A stretch of DNA of 64,000 nucleotides from Antedon mediterranea (Eukaryota; Animalia; Echinodermata), in contig NC_092677.1 of assembly GCF_964355755.1 (NCBI RefSeq), forward strand, positions 24,663,175 through 24,727,174, in the 5' to 3' direction. Within the stretch, counting starts at the first letter, position 1; the number at the start of each line of letters is the position of its first letter. Shown here piece by piece: positions 1 through 64,000 of the stretch. Made by a program: the position numbers and the translations under genes. The notes beneath the pieces were generated by a model. It was not told the DNA's origin, made no database searches, and saw only the letters and a list, made by a program, of their open reading frames with translations.

Positions 1-458
1 TAAGTGCACAGATACGCGCGCTTGATTTCAATCCCACTAGTTTGTCAAACGGCTTGCTTTTTAGAACAAGAGGTTCTACTCCTGAACAATTAACAAATAA
101 AAGCTTGTGCAATTTTTTTCAAATATTTCCCAATCTTCAAAGACTAATGATAAGTTCCATTGTTATTAATGATATGATTAACGAATGCAAAAGCAGTAAA
201 ATATTTGTTTATTTCGAGAAATGTAATTTTTTTAGAAAAGTTGAATATGGAGCAATAATTGACATAATGAAAACTTCTACCCATTTACGAATTATTGATC
301 CTAATAAATGCAAATACATATATTATAACATGGATCGCAGGGTGATGTATTTTTCACATCCTATATTTGAAAATTTGAAAGATTATGTAACTATACACAA
401 CGAAACATGGTATGCCGATATAGAAATAGCCGAGTACATCGATGCTGGAATCATCTGA
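1..458 (+). CDS. 3' end (LRR-like region) of an upstream NLR paralog, truncated by window start
   Basis: The frame is open from base 3 (SAQIRALDFNPTSL...LCNFFQIFPNLQRLMISSIVINDMINECKSSKIF) and aligns by eye with NEQIKSLDLSN...LCRLFQIVPNLEFLYMQ...VINEMITECKNNTIF in ORF 14364..15551. Stop TGA at 456-458. Confidence 0.7.
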   Translation, partial: SAQIRALDFNPTSLSNGLLFRTRGSTPEQLTNKSLCNFFQIFPNLQRLMISSIVINDMINECKSSKIFVYFEKCNFFRKVEYGAIIDIMKTSTHLRIIDPNKCKYIYYNMDRRVMYFSHPIFENLKDYVTIHNETWYADIEIAEYIDAGII

Positions 459-1047
459 TACGCTGATGGCATATTGAACCTGAACGTGTATGTATGTATG
501 TCTACAATGTAACCATAGAGTGTAAATGAAACGGAGACACATCGCAAATCATATACAGCAATAGTTTTCTGAAGGCGTGTGAAATCATCAATTACCATTT
601 TATTCCTTTTTGTATTTTCACTCCCTTTATCGTATTATGTATATTGTTGTCTTTATATTGCTGTACTGTGTTTTGGCGTTTTTATGCATGTTTTTAACCT
701 TTTAATTTCTAAAACATCACCATATTTAAAACAGGTTCTACATCTATATAGATATATGTTTTAATTAAAAAATAAATAAATTCCTTTAAGTAATATAAAT
801 CCTTACGGGAGCAGTAAAACCTTTGAAGCAAGTGTATATGATAGCAACATGCGACTGGCTTGGATAACTGTGCTTCAGACACTCTCGAGAACAAGAACAT
901 TACACATAACTTTACTGCTATTTGTACAGTATGGCTATATAAAAAAAAGTACAATAAACAGGTAATCTTAAAAAAAAAAAAAAAATCATATCACATCATT
1001 GGAGAATAATTTTAATCATACCGTACTGAATAGCAAAACATCTATGG

Positions 1048-1095
1048 ATGTTGGTTGGTTGGTTGGTTGGTTGGTTGGTTGGTTGGTTGGTTGGT
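1048..1095. repeat. (GGTT)n microsatellite
   Basis: About 11 perfect GGTT units visible. Confidence 0.95.
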
Positions 1096-1264
1096 CAGGT
1101 GGCAGGTGATGTATACCTATCGACCCCATGTTCTTCTTTTGAACACTTTGTTTCTTTCATTCGCTGACATAGCAAAAGTGATTATAGTTTATTTTAACCA
1201 GCCTGTTAGTGGCGATGATTCGCTGTTGTTCTGGAATGAAATAAAAGATAAATAGTAAATAAGC

Positions 1265-1540
1265 ATGTACATGCCAAGGAATCATTAATTATCTATTATT
1301 ATGAACTAACTAAACATGCTTATTTACAAGGAGGCCTAGCAGATAATCTACTGGTTGTTGGCTATTATAATATAACAGATATCGCCTTTTATATCGGTTA
1401 AATAAAAGATTTGACATATCCTCGGGAATGATATTTTGCTCTTGTAAATATATATTATATACATTCCCTCGAGCAAATTATCATTCCCTCGAGAATGTCA
1501 AATCTTTATATTTCACCTCTCTCTAAGCAGGCAATATCTG
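1265..1540 (-). mobile_element. Fragment of an interspersed repeat, second copy at ~51080-51330
   Basis: The reverse complement of 1380-1540 (atattgcctgcttagag..aaatataaagatttgacat..gagggaatgata) recurs at 51082-51210. Confidence 0.65.
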
Positions 1541-2167
1541 TATAATAAGATAATATATAATAATTATATATAAGATATATGTCCACGGGATAGAAAAATC
1601 CACATAAAATAACGGTGATGATGCACAATTTAGAGGGATACATTCACTCTTGTGGAGGACATTTTGGTGTGAACCTAAGTGACATAAGCTTTGGTGTTTG
1701 ACATGCTTGCTTATTGTCATTGGTTCCAGATCCTGCATATTACCAGCATTGATTACAGTGCCATGATTTAGAGATTTATTTTAAACAATTGTATTAATGT
1801 GCATTTTAAGTTACCATTGCCGCCAATTAAATCTTACGTTTTAGTATCATTTATTGTTTTTTTTAATTATTTTATTAACAATAGAGTATTAATAATTGAT
1901 TTTGATTTTTATAGTTATCAAAATTACTGTATTATAAGTTTTAATGTTGTTGAATGATAGATACCTAAGTAAGCAGATACTCCATATACTGTATGTACCT
2001 ATATTATGTTTTTATCCTGTATAATTAATAGTGGGGCTCCTTAGCTACAAAAAAAGGGCCGATACTTCAAATTTGGGTAGAAGCATGAAATTTGGTATGG
2101 CAACTCGTATCGAAAATTTTCAACTTTTAAGATTTGAGGCCACTTCAAATTTGACCTTTGACCTCAG

Positions 2168-3630
2168 ATTGATTGATTGATTGATTTTTTTTTTTTTCAC
2201 ACAACATTCATAAAAATATATCAAATAAAGAAACTAAAGTACAATAACGTATGAAAAACAGGATAACCACAAGCAAGCAAAGCTTTTTATCTGTGGCACC
2301 CTAACTTAAAATATAAATTCACAAATATATTACAAAAATGTTTTCAATAAGTAAATAAATTATTAAGGAAAATACAACGTACTATAATATATATATATAT
2401 ATACATCACAGTCACAGAATATATACGCAAATGTAATTAATTAATTTGAAACGATAAAGATACAAGATGATGAATATGTTATATATGTCTAAGTTAGACA
2501 TATTTTACAAATGTTGTTATCACAAGGATACATTGTTTCTTTATAACTATTAATGCATTTATTTAGTAATAGTTTTTTAAATATTGATATATTTTTACTC
2601 TCTCTTATATTTCTTATGAGTTGATTCCATAGCTTAGGTCCTCTAGTTGATTTTAATTTTGTACAATAATTGTCTTTATTTCGAGTGCTATATGTATGAT
2701 AATTATCAAATAAACTAAATAAAGAATTGAAACATTTTGGAAGTTGTCCTTTTTGGTATTTAAACATAAAATTTAAAACACTGTTTTTATACAAATCAAG
2801 TACATTAAATGTGCCCATTTTCACAAAGAGCTGAGAAGAGGGATGATGATAGTCTACCTTACAAATGATCCTAAGAGCTTTTTTCTGAAGCAAAAGAAGG
2901 CGGTCCATATTTTCTTTGTTTCCCGCACCCCATACAATAATACCATATGTCAACACTGGTAATATAAGTGTCGTGTATATGGTAAGTAACACTTCAGTAG
3001 ATATTACATTTTTTATTTGACACATGGCACCAATTATTGAGGATGCTTTAAAAGAAACTGCATTTGTATGGTGTCTAAAGTTCAGTTTTTCATCAATGAT
3101 GACACCGAGAAATTTAGTATATGGTACTCTATCTATTGAAACTCTATTTATTGAAAGTACAAATTGGGATGTGTCAATGTTGGTATTCTTTCCACTAAAT
3201 AACATATACGTAGTCTTGGTTGTATTAATAGTTAATCTATTAGTTTTACACCATTTCTCAATTTTATTTAGTTCATTTGTCATTATTGTAAAGGCAGTGA
3301 CGATATCATTGTGTTGTAAAAACATATTCGTATCATCTGCAAACATTATTAAATCAACGACATTACTTACAAAAAATATGTCATTTATGAAAATCAAAAA
3401 CAGCAGGGGTTCAAGGATTGACCATTGTGGAACGCCCTGTTTTACTATTTTGGTTATAGACTGACACTTCCCAATTTGTACGAATTGTTTTCTTTCTCTA
3501 AGGTAGCTTCGGTACCAATCAAGAACCACGCCTCTCATTCCATAATGGGGCAATTTTGTGAGCAATAATTCATGATCTATATCGAATCGAACGCCTTAGA
3601 TAAATCCAAAAATACGCCAATCATAAAAAT
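2168..3630 (-). mobile_element. 5'-truncated non-LTR retrotransposon (CR1/L2-like RT), degenerate
   Basis: ORF 2489..3565 has RT motifs GVPQxSIL, MFADD and KFLGVIID. The upstream motif [12 protein letters not shown] (3585-3625) is separated by a frameshift. A 3' tail of poly(A)+(CAAT)n lies at 2168-2197. Confidence 0.9.
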
Positions 3631-3689
3631 GCTTGTTGTACGGAAGCTTAAATTGACCTTCCGAGATTCCTAGTTACTGAGATAATTAT

Positions 3690-4480
3690 CTTGGAAACAC
3701 GGAATAAAGCAATCAATATGATGGAATTCCAAGATAAATTAACTCAGAAAGACGGAATTCTCAGATAGTTTATCTCGGAAAGACGGAATTCTTAGATAGT
3801 TTATCTCGGAAAGACGGAATTCTTAGATAGTTTATCTCGGAAAGGTGGAATTCTCAGATAGTTTATCTCGGAAAGACGGAATTCTCAGATAGTTTATCTC
3901 GGAAAGGTGGAATTCTTAGATAGTTTATCTCGGAAAGACGGAATTCTCAGATAGTTTATCTCGGAAAGACGGAATTCTCAGATAGTTTATCTCGGAAAGG
4001 TGGAATTCTAAGATAGTTTATCTCGGAAAGACGGAATTCTCAGATAGTTTATCTCGGAAAGGTGGAATTCTTAGATAGTTTATCTCGGAAAGACGGAATT
4101 CTCAGATAGTTTATCTCGGAAAGACGGAATTCTCAGATAGTTTATCTCGGAAAGACGGAATTCTAAGATAGTTTATCTCGGAAAGACGGAATTCTCAGAT
4201 AGTTTATCTCGGAAAGACGGAATTCTCAGATAGTTTATCTGGAGAAGACGGAATTCCAAGATAACGTATCTCGGAAAGATGGAATTCCAAGATAACGTAT
4301 CTCGGAAAGATGGAATTCCAAGATAACGTATCTCGGAAAGATGGAATTCTATGATAAATTTTCTCGAAAAGATGGAATTCCAAGATAACGAATCTTGGAA
4401 AGATGGAATTCCAAGGTAAAGTATCTCGGAAAGACGGAATTCTCAGATAGTTTATCTCGGCAAGACGGAATTCCACGATA
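3690..4480. repeat. 31-bp tandem minisatellite (GGAAAGACGGAATTCTCAGATAGTTTATCTC)n, ~25 copies
   Basis: Period 31 read directly (e.g. 3781/3812). Homogeneous core with more diverged edges; no spacers. Confidence 0.95.
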
Positions 4481-4885
4481 GCATGTCTGAACTTGCGCGC
4501 TCTTCCTTCCGACGATCACACCATGATGCCATGTGACGTGCGGCGATCAGCAAGCGCGCGATTACTTTTCTGGCCATCCCCCTCATCATCAGCCCTGGCT
4601 CTAGCCTATATCGAGTACAACAAAAAAGAAAGATGGAGGAGGAAGAAGCTGCCAAGTTTAAAATTTTACTTGAAAGAAATGGCCTGTGTGAGGTTGGTTA
4701 CTTGTTCCTTATTCGATATTCAATTTTTTGTGTGAAGTTGGTTACTTATTCGACATTCACATTCACATGTATGGGGCGCAAAATGTGTAATAATTTAATT
4801 AAATGATTTTATCCTTACGGCTTGGACTAACTAGGGCTATGATTTATAGGGCTAAAATTACGTTATAAACGGCATGGACCGGGAT

Positions 4886-5793
4886 GCGATTTTTTTTTTC
4901 GTACATAAGTTGGGGACCCCCTCATGAAACGTCACAAAATAAACATGAATAATTCATCAGTTAATTTTCTTGTTCCGTGTGCACCCAAGCGTATAGCAAC
5001 AAGAAGCGATTACACAAGTGCGGTACGATTCTAGGCCTATCTCCGCTGTTGTTGCGGCGTGCGATTTCATAGAATAGCGGCGTTTTGTGTGGATTGTCGA
5101 AATAATCAGCCTTTAGTTTATGGTGTTTTTAATATAATTTATTACTAAAGAATCGGGTGTTAAAATTATAGTTTCTATTAATACTATTAGGCCTAATTAT
5201 TAGTCTCTAAACCCATGTCTATTCTAGGCCTAGTAGAGTAGCTGTGTGGGTGTGTGTGACGTGTGTGTGTTAGGTATGACACAATCCGAGTAATAAGTCA
5301 GCAAAATTAAACAATAAACATTACACAAAAATACATTTTTTATTCTCGTGGGTCTAATCTTCCCATCTCATGTGTTCATATACGCACATTTTTAAAGTTC
5401 CTTTGAGTACATGCATATTGTTTGATAATAAAATAGCAGAATTAAAAAAATACAATACACAAATTATACACATTCTTTATTCTTGTGGGTCTAAGCTTTC
5501 TTTGGGCTATGTCCAATGAATTACTACTTAGTTTAATGTCTTGCCTAGCTGTCGATTAGCCTCGGACTCGACACATTTTGTGTGAAGAAGAGTGCGCGAA
5601 GGCAATCACGTGAATTGACTTAGAATCCTAGGCCTACTGTAGAAAGTATCGTATCGCAGTTGTGTAATCACTTCTTGAACGTTGCTATACGCTTGGGTGC
5701 ACACGGAACAACAAATTTAACTGATGAATTATTCATGTCTATTTTGTGACGTTTCATGAGGGGTCCCCAACTTATGTACGAAAAAAAAATCGC
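4886..5793. mobile_element. Non-autonomous TIR element A (copy 1), ~150-bp TIRs, 9-bp TSD (Mutator-like)
   Basis: Ends GCGATTTTTTTTTTCGTACATAAGTTGGGG... / ...CCCCAACTTATGTACGAAAAAAAAATCGC, flanked by GACCGGGAT at 4877-4885 and 5794-5802. Confidence 0.9.
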
Positions 5794-5802
5794 GACCGGG
5801 AT

Positions 5803-8707
5803 GCGATATTTTTTTTACGCTCAACAAAACTGCCAGCTAGCCAGAATACTGTTTTCTGATTGGATGTTGATGTCACGTGAGATGTTCAAATCACTCACGC
5901 ATGCAGTTCGCCTCAGTAGGTAATTCCTCCTCGCACTCTCCGACCGGTTGCGACTCGCACTGCTCTTTAGGCTAGCAATTTACGTGTTGTAGGAATCGTA
6001 CATTTCAACTACTAGCTCCTTGCACAACAAACAGAGGCTTACAATTTCCCGCATTTTTATCGTGTCGCCATCGTTGAAATGTTTTTTCGTAACATTTATT
6101 GCTCTTTTCTATGTACAACGTTTGAGATAAAATAATTATAAATAAGAGCGAGTATCGTTGTGGATAATACCATGGAGGTATAAAATAAAATACCTCCATG
6201 ATAATATAAAGAAATCATGCATTGGCGATAAAACGTTGGTCTGGATGGTGTAAATTTGTTTTTGTTTATGATCCAACATCATTTGTTGAAATTTTCAAAA
6301 AATGATAATAAATAATCACAAACACTATATCACAAATCACTAATTATGTAAAGAATTAAACTGGGCTAAAAAATTAACAAACCTTGACAAAGTATTAAAC
6401 TCTTGGAAAGCAAGGAATCTTACAATTTTTGGAAAAGTCACAGTTTTAAAAAGTTTAGCTTTAGCCCCATTAATATACAACGCATCCATAATTGATGTGC
6501 CCTGAAAGTGTCGTTAAAAGGATAACACAATTGTCATATGAATTTCTTTGGGATGGAAAAAATGAAAGATAAAAAGAAAAACATTAATTGGTAATATAAT
6601 TGAGGGTGGCATTAATATGCCAGATTTTTCTACTCAAGTCAAAACACTTAAAATCACATGGGTAAAGAGAATTCTTTGTAGAAAACATGTAAAATGGAAA
6701 GTACTTCCACTGTTATATAAACAAGATTGGAAGTGAATATATGGTGTTTAATATGTCAAACTTGAATATAAGAAAGGGCAGTTTTTTGTTAACTACGATG
6801 CCCTTATTTTATTTAAATGTAATAACAAGTTGTGCAGAATTTAATACAAATATAAACAGTAAGTCAAAATCTTATAATAATGTTATACAAGAAAACCTAT
6901 GGGGTAATAAGGAAATTGTTTGTAAAAACACTACTTTGTTTTATAAAACGTGGAGTAATGTAGGTTTCAATCAGATCAATGATTTAGTAAGAATCAATAG
7001 ACTAATGAACCCACATGAAATTTTATCAAAATTAAATGTCAAAAGAAACTGGCTTAGTGAATATGCTACACTTATGCAAGCTATTCCTAAAGGTTGGCTG
7101 GATTTAATAAAAAAAAAATTATTTATATTTTTATAGAAGGTATGTTTGTTGCTCCTATTACTATTCCCAAATGGGAAAAAGAAATTGATATTGAAATTAC
7201 AAACTGGTTTGATATTTGGTCAAGAAAAGTAAAAAATGAGAAAAACAAAAAATATGCACAACTTAATTACAAATTACTTCATAGAATTTTACCAACAAAT
7301 TTACAATTATATAAATGGAATATTAGGAACACAAACAAATGTGAGTTATGTGATGTAACTGAAGATGAAAAGAACATATTTTTCAAATGTAAAAGCAATG
7401 TCTTTAATTATTATGGAAAAAAATCAATAAAATATTTAAAAAGTTAGATAATAGTAAATGTTCTTTTGAAGAACTTGTTTTTGGGTCTGAATGCAACATA
7501 AAAAATAAGTTGTACTCAATTGCTCTATATTCTATATATAAAATAAAAATATTGTCAGAATTAAATAAGTCAGTCTGTAAAAACTCATGGATAATGTTTA
7601 AAAATATACTTACACAAGAGTATACCATGAATGTATTTTATTAATTTTTTATTTTGAAGGTTACTGTAAATAAAGTAATTTGTACAAAAATGTAAATAGA
7701 GCAAATAAAACAGAAAAAAGAGAAAAAAAGGAAAAAACAATAAAAAGAATTGTAAAAAAAATAGCATGGTAAATGCTATACTCTACATGCAACTGGTTAT
7801 TGAGTTGCTTTTGATTTTCCATATTTATTGATATTGTGTTCAGTTTATATATAATGTAAACTGTAAATGATATCTTGCAGAGTTTTTTTAAGATGTAAGG
7901 GGAAACTTTATTTCTATGAATGAAAATAGTATATATTTAAAAAGGTGATATACAAACATAATAAAATTGTTTATTTATGTTTTGAAATGAAATAAAGGTG
8001 AGTGAACCTCACAAAAGAGAAAAAAAAACACTATTTCCCTGTGACTTATAAATATATATTTAGATGAGTTGTTGCTTGTAATTCTGCCAAAGGAATAGAG
8101 CCTTTTTTTTGTCAGTATATAAAAGGATGACGATGACAAAAGTGTATTTTGACCGATGTTGCCGTCATGAAGGCCCTAAAAAGATTACCGCGGCGTAAAC
8201 GTAAATAAACATTGAGAGAGGCGAATTCCTCCATGGAAATTAAACTAATTAATTAGATTACTCCATGGCGAGAGAAAGTAAATACTTCCAAGAAACCCTT
8301 AACATGTTTCCGCTTTTTGGGTTTAGCCGCTCTTATTTATAATTATTTTATGTCAAACATTGTACATAGAAAAGAGCAATAAATGTAACGAAAACATTTC
8401 AACGATGGTGACACGATAAAAATGCGGGAAATTGTAAGCCTCTGTCTATTGTGCAAGGAGCTAGTAGTTGTTTCAAGCAGCGTGCTCTCAGGCAGCGAGC
8501 CATTGAAATGTACGATTCCTACAACACGTAAATTGCTAGCCTAAAGAGCAGTGCGAGTCGCAACCGGTCGGAGAGTGCGAGGGGGAATTACCTACTGAGG
8601 CGAACTGCATGCGTGAGTGATTTGAACATCTCACGTGACATCAACATCCAATCAGAAAACAGTATTCTGGCTAGCTGGCAGTTTCGTTGAGCGTAAAAAA
8701 ATATCGC
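5803..8707. mobile_element. Non-autonomous TIR element B, ~350-bp TIRs, 9-bp TSD, with nested L1/Tx1 fragment
   Basis: 5803-6150 is the reverse complement of ~8328-8707. Ends are GCGATATTTT/AAAATATCGC, flanked by GACCGGGAT (5794-5802, 8708-8716). Confidence 0.9.
6329..8025 (+). mobile_element. 5'-truncated L1/Tx1-clade LINE fragment (ORF2 C-terminus with zinc-binding CCHC-type motif), frameshifted
   Basis: Translates to LNSWKARNLTIFGKVTVLKSLA, GGINMPDF and YKLLHRILPTN...KCELCDVTED. AATAAA plus an A-rich tail at 7991-8028. TSD AAACACTAT at 6320-6328 and 8026-8034. Confidence 0.88.
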
Positions 8708-8780
8708 GACCGGGATGACGATACATGGGCTGGGGCGAGTAGGGTCCAGTCATTTCAGAAAAATACCACTTGCCCCGGTC

Positions 8781-10563
8781 GCGATTTTTTTTTTCGTACA
8801 TAAGTTGGGGACCCCCTCATGAAACGTCACAAAATATACATGAATAATTCATCAGTTAAATTTTCTTGTTCCGTGTGCACCCAAGCGTATAGCAACAAGA
8901 AGTGATTACAGTTTACACGGTTTACACAAGTGCGGTACGATTCTAGGCCTATCTCCCCCGCTATGGTTGCCGCGTGCGATTTCATAATACTAATAGAATA
9001 GCGGCGTTTTGTGTGGATTGTCGAAATAATCAGCCTTTAGTTTGGTGTTTTTAATATAATTTATTACTAAAGAATTACGTGTTAAAATTATAGTTTCTAT
9101 TGATACTATTAGCCTAATTACTAGTCTCTAAACCCATGTCTATTCTAGTAGTAGCTGTGTTGGTGTGTGTGACGTGTGTGTTAGTTAGGTATGACACAGT
9201 CCGAGTAATAGGCCTAAGTCAGCAAAATTAAACAATAAACACTACACAAAAATACATTTTTTATTCTCGTGGGTCTAATCCCATCTCATGTGTTCATATA
9301 CGTGCATTTTTAAAGTTTCTTTGAGTACATGCATATTGTTTGATAATAAAATAGCAGGATTAAAAAATTACAGTACACACATTATACATGTTATGCGCGA
9401 TTTGAACGATTTGCGCAATTTGAAATTGCGCAAAAAAAATCCTTGCGCAATTTGAATTGAAACATGTGTTTCAAATTGCGCAAGCAACGTATTAAATTGC
9501 GCAAGTAATCTGCAAATTGCGCAAGGTTTTTCGACAGATTGTGAAATCATGCACACCCATATTTTTATAGTAATTTCTAAGAATGATTCAAAATTAAAGA
9601 TAAATATCGCATTTCCTTATTTTAGTAGTGCAAATATTGTTATAAGTTAGCATACCGTCGAAGAACCGACGAAGGAAAACGAAGCGGTGGTGTTCCACCA
9701 GGCGGGCGCGGCGCGGGCGGCCGGCTATACTACTCTAGCCTAGCTAGGGTCTGGACTACTGATACTGACAAGGTTACATTGCCTAGCTTAAACTAATATT
9801 AAAAACTTAATTTTTACATTTATTTTGATTTATTTCAAGTTACAGTGATAATATTATTTAATTGTAATAATAAATGTTATGTATTTATTATACACATGTT
9901 ATCTTCGCATTTATTATGTTTTATTTTGAGTTATTTAGTTTCCAATAAAAATTTACAGTTCGTTTTCAAATTGCGCAAAGGTGTCATATTGCGCAAGAAC
10001 TATCTTGCGCAATTTACAAATTGTGCAGCGCAATTTAAAATTGCGCAAAGATTTTCTTGCGCAATTTGAAATTGCGCAAGTTGATTGCGCAATTTGAAAT
10101 TGCGCAAAAAAATCCTTGCGCAATTTGAAATTGCGCAAGAATTCTTTGCGCAATTTGAAATTGCGCAAGGATTTTTTTGCGCAATTTCAAATTGCGCAAA
10201 TCGTTCAAATCGCGCATAACATACACATTCTTTATTCTTGTGGGTCTAAGCTTTCTTTGGGCTATGTCCAATTACTACTTAGTTTAATGTCTTGTCTAGC
10301 TGTCGATTAGCCTCCACACATTTGCATAGTAGTGGACGTGTGTGTGAAAAAGAGTGCGCGAAGGCGAGGCAATCACGTGAATTGACATAGAATCCTAGGC
10401 CTATTGTAGAAAGAATCGTATCGCCGTTGTGTAAATCACTTCTTGTTGCTATACGCTTGGGTGCACACGGAACAACAAATTTAACTTAACTGATGAATTA
10501 TTCATGTTTATTTTGTGACGTTTCATGAGGGGTCCCCAACTTATGTACGAAAAAAAAAATCGC
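8781..10563. mobile_element. Non-autonomous TIR element A (copy 2), 9-bp TSD, with nested MITE
   Basis: Same TIRs and interior as 4886-5793. TSD GCCCCGGTC at 8772-8780 and 10564-10572. Confidence 0.9.
9389..10221. mobile_element. MITE with TGT...ACA termini, apparent 4-bp TSD (Ginger-like), rich in TTGCGCAA subterminal repeats
   Basis: TIR TGTTATGCGCGATTTGAACGATTTGCGCAATTTGAAATTG. TACA is duplicated at 9385-9388 and 10222-10225. The empty site ttaTACAcattc is seen in element A copy 1 (~5464-5475). Confidence 0.85.
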
Positions 10564-10572
10564 GCCCCGGTC

Positions 10573-11275
10573 CATGCCGTCTAGCTGTCATTTTACGCCA
10601 TTTTAAAACGTTACTACAATTTAACGTTTTTATAAAAATGCAATATAACCGCATGATTTATAGGGCTATAATTACGTTATAAACGGCATGAACCAGGATG
10701 ACGATACATCATGGGTTGGGGCGAGTAGGGTCCAGTCATTTCAGAAAAATACCACTTGCCCCTGTCCATGCCGTCTAGCTGCCATTTTAGGCCATTTTAA
10801 AACGTTACTACAATTTAACTTTTTTTTTTTTTATAAAAAATGCAATATAAACGTATGATTTATAGGGCTATAATTACGTTATAAACGGCATGGACCGGGA
10901 TGGCGATACATGGGTTGGGGCGAGTAGGGTCCAGTCATTTCAGAAATATACCACTTGCCCCGGTCCATGCCGTCTAGCTGTCATTTATGCCATTTTAAAA
11001 CGTTACTACAATTTAACTTCTTTTTTTTAAATAAAAAATGCAATATAAACGTATGATTTATAGGGCTATAATTACGTTATAAACGGCATAAACCGAGATG
11101 AGGATACATGGGTTGGGGCGAGTAGAGTCCAGTCATTTCAGAAATATACCACTTGCCCCAGTCCATGCCATCTAGCTGTCATTTTACGCCATTTTAAAAC
11201 GTTACTACAATTTAACTTTTTTTTAAATAAAAAATGCAATATAAACGTATGATTTATAGGGCTATAATTACGTTA
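10573..11275. repeat. ~197-bp tandem repeat (3+ intact units; first unit starts at ~4839 and is split by the TIR elements)
   Basis: atgatttatagggcta recurs at ~4839, 10653, 10856, 11053 and 11249. Each unit has the inverted pair ACGGCATGGACCGGG / CCCGGTCCATGCCGT. Confidence 0.9.
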
Positions 11276-11339
11276 ATGTGTATTAGTTATAATGACCATT
11301 GATGAAACGTATTTTCTGTCTAGTAGGGCATACTAAATA

Positions 11340-11487
11340 GAAAATGAAAGTTTTTACAATGTCAACCTCTATACAACTTGAATGTTTTAAACGAAATATA
11401 AAGTTCCTGTATACCACTGTATTGGTATGCTCGCCTAATTGTAACATTTAAAGTCATATCATAAAAGGGAGGTGCGCGTGTGAGTCA
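11340..11487 (+). promoter_or_regulatory. Candidate NLR promoter elements: IRF/ISRE-like GAAAATGAAAGT (11340) and AP-1 TGAGTCA (11481)
   Basis: Consensus matches 220-370 bp upstream of ATG 11708. The motifs are short and their function is unproven. Confidence 0.3.
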
Positions 11488-11707
11488 CAAACTTGAGAGT
11501 GTACCGTACTGAATTAATATGTTGCAGCTGAAAAGTCATCATACATGAGTGGCACTCTCAGACATTATGTTCAAATTGTAATTGATACATTATGTTTGAA
11601 ATAATTATTATCGGATATTAGAAATACATATATATTACGGCATAAGTATAAAGATAATAAAGCCTAACTATGGAACTACTACTAACACTTTCTTTTACAG
11701 TAACATA

Positions 11708-14700
11708 ATGGAGGATAGATTTACAGACTTTCTTCAAGAATTCAGTGATGCCTATCCTGGGGAAGATGTAAAGGAGTTAAGATTACTTCTACATGATGAC
11801 CTACCGATTAGTGCACTGTCTAAGAAACACAACTTGGGAATGGATTTATTTACTGAACTCAAGAAGAAAGGCATTATCGCATACCATGATGTTAACATTA
11901 TGTCAGAAATTGCAGAATTGACAGAAAATACTGCTGCAAAAGCCAGTGTAATGACATACAAACAAGACGTTGTTGAATATTATGATGGTTTCGGTCCATA
12001 TCGGGCAAGTTTGAAGGAAAGGCGTAAACAACTTTATAAAGCTATGTGTAGTATAACAGAAAATAAGGGTGGCGATTTTCACAAATTAATTACGTTCTAC
12101 GGACTGCGTTCATACGGATTTACAAATAAATGGGATTTAGTATTTTATCTGGAGAGAGAACTCAGATTAGATACACAGATGAAGTTGAAGAGATTTACCA
12201 ATCAGTTGAATGAAGGTGGAAAAACGATATTACTTAGTACGTATTCAAACCATTGTATTGTTGGAGGTAAAGGAACAACTACTATACTGCAAGGTTGGTT
12301 TTATATAATATATTTACTAACAATTAACAAGGTCTACGTGTAGTAGTAAATGCATTTCTTCTTTTTTTTCATTATTTAGAAACATCAATGTCAAACCGAA
12401 TCTATAACAATAAACCAATTTATACTTGTAAGTATGACATTAGTAAAGTGTTGTAAGATATTATTTGTAAAATGTTTATTATTATGATACAACTCTTTGA
12501 ATTGTATAGATGAGGTGGTCAATTTTATTTCTTTATAACACGAATAACTTTCTTTTTATTATTGAACATTATTTAACGGTAACCCCAAACAGAGTTGGCT
12601 GCATAAGGCCCAATAATAAAAATATCAGTTATTATTATGATGCAATTAAAAATTGTTATTAATATTTAAAAATTCCTTTTGTTTCTTTATAGCTCTGATT
12701 GTTGCTTTTATCGTTCTTTTATTAAGTATCGGAATCTCAATAAAATACTATGGTTTTGACCACAAATTGACAGAGAGCAAGTATATATCAATTGAATTTG
12801 TTATAGTATAGAAATAATACCTACGGCGTACTACATGTCATGAATATCTTGTGTATGGTTTTAAAAGAGAAGATTGGGCGTCATTGAAATCAAAAAATAT
12901 ATATTCTATTTAACATGATTGCACAACAGATGGCCAAACAATTTTGAATTATTATTAATTTCAGATGAAATTATTAGAAACTTTCTGATAGAAGAACAGA
13001 AATTCCAATTTAGAAAACCAAACAAACCACCGCCGACGTGGCAACACAATTATTACATTTCACAGATGTTTACCGATCCAGTGTTATATATTAAGCATAA
13101 ACACATGAAAGAGGGAACACAAATACCATTAAAAGAACTTTTAGGTGTTGTCAAATCCATGGACTCATGTAAAGTATGCATGGCGGGAACTGGAGGAATT
13201 GGTAAGACCACTTTACTTCAGTATATATCTTACAACTGGGCAGCGAATTCAGATTCCACTTTTGCTGGTAAAATATTATTTCTTATAAATGTAAGAGATA
13301 TCAAGGCAGGTCAAACAATTACAGATGTGATTGTAGAGCAAGTTAAACTTGGTATTTTTAGTAAAAATACAAGACGTCCGAAAAGTAAAACAATTATAGA
13401 AACGTTTATAGAGAGACATGACAAAGAATTAGTTGTGCTGTTGGATGGATTAGATGAGTTAGAATATGGTGTTGTGGGCCCAAAATGGGTATTAGAAGGC
13501 AACGAACTGAGGGAAAGCACAGTTATTATGACATCACGACCCAGTTTTGCTGTAGACTTACTTAATCATTGCGATTTAGATGTTAACATAAAAAGGTTTT
13601 CTGAAAATAATATCAAGGCTTATATTCAAAAATATTTTATACTTGTTGAAAACCCTGCGCTTGGCGATTCATTGAGTGAAGAATTCAAACTTGATTCGAA
13701 ATATGCAACTGATTGGGGTGGTGATTATAAAATAATATTTGAACTGTTGCACTCCCCTTTTTTGTTACTTAATATGTGTACTATATGGCAACATGAAGAG
13801 AGAATCCCTAACAATTTTCACAACTTGTTTACTGAAATTTTTCGCTGCATTTTAAATCAGCACCTTAACAGAAATAGTACTTCAAAAGTAATACCAACGT
13901 TTAGCGACTTTCCGGAAGAATTTACCAATTTCATTTTAATATTAAGACATATTAGTTACAAAAAATTACAACAAAATTTACTTCATTTCACTAAATTGGA
14001 TTTAAGAAAACTAGTAAAAAATGTAACTTTAGTTGACTTATCACTTAAATTAGGTTTTGTTTACAAAGACAATCCACCTGTTGTTCAAAACTCATTCTCG
14101 GAGACTTACCGATATCCACATAAGTTACTAGCAGAGGCCCTAGCGGGGTTTTATTTGTGTTACAAGAGTCAATTTGAGACATTAGATTTTCAGGAAAGTG
14201 AAAACATAAGAACTAACGCGTATCTACATATGACAAGAGTGTTTACAATTAGTTTTCTAGGTTCCAATGCTGACACAATTATGAAACACTGGTTAGTGAA
14301 CAATGCTTCAAATTATTATTCCTTTTCGAGATATATGTAAACCAAGCACACGAAGAAAGAGTATTGAAATCACTGGATAAACACCTATCCAAAGAAATGA
14401 AAATGCACGTTGACATCTTAAATCATTCTTTTAAAACGTTTTATAGAAATAAACATTTACATTTAATACAGCTTTTGAAAATGTTGTATGACGAACTTAC
14501 AGGTAATATAGAGAAAGTGTTACACAAAGTCAGCATATTTATAAATAAATCAAATAAGAAATCATCTTGCAAGGTTGTAGCGCACGTCTCAATAATATTG
14601 CAACTGTACAAGTCTGAAATTCCTAATATTAATAGACGTGGACGCGATTCCTATTTATTGGCACTTGCTAATAAATGGGGTGATACAGCTATTGACTTTC

Positions 14701-16286
14701 TTTCAAACGAATGGTCTCGATATTATTTAAATGAACAAATAAAATCACTTGATTTATCTAATGATTATTGGGACAATGATTTAGAAAATAACTCTGAATT
14801 TATGTATGAGTTTAATATAATTAGGCGTAATGGATATTTGTTGTGCCGGCTTTTTCAAATTGTTCCTAACCTTGAATTTCTCTATATGCAGCGCGGTAGC
14901 ATTAGTCATAGAGGTAAAGTTATCAACGAAATGATAACCGAATGTAAAAACAATACAATATTTTCCAGATTAAAGGAAATCTATTTAAGACACAACGATC
15001 TGACAGATATAAATGAAGAAACATTAGGTAATTTATTTAATACTTCTAACAATTTAGAACTTGTTAGCTTATATAATTGTAAATTAAATACACAAACAAA
15101 ACGTATGTTGACAAATGATGTACAATATTTAAAATCCAAAAATATTACAATTGGATTAGGTAATAAATACCTTTCATATATGGAGAAATATTCACTTGAG
15201 AAGTTTATAGACTTGATAAAAATTTATTATTTAACTTGGCATGATTATGGTCTATCAGCAAAACACTTACAGGCTCTTCTAATTTCACCTATGGAATACA
15301 GATTTAGATATAATACTCTTATTTTGGATCATGTAGACTTCTCATCAATTAATGGAAGTATACTATCTAAACTTTTTGTTATATTTCCAATTTTAGAACA
15401 CCTTTCTATGCATAATTGCAATTTAGTAGGTACCACTATTACTGATATGCTAAATACATGTAGAGAAATGAATATTGAACTGAAAGAACATTCAATATCA
15501 CTTATGAAAAATAACCTTTCTAGTATTAATGTTGAATCGTTATTGTTGTGAGAAACATGAATTACCACTATAGACCTATAGAAAAGATAGAATGGAGGCA
15601 GTATGGTTTAACCGTTGAAAATCTTAAAGATATATTAAAACAACCTAACATGATCTTATCCAAGTGGCAATATGTCGATTTAACGAATATAGATCTCTCA
15701 TCAATTAATGGAAGTATACTAGCTAACATTTTCGTTATATTTCCTAATTTAGAACGTATTAACATGGACAATTGCAATTTAGTAGGTACCACTATTACTG
15801 ATATGCTAAATACATGTCGAGAAAGGAATATTGAACTGGAGGAAAATTCTATATCACTAATGAATAATAACCTTTCTAATATTAATGGTGAATCACTACT
15901 TAAAATAGTGTATGTTATGAGAAACGATAAATACATTAGAGTGGAGGGATTATGGTTTAACCGGTGAAAATCTTGAAGATATATTACAACGACCTAATAA
16001 CAATGAATTTAGGTGGGAATATGTTGATCTAACGAATATAGATCTATCTTCAATTAGTGGTTTTACATTAGCGAAAATATTTGATTTTTTTCCAAAATTG
16101 CGTTCTATAACAATGAACATATCAGAAGATATTCATAAAGATATATTCGAAGCAAAAGCTGAAGATTTAGAACACATTGAAATTGACTTACATCCCACCG
16201 AGGGAAAGGAAGATATTTGGTGCATTCAACGCGAGATTGAGTTTAGAGACTATAGAAAAAGGCAAAAATTAAGTAGTTTTGATTAA
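11708..16286 (+). pseudogene. NLR-family gene (tandem death-effector-like domains - NACHT - LRR), three frameshifts
   Basis: Exon from acceptor 11700 encodes DED-like EDVKELRLLL...MDLFTELKKKGII. Probable small exons at 12380-12427 and 12693-12752. The large exon from 12965 has Walker A GTGGIGKTT and Walker B LVVLLDGLDE, then LRRs. Frames break at ~14335 (extra AT in ATATAT), ~15545 and ~15935. Final stop at 16284-16286. Confidence 0.85.
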
Positions 16287-19200
16287 AATCATACAAATAA
16301 TGATATAATGTGTATGTCTATGATGGAAACAAATTACCACACAGTCCGTAAATGCTACGTATTACCAAAAATATGGATTGTTTTTTTTATTTAATGATAT
16401 AATCATAATTCATTTACGTTTTGTTGTATATGGAGACAAATCTAAAATAAATAAGTTAAATGATTATAAATAGAGTTATACTTTTTATAATATATGTGCA
16501 GACTTCTTTAAACAGTTGGTTATTTTATGTACTGTATTCATTAGTATTTGTAATAGGCAACTTTGTCAATCATACAATATTACAGAATGATGTATTATTA
16601 TAAAAGCATTTTATTTACTACATCTTTCATTTGTTTAAACATCGTATTGTACATTGTAAGTATAAAAATATATAATAATAATAATATAATATGTATATAT
16701 ATAGGCCTGTTTAAAAAAACAAATAACCAATTAAGATAAGATACTGTATAAGTCTACCTGGAACTTCTGTTTTTATGAAATCATTATTTGAAATTGTGTC
16801 TCAGTTATGTGTCTTTTGTAAATAGTTTTGAATATTAGTAAATGATAACATTTTGTAAATAGTTTAAGTTAAAACGGCTTTACTAGCTACAATATGGTGT
16901 TGTATCCGCTTCAAAATACGTTAAACGTGTTACTATTACTTTCTTCCAAGATTACATACGTAATAGAGTAATCTATATATAAATTAGTATAATTATACGT
17001 GATTGCTTTATAAATATTTAAAAAATAATAAACCAAATGCATACCGATAGAAATGCTTTGACCATGATGCACTTGTGCATAGAAAAACCGACTGAACGGC
17101 GTATGATGTTATATTTAGGTGTTTGTAGTTATTAAAGTATGAATGAAGTTTAACTAATTAAAGTCAAGTTGTCGTTATTGTTTAATTAGGAGATGGAAAA
17201 AACAATTAAGAAAGTTTAACAACATGCTGAACTCGACTTTTAACAATCTTTTGATCTTATGATTGTCTTCTACGCATTCATACTTTTCTGTCACAGATAA
17301 TTCAAGACTCAATGTGTTACATGTACATCTATTGAAAGGACAGGCACAACTGGATATGAGACTATTTCCTCCTTTGGTATGGAAAGTGTTCTTAATCTAG
17401 GCACTTAATAAATTGTTTCAAAAAATTCAAAATACCAACCCTTTACATGGCATACCTCAAAATCATAGTGCTGATGATAGCCAGGTATCTAGATTGGATA
17501 TTTTTTGCACAGAAAAAGTGCAAGGCAGACACATATAGGAAGGTTGTAGTTAAAAATAATTAAAAATGGTATAAAATGTTTAACAATGAGAACATGCTTT
17601 GAAGTTTTAGTTTAAGTTTAGTTTAAGTTGTTTTAAAATTATGTTTAAATGTGACGTAGGGCCCCTCGGAAGAGCAGTTTTTATATTATTACTGAGAGGG
17701 CAACCCTACTGAAAGAAAACGAAACAACTAAAAAAAAATATGGGGCTAAAAACTAATGCTCCAACCCATTCTTCCAATGAATCTGGGGAAAATAGAAAAT
17801 GGAGATGAAACCCATAAAATCTTGCCAAGAACGTAAATGTTGAATCGGTAACTTTAGTTGCACTGAATAACAAACTCAACTCATACAAGTATTTTTTTTT
17901 TTGTTAAAAGGCATTTTTTAAGATCGAATAATTCCTTAATCCATGGTCACTCTAATCTAAGCCTGGACCACCGGTACTGTTTTCTTTATACAAAATGTTA
18001 TCAACTACATGCCAACATCATAATAAATGTTGTTTGGATTTTTAGTTGTTCATTTCATGCAATTTATTTAGCCGAATAAATAGTTCGCCTCATCAACCGG
18101 GCGCTACCGGTCGTGTCGTTTACGCGTTTTTTTCACAAAGAATAGTTTAATAGTATTTCTATATTTAACCTGTTTCTGGTAAAAAAATGAATATTATATC
18201 CTATCAATAACATGTGTTTTATATTAATTTATATCATAAAAACGTTAATAAATGTTATCGCAAATAATAGGACATTCTGAGTAACTAGCTCTTGGTTGTT
18301 TTTGTTGTTGCTGTTCGGCCTTTCTTTGTGAACTAATTTAGCATGGTGGTAAATAATTTTCTGTGAAGTGAATGTACACTAGTTTTATAAAATGTTTTCA
18401 TTGCAAAATATATTATCATAATTCTATTTAATGTGACATGGATCTATTAAATCAAGTCTTCTTTAGTCTGTATACATCTGCCCTTATGAGGGCGGGCATC
18501 ACTTTCTGTTACAAATTTCTAATGCAAAAATCGTGGATTACTCATTCTTGTGATATTATATCTTTGGTAGTACAGTACAGACGTGACAATCTTGGATACA
18601 GATAGTTTTCGAAACTAGCGCCAACATTACGCCCTCAAGTTATATTTATCACGTTTCTTTTTCCAGTTTTGTAGGTATAAATCGGATATTGAATGTTTTT
18701 AAATGGATTTATAAAGTATAGACACAGAATGTGAATAAAGAAATTAATTTACCACTTTTCTGTAATCTGTGGGTATCGTTGGATAGCTTTTTATATTTTG
18801 AATACAGTTTAACAATATCTGTCCAATTTCATTAGTACTTTGTCATAATTGTTCAATTATATTACATTTCATTGTACTGTGTATCGTATTTATGTAGTAA
18901 ATTAGGTATAAAAAATGTTGTATCCTTCAGTAAACTTCCAAACTGGACAGACCGCACCCAACCTAATAATCATAGGGTGTTATTGGAAAATGTACAGTTG
19001 GCCTGTTTTATGAACATACCATAGTCTACTGCATTACACTTACAGGACACTCACAACATGCAACGTTATTATTTGCAATCAAAACTATATGTCAATGAAA
19101 AGATGACACATAAATGTTTGTCAAATCTCTATTGTATCGTTACAGCAAATGAAATTCTGAATTTGTTTCAACAACTTACGTATAGTAGTAATCTTTTCCT

Positions 19201-21721
19201 CTTTTTAAAATAAATTAAAATACCGTAAAACCTCAACAAAGAAGCCTTACCTCCTGGGATTAATTCAAATTAAGAAGCACATCTCGAAAAGAAGCCCTCC
19301 TCGAAATCAAGACCACTGGGCTTCTTTTCAAGACAACAGTTTGATTTAATGCCAGATATAATATAATGTATGATCGAGTTTACAGTTTAAACGCGAAACA
19401 CCTGTGTCGAACCATGAAGAAATAACTAAAGCTCTGAAGTGAGCAGCAATTTAAAAAACATAATTTAATTGATTGATTCACGTTATGTGTATCAATAACT
19501 AATTTGGATTTTAAAATTGGTTATTACAATAGCCACAGTCAAGGCAGAAACCATGTTTGAAAATAGGCACCACTCATGGAGTACGTAGAGAAGCGGTAAG
19601 GGAAAATATATCAAGCAGTTAACCGCACAACGAAAACCGGGTAAATGCTGATATTTATCATTGTTATGCAATCGTACGAGTGTCACAGATCTATGGTAGA
19701 ATTCTGTATGACTCTTATAGCACAATTTATTCGAGATATATTTCTGTGAGATTTTTCTCTACATAGGTGGTTAAATGCTCTATATATCACAAACTACAGT
19801 AAAGGAGAGGACTAAAACAAAACTATATAAACCACCATTTTTTGGAAGCCTATTTAGGTAAAGTAGGCATATAATATAGTTATGTAGGCCTAAATGTTTT
19901 TAAAAATTGTTTTATTAATAGATTAAGTCAAACTCTTTTACTTTAAGAAACCCTGAGTTAGATATTTTTAGTAATAATCTCCGTAAGTTTCGTAACATTG
20001 TTAGTAGTTCAGTTTAATATTTTTTATTATGTTTGTCTGTGTTCCCTCCTGTAAGTGGTGAATCATGAGTTCACTGTTGGTTGGGAAATGAAATAAATAA
20101 ATGGGGTTTGAATATAATAAAATGGGGAGACTAACAATTATCGTACGAAGCACAACGTATGTAAGGCAACAACTCAGGAATGGTTTATATATTAAAAGTG
20201 TAGTGTAGAGTGACTGTATACAGAGAAATAGTAGGAGATCTGCTGAATTTCAGGTCAAGTGTTGCTGTAGAAATACAATACAACGAAATAGGATTAGTAT
20301 AGGCTCACTGGTTAGATTCCAAATAAAGGCACAGGTAAGTTTTTAAACTTAACATTTTCATACGAAGTTGATATGAGTTTAATAGTTAAGCTGTTTAAAT
20401 ATGTATTGATAATTAAACCGTATACAAAGTTTAATCTTTAGATCTATAAAATAATGTTTATTACGTGCAATGAATCATTATCAAATGCTTATAAATAATA
20501 TGTAGATACAAAAAATATACTGTGTACATAAACCACGTCATAATGCGAAATGCATTGTGGGTTCCATTGCGGATCGGTGGTTAAAGACTATCCTGAGGGC
20601 GTGTCCCTCCAAATATTACTATTGAGGGATTTTATCCAGGAATTAAATCCGATCTTTCAGGAAAATTTATTATTATACACGGTCTTGAATTATCAATGCA
20701 CGTTGTGAGCCGACTGTTTGTGAACAAAAAAATAGCAGATGACAAAGCTAAAACACAAATTTAATATAGGCCTACTTATACAGTAACGAATACGAATAGT
20801 TTTATTGTACTGTAGCTTAGACCTAAGTTGATTTTGACCTTGTAACAATAATAATACACATTGGGATTTTCAGAAACTCTTCTAAAATTAAAAAAAAATA
20901 GATCATATACAATTTCATAATTATGCATAACAATGTTACAGAAATGTGACTCTGATAGGCCCACATGATCTTTTTTAACAGTGACTATTTAGGACGATGG
21001 CAAGAGGCAAGAAAAAGAAACGTAAAAGGTAAGAATAATAACTTAACATTCATTCAACCAGCAATAGAGCATTTTGTTACTACTACTGTATACCTCAGTA
21101 TGCAAGCAATCGTGCGAAATTAATCTCATTTCTTTTATTCATAACTTTCTTCATCTGGTCTTATGATAAAAGTTTATTAGTGGACTGGAGAGAACATTTT
21201 ATGAGTTGACACATTTACTGGCAGAGAAGGCAATTAATTTTTTTCCAAATAGAAAACATTTATTATTTTGTTTTATAACAATCTACTTTTGTAGATTAAA
21301 TTAACATTCTTAAATAATTATTCGCTCAACGATTAAAAAAAAATACTGTCATTTTACTAGTCAAAGGATCTTAAGAACCATCAGTTCACATACTAAAAAA
21401 AAAAGGAAAATGACAGATCACTTTAATGTTGAGAATCGGCTTCTTATGTTACTGCTCTAATTGTAATACGCAAAGATATGTAAGCGCTAACTCAATTATC
21501 TTAGCCAAGGATTTTTCTTTAACGTATAATTTTTAATTTTTAAGTGAAATTTTTATTTTTGATTCCGATCTTCTTTCGAATTGTGAAAATGCTTTATTGT
21601 TTTATTATGTACAACAATTCTGGAAGATTTGATTGATGTTTCTGTTAGTTTCTTTGTTGTTTTAAAATGTTGTATTTGTTATCGGCGCCTTGAAGCTAAG
21701 GTGATTGTGAGACGCCTTTTA

Positions 21722-22691
21722 GGCCCTGTTTCTGCTGCCAACTAAATACCGTATATTATACGGTATTTTTTGAATACCGTATATATACGGTATATTTTTG
21801 GCAGCAGAAACTGCGCTCATAAAAAATATACCGTATTTTGTATACCGTATTTTCCCCACAAAATTTGTGGATAAAATACGGTATTTACAAATTTATACCG
21901 TATTTTGCGTACCCGTTTCTGCTGCCAATAAAAAATACCGTATTTTTTTTTTACATGACAAAAGGTCAACATTCGTATTTTTATTTTCTGTCGCTGTCAG
22001 CTGCTTTACACACGTGTATAGATATATTCGGCGAAAATGTGGAGTGAAGACGTCACAGTTTTACTAAATAAATGTGTGTGGGGAAGTTAAAATGTCTGGC
22101 CAACTAAAAGGTAATAAAAGGGACAACCACATTTATAAAGACATTTCTAAAAAAATAAAGCAGGAGTATGGAATAGACTGGTCTCCAAAGCAAGTAAACT
22201 CAAAGCTGAAGAGCCTGCGAAAGCAGTACAACATTGCAAAATACAATAACTCGGGGAGGGAACGAATTAATTGTCCCCATTACGATGTTTTCTGTGCTCT
22301 CACAACATCTCATCATCATTTTTAATAGTTTTACATTTTTAACAGTATTTTTAACTTTTTATCTTGTATTTTTAATCTGTTATAATACTGCACGTTTTTA
22401 AATTGTTGCAATATTGTTGTTTTAATCTACCAAGCAAAGTGAATTTCCATTTTTATGGACAAATAAAATTTCTTGAATCTTTAATCTTGAATCTCTATCA
22501 CTAGGACTAGGCTGTTGAAAGTGAGACGTAAAACTTCCTTTATTGTGACTTTTAATTATCGATCAAATAAATGAATGGCAATTTGGGTAAAAAAAGATGA
22601 AATTTAACACGACCACCCAAGAAGTATTGGTTAGCAGAAACGGGGTAATAAAAAATACCGTAATTTAAGCAGTTGCAGCAGAAACAGGCCC
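21722..22691 (+). mobile_element. PIF/Harbinger-derived non-autonomous element with Myb/SANT (trihelix-like) ORF remnant
   Basis: TIR GGCCCTGTTTCTGCTGC / GCAGCAGAAACAGGCCC, flanks TTA/CTA. ORF 22074..22325 (IYKDISKKI...WSPKQVNSKLKSLRKQY) resembles the Harbinger Myb-like DNA-binding protein. Confidence 0.8.
22322..22494 (+). mobile_element. Retroposon 3' end with (TCTTGAA)n tail; second copy at 34508-34640 (minus strand)
   Basis: ataatactgcacgttttt...gcaaagtgaatttccatttt...aataaaatttcttgaatc matches the reverse complement of 34508-34626. Confidence 0.75.
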
Positions 22692-23180
22692 CTAGTCTAT
22701 TGGAGAAGCTAGACTAGCATACCTAGTATAAGCCTGGCCTAAAACCTACTACTGCACTAGCCTAGGCCTAGGCCTAGCCTACTGTAGTAGGCCCTAGTAA
22801 ATAGGCCTAAGTAGCCTAACTTAACTAAACTAGGCCAAGGCTACCGTTATGTACTACAGTATTAATAACGTAATTTGACGATTTAGTCTGAATAATAATC
22901 AATACGTATTATTTATTAATTATTGATCTTTTTACTTACATGTAAAAAGCTATGGATTTCGGGAATATTTATCACTTTAATAAAGATCTTTCTGATATTA
23001 AACTTTTTTTTCACCTTCTTCAAAAATCGCGCTGAGCTTTACGCCCTCAATACGTCGTCTACCCGTGAAAATCACGTGGTTTCGGTCATCAATTTCATGA
23101 TATGTATCGCGCATCGCCACGCCCACTTTTTCCTGATATAATATGAATACAAAATATGAGCAGTTTGTAAATAAAGTGTA

Positions 23181-23191
23181 GGGAAAGTCCC
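23181..23191. promoter_or_regulatory. Canonical NF-kB site GGGAAAGTCCC (= GGGACTTTCCC on the minus strand)
   Basis: Perfect kB consensus ~205 bp upstream of the LBP/BPI ATG. Confidence 0.6.
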
Positions 23192-23396
23192 TAATTTTTA
23201 CGTCGTAATGCAGTAAAACATCAACATCGGTTTTTATTCAGTCAAGCTCAATAAGGAAATGTGAACGGGTTCGTCTGAAAAAACACATACATACAGATCA
23301 GAAGGAAAGAGGGAGTAAGTAGATAGGCTAGCTATCTAAGCCACTGCACCATTTTAATTAGTCACTGTCACAACAAGCCTCAATCGCTGGGCGGAA

Positions 23397-26300
23397 ATGG
23401 ATCGTCGCCTACTACTACTGTTGTGGGTGGTTGGAGCGCTTGCTATGGTGGTAGTGGTAGACAGTACAAATCCAGGTTTACAAATGAAAGTAACTGAAAA
23501 TGGACTAAAATATGGTAAGCTTTCATGAATTTACCTAAAAATTTAACCTAGACTATATCTATCTATAAGGCCTACTAACTAATCTACTATTTTATTTAGG
23601 CAGCTGGATTTCCGAAGCCTACTAATAAGTGTCTTTGAAAAGTGGAAGAATATTACATGTAATATACTGTATGAGGAAGTTTTAGAAAAATGAAAGATGA
23701 TAATACCTGGTTACTTCCGCCTACTGCCAATACAATGATAAATGAGTTTCTATTGATCAAATTATTGCAAGCAATAAAAAATGGAAATTTCACTTTCGTT
23801 ATCACAATATTTTCAAGAAATTATTGATATAACTTAATTATTATTTATTATTTTATTTCAACTTTATTTAGAGAGGGTAACCCTACCAGCAGACCAGCTG
23901 ATATCCAGGGGCCATGTTAAAATTAATGTGCTGTATGGTAATATTAATTTTAATCTTTTCAGTTAGCGAGGTTGGAGTAGAATTGCTGAAAAAGGATCTT
24001 GCTGATGTAAAGATTCCAGATATTTCTGGTGATACGGATGTCGATGTCATAGGTCATGTCACCTACGAACTAAAAAAGTATGTAACATACTCCATGCATA
24101 TACAAATAAAATTGTAACATTTGCACAGAAAAGTTATTGTTCTGGCTCTATGTAAGCAGAACAAGGCCATACATGGCTGCAGTCGCATGCGCAAATTTGA
24201 GTGTTAACCAACCAACCGACATAGTGAGCTATAGAGTTGCTTGCACGCGCGCGACTACAAAAGGAAACTTAACTGCCAAGATTTAGGTTAAAGAGCCCTA
24301 AAGTTTGAAAATTATAATGCAAAATATTTATTTACTAGGACATATTAGGTTAAGTTTGACACTTCATTTTACCATTTTTAAGGGCCATTTAATATCCTCG
24401 ATCCACTATTGCAAATCTCATTCTTAATTTATGCTTTTACAATTTGATTGAACTCCATGTTGTGCTTTATGATATAGGTCAGTATGTTTAATTAGTAACA
24501 GTATTAACTTATTAATATATCATTTGTTTGTTTGATAGTTTGAAGATAACCAGTTTGGATCTGCCAGATGCTACCATTAGTACTGTATCAGATACTGGAT
24601 TGAAGGCTAGTATTGCTAACGCTAAGATAGGCATACATGGCGACTGGAGTTACCATAACCATGGGTTGTAAGTAATATAACAATATTTGTTACTGTTTGG
24701 CATAGTTGTTGTAGTGTATCTAGCCTCCCTGTTTATTATACAATCAAGGGAAACCTAAATGCATAAACAAAAGTATCCCTGGAAGAGCATAATATTGCCT
24801 CTTGTTTGGAGGAAGGAATGTGTCCTCTTAATAGGGGTGTCCAAAAGGAGAGATTCTACTGTAATTTTTCAATGTGGCAACTGTACTGGTGGCTAGGGCA
24901 CAGTTAGTGGCCCAAGCCTGAAATCAAACGCTCACCGCCATCCCAGACACACAAAACTATTTCTTATTCATGTACAGATGCCTATATTATCATTATATTT
25001 CCCAGCATTCATATCAGTGATCATGGATCCGTTGATGTGACAGCTTCATCCATAACACTCACTCTCGTTATTCAAGTCGGTAAGAATATTTTTTATCTTT
25101 GTAAAACAAAAATAATCTATGGAACGGTAATAAGGATGTTGATACATGTGTAGCTTTAATGTTGATGATTGGGATAACACTTTGTGGTGATAATGATAAA
25201 GTTAGAAATAAGGATGTACAAACATGATGGTGGTAACGCTCGTGATAATAATGTTATTGATGATGGTACCATACTCAACAATAATCTATGGAACGGTAAG
25301 ACGGATGTTGATACAGATGTAGCTACAGTGTTGATTGGGATAACACTTTGTGGTGATAATGATAAAGTTAGAGATAAGGATGTACAAACATGATGGTGGT
25401 AACGCTCGTGATAATAATGTTATTGATGATAGTACCATACTCAACAATAATCTATGGAACGGTAAGACGGATGTTGATACAGATGTAGCTACAGTGTTGA
25501 TGATTGGGATAACACTTTGTGGTGATAATGATAAAGTTAGAGATAAGGATGTACAAACATGATGGTGGTAACGCTCGTGATAATAATGTTATTGATGATG
25601 GTACCATACTCAACAATAATCTATGGAACGGTAAGACGGATGTTGATACAGATGTAGCTACAGTGTTGATGATTGGGATAACACTTTGTGGTGATAATGA
25701 TAAAGTTAGAGATAAGGATGTACAAACATGATGGTGGTAACGCTCGTGATAATAATGTTATTGATGATGGTACCATACTAAACAATAATCTATGGAACGG
25801 TAAGACGGATGTTGATACAGATGTAGCTACAGTGTTGATGATTTGGATAACACTTTGTGGTGATAATGATAAAGTTAGAGATAAGGATGTACAAACATGA
25901 TGGTGGTAACGCTTGTAATAATAATGTTATTGATGATGGTACCATACTCAACAATAATCTATGGAACGGTAAGACGGATGTTGATACAGATGTAGCTACA
26001 GTGTTGATGATTGGTATAATACTTTGTGGTGATAATGATAAAGTTAGAGATAAGGATGTACGAACAACAAACATGATGTTGGTAACACTCGTGATAATAA
26101 TGTTAGTGATGATGGTACCATACTCAACATTAATCTATGGAACGGTAACAAGAATGGTGATAATGTTGGTGACTGGGATAATATTTTGTGGTGATAATGT
26201 TAGAAATAAGGATGTATGAACTTGATGGTGGTGGTAACGCTTGTGAGAATGATGCTAGTGATGATGGTACTCAACATTGACAATTTAACCAGTTTATTTT

Positions 26301-29300
26301 TATGTATATTTCATTACTTTTTAGGTGACAAGAGTGGCCAATTTACAATCTCAACCTCAGAGAGTGAATGCTCGTTCAATGTTGGGTCGTTAGATGTAGA
26401 CTTTCATGGGGGCGCTAGGTGAGTAGCCACAATAAAATTGTCAGCGGGTGCATGGCTTCTGGGCAATATTGATGGTTCATAGTTACACAAACCAATAGTG
26501 GTGTTGGAGTGATAGCTTACCTGTGTGAACCGACCTAGGCCTTTTCCCCTTCAAGGGAGAACATAACTGAAAAATATAAATATAATCCTAAACTCCCCTC
26601 CAAGACAGTGGTATCGCCCATGCATATCTCACCATATAAGTAATACGTAACATTTGACAAATTTGTCATAGTACAAGTCTAAGCACTGATTCTGAATCTA
26701 TTCATAATTTAAAACAATTTGGTGATGTTAACTAATTATGATTGTTTTTTGCAGCTAAACAATTGATTTGATGCTATTTATATTTACAGCTGGTTGTACA
26801 ACCTTTTTAAAGGTACTATTGGGGATGAAATTCAGAAGGACCTTAACAAGGAGGTATGCTTAATTCTAAGGCCTGAAAATAATCACTCTATTACTGTAAA
26901 TGTATCCATCCCATATCCATGACCTTTGTGTGTTTGATCAGCATTTAACCAATTGGAATAATTTACAGTTTTAAAAAATGAAAATTAATGAGCTGTACAT
27001 AATTTACTTTATTTTATACTGTATTTACTTTACTATCTAAAAATCTGTATTTTTTTTAGATGTGTGGTGAAATCATTAAGGAAATCAATGGAGAGTTAGC
27101 CGAGGACGTTGCTGATATCAAATGTAAAATAAAACATTTTGAATTTCGGATATGTAATTTGAATATACTGTACTGTAATAGATATTAATAACTTTGATAT
27201 TTAATATTGCCTACTATACTGACATATACAATAAACCTATTCTAATTATAAAACAAAATTATTGTGAGCATTATAGCAGCATATTCCTTTTGCATTTCTC
27301 CAAATTAAATTACAGTAATTACAGGCCCTCTTTAAAGCTCTGTCTACACTACCACACAAAAAAAATGTGATTTGGCCATATATGGTCACAATGACATTTG
27401 GGCATATCACTACCATATTTGGGTACATCACACTAGTTTGATAGTGTAGACAGAGCTTTACCAGTTTTAGAATTATGAATGTTATAATTTTAGGCTAGAT
27501 GACATTCTAAACAAATGAATTGATTGATTGATTATTTTTTTGCAAACGACCCTCAATTCTAGTTTTCATGTATATTTGATTATTCCTGATTGCCTACCAG
27601 CAAATATCCACTATTGAGATTTCCAAAAATGTTAGTAATTTTTTTTTCCAGTGGTATCCAACATTGACGATTATGCTTATGTGGACTATTCTCTTGTGGC
27701 ACCTCCCAAGTTTTCCAATCAAAGTCTTCGAAGTTTCCACAAGGTATGATTTTTTTTATAGTTTACTGTGTGGTAAAAAGCTATGGGTACAGTTAATACT
27801 ATTTTTACATCATAGATACGTTAGCAAAAAACAAATTTGGTCTTTAAAATAGCATCGCTACTTTAAAAAACTGGGAAAAAAAACAGGAATTGAGACGTGC
27901 CAATTACTGAAGACCAAAACTGATATCGGTGAAAGACAACAACCTTTAAATATTTTGTTTCAGGGAGAAATTCTTTCAAGAAAGGACCATCAGGATGTTC
28001 CTGTACCAGCACCACCAATTCCAGCCGATACTGAAACATCCCGAATGGTGTACCTTTGGCTGACGGAGTATGCCTCGGCTTCTGCGGCGTATGTCTACTA
28101 CAAAGCAGGAGTTCTGCAGTACAACGTCACTAACGACATGGTAAGGCACTAATGACTTGCTAATGCACAAATGACATACCATAGCATAGGCGGATTCAAT
28201 GGTGGGGGGCATCTTCCCCAAATTTTTTTTATGTTAATGCAAAAGAAGGTCGTCAAATTAAAGGGTCTTTCGTTCACATTGATTGCCGTTGAGTATCGTA
28301 AAAACAAAACATTGATTCACTGGACCGGAAACGTGCCGGAATAGGTGTGTGAAAGACCCTTAAAGTTCAGCACATATTTTCAACATTTTTATGCCCTGGG
28401 CCCCCTAATAATAGGATTGAATATATAATTAATTTTTTGTATTACCATTGTTTGCAGGTACCGTCTCCATTTTCATTGAACACTTCAAAGTTTCCATTCA
28501 ACAGCGTTATTCCACAGGTTAGTATTGAATAACTATTACTACTACACTACTATTTCTAAATCTTAAAGATAAGAAAGTTGTCTAACAGAGGCAGTAATAC
28601 ATTGTGTGTAAACCATTAGTGTTCTAGATACTCTTTAAATTCTAAAAACTTTGATATTTAGTGGTACATTCTGTAGTGTATAGTGAGTGAATAATTTTTG
28701 TTTTTTCTCAGATTGAAAAGTACTATCCTAATTTGGAGATGGTCATCGATGGCAAAGTGACCGGTCCACCTGTCCTCAATATGACCACTGGAGGCCTCAA
28801 AGGTAGTCTAGTTGGACTGCTCGACTTTTACGCCATTCAGAAAAACAAGACACAGACTTTCCTATTCTCACTAACTGTGGTGCGTGCATTTCAGTCATAA
28901 TGTACTTTTGGTAATCTTCAGTAGTTAGTTAGTGGGTGTTTAACATCTGAATATGTAGTGTGAACCAGACCTATAGGTTATAGTATGAATATATATATTG
29001 TAGGCATACAGTACAAGAGAAATTAGCTATTGCTTGTAAACTAATAGTTTTTTCTATAGTGTACAGCTATCAGCCTCTGTTAGTGTGAATACAAGTACAA
29101 CCACTATAGTTTGAACCAGACCTAATAGCTTGTAAACTAATAATGTTTAAATTGTTCCATAGAGTATGAGTCTATCAGCTTCTGTCAGTGTGAATACGAA
29201 GACAAATGCAATTACTGGAAACTTTACTCTTGATTCGTAAGTAACGACTCTTTATATTTTAAGCTTGGTTCCCACTAGAACGTAACGCAAGGACGTAAAC

Positions 29301-30457
29301 GCAACGCAAGCATTTTAACCAATGACAAGCGAAGTTATAGACAGTTAGCAATCACAAGCGAATAAGCCATCGCTTGTGATTGGTCAATTTACTTGCGTTG
29401 CATTACGTCCTTGTGTTGCGTCGCTAGTGGGAACCACGCTTTACTGTGGATGTCAGATTTATTATGTATCTTGGCCTTCTGATATTTAAATTTTGCCATT
29501 TTTTAGTGGAAAAATACTTTTGAAAACAATATTTTCTTATATTGAATAGGTCTAGTTTCAAGTTGGCCAAATCTGCTCCAATTTTAGGCGACATAAGTGC
29601 AAATGTAAGTAACAAACATTGAATGAATATCAAATGATCAAATGTTATTTTTTTTTTCTTTACCAATATTCTCAATTCTCAAAGAAAAGAGAGACGGAAA
29701 AGGAACACAATGTTCTGTAATAAATTTCATGAGATGTAAAGCAAAATAGTAATTCTATCAACTTTTAATATTCTTTTATTATTTTTTATATATTTTAGAT
29801 CAAGAATTTGGACAAACTGATGAATATGCTAATTGGCATACTGATGCCCCAGCTAAATGGTGAGTTTTAAAATTTTATGAAAGTAAATACTATAATACAC
29901 TGTTTCGGAAATGTTGTGCCCTAAAGGCTTTTAAATTGTGTGATTAAAAGATTAGCAATTACATTTGTCATTGAGAATTGTATGTATTTTATGCATAAAC
30001 CAATCAAATGGCAAGGATTACACTTACTTATGTGTTATAATTGGAATTTTATGGATATTAGATATATATTTTTCATTGGGAATGATGATGTTTTTTTTTA
30101 GCAAAAGGTGCAGAGGGCCTTCCAATACCAAGTGTTGATGGAATTGAGCTTGTGAAACCAAAAATCAGTTTTGGAAAGGTGAGTACAACATTGTTCAAGT
30201 TTAAGACCATAACTAAATACTGTAGTAAATGAAAAGTCGCTTAGCCTCAATTTCCCTCACGTCTAATAATGATACTGATGGGTTGATTATGATTGCATTA
30301 TGATGATGACAGTAATGATAATACTAGTAATGATTGAAAATGTTGTCCTATTATTGATGGTACAGTATTATAATTACTAATTATTTTTATTTTTGGTTTT
30401 TTTTAGGGTTTTATTCTCATTGCTACTGACATCAACTACACAGTAGCCATTGAATAA
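23397..30457 (+). CDS. LBP/BPI-family (lipopolysaccharide-binding / bactericidal permeability-increasing) protein, 16 coding exons
   Basis: Exons: 23397-23514, 23963-24077, 24539-24667, 25006-25079, 26325-26418, 26790-26853, 27060-27123, 27652-27743, 27964-28140, 28458-28517, 28712-28879, 29163-29236, 29550-29604, 29799-29859, 30102-30178, 30407-30457. All are GT-AG with compatible phases. Signal peptide followed by TNPGLQMKVTENGLKY, IPDISG, FHGGASWLYNLF, the conserved Cys pair, DYSLVAPP, RMVYLWLTEY, GLPIP and GFILIATD. Confidence 0.92.
25110..26280. repeat. 169-bp tandem repeat (~6-7 copies) in LBP/BPI intron 4
   Basis: Repeated near-identical ORFs at 25350/25519/25688/25857 give period 169. 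Confidence 0.95.
27336..27457. mobile_element. Short MITE (intronic)
   Basis: TIR AGCTCTGTCTACACTA / TAGTGTAGACAGAGCT flanked by TAA/TTA. Confidence 0.7.
29262..29440. mobile_element. Harbinger/Tourist-like MITE (intronic)
   Basis: TIR AGCTTGGTTCCCACTAG / CTAGTGGGAACCACGCT; TTA duplicated on both sides. Confidence 0.8.
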
Positions 30458-30514
30458 TTCTACTTTCTAAGCAGCAGAGGAAAATTTCCACAAATTTTAG
30501 TCTACAAAAAGCAC

Positions 30515-31100
30515 AGAAATCATGGAAAATACAATTTTATATGTGAAAAGAAAATATTTAAATAGGACATATTCTTATAGTGAATGGTTTTTTAGAGGAC
30601 ATTTATACCAAAAGCACAAGTTCTTCCAAAATAGTTTTTTATTTAAGCACAAGTTCTTCCAAACATTTTTTTTATTTTAACAATTGTAGATAACTGATGG
30701 CTTTCAAATTACTGTATATATTTTTTGTAAAGTAAGAAATCATGGAAAATACAATTTTATATGAGAAATTAAAATATTTTAAAAGCACATTCTTATAGTG
30801 AATGGTTTTTTAGAGAATATTTATACCAAAAGCACAAGTTCTTCCAAAATATGTTTTATTTAAAAAATTGTAGATAATATTGATGGCTTTCAAATTATAT
30901 ATTTTTTGTGAAGTAAGAAATCATGGAAAATACAATTTTATATGAGAAATGAAAATATTTTAAAAGCACATATTCTTATAGTGAATGGTTTTTTAGAGGA
31001 AATTTATACCAAAAGCACAAGCTCTTCCAAAATATGTTTTATTTTAAAAATTATAGATAATATTGATGGCTTTCAAATTATGTATTTTTTATGAAGTAAA
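30515..31100 (+). repeat. Three ~180-220-bp tandem copies in the LBP/BPI 3' UTR
   Basis: agaaatcatggaaaatacaattttatat recurs at ~30516, 30735 and 30916. Confidence 0.85.
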
Positions 31101-31676
31101 TTTTCTAAAAAAAAGGTATATGTTGTGTACATGCTGGTTGTGTCTTGTTTAGTATGTTTAAATAGATGTTTTGTATTGGGTATGCGGTAATAACAAATTT
31201 AATGTGTTTTTTTAACTTCAGAGGTGCAAATAGTAAATTGACATGATGTTAAATTAATAGTGAATATTTTATGAAGCAATTATATATTGTTTAATCTAAC
31301 ATATGTCTAGTGAGGTTAGTAATTGTATATTATGCATTGTTGGAATAAATAAACACAAATATGTAACTTTAGCCTACTGTAACTTTAATTTTAGACAATT
31401 GTGAATTTGGGAAAACACATCAAGACGAAAGGTTCTGATTACTTAAAGTTTATCGAACTTTAAATTTGCCCAGATACTAAACTAAATACAGATCTCTTAC
31501 TCCCCATTAAACTTGGTACCAAAGTCAAATAAGCACGGGTAGATTCAATTAGGCATAATATAATAATGAACCTAATCTAATGTATAGTTCGTGAGTTAAT
31601 ACAGACAAATCCTGATCTTAATTATGTAATTGAAGAACTCCAACTGGAGTACCACTTAATGTGATAATAGAGGTTG

Positions 31677-32320
31677 AGAGGAGGGAAAAGCTAGCCAAAA
31701 TTAGAGATTAGCTTGATCGCAGTTGTGGAGTATGGAAAGGTATTCCAGTCTCTTTCTGATATTAGGAAAGAAAGAGCTCTGGAAACTTGTAACAATTGTA
31801 ACTGAGAAGATCTCCATATTGGTTAATGAAAAACCGAACCTAAATTTGCTTAGAATCTAACTGGGACCGTTCTCCCTATAACTACTTCGGATTAATTGGA
31901 TTTGCTATAAGCATTATCCTTTTAATCCTCACTGTCAATGCCTAAACCAATTTGATTGAGACCCCATGAATTTCTAACTGACAGTGCACTGATCCAGAGG
32001 AGGGAAGAGCTAGCCAAAATTAGAGATTAGCTTGGTCGCAGTTGTAGAGTATGGAAAGGTATTCCAGTCTGACTTTATTGGGCAAGAAAGAGCTCTGGAA
32101 ACTTGTAAAAATTGTAACGATAACTTCTCTATATTGGAAATACCAATGATGAAATACCGAACTGAAATTTGCTTAGAATCTAACTGGAACCGTTCTCCCT
32201 ATAGCTAATTCGGATTAATGGGATTTCCGAAAGGCATTATCCTTTTAATCCTCACTGCCAATGCCTAAACCAATTTGATTGAGACCCCATGAATTTCTAA
32301 CTACCAGTGCACTGATCCAG
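31677..32320 (-). mobile_element. Tandemly duplicated (~320 bp x2) degenerate CR1/L2-like LINE 3' fragment
   Basis: Direct repeat starting at ~31677 and ~31997. The minus strand reads FQSSFL...WNTFP, resembling the CR1 ORF2 end. Confidence 0.55.
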
Positions 32321-32807
32321 ATTCCTTTTGACAACACACATAATGTTTGTTTCGATTATTCCCCTTCAAACGTCGAACATTAATTTTGCCTCTAAATACT
32401 GAGCAGCAACTCTCGATCTCCAAACTAAGTACCGAATTAAATCAGCACTTAGGCATATAAATATAAACAAGTAAAATGAAACAAATATCATTCTGGTATT
32501 AAGCCTTAACTCCCTCCCCCTTCCCGTCCCCCTTTTAAATTCTTAACTAATATGTAGGCCTATGCACACATTATGTACTGTGTAATTCATGAATTTTGTC
32601 GAAAAATGTACAGTATGTCGTGTATCTTAATCGTCTTTGATATCGCACAGATCTCATTAAAAGTTCAAAATAACCAAAAGTAAAACAATTACAAATGTAT
32701 AGTTTGGATACATACAAAATACGGCAGCGACTGTTATTGGACAGTTCGGGAAGCACAGTTAATCCAAAAGGGAAACTTGTTTACTTACCTTTATTCCATG
32801 GGTCTTC

Positions 32808-32922
32808 TTTATAAATCCAGTAAGTTGTTTATAAATCCAGTAAGTTGTTTATAAATCCAGTAAGTTGTTTATAAATCCAGTAAGTTGTTTATAAATCCAG
32901 TAAGTTGTTTATAAATCCAGTA
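32808..32922. repeat. 20-bp minisatellite (ATAAATCCAGTAAGTTGTTT)n, ~5.5 copies
   Basis: Perfect period-20 repeats. Confidence 0.95.
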
Positions 32923-33771
32923 GTAAGTAAAATATAAAGTGTACACAATCATCGAACAAGTTTTCGTCGGATAAAAATTACATGAAATCTCCATAATTCA
33001 AACATACAAACAAAATATACACAGTACCTGTAAGATACCACAGTACTACTAACAATTCAAACTGAACAGCTCAAACTGAACAATAGCACATACCAAAATA
33101 GCAAATGAAACAATAGGACAACGGCGTAGTTTTGCTGGAATGCAAATTAGGAAGAATTAATTGAATATTCATTAGAAAAAGAAATTTCATTCATTAGGCC
33201 TACTCGAGAAGTTTTTATTCGTTGTTGAACGTTGAGCAAACGGGTAGGCCTACAGAACGTCATTATTGCATTAACCCATGCTAAATATTGTAATAACTAA
33301 AGCAAAGACGATGTTTGTATTGTTTATATTAATTACTTTAATTTATTTGGATAATGAATTGCGATAAAGTTAAAGATGACCGTGATGATTTACATGAAAT
33401 AGTACACCTAATTATGATAAAATGGATTATGAAATATGTAGTAAACAATTTTGTTTTGTTAATTTATTCTTAATTTCTTGATGGAGAGAATTTTTTTATT
33501 TGCTTCCTTCTGTTTATTTCCTTACTTGCTATATAAATACTGCTGTTATTCATTCTTAAATTAAATAAAATTCATTGAGTTTACCAGTTTCCTTATTTTC
33601 TCTTCAGTGGGTGAACCACCACATTTATTAATACAATATATAAATATTTCTACAAAATATAATAAATAAGTATATACATAATCACGTGTGTTTGAAACTA
33701 TTGACAATAAGACTATTAAAACATATTGCAATTATTTAGTAAGCTGAAATGTCCATTATTCTGGAGGTTTA

Positions 33772-36112
33772 CTATATATTTCCGTTGCCTTGGAATAAAG
33801 ACCATTGTGATTGTACGTAAGATGGCGGCGGTGATTCAATGGAAGACTTTATTCTATCGTCTATCATAACAGAAGCGTATGATGGGGGAAGGTCTTGAGC
33901 AGGCCCAGGGGATGATGACGTCACTACTGATAATACGTTGAGTTGATATTGGTACTCAACACCTTCGTTAATAACTCCTGTAGGCTGAGTTGTACTTGCA
34001 TTGTTTGTTACTGGTGACGTAGGCCTATTTCTCTTCTTGGCGCGGTGGCATATACAGACGTAAAAGCAAAAGTAAAAAGCGAAGATTGAAACAACAACAA
34101 TAATAACAAGAACAGTATTAATTCCACTATCATCATCAACAGCAGAATTACCAGAAGTATCATCTTCCAAGAAATCTTCATCAGAAGAATCGTCATCATC
34201 ATTCAATTCTAGGAATAAAGGTGATATATTGTGAATACAGTATGAAGTTCATATTAAATGGCTGTCAATCAATAAATGTTGGTATTAAAGGTTTTCAATC
34301 ACTTCCAATACATCCGTCATGGAGAAATAATGGTTACACACATTACATATCCGGGTGAAATTTTCCGTTCGGTATTTATTATAAATCCCACAACAATGGG
34401 TGTTTGTTTTTTTTTGTAAGATGTACTGTTACAGATTTAACTAACTTTATTGCACAGGTAGCCTACATTTCTATATATTGCTTAATAATTTGGATTTTCT
34501 GATGCATAAGATTCAAGATTCAAGATTCAAGAAATTTTATTTGTCCATGAAAATGGAAATTCACTTTGCTTGGTAGATTAAAACAACAATATTGCAACAA
34601 TTTAAAACGTGCAGTATTATAACAGACAATAGACAATATTTTGGGACAATTTCACCAGCGTTTCATAGGCGTCTTGTAAACTCATTCAACAAAGGCTTAC
34701 CTTCATAACACTTTAGTTTTACAGGATGGAAACAGTACGGATCTGTATACAAATTCTGCTTACAATATTTCAGACTATCTTCAAATCCATTACATGTAAA
34801 TTCAACCTTGTAGTTTACTGAACTGGCTGGCACGTTGTCGCTGTACAATTGATAGCCTCTTGAGTATCCAAGCTGCCTACAAGCTACTTGTGAGTTATCA
34901 CCTGTCCAATCATTTATGCAAATTCGACTCCACTCCCCTTCATACTTTATTTCTAACCAACCAATATTCGATGAATTTTCCGAGGAATCTCCAATAAGAC
35001 GTATTGTATAATTTTCAAATTGCTGTTCATCTAGACCAATTAAATTCAATAACCATACATTAAAAGAAAACAAATTGAAATAGTTTACAAACATAAGCTT
35101 CGACACATTTTTTTTAATTCCCTGGGGTTTTTTTTTTAACCATAGAGGAAAATATGTTCTCCTTAATGGAACAAGGCCAACAGCCATTAAGTCGCGTGCT
35201 ACAATGCATAGTGATACCGGACCGACGGACAGACCGACAGACAGACCGACCGACCGACCAACCTACCAACTGACCGAAATTACTGAACATGTTTAAAAAT
35301 GTTGAAATGTTTAAAAACATTTATATTTTTTAAATTTACGTGCGTGACGTGTTGTATAACGTAATTTCGAGTTGAAAAGTAAGTCAAGAAAACAGAAATC
35401 GGGCAAAAAGAGTGCGTAATAACATTTAACGCGCAGTGCGCTCGCAAAAATCTGCGCACTCATGGCAATTTTGTAAACGCTTAAAATTGCCTGAAACGTA
35501 CTCTTATTTCATCGAAAATAAATGTTGAAAATTTTAAGCGCGCGTACGCATGCGTTACATGCGCTACGCACGTAATTGTATTGCCATATGATGATTTATG
35601 CCCTGAAATTTATGAGTACCAAATTTTATTTAATTGTGATTCATGGTTGTGAAGATATGATTATAAACGTGATTTCGTTAAATCGTGCGTACACCGCGTA
35701 ATTTTTTATTGCGCACCGTGAAAACATAACCACATCGATTCCTGGCCATAAGGAATATACTGTGAAAAATTGACTTAGCCAGATTAAACTGATATCAAGA
35801 TAAGGTCAGAAAGCGATAAAACGCATAGTGATACCGGACCGACAGACAGACCGACAGACAGACCGACCGACCGACATAGTGAACTATAGAGTCGCGTCCA
35901 CGCGACTAAAAACGCAAGTAATTTGACAAACCACAAGCGAGTAGCTATAATAGCTATATGCCTACACGATTGTTAAATGTGTATGATTGAGTTTTGTTCC
36001 TCAAAATCATATCATCACTGAATTTATATCTATACATTATTTCCTGATCGACATTACCCGAGGTAACCAAAATGATACACGTCAAGGCGATTGTCCCTCT
36101 AATTAGAAGCAT
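33772..36112 (-). CDS. SRCR receptor gene 1: signal peptide - 1 group-A SRCR - acidic stalk - TM - cytoplasmic tail with two PPxY motifs
   Basis: Exons 36112-36058 (MLLIRGTIALTCIILVTS), 35030-34701 (SRCR, 6 Cys, VACRQLGY) and 34208-33772 (ELNDDDD...VLVIIVVVSIFAFYFCFYVCIC...DLPPSY...SPPPSY). All junctions are phase 1, GT-AG. A 5' non-coding exon donor lies at ~36404. Confidence 0.88.
35170..35910. mobile_element. Helentron/DINE-like non-autonomous element in SRCR gene 1 intron; short relatives at 24160-24262, 52741-52826, 54865-54935
   Basis: Subterminal inverted AGTCGCGTG...CACGCGACT, terminal hairpin AGTCGCGTCCACGCGACT and (GACC/GACA)n microsatellites. Inserted in an A-run that is empty in paralogous introns (e.g. 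43127-43160). Confidence 0.7.
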
Positions 36113-36864
36113 CTTTCACAAATAGGTCTGAAAAAGAAATCGAACAAATGTATTATAATGCAAGTAAACTAGTATGTTAATATCTACATTAGTGGAGGAT
36201 CTATCTTTATCTATCAATATATCTCTTTACTAAAAAGTACTTCAGATCTATACTTTTAGGACATTCTTTCTAAAGTCCCAAATTCAGTGTAGCAAAACAG
36301 AACAACGTGCAGGAGGTTGATCAAGTGACGCTGTCAGATTCAACCTTTCCAGCGGAATGATTTGCCCCGTTTAATATTATTTGAAAACGATCAACTTAAC
36401 TTACCGATGTTGTCTATGATGATCCTGTCCAAGTTGTGATACGGATACTTATTAGACTATAAGGCTTAGGCCTACATAGTTTCTAACGGTTCCTTATATC
36501 AGGAAAATATTGTTTTGTATGTTGTCGTCACTTTTACCTTGCATCCTGGTGATGACTTTACCATTGTGTTCCTTTGTTATATTATTCACAATCAAATCCT
36601 TGTTTAACGACTCATTGTGGTATTGTATGAATTCTTTATGAAAATATAAACACGTACATAACCGTTTATTGTATTATCTATTTCATAAACCTCTGACATT
36701 TAATATCCGAGTGTTACATTCAAACAGGATTTAAATACCAAAAAAAGACCGTCATATTTTCCATATTTCCTTTCCTATTTTAAATATTAATTTTTGGCAA
36801 ATTGCCAGCATTCATTTACATTGGCTATATATAATGTTCACATGACAAACATATTATTATACAC

Positions 36865-36972
36865 AATTTAGTCACTGTCATGAGAACAAATCTAGGCATC
36901 TGACGGGATTTGAACCAAAGACCCTGGGATTGGTAGCCGAGCATCTTAAACACCAAGCTACAACTCCACTGC
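36865..36972 (-). mobile_element. tRNA-derived SINE head; paralogous copies at ~46690-46795 and ~59255-59360
   Basis: A-box-like TAGCTTGGTG and B-box GGTTCAAATCC on the minus strand, with a non-tRNA extension. Same position upstream of each SRCR gene. Confidence 0.65.
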
Positions 36973-37489
36973 AAATTTCTATTTAAAAATGTAAAACTTG
37001 TGTTTTTAAATGTAAAACCATATACAAAAGTGGTATAGTAATTGGCAACATATAGGTACAGCAATAATTTCGTTTAGGCTTTTTAATTCAGAAGATTTTG
37101 AAACACATGGACTCTCCTCTCTATTAATACCAGGGGTGGCAGAATGGGGACAGTGCGCATTGACCTTTACAAATAATCGTTCTGCCCAGCCAGGATAAAA
37201 CAATTTTTTATTTAAAATAGTGATTTTTTATTTTGTTTAAATTTTCTTTTCTGTTGTAGCTTTACAAATAATCGTTCTGCCCAGTCGGGATAAAACAAGC
37301 TGTAATTTAAAATTGTGATTTTTTTATTTTGGTTAAATTTTCTTTTCTGTATTATGTATCTTGTATAAGAAAGGCAGGCTTAAATATAATGAAATATTTC
37401 TCTTGCAGACATAGTTTGCCGCGTTTACTTATATTGGAATAAGGCTTACATTTGGCTAATACTTTCTTTCTTTCTTTCTTTATTTACCC

Positions 37490-38093
37490 ATAAATATAAA
37501 TTATAAACATTGTAATAATATACAAATAATAATAATTATATCAAGGGAAGGGCTAAAAAATAGTTAAAACTAATCAAGTTCAGCCCCTAAACATTGAAGT
37601 ATAAATAGTTATATAAATAAATTAGGGCAACTTGTCTAAAATAAAATTAATATACATAAACATTTTTTTTTTTTTTTAAATACACTTTCTCTCAAATATA
37701 TACAATATAATTCTCTTATAAAATAAATAAATATCACTATACAAACAAATAGTATGTTTTCATTTCTTTTTTGAATTTGCTTTTTGTTAGAAACCTTAAA
37801 TCATCTGAGATTTCATTCCAGAGCTTTGCACCAGAATACTTGATGGAATGTTGTCCTATGTTTGTTCTATATTTTGGTACATACAACTTTTCTCTAGTCT
37901 GAGACCTTGATGAATAACGAAAATTAATATACAAAAAATATTTAGGAGTTGTATCTGGAAATTTACCATGTAAACTATCATGAACAAATAAAGTAATTAA
38001 ATACTGATGCTGCTGATAAATATTTAAAATTTTAAGTTCTTTGAATAATAATGATGTTGGTGCTACTCGCCATTTTGGTGCTACTCGCCATTT
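37490..38093 (-). mobile_element. LINE (CR1/L2-like) 3'-end fragment
   Basis: ORF 37737..38129: LFKELKILNI...RTNIGQHSIKYSGAKLWNEI, similar to the C-terminus of ORF 2489..3565. An 18-bp duplication marks the 5' junction. Confidence 0.75.
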
Positions 38094-38990
38094 AATATTA
38101 TATTTAATGTTGTCATCTTTAGTTTCCAAACATGTTAGCTGAGCACTGTACTATTTTTATACTTTTTATTACAGAATGAGCTTGTATGCCCATTGTATCT
38201 ACACTTAAATGTATTTTCTGTCAGTCCAACATGTTTCAATTTTGTTAGTGCCATTTCTTGTGACAGCATGGTATACTACTGTTAAACATTTCCCTAAAGG
38301 GCAAATCAAATTCAAATATATAAACTGAAAGATGCACAAATTATGATAAACTAGATGGCACGCTCGCTTCGCTCGCGTTCCATCTAGGTCGTGCCCACAG
38401 ATGGTTCTCGAATACACAGTATTTCCAGCGAGAAAAAAATGGAGATTTCAAATGTACGTACCGCAGGACTATAATACATTGTCGTTTACAGAAACGAATA
38501 AATATACACAATGATTTATGTAGTCAACCAAAATTAGCACCCTGGGAATTACTTCCGAGAGAGAGAAACAAAATGAGTCAAATTTTTTTATTTGGACTCA
38601 TTTAAACAAACCCAATTTGTGTTTTGTATGTAATATTAAGGGTTGAGGGATGGGGGAAGAAGATAGGTACAAAGAGGAAACATTTTAAAATATATTCTTA
38701 TCCACTCAGTAACGAAATATTGTTTTTAATGTTTTATAGGCCTATAAATAATATACCACTAAATACAGTAAAACATTTACGATTTAATACGGTACTTTGT
38801 TAAAACTCTCACTGTCATAGTTGATTGAAATAGTAAAGTACATGTAACGATACACCACTACGACGTTTATATATTTTTAAATTATTAATTAATACAAACG
38901 TTGAGAAGCAACTGTCAGTAATAACGTTTATTTATTTGTATATTATATGTTTATAATCTAACAGTAGGGCCTACCCACACTCACAGTAAT

Positions 38991-39431
38991 AAAGTCAATA
39001 ACTAATTATCTAACTTAATTTAATTAGTAAACAGGGTTACATCAGGTGGTTAAAATCAGTACCGAAGGTACGAACCAACTTTATATACCATCGAGTAAAA
39101 ATTCTAGAAGTAAGGCGCGATCTGTTCAACCGGTTTTCAGCTATTAAAAACAATTATCGTAGGAGGAGATAGGAAAATGCGAAGCCTCCTCGCATTTTTG
39201 TGGCGGGTATTTTTCAAGATGGACATCCATTAGACAGTGTATACCACGATCGGAAAACACCCCGATTTGGGGCAAATCGTTGAACCTAAATTCGTTTTAA
39301 TCGTCAATAACTAATTATCTAACTTAATTTAATTAGTAAACAGGGTTACATCAGGTGGTTAAAATCAGTACCGAAAGTACGAACCAACTTTATATACCAT
39401 CGAGTAAAAATTCTATAAGTAAGGTGCGATT
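38991..39431. repeat. ~130-bp direct repeat pair (38991-39121, 39303-39431)
   Basis: gtcaataactaattatctaacttaatttaattagtaaacagggttacatcagg... occurs twice. Confidence 0.85.
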
Positions 39432-39707
39432 TACCGAATTTTGCCCTTACGTAAATTTATATATAGATAAGTTAACAAACGTTTCATAACTAAACAACTT
39501 TTTTCATTAAACATGCAATATATTTTGTAATAGATAACATAACAAAAAAATATGCAGAAAATAATGTAAATATATATATGAGATTCTGTAATTGTTGAAT
39601 AAAGGTGGTAGTTAACCACAAAAGAAAAAAAAAAAAAAAAAGAAATGTAGCTTTCATTTTTTAACCCATAAAAGAAAAGTTAGTGATTTTGAAATTTCTG
39701 TTTCATT

Positions 39708-40110
39708 TTAGGTTACCATTCCGTTGTCTTTCACAGGCGATTGCACGAAAGGTGGTGGCGATGAGTCATATACAGATTTCAATTCTACGTAACAACATCG
39801 TATGAAGGAGAGGAGGAATGTCTTGAGAAGATTCCGGGTCTTGAGACGCGCAAGGGTTTTGAGACGCGCAAGGGTTTTGAGACGCGCCAGGAGAGGATGA
39901 AGTTGCTGAATTATCATTGGTTTGGTACTCAGCTCCTTCGGTAACAACTCCTCTGCGATAATTTTCTTTTGCTGACGTAGGCCTACATTTCGTCCTGCAT
40001 AATAGACAGACGAAACAGCACAAGCAAAGGGGAGAGTAGGCCTATATCATAACCATACAAACAAAAACAACAAATTCATCAGAATCATCGTCGTCATCAT
40101 CCCAATCCCA
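39708..40110 (-). pseudogene. Degenerate TM/PPxY-tail exon (paralog of 33772-34208); copies at ~47060-47440 and ~59620-60005
   Basis: CFVCLLCRTKCRPTS...GVVTEGAEYQ...TSSSPG...QDIPP(PSY)...SSPPPFVQS aligns with the gene 1 tail. Frameshifts or stops in all three copies. Confidence 0.75.
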
Positions 40111-40980
40111 ACTTGGTTTTATTAACTTGTTTATTGGCATACCATTTTGTAACTTTATCGATCTAGTTTTATCTGTCTAATCATCATTATTCTTAAAAGC
40201 CTAATAATAAACTTAAAATAGGTATACCATGTGTAACAATTGTTGAGTTGATATAGTAAGTTTATATAGGAAAAAATGGGCAGAATAGTAATCTATCCGT
40301 ATGGTAGACCTACCCCGTCAACTATACTTTATGTGTATCCGATACAATACACTTATGCACATTATACCAATGTATGACATATTATTATCTGTAATTAGTT
40401 GTGCTACCCAATATTTATAATAGGTAGCACACACATACGTGCATGTCATCCTACCAAAATACTATCCTATTTTATAATGTGTAACATATTTATATCGGTA
40501 ATTAGTTGTGCTACCCAATATTTATAATAGGTAGCACACACTTATGTGCATGTCATCCTACCAAAATACTATCCTTTTTGTTATTGTGTAAACTATTTAT
40601 ATCCGTGATGTGTTGTGCTACCAACATCTATAATGGGTAGCACACACTCATGTGAAATATTATCAATGTGTAACATATTTATATCGGTAGGCCCTACTTA
40701 GTTGTGCCCACTATTTTAGCGCCGTGCCTTTAGGAGGACGGAGGAGACTGTACCACTGTTATACTAATGACTACGGATGAAAACATGGGTATTTGGAAAC
40801 TTGGTGACCCGCCTATATATACAAGATGATGTTGTTATCTAATTAGCAAAATGTACGATCAACCTGAATGCCTAAGTCATTATAAACACATTTGGGTAAT
40901 TGGTTTATGCCCTAGGCTAAAAAGTTCAACAGTCACGCTAAGCCAGGCTCCGGCCGCGGTGGCATATTAGTGGAGTCGGT

Positions 40981-41915
40981 TAGGGATATTTTGGTTCAGT
41001 TTTTTCAAAAGCGCCGAATTTGGTATACAAGTTGCCCACCCTATACAAATTCAATTTTTGATGGGCGCCAACCCCTTGGATCACCTAATTTGCATAATTT
41101 AAAGCGGATATTTTCGCGAGTTGATTTTTAGCTTAAAATGTTCAGAACATAAACATTCCTTTTTACTCTAATAAAGTATTTTGGTAAAATTATCGGAAGT
41201 ACCATTTTTAACTTTTGACCTGTTTTTCAGGCAAATTATCATATCTTATTATTTGGTTGGCGTGGAAACTTTATTTTGGTGTCAGATTGTTCAAAATATA
41301 TACCGTATGTTACTATTCTGTTTAATAGAAGATTTTTCCAAATAGAAAATAGTAAATAGAAATGTTTATGTTCTGAATATTTTGACACCTAAATCAACTC
41401 TCTATGTAGTAATTCTAAGTAGTTAATGGATATCAAAAGATATTAAACTTAATGCAGTTGGCAATTGCACCTTAAAGGTTAAAGGCGTATTTCCGGATAT
41501 TTTTGGATGAAATTTTTCATTAAACTGAATAGTAACAAATATATTCTGAACAAATTGACACCAAAATAAACTGTCTATGACAACTGTTTACTGAGATACC
41601 GTATGCTTTCAAATATGGGTCAAAGGTTAAAAATGGTACTTCCGGTCATTTTTTTCAAAAATACTTCATTATACTAAAAAGGAATGTTTATGTTCTGAAC
41701 ATTTTGACACATAAATTAACTCTTTATGACAAACAGTTTTTCAGAGATATAGAGTGTTTAAGCGAAAATATCCGCCAGTTTAAATTATGCAAATTAGGTG
41801 ATCCAGGGGGTCATTTTGCTTGGCGCCCTTAAAAGATTGAATTCGTAGATGGTGGGCAAATTATACCATATACCAAAATTGGTGCTTTCGGAAGAAACTG
41901 AACCAAAGACCCTTA
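40981..41915. mobile_element. Foldback/MITE-like element with ~250-bp imperfect inverted repeats; copies at ~48838-49776 and ~60885-61768
   Basis: 40985-41222 is the reverse complement of ~41617-41912 (ggatcacctaatttgcataatttaaa, aaaatgttcagaacataaacattccttttta, ggaagtaccatttttaac). Confidence 0.8.
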
Positions 41916-41923
41916 TTTCAGCC

Positions 41924-44900
41924 CTAACAACCGCCTCCACCACCGCCTCCACCACAATCTCCCCCACCACCACCTCCATAACCACCTCCATAACCACCTC
42001 CACCAGGCGTGAACCTTCTTCCTGCTGGTGAAGTAATTCTCTTATCGCTTATACAGGCGAAAAAGATCAAGAGAAAAGCAAAGATAAAAATACCAATAAA
42101 AATACTAATAATAGTAACTTCAGTAATTCCACTACCATAACTAATACTAGTAGGCCTATCACTAGTAGTAGATATACTAGTATCCAAGTAATCTTCATCA
42201 GAAAAATCGTCATCATCATTCAATTCTAGGAATAAAGGGGATAAAATATATTGTGAATACAGTATGAATACATATTAAATGGCTGTCAATCAATGCATGT
42301 TGGTATTAAAGGATTTCAATAACTTCAATACATCCGTTACATCCTGGAGAAATAATGGTTACACACATTACATCCGGGTGAAATTTTCCATTTGGCTTTT
42401 TTTTAATTATTATATGACACAACAATGGGTGATTTTGTTTTGTTAAAAGATGTACTGTTACAGATTAACTAACTTTATTGCACATGGTAGTCTAAATGTC
42501 TATTATATATCTATGGACCTATAATATATCTTAGTGATTTGGATTTTCTGATGCCCACCGTAATTTACCATTTTCGGACAGCGTTTCCATAGGCGTCTTA
42601 TAAACTCATGAATACAACAAGAACTTACCTTCATAACACCTTAATTTTACAGGACGGAAACAGAACGGATCGTTATACAACTTCTGCTTACAGTACTTCA
42701 GACTATCTTCAGATCCATTACATGTAAAGTCAAACCTGTAGTTTAAAGAACTGTCTGACCAGTATTTGTTTTGCAATTGATAGCCATTTGAGTATCCAAG
42801 CTGCCTACAAGCTACTTGTGAGTTGTCAGATGTCCAATCATTTTCGCAAATTTGACTCCATTCCTCTTCATACTTTATTTCTAACCAACCAATATTCGAG
42901 AAATATTTCGAGGAATCCCCAAAAAGACGTATTGTATAATTTTCAAACTGTTGTTCATCTAGACCAATAAAATGCAATAACCATACATTAAAAGAAAAAC
43001 ATTGAAATAACAGTTTACAAACATTATGCTTCAACACATTTCTTTAAAATTCCCTCTTTCACCTTTTTTTTACTCCATAATGTTGTTCCCACTAGGACGC
43101 AAAACCATGGAGGAAAATGTTTTTCCCTTCATGGAAAAAACGTAAAGTAATTTGACAAACCACACGCGATTAGCTAGAATAGAATGCCTACAAGAGTGGT
43201 ACTAATACAACAGTACATTGATTTTTTTTGTGTTAAGAAAGAAACATTACAATTATAATAATAATTGTTATTAGTATAATTCAGTATCAATAAGATATTG
43301 TATCTACTATTTTTTTTTGTAAATGATGAAAATAAAAAAATAATATTTACTGCAAATGGATAGAAAATAATGAGTTTTCGTACATAGTTTATACAGTTCC
43401 ATAAAATACTGTTAATTCTTCCCCACCCCACCCCTCCAACACCCCACCCCTCCAACAAACACCCAACACTTCTGAGTCATCACTACTTACGATAGATTGT
43501 TTTGTGTTATTATGTGTTGGATTGTATACATTCAAAGAAAGAAATAGAAATAATGCCTTTTGTTAAACCATGTGTTGTTATTAGTTGGGATGATTAATCT
43601 ACAAGAAGGAATTATCTAAATGTTGACCCCTTAAAAAATAAATCATTATAGTAAAAGTTATGTTGCATAGTTTCCATGTATGCACTTACATATTATAGCT
43701 AAAAAAACAAATACTCTGTCCTTTCCCGTTTTGTTCATTTACTAAAATCTACATTTTTTAGATAATGCTTTTTCATAAATCAGGGCAGAAATCTACGGGA
43801 GAAATTGTAAAGGTCCTGTTTACTACTGGTGACGTATTTCTCTTCTTGTCGGGATGGCTTATACAGGCGTAAATGAGCGTTCCATAGGCGTCTTATAAAC
43901 TAATGAATACAACAAGAACTTACATTCATAACACTTTAATTTTACAGGACGGAAACAGAACGAATCGATATACAACTTCTGCTTGCAGTACTTCAGACTA
44001 TCTTCAGATCCATTGCATGTAAAGTCAACCTTGTAGTTTAAAGAACTGTCTGACTCGTAGTCGCCGTACAATTGATAGCCTCTTGAGTATCCAAGCTGCC
44101 TACAAGCTACTTGTGCATTTTCAACTGCCCAATCCCTTATGCAAATTTGACTCCACTCCCCTTCATACTTTATTTCTAAGCGACCAATATTTGAAGAATT
44201 TTCCGAGGAATCTCCAATAAGACGTATTGTATAATTTTTAAATTGCTGTTCATCTAGACAAATAAAATTCAATAACCATACATTAAAAGAAAAATAAATA
44301 GAAATAACAGTTTACAAACATACGCTTCAAAACTTTTCTTTAAAATTCCGTCTTTCACCTTTTTTTACTCAATACCCTCTATAAATGTTGTTCACACTAG
44401 GACGCAAAACCGTAGAGGAAAATGGTTTTCCCCTTCATAGAAAAAACGCAAGTAATTTGACAAACCACAAGCCACTAGCCAGAATATATTTTTTTGTGGT
44501 AAGAAAGAAATATTAAAATAATAATAATAATAATTGTTATTAGTATAATAAAGTATCAATAAGATATTGTATCTAATATTTTTTTGTAAATGTTGATAAT
44601 AATAAAAAAAGATATTTACTGCAAATGGATAGAAAATGATGAGTTTTCGTACATAGTTAACACAGTTCTATTAAATACTGCTAAATCTTCCCCACCGCAC
44701 CCTCCAACACCCCTCACCCAACACTTCTGAGTCAAATAATATTCCCAATTCCTATCACTACTTACAATACATTGTTTTGTGTTATTATAATGTGTTGGAC
44801 TGTACATTCAAAGAAAGAAATAGAGATAATGCCTTTTGTTAAATCATTTGTTATTATTAGTTGGGATGATTAATCTACAAAAAGGAATTATCTAACTGTT

Positions 44901-45906
44901 GACCTCTTAAAAATAAATTATTAAAATAAAATTTAGGTTGCATAATTTCCAGGTATGTACGTATACATATTATAGCTAAAAACAAATACTCTGTCCTTAA
45001 GTTTTTTAGGATAAACTCAAACCCGTTTTGCTCATTTACTAAAATCTACATTTTTTTAGATAATGCATTTTCATAAATCTGGGCAGAAATCTACGGGAGT
45101 AATTGTAAAGGTCCTATTTGCTGCAGCTGGTAAGTATTTCTTTTCTGGCTTATAAGGCGTAAATGAGCGTTCCATAGGCGTCTTATAAACTAATGAATAG
45201 AACAAGAACTTACCTTCATAACACCTTAATTTTACAAGACGGAAACAGAACGGATCGATATACAACTTCTGCTTACAGTACTTCAGACTATCTTCAGATC
45301 CATTACATGTAAAGTCAACTATGTAGTGTAAAGAACTGTCTGACTCGTAGTCGCTGTACAATTGATAGCCATTTGAGTATCCAAGCTGCCTACAAGCTAC
45401 TTGTGAGTTTTCACCTGTCCAATCAGTTATGCAAATTTGACTCCATTCCCCTTGTCCTTCATATGTTATTTCTAACCGACCGATATTCGATGAATTTCCC
45501 GGGGAATCTCCAATAAGACGTAATGAATAATTTAATAATTGCTCTTCATCTAGACCAATAAAATTCAATACATTAACAGTTTAGGCTACAAACATACGCT
45601 TCAACACATTTGTTTTTAATTCCCTCTTTCACCGTGCCCTCTAAGGTTAGCTCCACTAGGAAGCAAAACCATGGAGGAAAATGTTTTTCTCCTTCATTGA
45701 AAGTAACAACCCACAAGCGAGTATTCAGAATAGCTATATGCCTATTATTATAAGAGTATTAAATGTATATGATTGAGTTTTGTTCCTCGAAATTGATTGG
45801 GCAAAATCATATCATCACTGAATTTATTTCTATAGGCCGTACATTATTTACCTGAGGTAACCAAAATGATACACGACAAGGCGATTGTCCCTCTAAACAG
45901 AAGCAT
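41924..45906 (-). CDS. SRCR receptor gene 2: signal peptide - 3 SRCR - acidic stalk - TM - short Gly-rich tail ending in Cys
   Basis: Exons 45906-45852, 45549-45214, 44253-43924, 42958-42629 and 42225-41924. All phase 1, open, GT-AG. Confidence 0.85.
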
Positions 45907-47709
45907 CTTTCACAAATATGTCTGAAACAAAATTAAATCGAACAAATGTAGTCTATTATAATTCAAGTATGTTAATATCTATCTATCCATGGAAGATCTA
46001 TCTTTATCTATCAATCTATCTCTTTACTAAAAGGTACTTCTATACTGTTACTTTAGTACATTCTTTCCAAAGTCCCAAATTTGTGTAGCAAAACAGAACA
46101 GTTGATCAAATTGACACTGTCAGATTCAACCTTTCCTCGTTTAATATGAAAACGATCAACTTACTTACCGATGTTGTCTATAATGATCCTATCTAAGTTG
46201 TGATACGGGTTCTTATTAGACCAGATTTATAGTTGTATGTTGTGTAAATCATGCACGTCATCACTTTTACCTTGTACTTGCATCCTGTTGATTATTTTCC
46301 ATTGTGTCCTTTTATTATATTATTTACCATCAAACCTGTCATGACGCATTTGGGAATTAAATAAATTCTTGATGGAAATATAAACCCGTACATAACCATT
46401 TATTGTATTCTCTATTTCATAAACCTCTGAAATTTAAAATCCGGTATTACATTTCAAAACAGAATTTAAGTATCAAACACTTGAAAAGTTAAGAATCACT
46501 CCGTCATACTTTCCACCAACATTTAATAATCTTCAAATTTCCTTTCCTAATCTAAATATTCATTTTTGGCAAATTGCCAAAAATAACCATGAGCGAATTC
46601 ATTCACAGTGGCAATCATGTTCACAGGACAAACATATACACAAGATACTCTGCATAAACAAAATATTGACCAGGTCTTTAAGAGTAGAGTTTAGTCACAG
46701 TCATGAGAACAAATCCGGACATCTGAAGGGAATTGAACCAAAGATCCTGGAATTGGTAGCCGAGCATATTAACCACAAAGCTACAACTACACTCCAAATA
46801 TGTTTTTTTAAACTTTATTTTTTCCAGATTTTAGGTAAGATGTTACGTAAATAAATTTGGATAACGCAAAGTCTGTCTATTTGAAAAGGTGCCAATTCCA
46901 TTTCTGAAAATACCATCTTTTTTTTTCTCCATAAAATATAAAATATCAAAATAATACATTAAAATAAAAGAGCAATATTGTGATTAAGAAAAACATGCAT
47001 CCAAAATTAACCCATAAAAGAAAAGTTCGTGCTTTTGAAATGTCTGTTTCATTTTAGGCTCCGTTGAACTGTCTTTCACAGGCGATTGCACGAAAGGTGG
47101 TGGCGATGATTCATATACAGATTTCAATTCTACGCCTTATCTCATAACAACATCGTATGAAGGAGGAGGAATGTCTTGAGAAGATTCCGGGTCTTGAGAA
47201 GAGCGAGGGTCTTGAGAGGCGCAAGGGTTTTGAGACGCGCCAGAAGAGGATGAAGTTGCTGAATTATCATTGGTTTGGTACTCAGCTCATTTGTTAACTA
47301 CTCCTCTACGATAATTTTCTTCTGCTGACGTAGGCCTACATTTCGTCCTGCATAATAGACAGACGAAACAGCACAAGCAAAGGGGAGAGTATATCATAAC
47401 CATACAAACAAAAACGAATCATCGTCATCATCCCAATCCCAACTTCCTTACTTGGTTTTATTAACTTGTTTATTGGCATAATATAACATTTTGTAATTTT
47501 ATCGATCTAGTTTGATCTTTCTAATCATCTTAAAAGCCTAATAAAAAAAACTTCAAATAGGTATACCATGTGTAACAATTGTTGATATAGTAAGTTTATA
47601 TAGGAAAAAATGGGCAGAATAGTAATCTATCCGTATGGTAGACCTACCCCGTAAACTATACTTTATGTGTATCCGATACAATACACTTATGCACATTATA
47701 CCAATGTGT

Positions 47710-48530
47710 GACATATTTATATCTGTAATTAGTTGTGCTACCCAATATTTATAATATGTAGCACACACTACGTGCATGTCATCCTACCAAAATACTATCC
47801 TTTTAATTAATGTGTAACATATTTATATCGGTAATTAGTTGTGCTACCCAATATTTATAATAGGTAGCACACACTACGTGCATGTCATCCTACCAAAATA
47901 CTATCCTTTTTATTAATGTGTAACATATTTATATCGGTAATTAGTTGTGCTACCCAATATTTATAATAGGTAGCACACACTACGTGCATGTCATCCTACC
48001 AAAATACTATCCTTTTTATTAATGTGTAACATATTTATATCGGTAATTAGTTGTGCTACCCAATATTTATAATAGGTAGCACACACTACGTGCATGTCAT
48101 CCTACCAAAATACTATCCTTTTTATTAATGTGTAACATATTTATATCGGTAATTAGTTGTGCTATCCAATATTTATAATAGGTAGCACACACTACGTGCA
48201 TGTCATCCTGCCAAAATACTATCCTTTTAATTAATGTGTAACATATTTATATCGGTAATTAGTTGTGCTACCCAATATTTATAATATGTAGCACACACTA
48301 CGTGCATGTCATCCTACCAAAATACTATCCTATTTTATAATGTGTAACATATTTATATCGGTAATCATTTGTGCTACACACACTTATGTGCATGTCATAC
48401 AAAAATACTATCCTTTTTGTTATTGTGTAAACTATTTATATCCGTGATGTGTTGTGCTACCAACATCTATAATGGGTAGCACACACTCATGTGAAATATT
48501 ATCAATGTGTAACATATTTATATCGGTAGG
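47710..48530. repeat. 106-bp minisatellite, ~7 copies (only ~2.5 copies at paralogous 40380-40690 and 60275-60590)
   Basis: aatgtgtaacatatttatatcggtaattagttgtgctaccc recurs at 47809, 47915, 48021 and onward. Confidence 0.92.
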
Positions 48531-49784
48531 CCCTACTTAGTTGTGCCCACTATTTTAGCGCCGTGCCTTTAGGAGGACGGAGGAGACTGTATCACGCGGA
48601 AGCTTATACTAATTACTACGGATGAAAACATGGGTATTTGGAAACTTGGTGACCCGCCTATTATACAAGATGATGTTGTCATCTAATTAGAAAAATTTAC
48701 GATCAACCTGAATGCCTAAGTCATTATAAACACATTTGGGTAATTGGTTTATGCCCTAGGTTAAAAAGTTCAACAGTCACGCTAAGCCAGGCTCCGGTCG
48801 ATAATGACGTATTTCTCTTCTTGCCGCGGTGGCATATTAGGGATATTTTGGTTCAGGTTTTTCAAAAGCGCCGAATTTGGTATACAAGTTGCCCACCCTA
48901 TACAAATTCAATTTTTGATGGGCGCCAACCCCTTGGGTCACCTAATTTGCATAATTTAAAGGAGATATTTTCGCGAGTTGCTTTTTAGGTCAAAATGTTC
49001 AGAACATAAACATTCCTCTTTACTCTAATAAAGTATTTTGGTAAAATTACCGGAAGTACCCTTTTTAACCTTTGACATGTTTTTCAGGCAAATTACCATA
49101 TCTCATTATTTGGTTGGCATGGAAACTTTATTTTGGTGCAGATTGTTCAAAATATATACCGTATGTTACTATTCTGCTTAATAGAATATTTTTCCAAATA
49201 GAAAATAGTAAATAGAAGTGTTTATGTTGAATATTTTGACACCTAAATCAACTCTCTATGTAGTAACTCTAAGTGGTTTTATAGATATCAAAAGATATCA
49301 AACTTAATGCAGTTGGCAATTGCACCTTAAAGGCCAAAGGCGTACTTCCGGACATTTTTTGAATAAAATGTTTCATTAAACTGAATTGTAACAAATATAT
49401 TCTGAACAATTTGGCACCAAAATAAACTGTCTATTACAACTGTTTACTGAGATATGCTTTCAAATATTGGTCAAGGGTTAAAAATGGTACTTCCGGTCAT
49501 TTTTTTCAAAAATACTTCATTATACTAAAAAGGAATGTTTATGTTCTGAACATTTTGACACATAAATTAACTCTTTATGACAAGCAGTTTTTCAGAGATA
49601 TAGAGTGTTTAAGCGAAAATATCCGCCAGTTTAAATTATGCAAATTAGGTGATCCAGGGGGTCATTTTGCTTGGCGCCCTTAAAAAATTGAATTCGTAGA
49701 TGGTGGGAAAATTATATATACCATTAACATATACCAAATGTTGTGCTTTCGGAAGAAACTGAACCAAAAACCCTTATTTCAGCC

Positions 49785-52700
49785 CTAACAACCGCCTCCA
49801 TCACCGCCTCCACCACCGCCTCCATAACCACCTCCATAACCACCTCCACCAGGCGTGCTCATTCTTCCTGCTGGTGAAGTAATTCTCTTATTGCTTACAC
49901 AGGCGAAAAAGATAGCGACAGCGAAGATACAAATACCAGTACAAATACTAATAATTATACTAACAATTCCACTATTATAACCGTCACAAGTATCCAAGCA
50001 ATCTTCATCAGAAAAAACGTCATCATCATCATTCAATTCTAGGAATAAAGGGGATATTATATATTGTGAATACAGTTGATATTAAATGGCTGTCAATCAA
50101 TGAATGTTGGTATTAAATGATTTCTATCACTTCAAATACATCCGTTATATCATGGAGATATAATTGTTACACTCATAACATACTCTGTTGAAATTTTCCG
50201 TTTGGCTTTTTTTTTTATTATTATAAATATGACACAACAATGGGTGTTTTTGTTTTGTTTAAAGATGTACTTTACAACTTTATTGCACAGGTAGCCTAAA
50301 TGTCTATTATATATCTGTGGACCTATAATATATCTTAGTGATTTGGATTTTCTGATGCCCACCGTAATTTACCATTTTCGGACAGCGTTCCATAGGCGTC
50401 TTATAAACTCATGAATACAACAAGAACTTACCTTCATAACACCTTAATTTTACAGGACGGAAACAGAACGAATCGATATACAAATTCTGCTTACAGTACT
50501 TCAGACTATCTTCAAATCCATTACATGTAAAGTCAACCTTGTAGTTTAAAAAACTGTCTGACTTGTAGTCTTCGTACAATCGCTCGCCTCTTGAGTATCC
50601 AAGCTGCCTACAAGCTACTTGTGAGTTTTCACCTGTCCAATCATTTATGCAAATTTGACTCCACTCCCCTTCATACTTTATTTCTAACCAACCAATATTT
50701 GATAAAGGATCCGAGGAATATCCAATAAGACGTATTGAATAATTTTGCTCTTCATCTAGACCAATAATATTCAAAAACCATACATTAAAAGAAAAATCAA
50801 TTGAAATAACATTTCTTTAAAATTCCCTCTTTCACATTTTTTTTACTCCGTGCCCTCCATAAATGCTGTTCCCACTAGGACGCCAAACCAAGTAGGAAAC
50901 TGTTTTTCCCCTTCAAGTAAAACACGCAAGTAATTTGACAAACCACACGCGAGTGGTCAGAATAGCTATGCCTACAAGAGTATTTACTATTAAATGTACT
51001 AATAATACAGCATCAATGATGTTTTTGTGGTAAGAAAGAAATATTGAAATAATAATAATAATTGTTATTAGGCCTATACACATATTGCCTGCTTAGAGGT
51101 TAAATATAAGATTTGACATCCCGAGGGAATGATAATATTTCCTCGAACAAAATATCATTCCACGAGGGATGTAAAATCATATATTTTACCGATAAAAAAG
51201 GCGATCTGCTGGGTCGGGTAGCTAGACTAGGCCTCCTTGTTTGTACGGTATAACAATAAGCGTGCCTAGACACCTTACCTTGCGAAGAAAAATATACAGA
51301 TAATTACTAGTTAATGATTCCTTGCAATAAAATATTCACTTAGGCTTAGGTCGTTTAAATTAACAGAAGAATTTTCATCAATAAGCCTACAATAATAATA
51401 ATTAGGTAGGCCTAGGCCTAGGCCGAAAAAATAATAATTCGTCTTCTCTTCGAGCCGAATCACCGGATGTTCAGCGCGCCGTGAGTACCAGGTTACTACC
51501 GTGAGTATTGACCAATCACAAACAGTATTTCGTCGCGTCTATAGAGAGGGCCAATAACAATAAATAGTTTAGTTGATTATTTTCTTCAAGCAAGTTGCGT
51601 GGCGCAGCGGGTAAAACGTTGTCTTGTGATGATGTGGACCAATTTTCGGGAGTTCAAGTCTCAGTAGATGACTTTTGCTTATTTATCGCCAAACGCGAGT
51701 GTTGCAACACGAAAATTACACAGTCAATATCATCGTACTCGAGAGTTTACTGGATGTTTAATGACAGGGACGCGAAAATTACTCAGTCAATATCATCGTA
51801 CTCGAGGAAATATACGATTAGTTGGGATGATTAATCTACAAGAAGGAATTACCTAAATTTTGACCTCTTAAAAAGTAAATCATTATAATACGATTTCCAT
51901 TATACACTTATACATATTATAGCTAAAAAAAACAAAGTTTTTCAGGATAAACTCAAACACGTTTTGCTCATTTACTCAAATCTACATTTTTTTTAGATAA
52001 TGCATTTTCATAAATCAGGGCAGAAACCTATTATTGTAAACGTTGTTTGCTGCTGGTGAAGTATTTCTCTTCATGTCGGGATGGCTAATACAGGCGTAAA
52101 TGGGCGTTCCATAGGCGTCTTATAAACTAATGAATACAACAAGAACTTACCTTCATAACACCTTAATTTTACAGGATAGGAACAGTACCGATCTGTATAC
52201 AAATTCTGCTTACAGTACTTCAGACTATCTTCAAATCCATTACATGTAAAGTCAACCCTGTAGTGTAAAGAACTGTCTGACTCGTACAATCGCTCGCCTC
52301 TTGAGTATCCAAGCTGCCTACAAGCTACGTGTGAGTTTTCACCTGTCCAATCATTTATGCAAATTTGACTCCACTCGCCTTCATACGTTATTTCTAACCG
52401 ACCAATATTTGATGAATGTTCCGAGGAATCTCCAATAAGACGTATTGAATAATTTTGTAATTGCTGATCAGCTAGATCAATAACCATACATTAAAAGAAA
52501 AATAAATTGAAATAACAGTTTACAAACACACGCTTCAAAACATTTCTTTAAAATTACCTTTTTTACCTTTTTTACGCCGTGCCGTTCCCATTAGGACTTT
52601 AAAAATAAATCATTATAGTAAAAGTTATGTTGCATAATTTCTATGTATGCACTTATACATTATTATAGCTAAAAAACAAATACTATGTCCTTAAGTTTGT

Positions 52701-55700
52701 TAGGATAAACCCAAACACGTTTTGCTCATTTACTCAAATCGCAACGCGACTCTACAACTCACTATGTCGGTCGGTTGGTAAACACTAACTTGAGCACGCG
52801 ACTGCAGCTATGTATATGACCTTGTTTGTGATAATGCCTTTTCATAAATCAGGGCAAAAATCTAAGTGAGTAATTGTAAAGGTCCTGTTTGCTGCTGGTG
52901 AAGTATTTCTCTTCTTGTCGGGGTGGCTTATAAGGTGTAAAAGAGCGTTCCATAGGCGTCTTATAAACTAATGAATACAACAAGAACTTACCTTCATAAC
53001 ACCTTAATTTTACAGGATCAAAACAGTGCCAATCGTTATACAACTTCTGCTTACAGTACTTCAGACTATCTTCAAATCCATTACATGTAAAGTCAAACCT
53101 GTAGTTTAAAGAACTGTCTGACCAGTAGTTGTTTTGCAATTGATAGCCATTTGAGTATCCAAGCTGCCTACAAGCTACTTGTGAGTTGTCACCTGTCCAA
53201 TAAGTTTTGCAAATTTGACTCCATTCCCCTTCATACTTTATTTCTAACCAACCAATATTCGAGGAATATTTCGAGGAATCCCCAAAAAGACGTATTGTAT
53301 AATTTTCAAACTGTTGTTCATCTAGACCAATTAAAATGCAATAACCATACATTAAAAGAAAAACATTGAAATAACAGTTTACAAACATTATGCTTCAACA
53401 CATTTCTTTAAAATTCCCTCTTTCACCTTTTTTTTACTCCATAATGTTGTTCCCACTAGGACGCAAAACCATGGAGGAAAATGTTTTTCCCTTCATGGAA
53501 AAAACGTAAAGTAATTTGACAAATCACACGCGATTAGCTAGAATAGAATGCCTACAAGAGTGGTACTAATACAACATTACATTGATTTTTTTTTCTGTGT
53601 TAAGAAAGAAACATTACAATTATAATAATAATTGTTATTAGTATAATTCAGTATCAATAAGATATTGTATCTACTATTTTTTTTGTAAATGCTGAAAATA
53701 AAAAAATAATATTTACTGCAAATGGATAGAAAATAATGAGTTTTCGTACATAGTTTATACTGTTAATTCTTCCCCATCCCACCCCTCCAACACCCCTCAC
53801 CTCACGATAGATTGTTTTGTGTTATTATGTGTTGGATTGTATACATTCAAAGAAAGAAATAGAAATAGAAATAATGCCTTTTGTTAAACCATGTGTTGTT
53901 ATTAGTTGGGATGATTAATCTACAAGAAGGAATTATCTAAATGTTGACCCCTTAAAAAATAAATCATTATAGTAAAAGTTATGTTGCATAATTTCCATGT
54001 ATGCACTTCTACATATTATAGCTAAAAAAACAAATACTCTGTACTTTCCCGTTTTGTTCATTTACTAAAATCTACATTTTTTAGATAATGCTTTTTCATA
54101 AATCAGGGCAGAAATCTACGGGAGTAATTGTAAAGGTCCTGTTTACAACTGGTGAAGTATTTCTCTTCTTGTCGGGGTGGCTTATACAGGCGTAAATGGG
54201 CGTTCCATAGGCGTCTTATAAACTAATGAATACAACAAGAACTTACCTTCATAACACTTTAATTTTACAGGACGGAAACAGAACGAATCGATATACAACT
54301 TCTGCTTGCAGTACTTCAGACTATCTTCAGATCCATTACATGTAAAGTCAACCTTGTAGTTTAAAGAACTGTCTGACTCGTAGTCGCCGTACAATTGATA
54401 GCCTCTTGAGTATCCAAGCTGCCTACAAGCTACTTGTGCATTTTCAACTGCCCAATCCCTTATGCAAATTTGACTCCACTCCCCTTCATACTTTATTTCT
54501 ATCCGACCAATATTCGATGAATTGTCAGGGGAATCCCCAAAAAGACGTATTGAATAATTTCCGAATTTCTGTTCATCTAGACCAATAAATGCAATAACCA
54601 TACATTAAAAGAAAAATAAATTTAAATAACAGTTTACAAATATACGCTTCAAAACATTTCTTTAAAATTCCCTCTTTCACCTTTTTTTTTTTACTCAATA
54701 CCCTCTATAAATGTTGTTCCCACTAGGACGGAAAACCGTGGAGGAAAATGGTTTTCCCCTTCATGGAACCACAAGCCAGTAGCCAGAATAGCTATATGCC
54801 TACAAGAGGTACTAATACAACATCACATTGATTTTTGTATGGTAAGAAAGAAATATTAAAATAAAGCTCACTATGTCGGTCGGTTGGTAAACACTAAATT
54901 GAGCACGCGACTGCAGCCATGTATATGGCCTTGTTTGTGATAATGCCTTTTCATAAATCAGGGCAGAAATCTAAGTGAGTAATTGTAAAGGTCCTGTTTG
55001 CTGCTGGTGAAGTATTTCTCTTCATGTCGGGATGGCTAATACAGGCGTAAGTTAGCGTTCCATAGGCGTCTTATAAACTAATGAATACAACAAGAACTTA
55101 CCTTCATAACACCTTAATTTTACAGGATAGGAACAGTACCGATCTGTATACAAATTCTGCTTACAGTACTTCAGACTATCTTCAAATCCATTACATGTAA
55201 AATCAACCCTGTAGTGTAAAGAACTGTCTGACTCGTAGTCGCTGTACAATTGATAGCCAATTGAATTGAATCCAAGCTGCCTACAAGCTACTTGTGAGTT
55301 TTCATCTGACCAGGAAGCAACTCCCTGATCTGACCAATCAAATAAGCACATTTGACTCCACTCCCCTTCATACTTTATTTCTAAGCGACCAATATTCGAG
55401 GAATATTCCGAGGAATCTCTAACAAGACGTATTGTATAATTTTCAACTTGCTGTTCATCTAGACAAATAAAATTAAATAACCATACATTAAAAGAAAAAT
55501 AAATTGAAATAACAGTTTACAAACATTTGCTTCAACACATTTATTTAAAATTCCGTCTTTCACCTTTTTTTACTCCATACCCTCTATAAATGTTGTTCCC
55601 ACTAGGACGCAAAACCGTGGAGGAAAATGGTTTTCCCCTTCATGGAAAAAACGCAAGTAATTTGACAAACCACAAGCCAGTAGCCAGAAAATATATGCCT

Positions 55701-58470
55701 ACCAGAGTATTATATGTACTAATCTAACATAACATTGATATATTTTTTTGTGGTAAGAAAGAAATATTAAAATAATAATAATAATAATTGTTATTAGTAT
55801 AATTCAGTATCAATAAGATATTGTATCTACTATTTCTGTGTACATGCTGATGGATAATAAAAAAATACTATTTACTGCAAATGGATAGCAAATGATGAGT
55901 TTTCGTACATAGTTAATACAGTTCTATTAAATACTGCTAAATCTTCCCCACCCCACCCTCCAACACCCCTCACCCAACACTTCTGGGTCAAATAATATTC
56001 CCAATTCCTATCACTACTTACGATAGATTGTTTTGTGTTATTATAATGTGTTGGATTGTATACATTCAAAGAAAGAAATAGAAATAATGCCTTTTGTTAA
56101 ATTATGTGTTGTTATTAGTTGGGATGATTAATCTACAAGAAGGAATTATCTAAATGTTGACCCCTTAAGAAATAAATCATTATAATAAAATTTATGTTGC
56201 ATAATTTCCATGTATGCACTTCTACATATTATAGCTAAAAAACACATAATCTCTCCTTCAGTTTTTTAGGATAAACTCAAACCCGTTTTGCTCAATTACT
56301 AAAATCTACATTTTTTTAGATAATGCCTTTTCATAAATCAGGGCAGAAATCTACGGGAGAAATTGTAAAGGTCCTGTTTACTACTGGTGACGTATTTCTC
56401 TTCTTGTCGGGGTGGCTTATACAGGCGTAAATGGGCGTTCCATAGGCGTCTTATAAACTAATGAATACAACAAGAACTTACATTCATAACACTTTAATTT
56501 TACAGGACGGAAACAGAACGAATCGATATACAACTTCTGCTTGCAGTACTTCAGACTATCTTCAGATCCATTGCATGTAAAGTCAACCTTGTAGTTTAAA
56601 AAACTGTCTGACTCGTAGTCGCCGTACAATTGATAGCCTCTTGAGTATCCAAGCTGCCTACAAGCTACTTGTGCGTTTTCAACTGCCCAATCCCTTATGC
56701 AAATTTGACTCCACTCCCCTTCATACTTTATTTCTAAGCGACCAATATTTGAAGAATTTTCCGAGGAATCTCCAATAAGACGTATTGTATAATTTTTAAA
56801 TTGCTGTTCATCTAGACAAATAAAATTCAATAACCATACATTAAAAGAAAAATAAATAGAAATAACAGTTTACAAACATACGCTTCAAAACTTTTCTTTA
56901 AAATTCCGTCTTTCACCTTTTTTTACTCAATACCCTCTATAAATGTTGTTCACACTAGGACGCAAAACCGTAGAGGAAAATGGTTTTCCCCTTCATAGAA
57001 AAAACGCAAGTAATTTGACAAACCACAAGCTACTAGCCAGAATATATTTTTTTGTGGTAAGAAAGAAATATTAAAATAATAATAATAATAATTGTTATTA
57101 GTATAGTTCAGTATCAACAAGATATTGTATCTAATATTTCTGTGTAAATGCTGATGGATAATAAAAAAATACTATTTACTGCAAATGGATAGCAAATGAT
57201 GAGTTTTCGTACATAGTTAATACAGTTCTATTAAATACTGCTAAATCTTCCTCACCCCACCCTCCAACACCCCTCACCCAACACTTCTGAGTCAAATAAT
57301 ATTCCCAATTCCTATCACTACTTACAATACATTGATTTGTGTTATTATAATGTGTTGGATTGTATACATTCAAAGAAAGAAATAGAAATAATGCCTTTTG
57401 TTAAATCATTTGTTATTATTAGTTGGGATAATTAATCTACAAAAAGGAATTATCTAAATGCTGACCTCTTAAAAAAAACATTATTAAAATAAAATTTAGG
57501 TTGCATAATTTCCAGGTATGTAGGCCTACGTATACATATTATAGCTAAAAAACAAATACTCTGTCCTTAAGTTTTTTAGGATAAACTCAAACCCGTTTTG
57601 CTCATTTACTAAAATCTACATTTTTTTAGATAATGCCTTTTCATAAATCAGGGCAGAAATCTACGGGAGTAATTGTAAAGGTCCTGTTTGCTGCTGGTAA
57701 GTATTTCTCTTCATGTCGGGGTGGCTTATACAGGCGTAAATGGGCGTTCCATAGGCGTCTTATAAACTAATGAATACAACAAGAACTTACCTTCATAACA
57801 CTTTAATTTTACAGGACGGAAACAGAACGAATCGATATACAACTTCTGCTTGCAGTACTTCAGACTATCTTCAGATCCATTACATGTAAAGTCAAACCTG
57901 TAGTGTAAAGAACTGTCGTAGTTGCTGTACAATTGATAGCCATTTGAGTATCCAAGCTGCCTACAAGCTACTTGTGAGTTTTCACCTGTCCAATCAGTTA
58001 TGCAAATTTGACTCCACTCCCCTTGTCCTTCATATGTTATTTCTAACCGACCGATATTCGATGAATTTCCCGAGGAATCTCCAATAAGACGTAATGAATA
58101 ATTTAATAATTGCTCTTCATCTAGACCAATGAAATTCAATACATTAACAGTTTAGGCTACAAACATACGCTTCAACACATTTGTTTTTAATTCCCTCTTT
58201 CACCGTGCCCTCTAAGGTTAGCTCCACTAGGAAGCAAAAACATGGAGGAAAATGTTTTTCTCCTTCATTGAAAGTAACAACCCACAAGCGAGTATTCAGA
58301 ATAGCTATATGCCTATTATTATAAGAGTATTAAATGTATATGATTGAGTTTTGTTCCTCGAAATTGATTGGGCAAAGTCATATCATCACTGAATTTATTT
58401 CTATACATTATTTACCTGAGGTAACCAAAATGATACACGTCAAGGCGATTGTCCCTCTAAACAGAAGCAT
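49785..58470 (-). CDS. SRCR receptor gene 3: signal peptide - 7 SRCR - acidic stalk - TM - short Gly-rich tail ending in Cys
   Basis: Exons 58470-58416, 58120-57791, 56811-56482, 55458-55102, 54576-54247, 53321-52992, 52471-52151, 50755-50432 and 50038-49785. Each SRCR exon length is a multiple of 3, phase 1-1, with 6 Cys. Confidence 0.85.
51072..51820. mobile_element. Insertion in SRCR gene 3 intron (related to 1265-1540; contains tRNA-like box at ~51598-51665)
   Basis: Absent from paralogous introns. Shares sequence with 1265-1540 and has a 64-bp internal direct repeat at 51710-51805. Confidence 0.6.
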
Positions 58471-61400
58471 CTTTCACAAATATGTCTGAAACAAAATTAA
58501 ATCGAACAAATGTAGTCTATTATAATTCAAGTATGTTAATATCTATCTATCCATGGAAGATCTATCTTTATCTATCAATCTATCTCTTTACTAAAAGGTA
58601 CTTCTATACTGTTACTTTAGTACATTCTTTCCAAAGTCCCAAATTTGTGTAGCAAAACAGAACAGTTGATCAAATTGACACTGTCAGATTCAACCTTTCC
58701 TCGTTTAATATGAAAACGATCAACTTACTTACCGATGTTGTCTATAATGATCCTATCTAAGTTGTGATACGGGTTCTTATTAGACCAGATTTATAGTTGT
58801 ATGTTGTGTAAATCATGCACGTCATCACTTTTACCTTGTACTTGCATCCTGTTGATTATTTTCCATTGTGTCCTTTTATTATATTATTTACCATCAAACC
58901 TGTCATGACGCATTTGGGAATTAAATAAATTCTTGATGGAAATATAAACCCGTACATAACCATTTATTGTATTCTCTATTTCATAAACCTCTGAAATTTA
59001 AAATCCGGTATTACATTTCAAAACAGAATTTAAGTATCAAACACTTGAAAAGTTAAGAATCACTCCGTCATACTTTCCACCAACATTTAATAATCTTCAA
59101 ATTTCCTTTCCTAATCTAAATATTCATTTTTGGCAAATTGCCAAAAATAACCATGAGCGAATTCATTCACAGTGGCAATCATGTTCACAGGACAAACATA
59201 TACACAAGATACTCTGCATAAACAAAATATTGACCAGGTCTTTGGGAGTAGAGTTTAGTCACAGTCATGAGAACAAATCCGGACATCTGAAGGGAATTGA
59301 ACCAAAGATCCTGGAATTGGTAGCCGAGCATATTAACCACAAAGCTACAACTACACTCCAAATATGTTTTTTTAAACTTTATTTTTTCCAGATTTTAGGT
59401 AAGATGTTACGTAAATAAATTTGGATAACGCAAAGTCTGTCTATTTGAAAAGGTGCCAATTCCATTTCTGAAAATACCATCTTTTTTTTTCTCCATAAAA
59501 TATAAAATATCAAAATAATACATTAAAATAAAAGAGCAATATTGTGATTAAGAAAAACATGCATCCAAAATTAACCCATAAAAGAAAAGTTCGTGCTTTT
59601 GAAATGTCTGTTTCATTTTAGGCTCCGTTGAACTGTCTTTCACAGGCGATTGCACGAAAGGTGGTGGCGATGATTCATATACAGATTTCAATTCTACGCC
59701 TTATCTCATAACAACATCGTATGAAGGAGGAGGAATGTCTTGAGAAGATTCCGGGTCTTGAGAAGAGCGAGGGTCTTGAGAGGCGCAAGGGTTTTGAGAC
59801 GCGCCAGAAGAGGATGAAGTTGCTGAATTATCATTGGTTTGGTACTCAGCTCATTTGTTAACTACTCCTCTACGATAATTTTCTTCTGCTGACGTAGGCC
59901 TACATTTCGTCCTGCATAATAGACAGACGAAACAGCACAAGCAAAGGGGAGAGTATATCATAACCATACAAACAAAAACGAATCATCGTCATCATCCCAA
60001 TCCCAACTTCCTTACTTGGTTTTATTAACTTGTTTATTGGCATAATATAACATTTTGTAATTTTATCGATCTAGTTTGATCTTTCTAATCATCTTAAAAG
60101 CCTAATAAAAAAAACTTCAAATAGGTATACCATGTGTAACAATTGTTGATATAGTAAGTTTATATAGGAAAAAATGGGCAGAATAGTAATCTATCCGTAT
60201 GGTAGACCTACCCCGTAAACTATACTTTATGTGTATCCGATACAATACACTTATGCACATTATACCAATGTGTGACATATTTATATCTGTAATTAGTTGT
60301 GCTACCCAATATTTATAATAGGTAGCACACACATACGTGCATGTCATCCTACCAAAATACTATCCTATTTTATAATGTGTAACATATTTATATCGGTAAT
60401 TAGTTGTGCTACCCAATATTTATAATAGGTAGCACACACTTATGTGCATGTCATCCTACCAAAATACTATCCTTTTTGTTATTGTGTAAACTATTTATAT
60501 CCGTGATGTGTTGTGCTACCAACATCTATAATGGGTAGCACACACTCATGTGAAATATTATCAATGTGTAACATATTTATATCGGTAGGCCCTACTTAGT
60601 TGTGCCCACTATTTTAGCGCCGTGCCTTTAGGAGGACGGAGGAGACTGTATCACGCGGAAGGTTATACTAATGACTACGGATGAAAACATGGGTATTTGG
60701 AAACTTGGTGACCCGCCTATATATACAAGATGATGTTGTTATCTAATTAGCAAAATGTACGATCAACCTGAATGCCTAAGTCATTATAAACACATTTGGG
60801 TAATTGGTTTATGCCCTAGGCTAAAAAGTTCAACAGTCACGCTAAGCCAGGCTCCGGCCGCGGTGGCATATTATTGGAGTCGGTTAGGGATATTTTGGTT
60901 CAGTTTTTCCAAAAGCGCCGAATTTGGTATACAAGTTGCCCACCCTATACAAATTCAATTTTTGATGGGCGCCAACCCCTTGGATCACCTAATTTGCATA
61001 ATTTAAAGCGGATATTTTCGCGAGTTGATTTTTAGCTTAAAATGTTGAGAACATAAACATTCCTTTTTACTCTAATAAAGTATTTTGGTAAAATTATCGG
61101 AAGTACCATTTTTAACTTTTGACCTGTTTTTCAGGCAAATTATCATATCTTATTATTTGGTTGGCGTGGAAACTTTATTTTGGTGTCAGATTGTTCAAAA
61201 TATATACCGTATGTTACTATTCTGTTTAATAGAAGATTTTTCCAAATAGAAAATAGTAAATAGAAATGTTTATGTTCTGAATATTTTGACACCTAAATCA
61301 ACTTAATGCAGTTGGCAATTGCACCTTAAAGGTTAAAGGCGTATTTCCGGATATTTTTGGATGAAATTTTTCATTAAACTGAATAGTAACAAATATATTC

Positions 61401-61776
61401 TGAACAAATTGACACCAAAATAAACTGTCTATGACAACGGTTTACTGAGATACCGTATGCTTTCAAATATGGGTCAAAGGTTAAAAATGGTACTTCCGGT
61501 CATTTTTTTCAAAAATACTTCATTATACTAAAAAGGAATGTTTATGTTCTGAACATTTTGACACATAAATTAACTCTTTATGACAAGCAGTTTTTCAGAG
61601 ATATAGAGTGTTTAAGCGAAAATATCCGCCAGTTTAAATTATGCAAATTAGGTGATCCGGGGGTCATTTTGCTTGGTGCCCTTAAAAAATTGAATTCGTA
61701 GATGGTGGGCAAATTATACCATATACCAAAATTGGTGCTTTCGGAAGAAACTGAACCAAACACCCTTATTTCAGCC

Positions 61777-64000
61777 CTAACAACCGCCTCCACCACCGCC
61801 TCCATCACCGCCTCCACCACAATCTCCCCCACCACCTCCATAACCACCTCCACCAGGCGTGAACCTTCTTCCTGCTGGTGAAGTAATTCTCTTATCGCTT
61901 ATACAGGCGAAAAAGATCAAGAGAAAAGCAAAGATAAAAATAATAATAAAAATAATAATAACTTCAGTAATTCTACTACTATAACTAATACTAGTAGGCC
62001 TACCACTAGTAGTAGATATACTAGTATCCAAGTAATCTTCATCAGAAAAATCGTCATCATCATTCAATTCTAGGAATAAAGGGGATAAAATATATTGTGA
62101 ATACAGTATGAATACATATTAAATGGCTGTCAATCAATGCATGTTGGTATTAAAGGATTTCAATAACTTCAATACATCCGTTACATCCTGGAGAAATAAT
62201 GGTTACACACATTACATCCGGGTGAAATTTTCCATTTGGCTTTTTTTTAATTATTATATGACACAACAATGGGTGATTTTGTTTTGTTAAAAGATGTACT
62301 GTTACAGATTAACTAACTTTATTGCACATGGTAGCCTAAATGTCTATTATATATCTATGGACCTATAATATATCTTAGTGATTTGGATTTTCTGATGCCC
62401 ACCGTAATTTACCATTTTCGGACAGCGTTTCCATAGGCGTCTTATAAACTCATGAATACAACAAGAACTTACCTTCATAACACCTTAATTTTACAGGACG
62501 GAAACAGAACGAATCGATATACAAATTCTGCTTACAGTACTTCAGACTATCTTCAAATCCATTACATGTAAAGTCAAACCTGTAGTTTAAAGAACTGTCT
62601 GACCAGTATTTGTTTTGCAATTGATAGCCATTTGAGTATCCAAGCTGCCTACAAGCTACTTGTGAGTTGTCACCTGTCCAATAATTTATGCAAATTTGAC
62701 TCCATTCCTCTTCATACTTTATTTCTAAGCGACCAATATTCGAGGAATATTTCGAGGAATCCCCAAATAGACGTATTGTATAATTTTCAAATTGCTGTTC
62801 ATCTAGACAAATAAAATTCAATAACCATACATTAAAAGAAAAATAAATTGAAATAAGAGTTTACAAACATAAGCTTCAACACATTTCTTTAAAATTCCCT
62901 CTTTCACCCTTGTTTACTCCATAATGTTGTTCCCACTAGGACGCAAAACCATGGAGAAAAATGTTTTTCCCTTCATGGAAAAAACGTAAAGTAATTAGAC
63001 AAACCACACGCGATTAGCTAGAATAGAATGCCTACAAGAGTGGTACCAATACAACGTTACATTGATTTTTTTTTGTGTTAAGAAAGAAACATTAAAATTA
63101 TAATAATAATTGTTATTAGTACAATTCAGTATCAATAAGATATTGTATCTACTATTTATTTTTGTAAATGCTGATAATAAAAAAATAATATTTACTGCAA
63201 ATGGATAGCAAATAATGGGTTTTCATACATAGTTTACAGTTCCATAAAATACTGTTAATTCTTCCCCACCCCACCCCTCCAACAAACACCCAACACTTCT
63301 GAGTCATCACTACTTACGATAGATTGTTTTGTGTTATTATGTGTTGGATTGTATACATTCAAAGAAAGAAATAGAAATAATGCCTTTTGTTAAACCATGT
63401 GTTGTTATTAGTTGGGATGATTAATCTACAAGAAGGAATTATCTAAATGTTGACCCCTTAAAAAATAAATCATTATAGTAAAAGTTATGTTGCATAATTT
63501 CCATGTATGCACTTCTACATATTATAGCTAAAAAAACAAATACTCTGTACTTTCCCGTTTTGTTCATTTACTAAAATCTACATTTTTTAGATAATGCTTT
63601 TTCATAAATCAGGGCAGAAATCTACGGGAGTAATTGTAAAGGTCCTGTTTACTACTGGTGAAGTATGTCTCTTCTTGTCGGGGTGGCTTATACAGGCGTA
63701 AATGGGCGTTCCATAGGCGTCTTATAAACTAATGAATACAACAAGAACTTACATTCATAACACTTTAATTTTACAGGACGGAAACAGAACGAATCGATAT
63801 ACAACTTCTGCTTGCAGTACTTCAGACTATCTTCAGATCCATTGCATGTAAAGTCAACCTTGTAGTTTAAAAAACTGTCTGACTCGTAGTCGCCGTACAA
63901 TTGATAGCCTCTTGAGTATCCAAGCTGCCTACAAGCTACTTGTGCATTTTCAACTGCCCAATCCCTTATGCAAATTTGACTCCACTCCCCTTCATACTTT
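61777..64000 (-). CDS. SRCR receptor gene 4 (5' part beyond window): >=2 SRCR - TM - Gly-rich tail
   Basis: Exons >64000-63753, 62802-62473 and 62069-61777; closely similar to gene 2. Confidence 0.82.

What the first reader, a model, noticed from the sequence alone, without database searches (positions are those of the whole stretch)
33772..64000. Diversifying SRCR receptor family built from interchangeable symmetric exon cassettes (1, 3, 7, >=2 domains)
Seen: four tandem genes share a near-identical 55-nt signal exon (visible for genes 1-3) and a TM exon but differ in SRCR number. All 13 SRCR exons are open; the 12 complete ones are phase 1-1, a multiple of 3, and carry nearly the same acceptor (tctag|AT) and donor (GAA G/T|gtaag). 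Any subset can therefore be spliced in frame between leader and TM exon. Established: SRCR receptors are expanded pattern-recognition molecules in echinoderms. Inference: this may be a variable immune or allorecognition receptor system diversified by cassette copy number and possibly by combinatorial or mutually exclusive splicing. Gene 1, with a single domain, suggests one SRCR suffices.
Basis: partly seen in the sequence, partly recalled or inferred. Interest (0 to 1): 0.85.

Follow-up and report, generated by a model that had tools for sequence, protein, structure and literature searches.

The report
Feather star scavenger-receptor gene array
This is a young tandem array of expressed feather-star cell-surface scavenger-receptor (SRCR) genes carrying 1, 3, 7 and at least 2 domains; the variety likely comes from gene fusion and unequal DNA crossing-over rather than a special splicing system, and the multi-domain copies have lost a cytoplasmic motif predicted to recruit ubiquitin ligases.

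Summary
The anatomy is largely real: 13 open SRCR exons on the minus strand, 12 complete, phase 1-1, in four tandem genes, very likely of the crinoid Antedon mediterranea. Corrections: the leader exon is 70 nt (55 coding). Three of 13 exons form a TAA stop when joined to the TM exon. The TM exons are not equivalent: gene 1 keeps two PPxY motifs also present in Antedon and Anneissia paralogs, while genes 2-4 end in a Gly-rich stub at a transposon-like element. All 9 internal introns carry a relic of a TM exon and end in leader-intron sequence, so the multi-SRCR genes most likely arose when head-to-tail genes fused and the cassette was then multiplied by unequal crossover. Symmetric phase and shared splice sites follow from that. 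One RNA-like run shows genes 1 and 3 spliced, with adjacent cassettes joined. One junction jumps two cassettes on the gene-3 map; a recombinant intron in the same run points to DNA-level shuffling, but skipping is not excluded. No mutually exclusive design was found; positive selection is only suggestive. It works like sea urchin SRCR arrays and DMBT1. The PPxY tail, its loss and the fusion fossil are the new details.

The parts
36405..37055 (-). Gene 1 untranslated first exon (donor 36405; 5' end = extent of the contig, not a mapped start)
   Evidence: X1 record 2 covers 36405-37055 with 128 letters lying elsewhere, equal to 70 leader + 58 SRCR
36058..36127 (-). Gene 1 leader exon, 70 nt; coding from 36112, predicted signal peptide of 18 aa
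34701..35030 (-). Gene 1 SRCR exon (g1), six Cys
33772..34208 (-). Gene 1 last exon: acidic stalk, TM helix, juxtamembrane Cys, tail with LPPSY and PPPSY
   Evidence: spliced X1 contig; weak Pfam RCR hit E 0.0036, below cut-off
39710..40115 (-). Relic TM/PPxY-tail exon, frameshifted (approximate ends)
40980..41927 (.). About 950-bp element with terminal inverted repeats; its end supplies the TAG stop of gene 2
41924..42225 (-). Gene 2 TM exon, Gly-rich tail, no PPxY
42629..42958 (-). Gene 2 SRCR exon c
43817..43873 (-). TM-exon juxtamembrane relic inside an internal intron. Homologous relics: 45126-45166, 52043-52100, 52886-52943, 54140-54196, 54995-55050, 56375-56431, 57685-57740, 63646-63702
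   Evidence: 9 of 9 internal introns score above all 50 shuffles against at least one TM exon; terminal introns of genes 2-4 do not, gene 1's is marginal (26 vs 25)
43924..44253 (-). Gene 2 SRCR exon b (ends in T; gives TAA if joined to the TM exon)
45214..45549 (-). Gene 2 SRCR exon a
45852..45921 (-). Gene 2 leader exon (coding from 45906); upstream UTR-exon donor at 46169
47055..47430 (-). Relic TM/PPxY-tail exon with in-frame stops (approximate ends)
48837..49788 (.). Second copy of the inverted-repeat element; supplies the gene 3 stop
49785..50038 (-). Gene 3 TM exon, Gly-rich tail, no PPxY; spliced in X1 with 0 differences over 271 nt
50432..50755 (-). Gene 3 SRCR exon g (324 nt)
52151..52471 (-). 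Gene 3 SRCR exon f (321 nt, acceptor CTAG|CT)
   Evidence: e-f junction in X1
52992..53321 (-). Gene 3 SRCR exon e
54247..54576 (-). Gene 3 SRCR exon d
55102..55458 (-). Gene 3 SRCR exon c (357 nt, in-frame insertions)
56482..56811 (-). Gene 3 SRCR exon b (ends in T)
57791..58120 (-). Gene 3 SRCR exon a
   Evidence: leader-a junction in X1
58416..58485 (-). Gene 3 leader exon, 70 nt (coding from 58470); UTR-exon donor at 58733
59620..59995 (-). Relic TM/PPxY-tail exon, near-identical to the 47-kb relic (approximate ends)
60884..61780 (.). Third copy of the inverted-repeat element; supplies the gene 4 stop
61777..62069 (-). Gene 4 TM exon, Gly-rich tail, no PPxY
62473..62802 (-). Gene 4 SRCR exon z
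63753..64000 (-). Gene 4 SRCR exon y, cut by the window edge (ends in T)

Best explanation
This is a recently expanded tandem array of six-cysteine SRCR membrane-protein genes, expressed and spliced in at least genes 1 and 3, whose domain number was likely changed at the DNA level: two head-to-tail genes likely fused, and unequal crossover and gene conversion then likely multiplied and scrambled the resulting exon-plus-intron cassette. Shown: the exon layout, the TM-exon relic and leader-intron ends in the internal introns, the segmental duplications, the mosaic exons, the splice junctions, and PPxY present in gene 1 but absent in genes 2-4. Inferred: the gene-1 type protein binds an outside ligand (microbial or self) through its SRCR and recruits a Nedd4-family WW-domain ligase through two PPxY motifs, sending receptor and cargo to endosomes and lysosomes. 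The multi-domain copies would bind with higher avidity but stay at the surface as tethers or decoys. Occasional in-frame exon skipping probably occurs, as in other SRCR genes, but as a by-product.
For: (1) 9 of 9 internal introns begin like the pre-TM intron, then jump into a roughly 55-nt TM-exon relic; in the 5 examined, the 3' end matches the leader-SRCR intron. (2) Whole blocks are duplicated: 44.2-47.8 kb vs 56.8-60.4 kb at 98.8%, 39.6-44.3 kb vs 59.5-64 kb at 97.4%. In DNA-like run X4, contigs in shared stretches have depth 449-571 against 161-303 in gene 1, about twofold (table 8; a rough measure). (3) Exons are mosaics: neighbouring informative sites are less incompatible than shuffled ones, p=0.0015. 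(4) X1, another sample, holds a 235-nt intron contig that is a mismatch-free chimera of two different internal introns; the best single intron in the window differs at 8 places. (5) RNA-like junctions join neighbours: UTR-leader, leader-a, e-f. (6) The T-ending exons cannot join the TM exon without a stop, as expected if they only ever serve as internal exons. (7) Paralogs P0003 and P0017 (A. mediterranea) and P0072 (Anneissia japonica) keep SRCR-TM-dual PPxY, so the tail is ancestral in crinoids. PPxY tails of single-pass proteins recruit NEDD4-family ligases (PMC11399591, passages). (8) Single-exon SRCR duplication in tandem arrays is described in sea urchin (PMC10855680, passages); 7-20 SRCRs by copy-number variation in DMBT1 (PMC4851238, passages).
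Against: One X1 junction (T-ending exon to an e-type exon, depth 98) jumps exons c and d on the gene-3 map. Its acceptor side differs from g3e at 2 listed places, and by my count from the letters from g2c and g4z at about 3, so real skipping in gene 3 cannot be ruled out. A sea-star SRCR-TM-PPxY protein has an annotated isoform lacking 214 internal residues, two SRCRs (P0154 vs P0152), so skipping does occur in this receptor class. Copy-number difference between animals is inferred from one chimeric contig of depth 10.9 and could be a gene-conversion patch. No ligand, tissue, WW binding or immune induction was tested. The residues that clamp cations in SALSA/DMBT1 are mostly not kept, so a DMBT1-like microbe-binding mode is not supported. 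Gene 4's leader lies outside the window or is missing; its database model P0002 has no signal peptide.
Confidence: 0.68

Rival explanations
1. Regulated combinatorial or mutually exclusive splicing of the SRCR cassettes is the main source of receptor diversity (Dscam-like; the first reader's idea).
For: All complete exons are symmetric and 3n. One X1 junction jumps two cassettes on the gene-3 map. WC1 transcripts lose one to six whole SRCR domains by splicing (PMC2681482, passages), and a Patiria isoform lacks two SRCRs. A 24-nt inverted repeat lies in 7 of 9 internal introns and could pair across cassettes; 3 of 7 leader-intron duplexes beat all 10 shuffles.
Against: Adjacent exons e and f are spliced together. 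Internal introns are 520-1395 nt and all GT-AG, so there is no steric or spliceosome-class barrier. The strong leader-intron duplexes use different segments: one targets a repeat fragment, two a self-complementary stretch shared by homology. The best intronic self-duplex (-22.0) is reached by 1 of 15 shuffles. The apparent leader-to-b skip is gene 1's own contig (same depth 85; 128 = 70 + 58 letters). Symmetry is inherited from one ancestral exon.
Confidence: 0.12
2. Genes 2-4 are recent, functionally unimportant duplicates on their way to decay (tails lost, gene 4 possibly 5'-truncated), and only gene 1 matters.
For: PPxY tails are lost at an inverted-repeat insertion and three decayed TM-exon relics lie between the genes. 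Overall pN/pS is 1.04 (95% CI 0.66-1.66). P0002 lacks a signal peptide.
Against: All 12 complete exons are open with six Cys, and about 47% of codons have omega near 0. All exon indels are in frame. Gene 3's leader, exons a, e, f and TM exon are in spliced contigs. Part of the constraint may predate the latest duplications.
Confidence: 0.12
3. The array works outside immunity, for example in cell adhesion, matrix binding, gamete recognition or membrane-protein turnover.
For: The SALSA cation site is mostly not conserved. The tail's nearest feature neighbours are small trafficking-type membrane proteins (MLANA, TMEM52B, BEAN1, commissureless; all scores under 0.9, leads only). The tissue of expression is unknown.
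Against: Rapid birth-and-death, mosaicism and a hint of omega above 1 are typical of immune families (general knowledge). A broken NLR-type gene lies 17 kb away. Sea urchin srcr142 is induced by bacteria in pigment cells (PMC5073156, passages).
Confidence: 0.2
4. The extra copies are an assembly artefact (two haplotypes placed in tandem).
For: Stretches of several hundred bases with 0-2 mismatches between gene 2 and genes 3/4.
Against: Shared stretches have about twice the contig depth of gene 1 in X2, X3 and X4, which are one sample. Gene 3 has exons (c, d, f, g) with no twin in the window. The copies are mosaics of three blocks, not two alleles.
Confidence: 0.04

Closest known systems
Sea urchin tandem SRCR arrays (Strongylocentrotus purpuratus; PMC10855680, passages)
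   Same: Six-Cys (group A) SRCR domains, each in one exon; tandem gene clusters; paralogs differ in domain number through domain-level duplication.
   Different: A crinoid, not covered in that paper (0 occurrences of 'crinoid'). Here the ancestral gene has a dual-PPxY tail, and the introns keep a readable fossil of the gene fusion that made the cassette.
DMBT1/SALSA SRCR copy-number variation (PMC4851238, PMC7043408, passages)
   Same: Near-identical SRCR repeats whose number changes at the DNA level.
   Different: DMBT1 is one secreted gene with eight-Cys (group B) domains, SID spacers, CUB and ZP domains and a dual cation site. Here there are several membrane genes, six Cys, no spacers, and the cation ligands are mostly replaced.
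Bovine WC1 array (PMC2681482, passages)
   Same: Multigene array of type I SRCR receptors, single-exon domains, gene-specific tail length.
   Different: WC1 is group B and a T-cell co-receptor with extensive SRCR skipping shown by cDNA; here skipping is not shown and the tail motif is PPxY.
PPxY single-pass Nedd4 adaptors: CYYR1/WBP1/VOPP1 (STMC6), NDFIP (PMC11399591, passages)
   Same: Signal peptide, one TM helix, several PPxY motifs in a short tail (gene 1, P0003, P0017, P0072).
   Different: The outside part is an SRCR domain (WxxW plus SRCR in P0003), not the short STMC6 Cys-rich domain; WW binding is untested; genes 2-4 lack the motifs.
Dscam-type mutually exclusive exon clusters (recalled, no paper read)
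   Same: Tandem homologous exons in one gene.
   Different: Neighbouring exons are co-included here, and no shared docking site was found.

Membership tests
SRCR superfamily, group A | SRCR domain by profile | tested here: met
   12 of 12 complete exons above the Pfam PF00530 cut-off; the profile hits CD163, MARCO, DMBT1 and others in the PDB, 31 sequences
SRCR superfamily, group A | Six conserved cysteines rather than eight (definition from PMC10855680) | tested here: met
   Six invariant Cys columns in 12 of 12
SRCR superfamily, group A | SRCR fold in a predicted model | tested here: inconclusive
   AlphaFold2 on a 12-sequence alignment gave pLDDT 40.5; not used
Type I membrane SRCR receptor | Signal peptide, ectodomain, one TM helix, tail | tested here: met
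   Genes 1-3 open from leader to stop; TM hydropathy 2.79 and 3.59 for P0001 and P0002. The signal peptide was judged by eye, no predictor run; gene 4's leader was not seen
SALSA/DMBT1-type cation-dependent SRCR | Acidic ligands D1019, D1020, D1058, D1059, N1081, E1086 (PMC7043408) | tested here: not met
   Mapping inferred from the CD163 alignment and from spacing. The D1059 equivalent is D/E in 12 of 12; D1019 is E in 1 of 12; D1020 is N in 5 of 12 and never D; D1058, N1081 and E1086 are not kept
DMBT1-like SRCR copy-number variation | Domain number differs between haplotypes of one gene | tested here: inconclusive
   One chimeric intron contig and one two-cassette jump in X1; no second phased haplotype available
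Dscam-type mutually exclusive cluster | Neighbouring variants never co-included | tested here: not met
   e-f junction, GT-AG, in X1
Dscam-type mutually exclusive cluster | Shared docking site pairing with a selector beside each exon, or a steric or frame barrier | tested here: not met
   No common strong duplex; introns 520-1395 nt and exons 3n
WC1/CD163 (group B) receptors | Eight-Cys domains | tested here: not met
   Six Cys
WC1/CD163 (group B) receptors | Extensive SRCR exon skipping | tested here: inconclusive
   Contigs only; 15 of 20 joints shown; 1 ambiguous jump
PPxY Nedd4 adaptors (STMC6-like) | Single TM helix with several PPxY motifs in the tail | tested here: met
   Gene 1, P0003, P0017, P0072 have 2-3 per tail; genes 2-4 have none
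PPxY Nedd4 adaptors (STMC6-like) | Short STMC6 Cys-rich ectodomain | tested here: not met
   The ectodomain is SRCR
PPxY Nedd4 adaptors (STMC6-like) | Binds WW domains of a Nedd4-family ligase | not testable with these tools
   No crinoid WW-domain ligase was in hand; needs a pull-down
Allorecognition locus | Extreme allelic polymorphism linked to self/non-self outcome | not testable with these tools
   No population or assay data

The most novel reading that the evidence does not exclude
A crinoid paired-receptor system: a PPxY-tailed single-SRCR receptor that internalises its ligand through a Nedd4-family ligase, beside tail-less, multi-domain siblings whose cassette number and order differ between animals, whose ligand face is under diversifying selection, and whose T-ending exons act as a built-in splice switch (skip to the TM exon, TAA stop) that releases a secreted one- or two-domain decoy.
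Probability: 0.12. Interest if true: 0.7.

Novelty: new variant of a known kind. Interest (0 to 1): 0.36.

Why it matters
Tandem SRCR arrays with variable domain number are known, but how a short receptor gene becomes a multi-domain gene is rarely visible. Here all nine internal introns still carry the fossil of the step (a TM-exon relic joined to the next gene's leader intron), so the origin of the repeat unit can be read and dated. The family also links an SRCR ectodomain to a dual PPxY tail kept in two crinoid families, which gives a testable signalling or trafficking route for echinoderm SRCR receptors, whose downstream mechanism is mostly unknown. The loss of that tail in the expanded copies suggests a receptor/decoy pair. 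As evidence for a new splicing-based diversification system it is weak.

Tried and rejected
No whole genome was held, so the rest of gene 4 and the family size could not be read. One search listed no holder on record as RNA; X1 is a guess by the tool, judged RNA-like here by its GT-AG joints, and no silent control stretch was laid. The joint table was swamped by repeats (15 of 183 shown, none a splice joint). In X1 the bins holding the distinctive starts of exons d (54465-54777) and g (50709-51021) have depth 0 and the gene-2 TM bin is low (6.4); contigs show presence, not absence, so this is not used as evidence. Homologue searches with the tail found nothing new: 0 of 512 candidates, and it missed the clear paralog P0003, so it was crowded out; only P0003 itself among 30. 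AlphaFold2 model unusable; no fold search run. Cassette-borne poly(A) signals as a design for secreted forms: AATAAA in only 2 of 9 internal introns, rejected. Docking-site and competing-pairing scans gave no shared element. Positive selection: M2a over M1a LRT 12.0, nominal p 0.002, 7 sites above 0.9; LRT 9.1 with three segment trees; but 6 of 88 recombinant null simulations reached 12.0, so it is only suggestive. Columns with four or more residues were not in excess (9 vs 7.0, P 0.25). No SRCR, leader or TM relic was found left of 33.7 kb. Atlas hits were all under 0.9. No earlier scan findings. Pancer's sea urchin SRCR papers were not read (not held; the 2001 title was seen only in a reference list).

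Full report
SOURCE. The window is very likely from the crinoid Antedon mediterranea. The two database proteins it encodes (P0001, P0002) have the same longest-contig length, 28,587,047, as P0003 and P0017, which their sources name as A. mediterranea. No whole genome was held.

OBSERVATION. All genes lie on the minus strand. A donor scan found 13 SRCR exons; 12 are complete, 321-357 nt long, multiples of 3, open and phase 1-1, and 12 of 12 pass Pfam SRCR with six invariant Cys. Three leaders and four TM exons give genes with 1, 3, 7 and at least 2 SRCRs; genes 1-3 are open from start to stop. The exons are under constraint: 55 of 102 columns are invariant against 30.8 in neutral simulation, and none of 500 simulations was free of stops. 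Four corrections follow. The leader exon is 70 nt and has an untranslated exon upstream. One acceptor is CTAG|CT. Three exons end in T and give TAA when joined to the TM exon, so not every subset yields a membrane protein. The TM exons differ in kind: gene 1 has LPPSY and PPPSY in its tail, while genes 2-4 end in a Gly-rich stub whose TAG stop sits at the end of a roughly 950-bp inverted-repeat element. Three decayed TM/PPxY exons lie between the genes.

HOW THE CASSETTE AROSE. Each of the 9 internal introns starts with about 47 nt matching the pre-TM intron, then switches to a roughly 55-nt relic of the juxtamembrane part of a TM exon. All 9 score above 50 shuffles against at least one TM exon; the terminal introns of genes 2-4 do not, and gene 1's is marginal. 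In the 5 internal introns examined, the 3' end matches the leader-SRCR intron. The simplest reading (inference) is one fusion of two head-to-tail genes, which removed the upstream TM acceptor and helix and the downstream promoter and leader, followed by multiplication of that unit. Large blocks are 94-99% identical, exons are 86-99% identical in DNA and are mosaics (p 0.0015), and six homologous introns differ by 1.8-10.5%. Symmetric phase and shared splice sites are therefore inherited from one recent ancestor, and symmetry is what lets an exon duplication survive; they are not separate evidence for alternative splicing. The duplication looks real: in DNA-like run X4, contigs in shared stretches have depth 449-571 against 161-303 in gene 1, with the same trend in X2 and X3 of the same sample (depth is a rough guide).

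RNA. One run, X1, from another sample, behaves as spliced RNA: it has GT-AG joints, and its contigs break at exon borders that X2-X4 contigs cross. On gene 3, 15 of 20 joints were shown. Seven lie in repeat insertions and two come from gene 1's UTR. Five are splice junctions. Three of these join neighbours (UTR-leader, leader-a, e-f). One apparent skip, leader to b, is gene 1's contig: same depth of 85, 128 extra letters equal to 70 + 58, and g1 and g3b differ at 1 of their first 58 nt. One junction joins a T-ending exon to an e-type exon. On the gene-3 map it jumps c and d, but it is also the normal adjacency in genes 2 and 4, and its letters do not settle which. The remaining joint is intronic: a 235-nt contig identical in its first 126 nt to intron a-b and in its last 109 nt to introns d-e and y-z, while the best single intron differs at 8 places. 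That is a recombinant cassette not in this assembly and favours DNA-level shuffling between animals, though a conversion patch would look the same. The TM exons of genes 1 and 3 are both in spliced contigs. Strict mutual exclusion is refuted by the e-f junction, and no steric, frame or shared docking mechanism was found; three of seven leader-intron duplexes beat their shuffles but use unrelated or self-complementary segments. Ordinary skipping stays open: WC1 does it (PMC2681482, passages) and a Patiria SRCR-TM-PPxY protein has an annotated isoform lacking two internal SRCRs.

FAMILY AND LIKELY FUNCTION. P0003 (signal, WxxW, one SRCR, TM, two PPxY), P0017 (a model that appears to join two three-SRCR genes, each with a PPxY tail) and P0072 from Anneissia japonica align with gene 1's tail, so the tail is ancestral and was lost in genes 2-4. 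Among 151 proteins in hand, 56 had SRCR hits; an automatic rule found a C-terminal TM in 25 and a PY motif in the tail of 4, and reading P0017 and P0072 added 2 that the rule missed. PPxY tails of single-pass proteins bind WW domains of NEDD4-family ligases and act at late endosomes (PMC11399591, passages); the same is inferred, not shown, for gene 1. The SALSA cation ligands (PMC7043408, passages) are mostly replaced, by an inferred mapping. Three of the seven best omega>1 sites (g1 residues 39, 74, 97) fall at or beside those positions, but the selection signal does not clearly survive a recombination-aware null (6 of 88).

COMPARISON AND NOVELTY. It works like sea urchin SRCR arrays, where single-exon domains duplicate within tandem clusters (PMC10855680, passages), and like DMBT1 copy-number variation (PMC4851238, passages). 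It is a group A SRCR membrane-protein family; it is not a Dscam-type cluster, not group B, and not an STMC6 member. I found no paper on PPxY-tailed SRCR receptors or on crinoid SRCR arrays in the listings I saw: 0 of 15 listed, of 90, contain 'PPxY'; 0 of 5 listed, of 7, contain 'SRCR'; 20 of 126 listed, one with a single SRCR mention; 8 listed. Subscription journals are not covered and no supplements were read.

VERDICT. A real, expressed, young SRCR array diversified mainly at the DNA level. New variant of a known kind, interest 0.36.

Noticed in passing
window 11600-16283 (+): Broken NLR-type gene: DED-like piece (E 7.6e-5, below cut-off), NACHT (59.1 bits) and LRR-like stretch, with frame changes near 14300, 15540 and 15930.
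   Followed up: partly
window 3-455 (+): ORF piece at the window edge that looks like another LRR-type end; judged by eye only.
   Followed up: no
window 2492-3595 (-): Reverse-transcriptase fragment of a LINE-like element (RVT_1, 47.7 bits).
   Followed up: no
window 43924, 56482, 63753 (-): T-ending SRCR exons give a TAA stop if spliced to the last (TM) exon, which would yield a soluble protein that likely escapes nonsense decay. No such junction was seen.
   Followed up: partly
window 40369-40654, 47703-48377, 60267-60552: 106/107-bp minisatellite with 2.7, 6.4 and 2.7 copies in the three duplicated blocks; X1 shows a go-back of 106 at high depth.
   Followed up: no
window 57435-57458 and 57625-57648, and homologues: 24-nt inverted repeat about 140-170 nt apart in 7 of 9 internal introns; duplex -10 to -21 kcal/mol, not clearly above shuffles; may be the ends of a small transposon.
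   Followed up: partly
P0017 and P0072: Database models that appear to join two or more neighbouring SRCR-TM-PPxY genes into one protein, so the family is larger than this window and its annotation is unreliable.
   Followed up: partly
P0001, P0002; window genes 1 and 2: The protein collection holds only a 5'-truncated gene 3 model and a leaderless gene 4 model; no gene 1 or gene 2 protein came up among 45 candidates, although gene 1 is spliced in X1.
   Followed up: partly
window 3723-4481, 10564-11275, 25107-26162: Tandem arrays of 31, 198 and 169 bp; the 169-bp unit is open over about 100 codons on the minus strand.
   Followed up: no
window 22068-22322 (+): 85-aa ORF that looks like a Myb/SANT-type transposon protein piece; recalled resemblance, not tested.
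   Followed up: no
window 34509-34626 and 22376-22494: A 119-bp piece in gene 1's last intron is 97% identical to an inverted copy 12 kb away, likely a young repeat insertion.
   Followed up: no

What the first reader, a model, noticed from the sequence alone, without database searches (positions are those of the whole stretch)
43790..63710. Every inter-SRCR intron carries a decapitated TM/tail exon: multi-domain receptors assembled from duplicated whole-gene units
Seen: about 45 bp after each internal SRCR donor, at the motif gacgcctatggaacgc, the sequence jumps into PIYACISHPDKKRNTSPAANRTFTITPVDFCPDL* or a close variant. This matches the juxtamembrane part of the real terminal exons (FFACISDKRITSPAGRRFTP; FYVCICHRAKKRNRPTSP), with the shared DNA gctggtgaagta-ttctctt...gcttatacaggcg. 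It occurs at ~43790-43880, 45080-45165, 52030-52110, 52850-52945, 54105-54205, 54960-55055, 56340-56435, 57650-57745 and 63610-63705. After the last SRCR of each gene, the full intron, acceptor and TM are intact. Inference: one deletion removed the acceptor, stalk and TM from a single-SRCR gene, fusing it to its downstream neighbour, and the [SRCR + dead tail] cassette was then amplified. This is a readable mechanism of domain accretion.
Basis: partly seen in the sequence, partly recalled or inferred. Interest (0 to 1): 0.8.

Follow-up and report, generated by a model that had tools for sequence, protein, structure and literature searches.

The report
Fossil membrane-anchor scraps in receptor introns
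In a cluster of scavenger-receptor (SRCR) genes, likely from a feather star, all nine introns between repeated domains carry the same short scrap of the membrane-anchor exon, likely left by one deletion that let a one-domain receptor grow into multi-domain ones; this is an unusually clear example of a known way that proteins gain repeats.

Summary
All 9 of 9 inter-SRCR introns leave the normal SRCR-to-transmembrane (TM) intron at +47/48 and jump into the TM exon at the end of the TM helix. All nine also share a T at +21, where the three most closely related intact introns have G. This points to one deletion of about 0.47-0.59 kb, later amplified.

Up to ~500 nt with no homologue in the window follow, then the 3' part of the signal-peptide intron. 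No promoter, 5'UTR exon or signal-peptide exon was found. So 'whole-gene units fused by one deletion' is not shown: a second junction is needed, and partial duplication fits at least as well.

The genes look live. They read open as 7-, 3- and 1-SRCR receptors, and an RNA-like run shows SRCR-to-SRCR joints that a DNA-like run lacks. The SRCR exons are mosaic, and 4 of 9 relics are frameshifted. The process is known; the breakpoint fossil is unusually clear.

The parts
61777..64000 (-). G1, 3' part: SRCR exon (window edge to 63753), SRCR exon 62802-62473, TM/Gly-tail exon 62069-61777; the gene continues beyond the window
   Evidence: database model P0002 joins these exons
49785..58733 (-). G2: 5'UTR exon donor 58733; signal-peptide exon (ATG 58470); seven SRCR exons starting at 58120, 56811, 55458, 54576, 53321, 52471, 50755; TM/Gly-tail exon 50038-49785; 877 aa, no internal stop
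   Evidence: model P0001 joins the last five SRCRs and the TM
41924..46169 (-). G3: 5'UTR exon donor 46169; signal-peptide exon 45921-45852; SRCR exons 45549-45214, 44253-43924, 42958-42629; TM/Gly-tail exon 42225-41924; 451 aa, open
   Evidence: splice joints in run X1
33772..36405 (-). G4: single-SRCR gene (signal peptide ATG 36112, SRCR 35030-34701, TM exon 34208-33772 with the PPSY-motif tail); 274 aa, open; likely closest to the ancestral state
   Evidence: tail shared with outgroup receptors
63602..63702 (-). TM-exon relic in the G1 intron; homologous part about 63702-63646
57641..57740 (-). relic after G2 SRCR1 (frameshifted)
56331..56431 (-). relic after G2 SRCR2 (best match to the G4 TM exon: 81% over 63 columns)
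54951..55050 (-). relic after G2 SRCR3
54096..54196 (-). relic after G2 SRCR4
52842..52943 (-). relic after G2 SRCR5 (frameshifted); this SRCR groups with the terminal SRCRs of G1 and G3
52008..52100 (-). relic after G2 SRCR6 (frameshifted; longest match to the Gly-tail exon, to +115)
45071..45165 (-). relic after G3 SRCR1 (most decayed)
43773..43873 (-). relic after G3 SRCR2
43200..43770 (-). example of the cassette's middle segment (about 500 nt in six introns, shortened or interrupted in three); no homologue elsewhere in the window
   Evidence: nhmmer, both strands; probes
42959..43200 (-). example of the cassette's last segment: the 3' ~220-240 nt of the signal-peptide-to-SRCR intron, starting 65-110 nt downstream of the signal-peptide donor

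Best explanation
The nine intronic blocks are the same ~60-nt scrap of the transmembrane exon, likely left by one ~0.5-kb deletion in a duplicated part of a one-SRCR receptor gene, and the resulting cassette was likely multiplied by unequal crossing-over. Step 1 (inferred): a stretch from inside the signal-peptide intron to just past the TM exon was duplicated in tandem, giving signal peptide-SRCR-TM...SRCR-TM. The first TM exon would still end the protein. Step 2 (breakpoint shown, order inferred): a deletion from intron +48 to the end of the TM helix removed that exon's acceptor, stalk and TM. The upstream SRCR donor then had only the next SRCR acceptor to use, in the same phase (1-1). Step 3 (mosaics shown, crossover inferred): the 0.85-1.7 kb cassette was copied and shuffled between genes, giving 7, 3 and at least 2 domains. 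The products are predicted to be single-pass cell-surface receptors; immune recognition is likely by analogy and was not tested. The relic itself is likely neutral.
For: One breakpoint in 9 of 9 introns, plus T at intron +21 in all nine against G in the three intact Gly-tail introns. The relics form one group apart from the intact TM exons, with moderate support (89/87). Cassette anatomy. All 12 whole SRCR exons are multiples of three and free of stops despite five different lengths, while 4 of 9 relics are frameshifted. Run X1 shows joints at the predicted exon ends. Three have GT-AG ends: 46169/45921, 45852/45549 and 45852/44253. One joins an SRCR end to an SRCR start (43924/44253, 89 letters on the shorter side). 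A second SRCR-to-SRCR joint has as its first base the C found only in exon 52471. A loose end at the TM acceptor reads as the SRCR end. None of these is listed for run X2. Mosaic exons: neighbouring sites are less incompatible than in shuffles (5 of 5000), and nearest relatives change along the exon. A terminal-type SRCR sits internally at 53321 (100/99). The two nearest relatives with the longer PY-motif tail, G4 and P0003, have one SRCR each.
Against: The ~500-nt middle has no known source, so the original duplication junction is not mapped. A whole-gene tandem pair with a later intergenic deletion gives the same product, and whole-gene tandem copies do exist here. X1 is only guessed to be RNA. 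It is contigs from another sample, each SRCR-to-SRCR joint rests on one contig, and near-identical paralogs prevent assigning most joints to a gene; no record spans a whole transcript. Both database models lack the 5' part (P0001 starts inside SRCR3). The relic clade is below the tool's strong-support threshold, and the SRCR tree does not place G4 as outgroup. Mean dN 0.115 against dS 0.111 over 66 pairs does not by itself show purifying selection.
Confidence: 0.55

Rival explanations
1. One reading: two whole neighbouring single-SRCR genes were fused by at least two deletions. One removed the acceptor, stalk and TM of gene 1; another removed everything from its 3' flank to the signal-peptide intron of gene 2. 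Amplification followed.
For: The cluster is made of whole-gene tandem copies with shared spacers (94-95% identity over 4.5-5.6 kb). The middle segment could be leftover 3' or intergenic DNA. Fusion of adjacent duplicates is reported as the main route of domain gain in animals (PMC2926785, passages).
Against: No signal-peptide exon, 5'UTR exon or promoter, or G4 3' flank is detected in 9 of 9 introns. The best signal-peptide score (4 of 100 shuffles) lies inside a high-copy repeat. The model needs one more event than partial duplication. The present spacers (49785 to 45549, 41924 to 35030) are 4-7 kb and do not match the middle.
Confidence: 0.3
2. The relic was inserted: a piece of TM exon with flanking DNA landed in an SRCR-TM intron by a transposon-linked or repair-templated rearrangement, rather than being left by a clean deletion.
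For: A similar 33-nt piece of the same exon sits beside an inverted-repeat element at 48837-48805 and is 30 of 33 identical to one relic. The locus is rich in repeats.
Against: The order intron start, then TM-exon 3' part, is colinear with the intact gene, as a deletion predicts. The rest of the TM intron is absent from all nine introns. The middle is not high-copy in the DNA-like run.
Confidence: 0.08
3. The relic is functional: read-through of the donor into it makes secreted, shorter SRCR isoforms.
For: The +21 T removes the in-frame TGA that ends read-through in the Gly-tail introns; read-through adds 16-47 residues. Some X1 contigs cover the relic.
Against: Read-through lengths and frames differ between copies, and 4 of 9 relics are frameshifted. 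An AATAAA/ATTAAA occurs in only 2 of 6 long introns, far downstream. X1 also has contigs lying wholly in other introns.
Confidence: 0.07

Closest known systems
Domain gain by joining exons of adjacent duplicated genes (Buljan et al. 2010, PMC2926785; passages read)
   Same: Duplication precedes the gain; exons are joined once the intervening signals are lost; recombination between copies assists.
   Different: Here the same domain is repeated, the lost element is an internal TM exon, and the breakpoint survives in every intron. The paper calls direct examples of such mechanisms rare. A whole second gene is not shown here.
'Bridge' intron of the Barbatia two-domain globin (Naito et al. 1991; only the reference title seen; content recalled)
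   Same: An inter-domain intron built from the 3' end of one copy and the 5' intron of the next.
   Different: A soluble protein with two domains; no TM exon had to be disabled, and there was no later cassette amplification (recalled).
Tandem single-exon SRCR genes of sea urchin (PMC10855680; passages) and SRCR-repeat copy-number variation in DMBT1 (PMC9038570; search listing)
   Same: One SRCR per exon, tandem clusters, domain-level duplication, variable domain number.
   Different: No TM-exon relic in the introns is mentioned in the passages seen.
Crinoid SRCR-TM-PY-motif receptors P0003, P0004 (Antedon mediterranea) and P0006, P0007 (Anneissia japonica)
   Same: Related TM and tail with LPPSY/PPPY-type motifs; related SRCR (67% to P0003, up to 46% to P0004).
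   Different: P0004, P0006 and P0007 carry several older, divergent SRCRs per unit; the window's domain best matches the second-last of a unit. G1-G3 have recent near-identical repeats and a Gly-rich tail.

Membership tests
SRCR domain (Pfam PF00530), six-cysteine type | Profile score above the curated cut-off | tested here: met
   3 of 3 exons scanned score 50.7-60.9 bits against a cut-off of 26.1
SRCR domain (Pfam PF00530), six-cysteine type | Six conserved cysteines (group A label recalled) | tested here: met
   six Cys columns in 12 of 12 whole exons
Type I membrane SRCR receptor | Signal peptide, SRCR(s), one TM and a tail in one open frame | tested here: met
   G2 877 aa, G3 451 aa, G4 274 aa with no internal stop; signal peptide and TM judged from hydrophobic sequence, no predictor run
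Type I membrane SRCR receptor | Spliced multi-domain transcript | tested here: inconclusive
   junction types seen in one RNA-like run, two of them SRCR-to-SRCR; no full-length transcript
Type I membrane SRCR receptor | Ligand binding or immune role | not testable with these tools
   analogy only
Fusion of adjacent whole genes | Remnant of the upstream gene's 3' end in the joining intron | tested here: met
   TM-exon relic in 9 of 9 introns
Fusion of adjacent whole genes | Remnant of the downstream gene's promoter, first exons or intergenic DNA | tested here: not met
   none detected in 9 of 9 introns; deletion could have removed it, so this lowers but does not exclude fusion
Tandem exon-cassette amplification by unequal crossing-over | Symmetric-phase exons with homologous flanking introns | tested here: met
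Tandem exon-cassette amplification by unequal crossing-over | Mosaic copies and hybrid genes | tested here: met
   5 of 5000 shuffles; G3 matches G2 at its 5' end and G1 at its 3' end; gene conversion not excluded
Tandem exon-cassette amplification by unequal crossing-over | Copy-number polymorphism between individuals | not testable with these tools
   only contigs were available

The most novel reading that the evidence does not exclude
A single datable deletion that disabled an internal membrane-anchor exon switched this receptor family from duplicating as genes to duplicating as domains. The 30-kb locus would preserve every stage: the one-domain ancestral form, the fused form, and 3- and 7-domain products still exchanging cassettes. 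If such relics are common in young repeat receptors, scanning introns for scraps of a gene's own terminal exon would be a general way to read how domain repeats began.
Probability: 0.3. Interest if true: 0.62.

Novelty: new variant of a known kind. Interest (0 to 1): 0.42.

Why it matters
How repeated extracellular domains first arise in membrane receptors is usually inferred from protein architectures. Here the enabling lesion is mapped to within a few bases and tags every later copy. The locus shows that the duplicated unit was larger than the domain exon and included the anchor exon, which then had to be switched off. It is a clean test case for SRCR receptor diversification in echinoderms and suggests a simple genome-wide screen. 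It does not reveal a new molecular system.

Tried and rejected
1. No whole genome is held, so paralogs outside the window could not be read as DNA and the middle segment could not be traced.

2. Source of the middle segment: nhmmer on both strands of the window found no source. Of 72 probe-by-intron tests, one beat all 100 shuffles (21 of 25 nt, 57339-57315 against the G4 tail 33945-33921) and two were reached by 1 of 100 (an ATT-rich run resembling the TM codons). All three are treated as chance or low complexity. A 140-column AT-rich match reaching to 36041, near the G4 signal-peptide donor, was not reproduced against G3 and is not relied on.

3. No WxxW-domain remnant of P0003 was found in the window.

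4. No microhomology beyond 1-2 nt is evident at the breakpoint (read by eye).

5. No RNA holder is listed on record. The wide lay showed no splice joints among the 15 rows displayed (91 hidden). Contig depths were not used to rank parts of genes.

6. The X1 joint from the signal-peptide exon to 44253 could be G4, another paralog or exon skipping; this is unresolved.

7. P0005, P0008 and P0009 were set aside as weak or unrelated hits.

8. Earlier scan findings: none returned.

9. Paper searches returned no report of this locus or of TM-exon relics in SRCR introns. Most subscription papers are not searched, and no supplements were read. The Naito 1991 paper is not held.

10. Structure prediction was not run, because it does not bear on the question.
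Full report
Setting. The window is AT-rich eukaryotic DNA, and no whole genome is held. A search with one SRCR exon returned two database models encoded by this window (P0001, P0002) and P0003, named Antedon mediterranea, all with the same longest-contig length. The species is therefore likely this feather star (inference).

Genes. Thirteen SRCR exons lie on the minus strand (12 whole, 1 cut by the window edge); the three scanned pass Pfam's cut-off. I found three signal-peptide exons, three 5'UTR donors and four TM acceptors. These define G1 (3' part only), G2 (7 SRCRs), G3 (3) and G4 (1). The exon chains read open: 877, 451 and 274 aa. G1-G3 end in a Gly-rich tail and G4 in a longer PPSY-motif tail.

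Observation. In 9 of 9 inter-SRCR introns the first 47-48 nt are those of the intact SRCR-TM intron. After up to three junction bases, the sequence continues as the TM exon from the last TM codons. The match beats all 200 shuffles in 9 of 9 against the G3 exon and in 8 of 9 against the G4 exon. The missing piece is 472-590 nt against the four intact genes and holds the acceptor, the acidic stalk and the TM. All nine share T at +21, where the three intact Gly-tail introns have G. They form one group in a tree (89/87, moderate). A single origin is the simplest reading.

Homology ends at +104..115; later segments score as chance. Six introns then carry about 500 nt with no homologue elsewhere in the window, and three carry shortened or interrupted versions. 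The last 220-240 nt (less in one intron) are the 3' part of the signal-peptide intron. Probes for the signal-peptide exon, 5'UTR exon and promoter, the rest of the TM intron and the G4 3' flank found nothing in any intron. Three of 72 probe tests were nominally high and are short or low-complexity. So the repeated unit is part of a gene, and a second junction is required. Partial duplication needs two events; whole-gene fusion needs three, and gives the same product.

Ancestry of the relic. It keeps a 9-nt stretch present in G4 and lost in the Gly-tail exons, and shares a 6-nt gap with the Gly-tail exons (alignments). It likely derives from the ancestor of the G1-G3 TM exon.

Are the genes spliced? 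No run is on record as RNA. Run X1, guessed to be RNA, shows GT-AG joints at the predicted UTR-to-signal and signal-to-SRCR boundaries. It also shows an SRCR-end to SRCR-start joint (one contig, 89 letters on the shorter side), a second such joint whose first base matches only exon 52471, and SRCR letters at the TM acceptor. None is listed for X2. Paralogy prevents assigning most joints to one gene, and no record covers a whole transcript. P0001 joins five SRCRs across four relic introns but starts inside SRCR3; its support is unknown.

Amplification. Terminal and internal SRCRs do not form separate groups: the internal exon 53321 groups with the terminal exons 62802 and 42958 (100/99). Exons are mosaic (40 informative sites; 5 of 5000 shuffles as low). 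G3 matches G2 at its 5' end and G1 at its 3' end, at about 94% over 4.5-5.6 kb. Mean dN (0.115) is about equal to mean dS (0.111) over 66 pairs, with six invariant cysteines and no frameshift in 12 of 12 exons. By contrast, 4 of 9 relics are frameshifted within about 100 nt. This fits coding exons under mixed selection and a decaying relic, but diversifying selection is not shown.

Polarity. G4 and P0003 have one SRCR and the PY-motif tail. More distant receptors with the same tail (P0004, P0006, P0007) carry several older, divergent SRCRs per unit, and the window's domain best matches the second-last. The family likely shrank to one SRCR and then re-expanded.

Comparison with what is known. 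Joining exons of adjacent duplicates is reported as the main route of domain gain in animals, with few direct examples (PMC2926785, passages). Single-exon SRCRs duplicating at domain level are described in sea urchin (PMC10855680, passages). Unequal crossing-over is cited for multi-domain globins (PMC4503718, passages). The Barbatia bridge intron is the nearest precedent (title seen, content recalled). Nine searches found no description of this locus.

Verdict. A real and clear fossil of domain accretion by a known class of process. Interest 0.42.

Noticed in passing
window 41940-40970 (also about 61790-60870 and 49800-48840): A high-copy element of about 0.9-1 kb with inverted arms of about 400 nt (67-70% identical) follows each Gly tail. 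In G3 its arm includes the last codons and the stop of the tail, and just beyond the far arm the ancestral TM exon sequence resumes (33 nt at 48837-48805, shorter at 40965 and 60875). The Gly tail may have arisen when this element cut off the PY-motif tail.
   Followed up: partly
window 60010-59614, 47450-47050, 40100-39704 (-): A second kind of relic downstream of each Gly-tail gene: a whole TM plus PY-motif tail exon with stops and frameshifts, similar to the tails of G4 and P0003.
   Followed up: partly
window 11600-16286 (+): NLR-like gene: weak death-effector domain, NACHT domain (E 6e-16) and repeat-rich C-terminal ORFs in several overlapping frames, possibly frameshifted.
   Followed up: no
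window 2489-3595 (-), 6693-7447 (+), 37737-38150 (-): Retroelement fragments; the first has a reverse-transcriptase Pfam hit; the other two were judged by eye.
   Followed up: no
window 47700-48530, 60267-60640, 40369-40700: Tandem repeat with a unit of about 106 nt, in different copy numbers in the three spacers.
   Followed up: no
window 63753, 56482, 43924: One SRCR type ends in T instead of G before the GT donor; model P0002 still splices it.
   Followed up: partly
window 52740-52835, 54880-54935, 51070-51800: High-copy insertions in three G2 introns, linked with loss or interruption of the middle segment; the relic is kept in each.
   Followed up: partly
P0004, P0007: These database models seem to join two neighbouring receptors (signal peptide and tail repeated internally), possibly annotation merges of tandem genes.
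   Followed up: no
window 25107-26278 and 3720-4489: Tandem arrays with units of about 169 nt and 31/62 nt.
   Followed up: no
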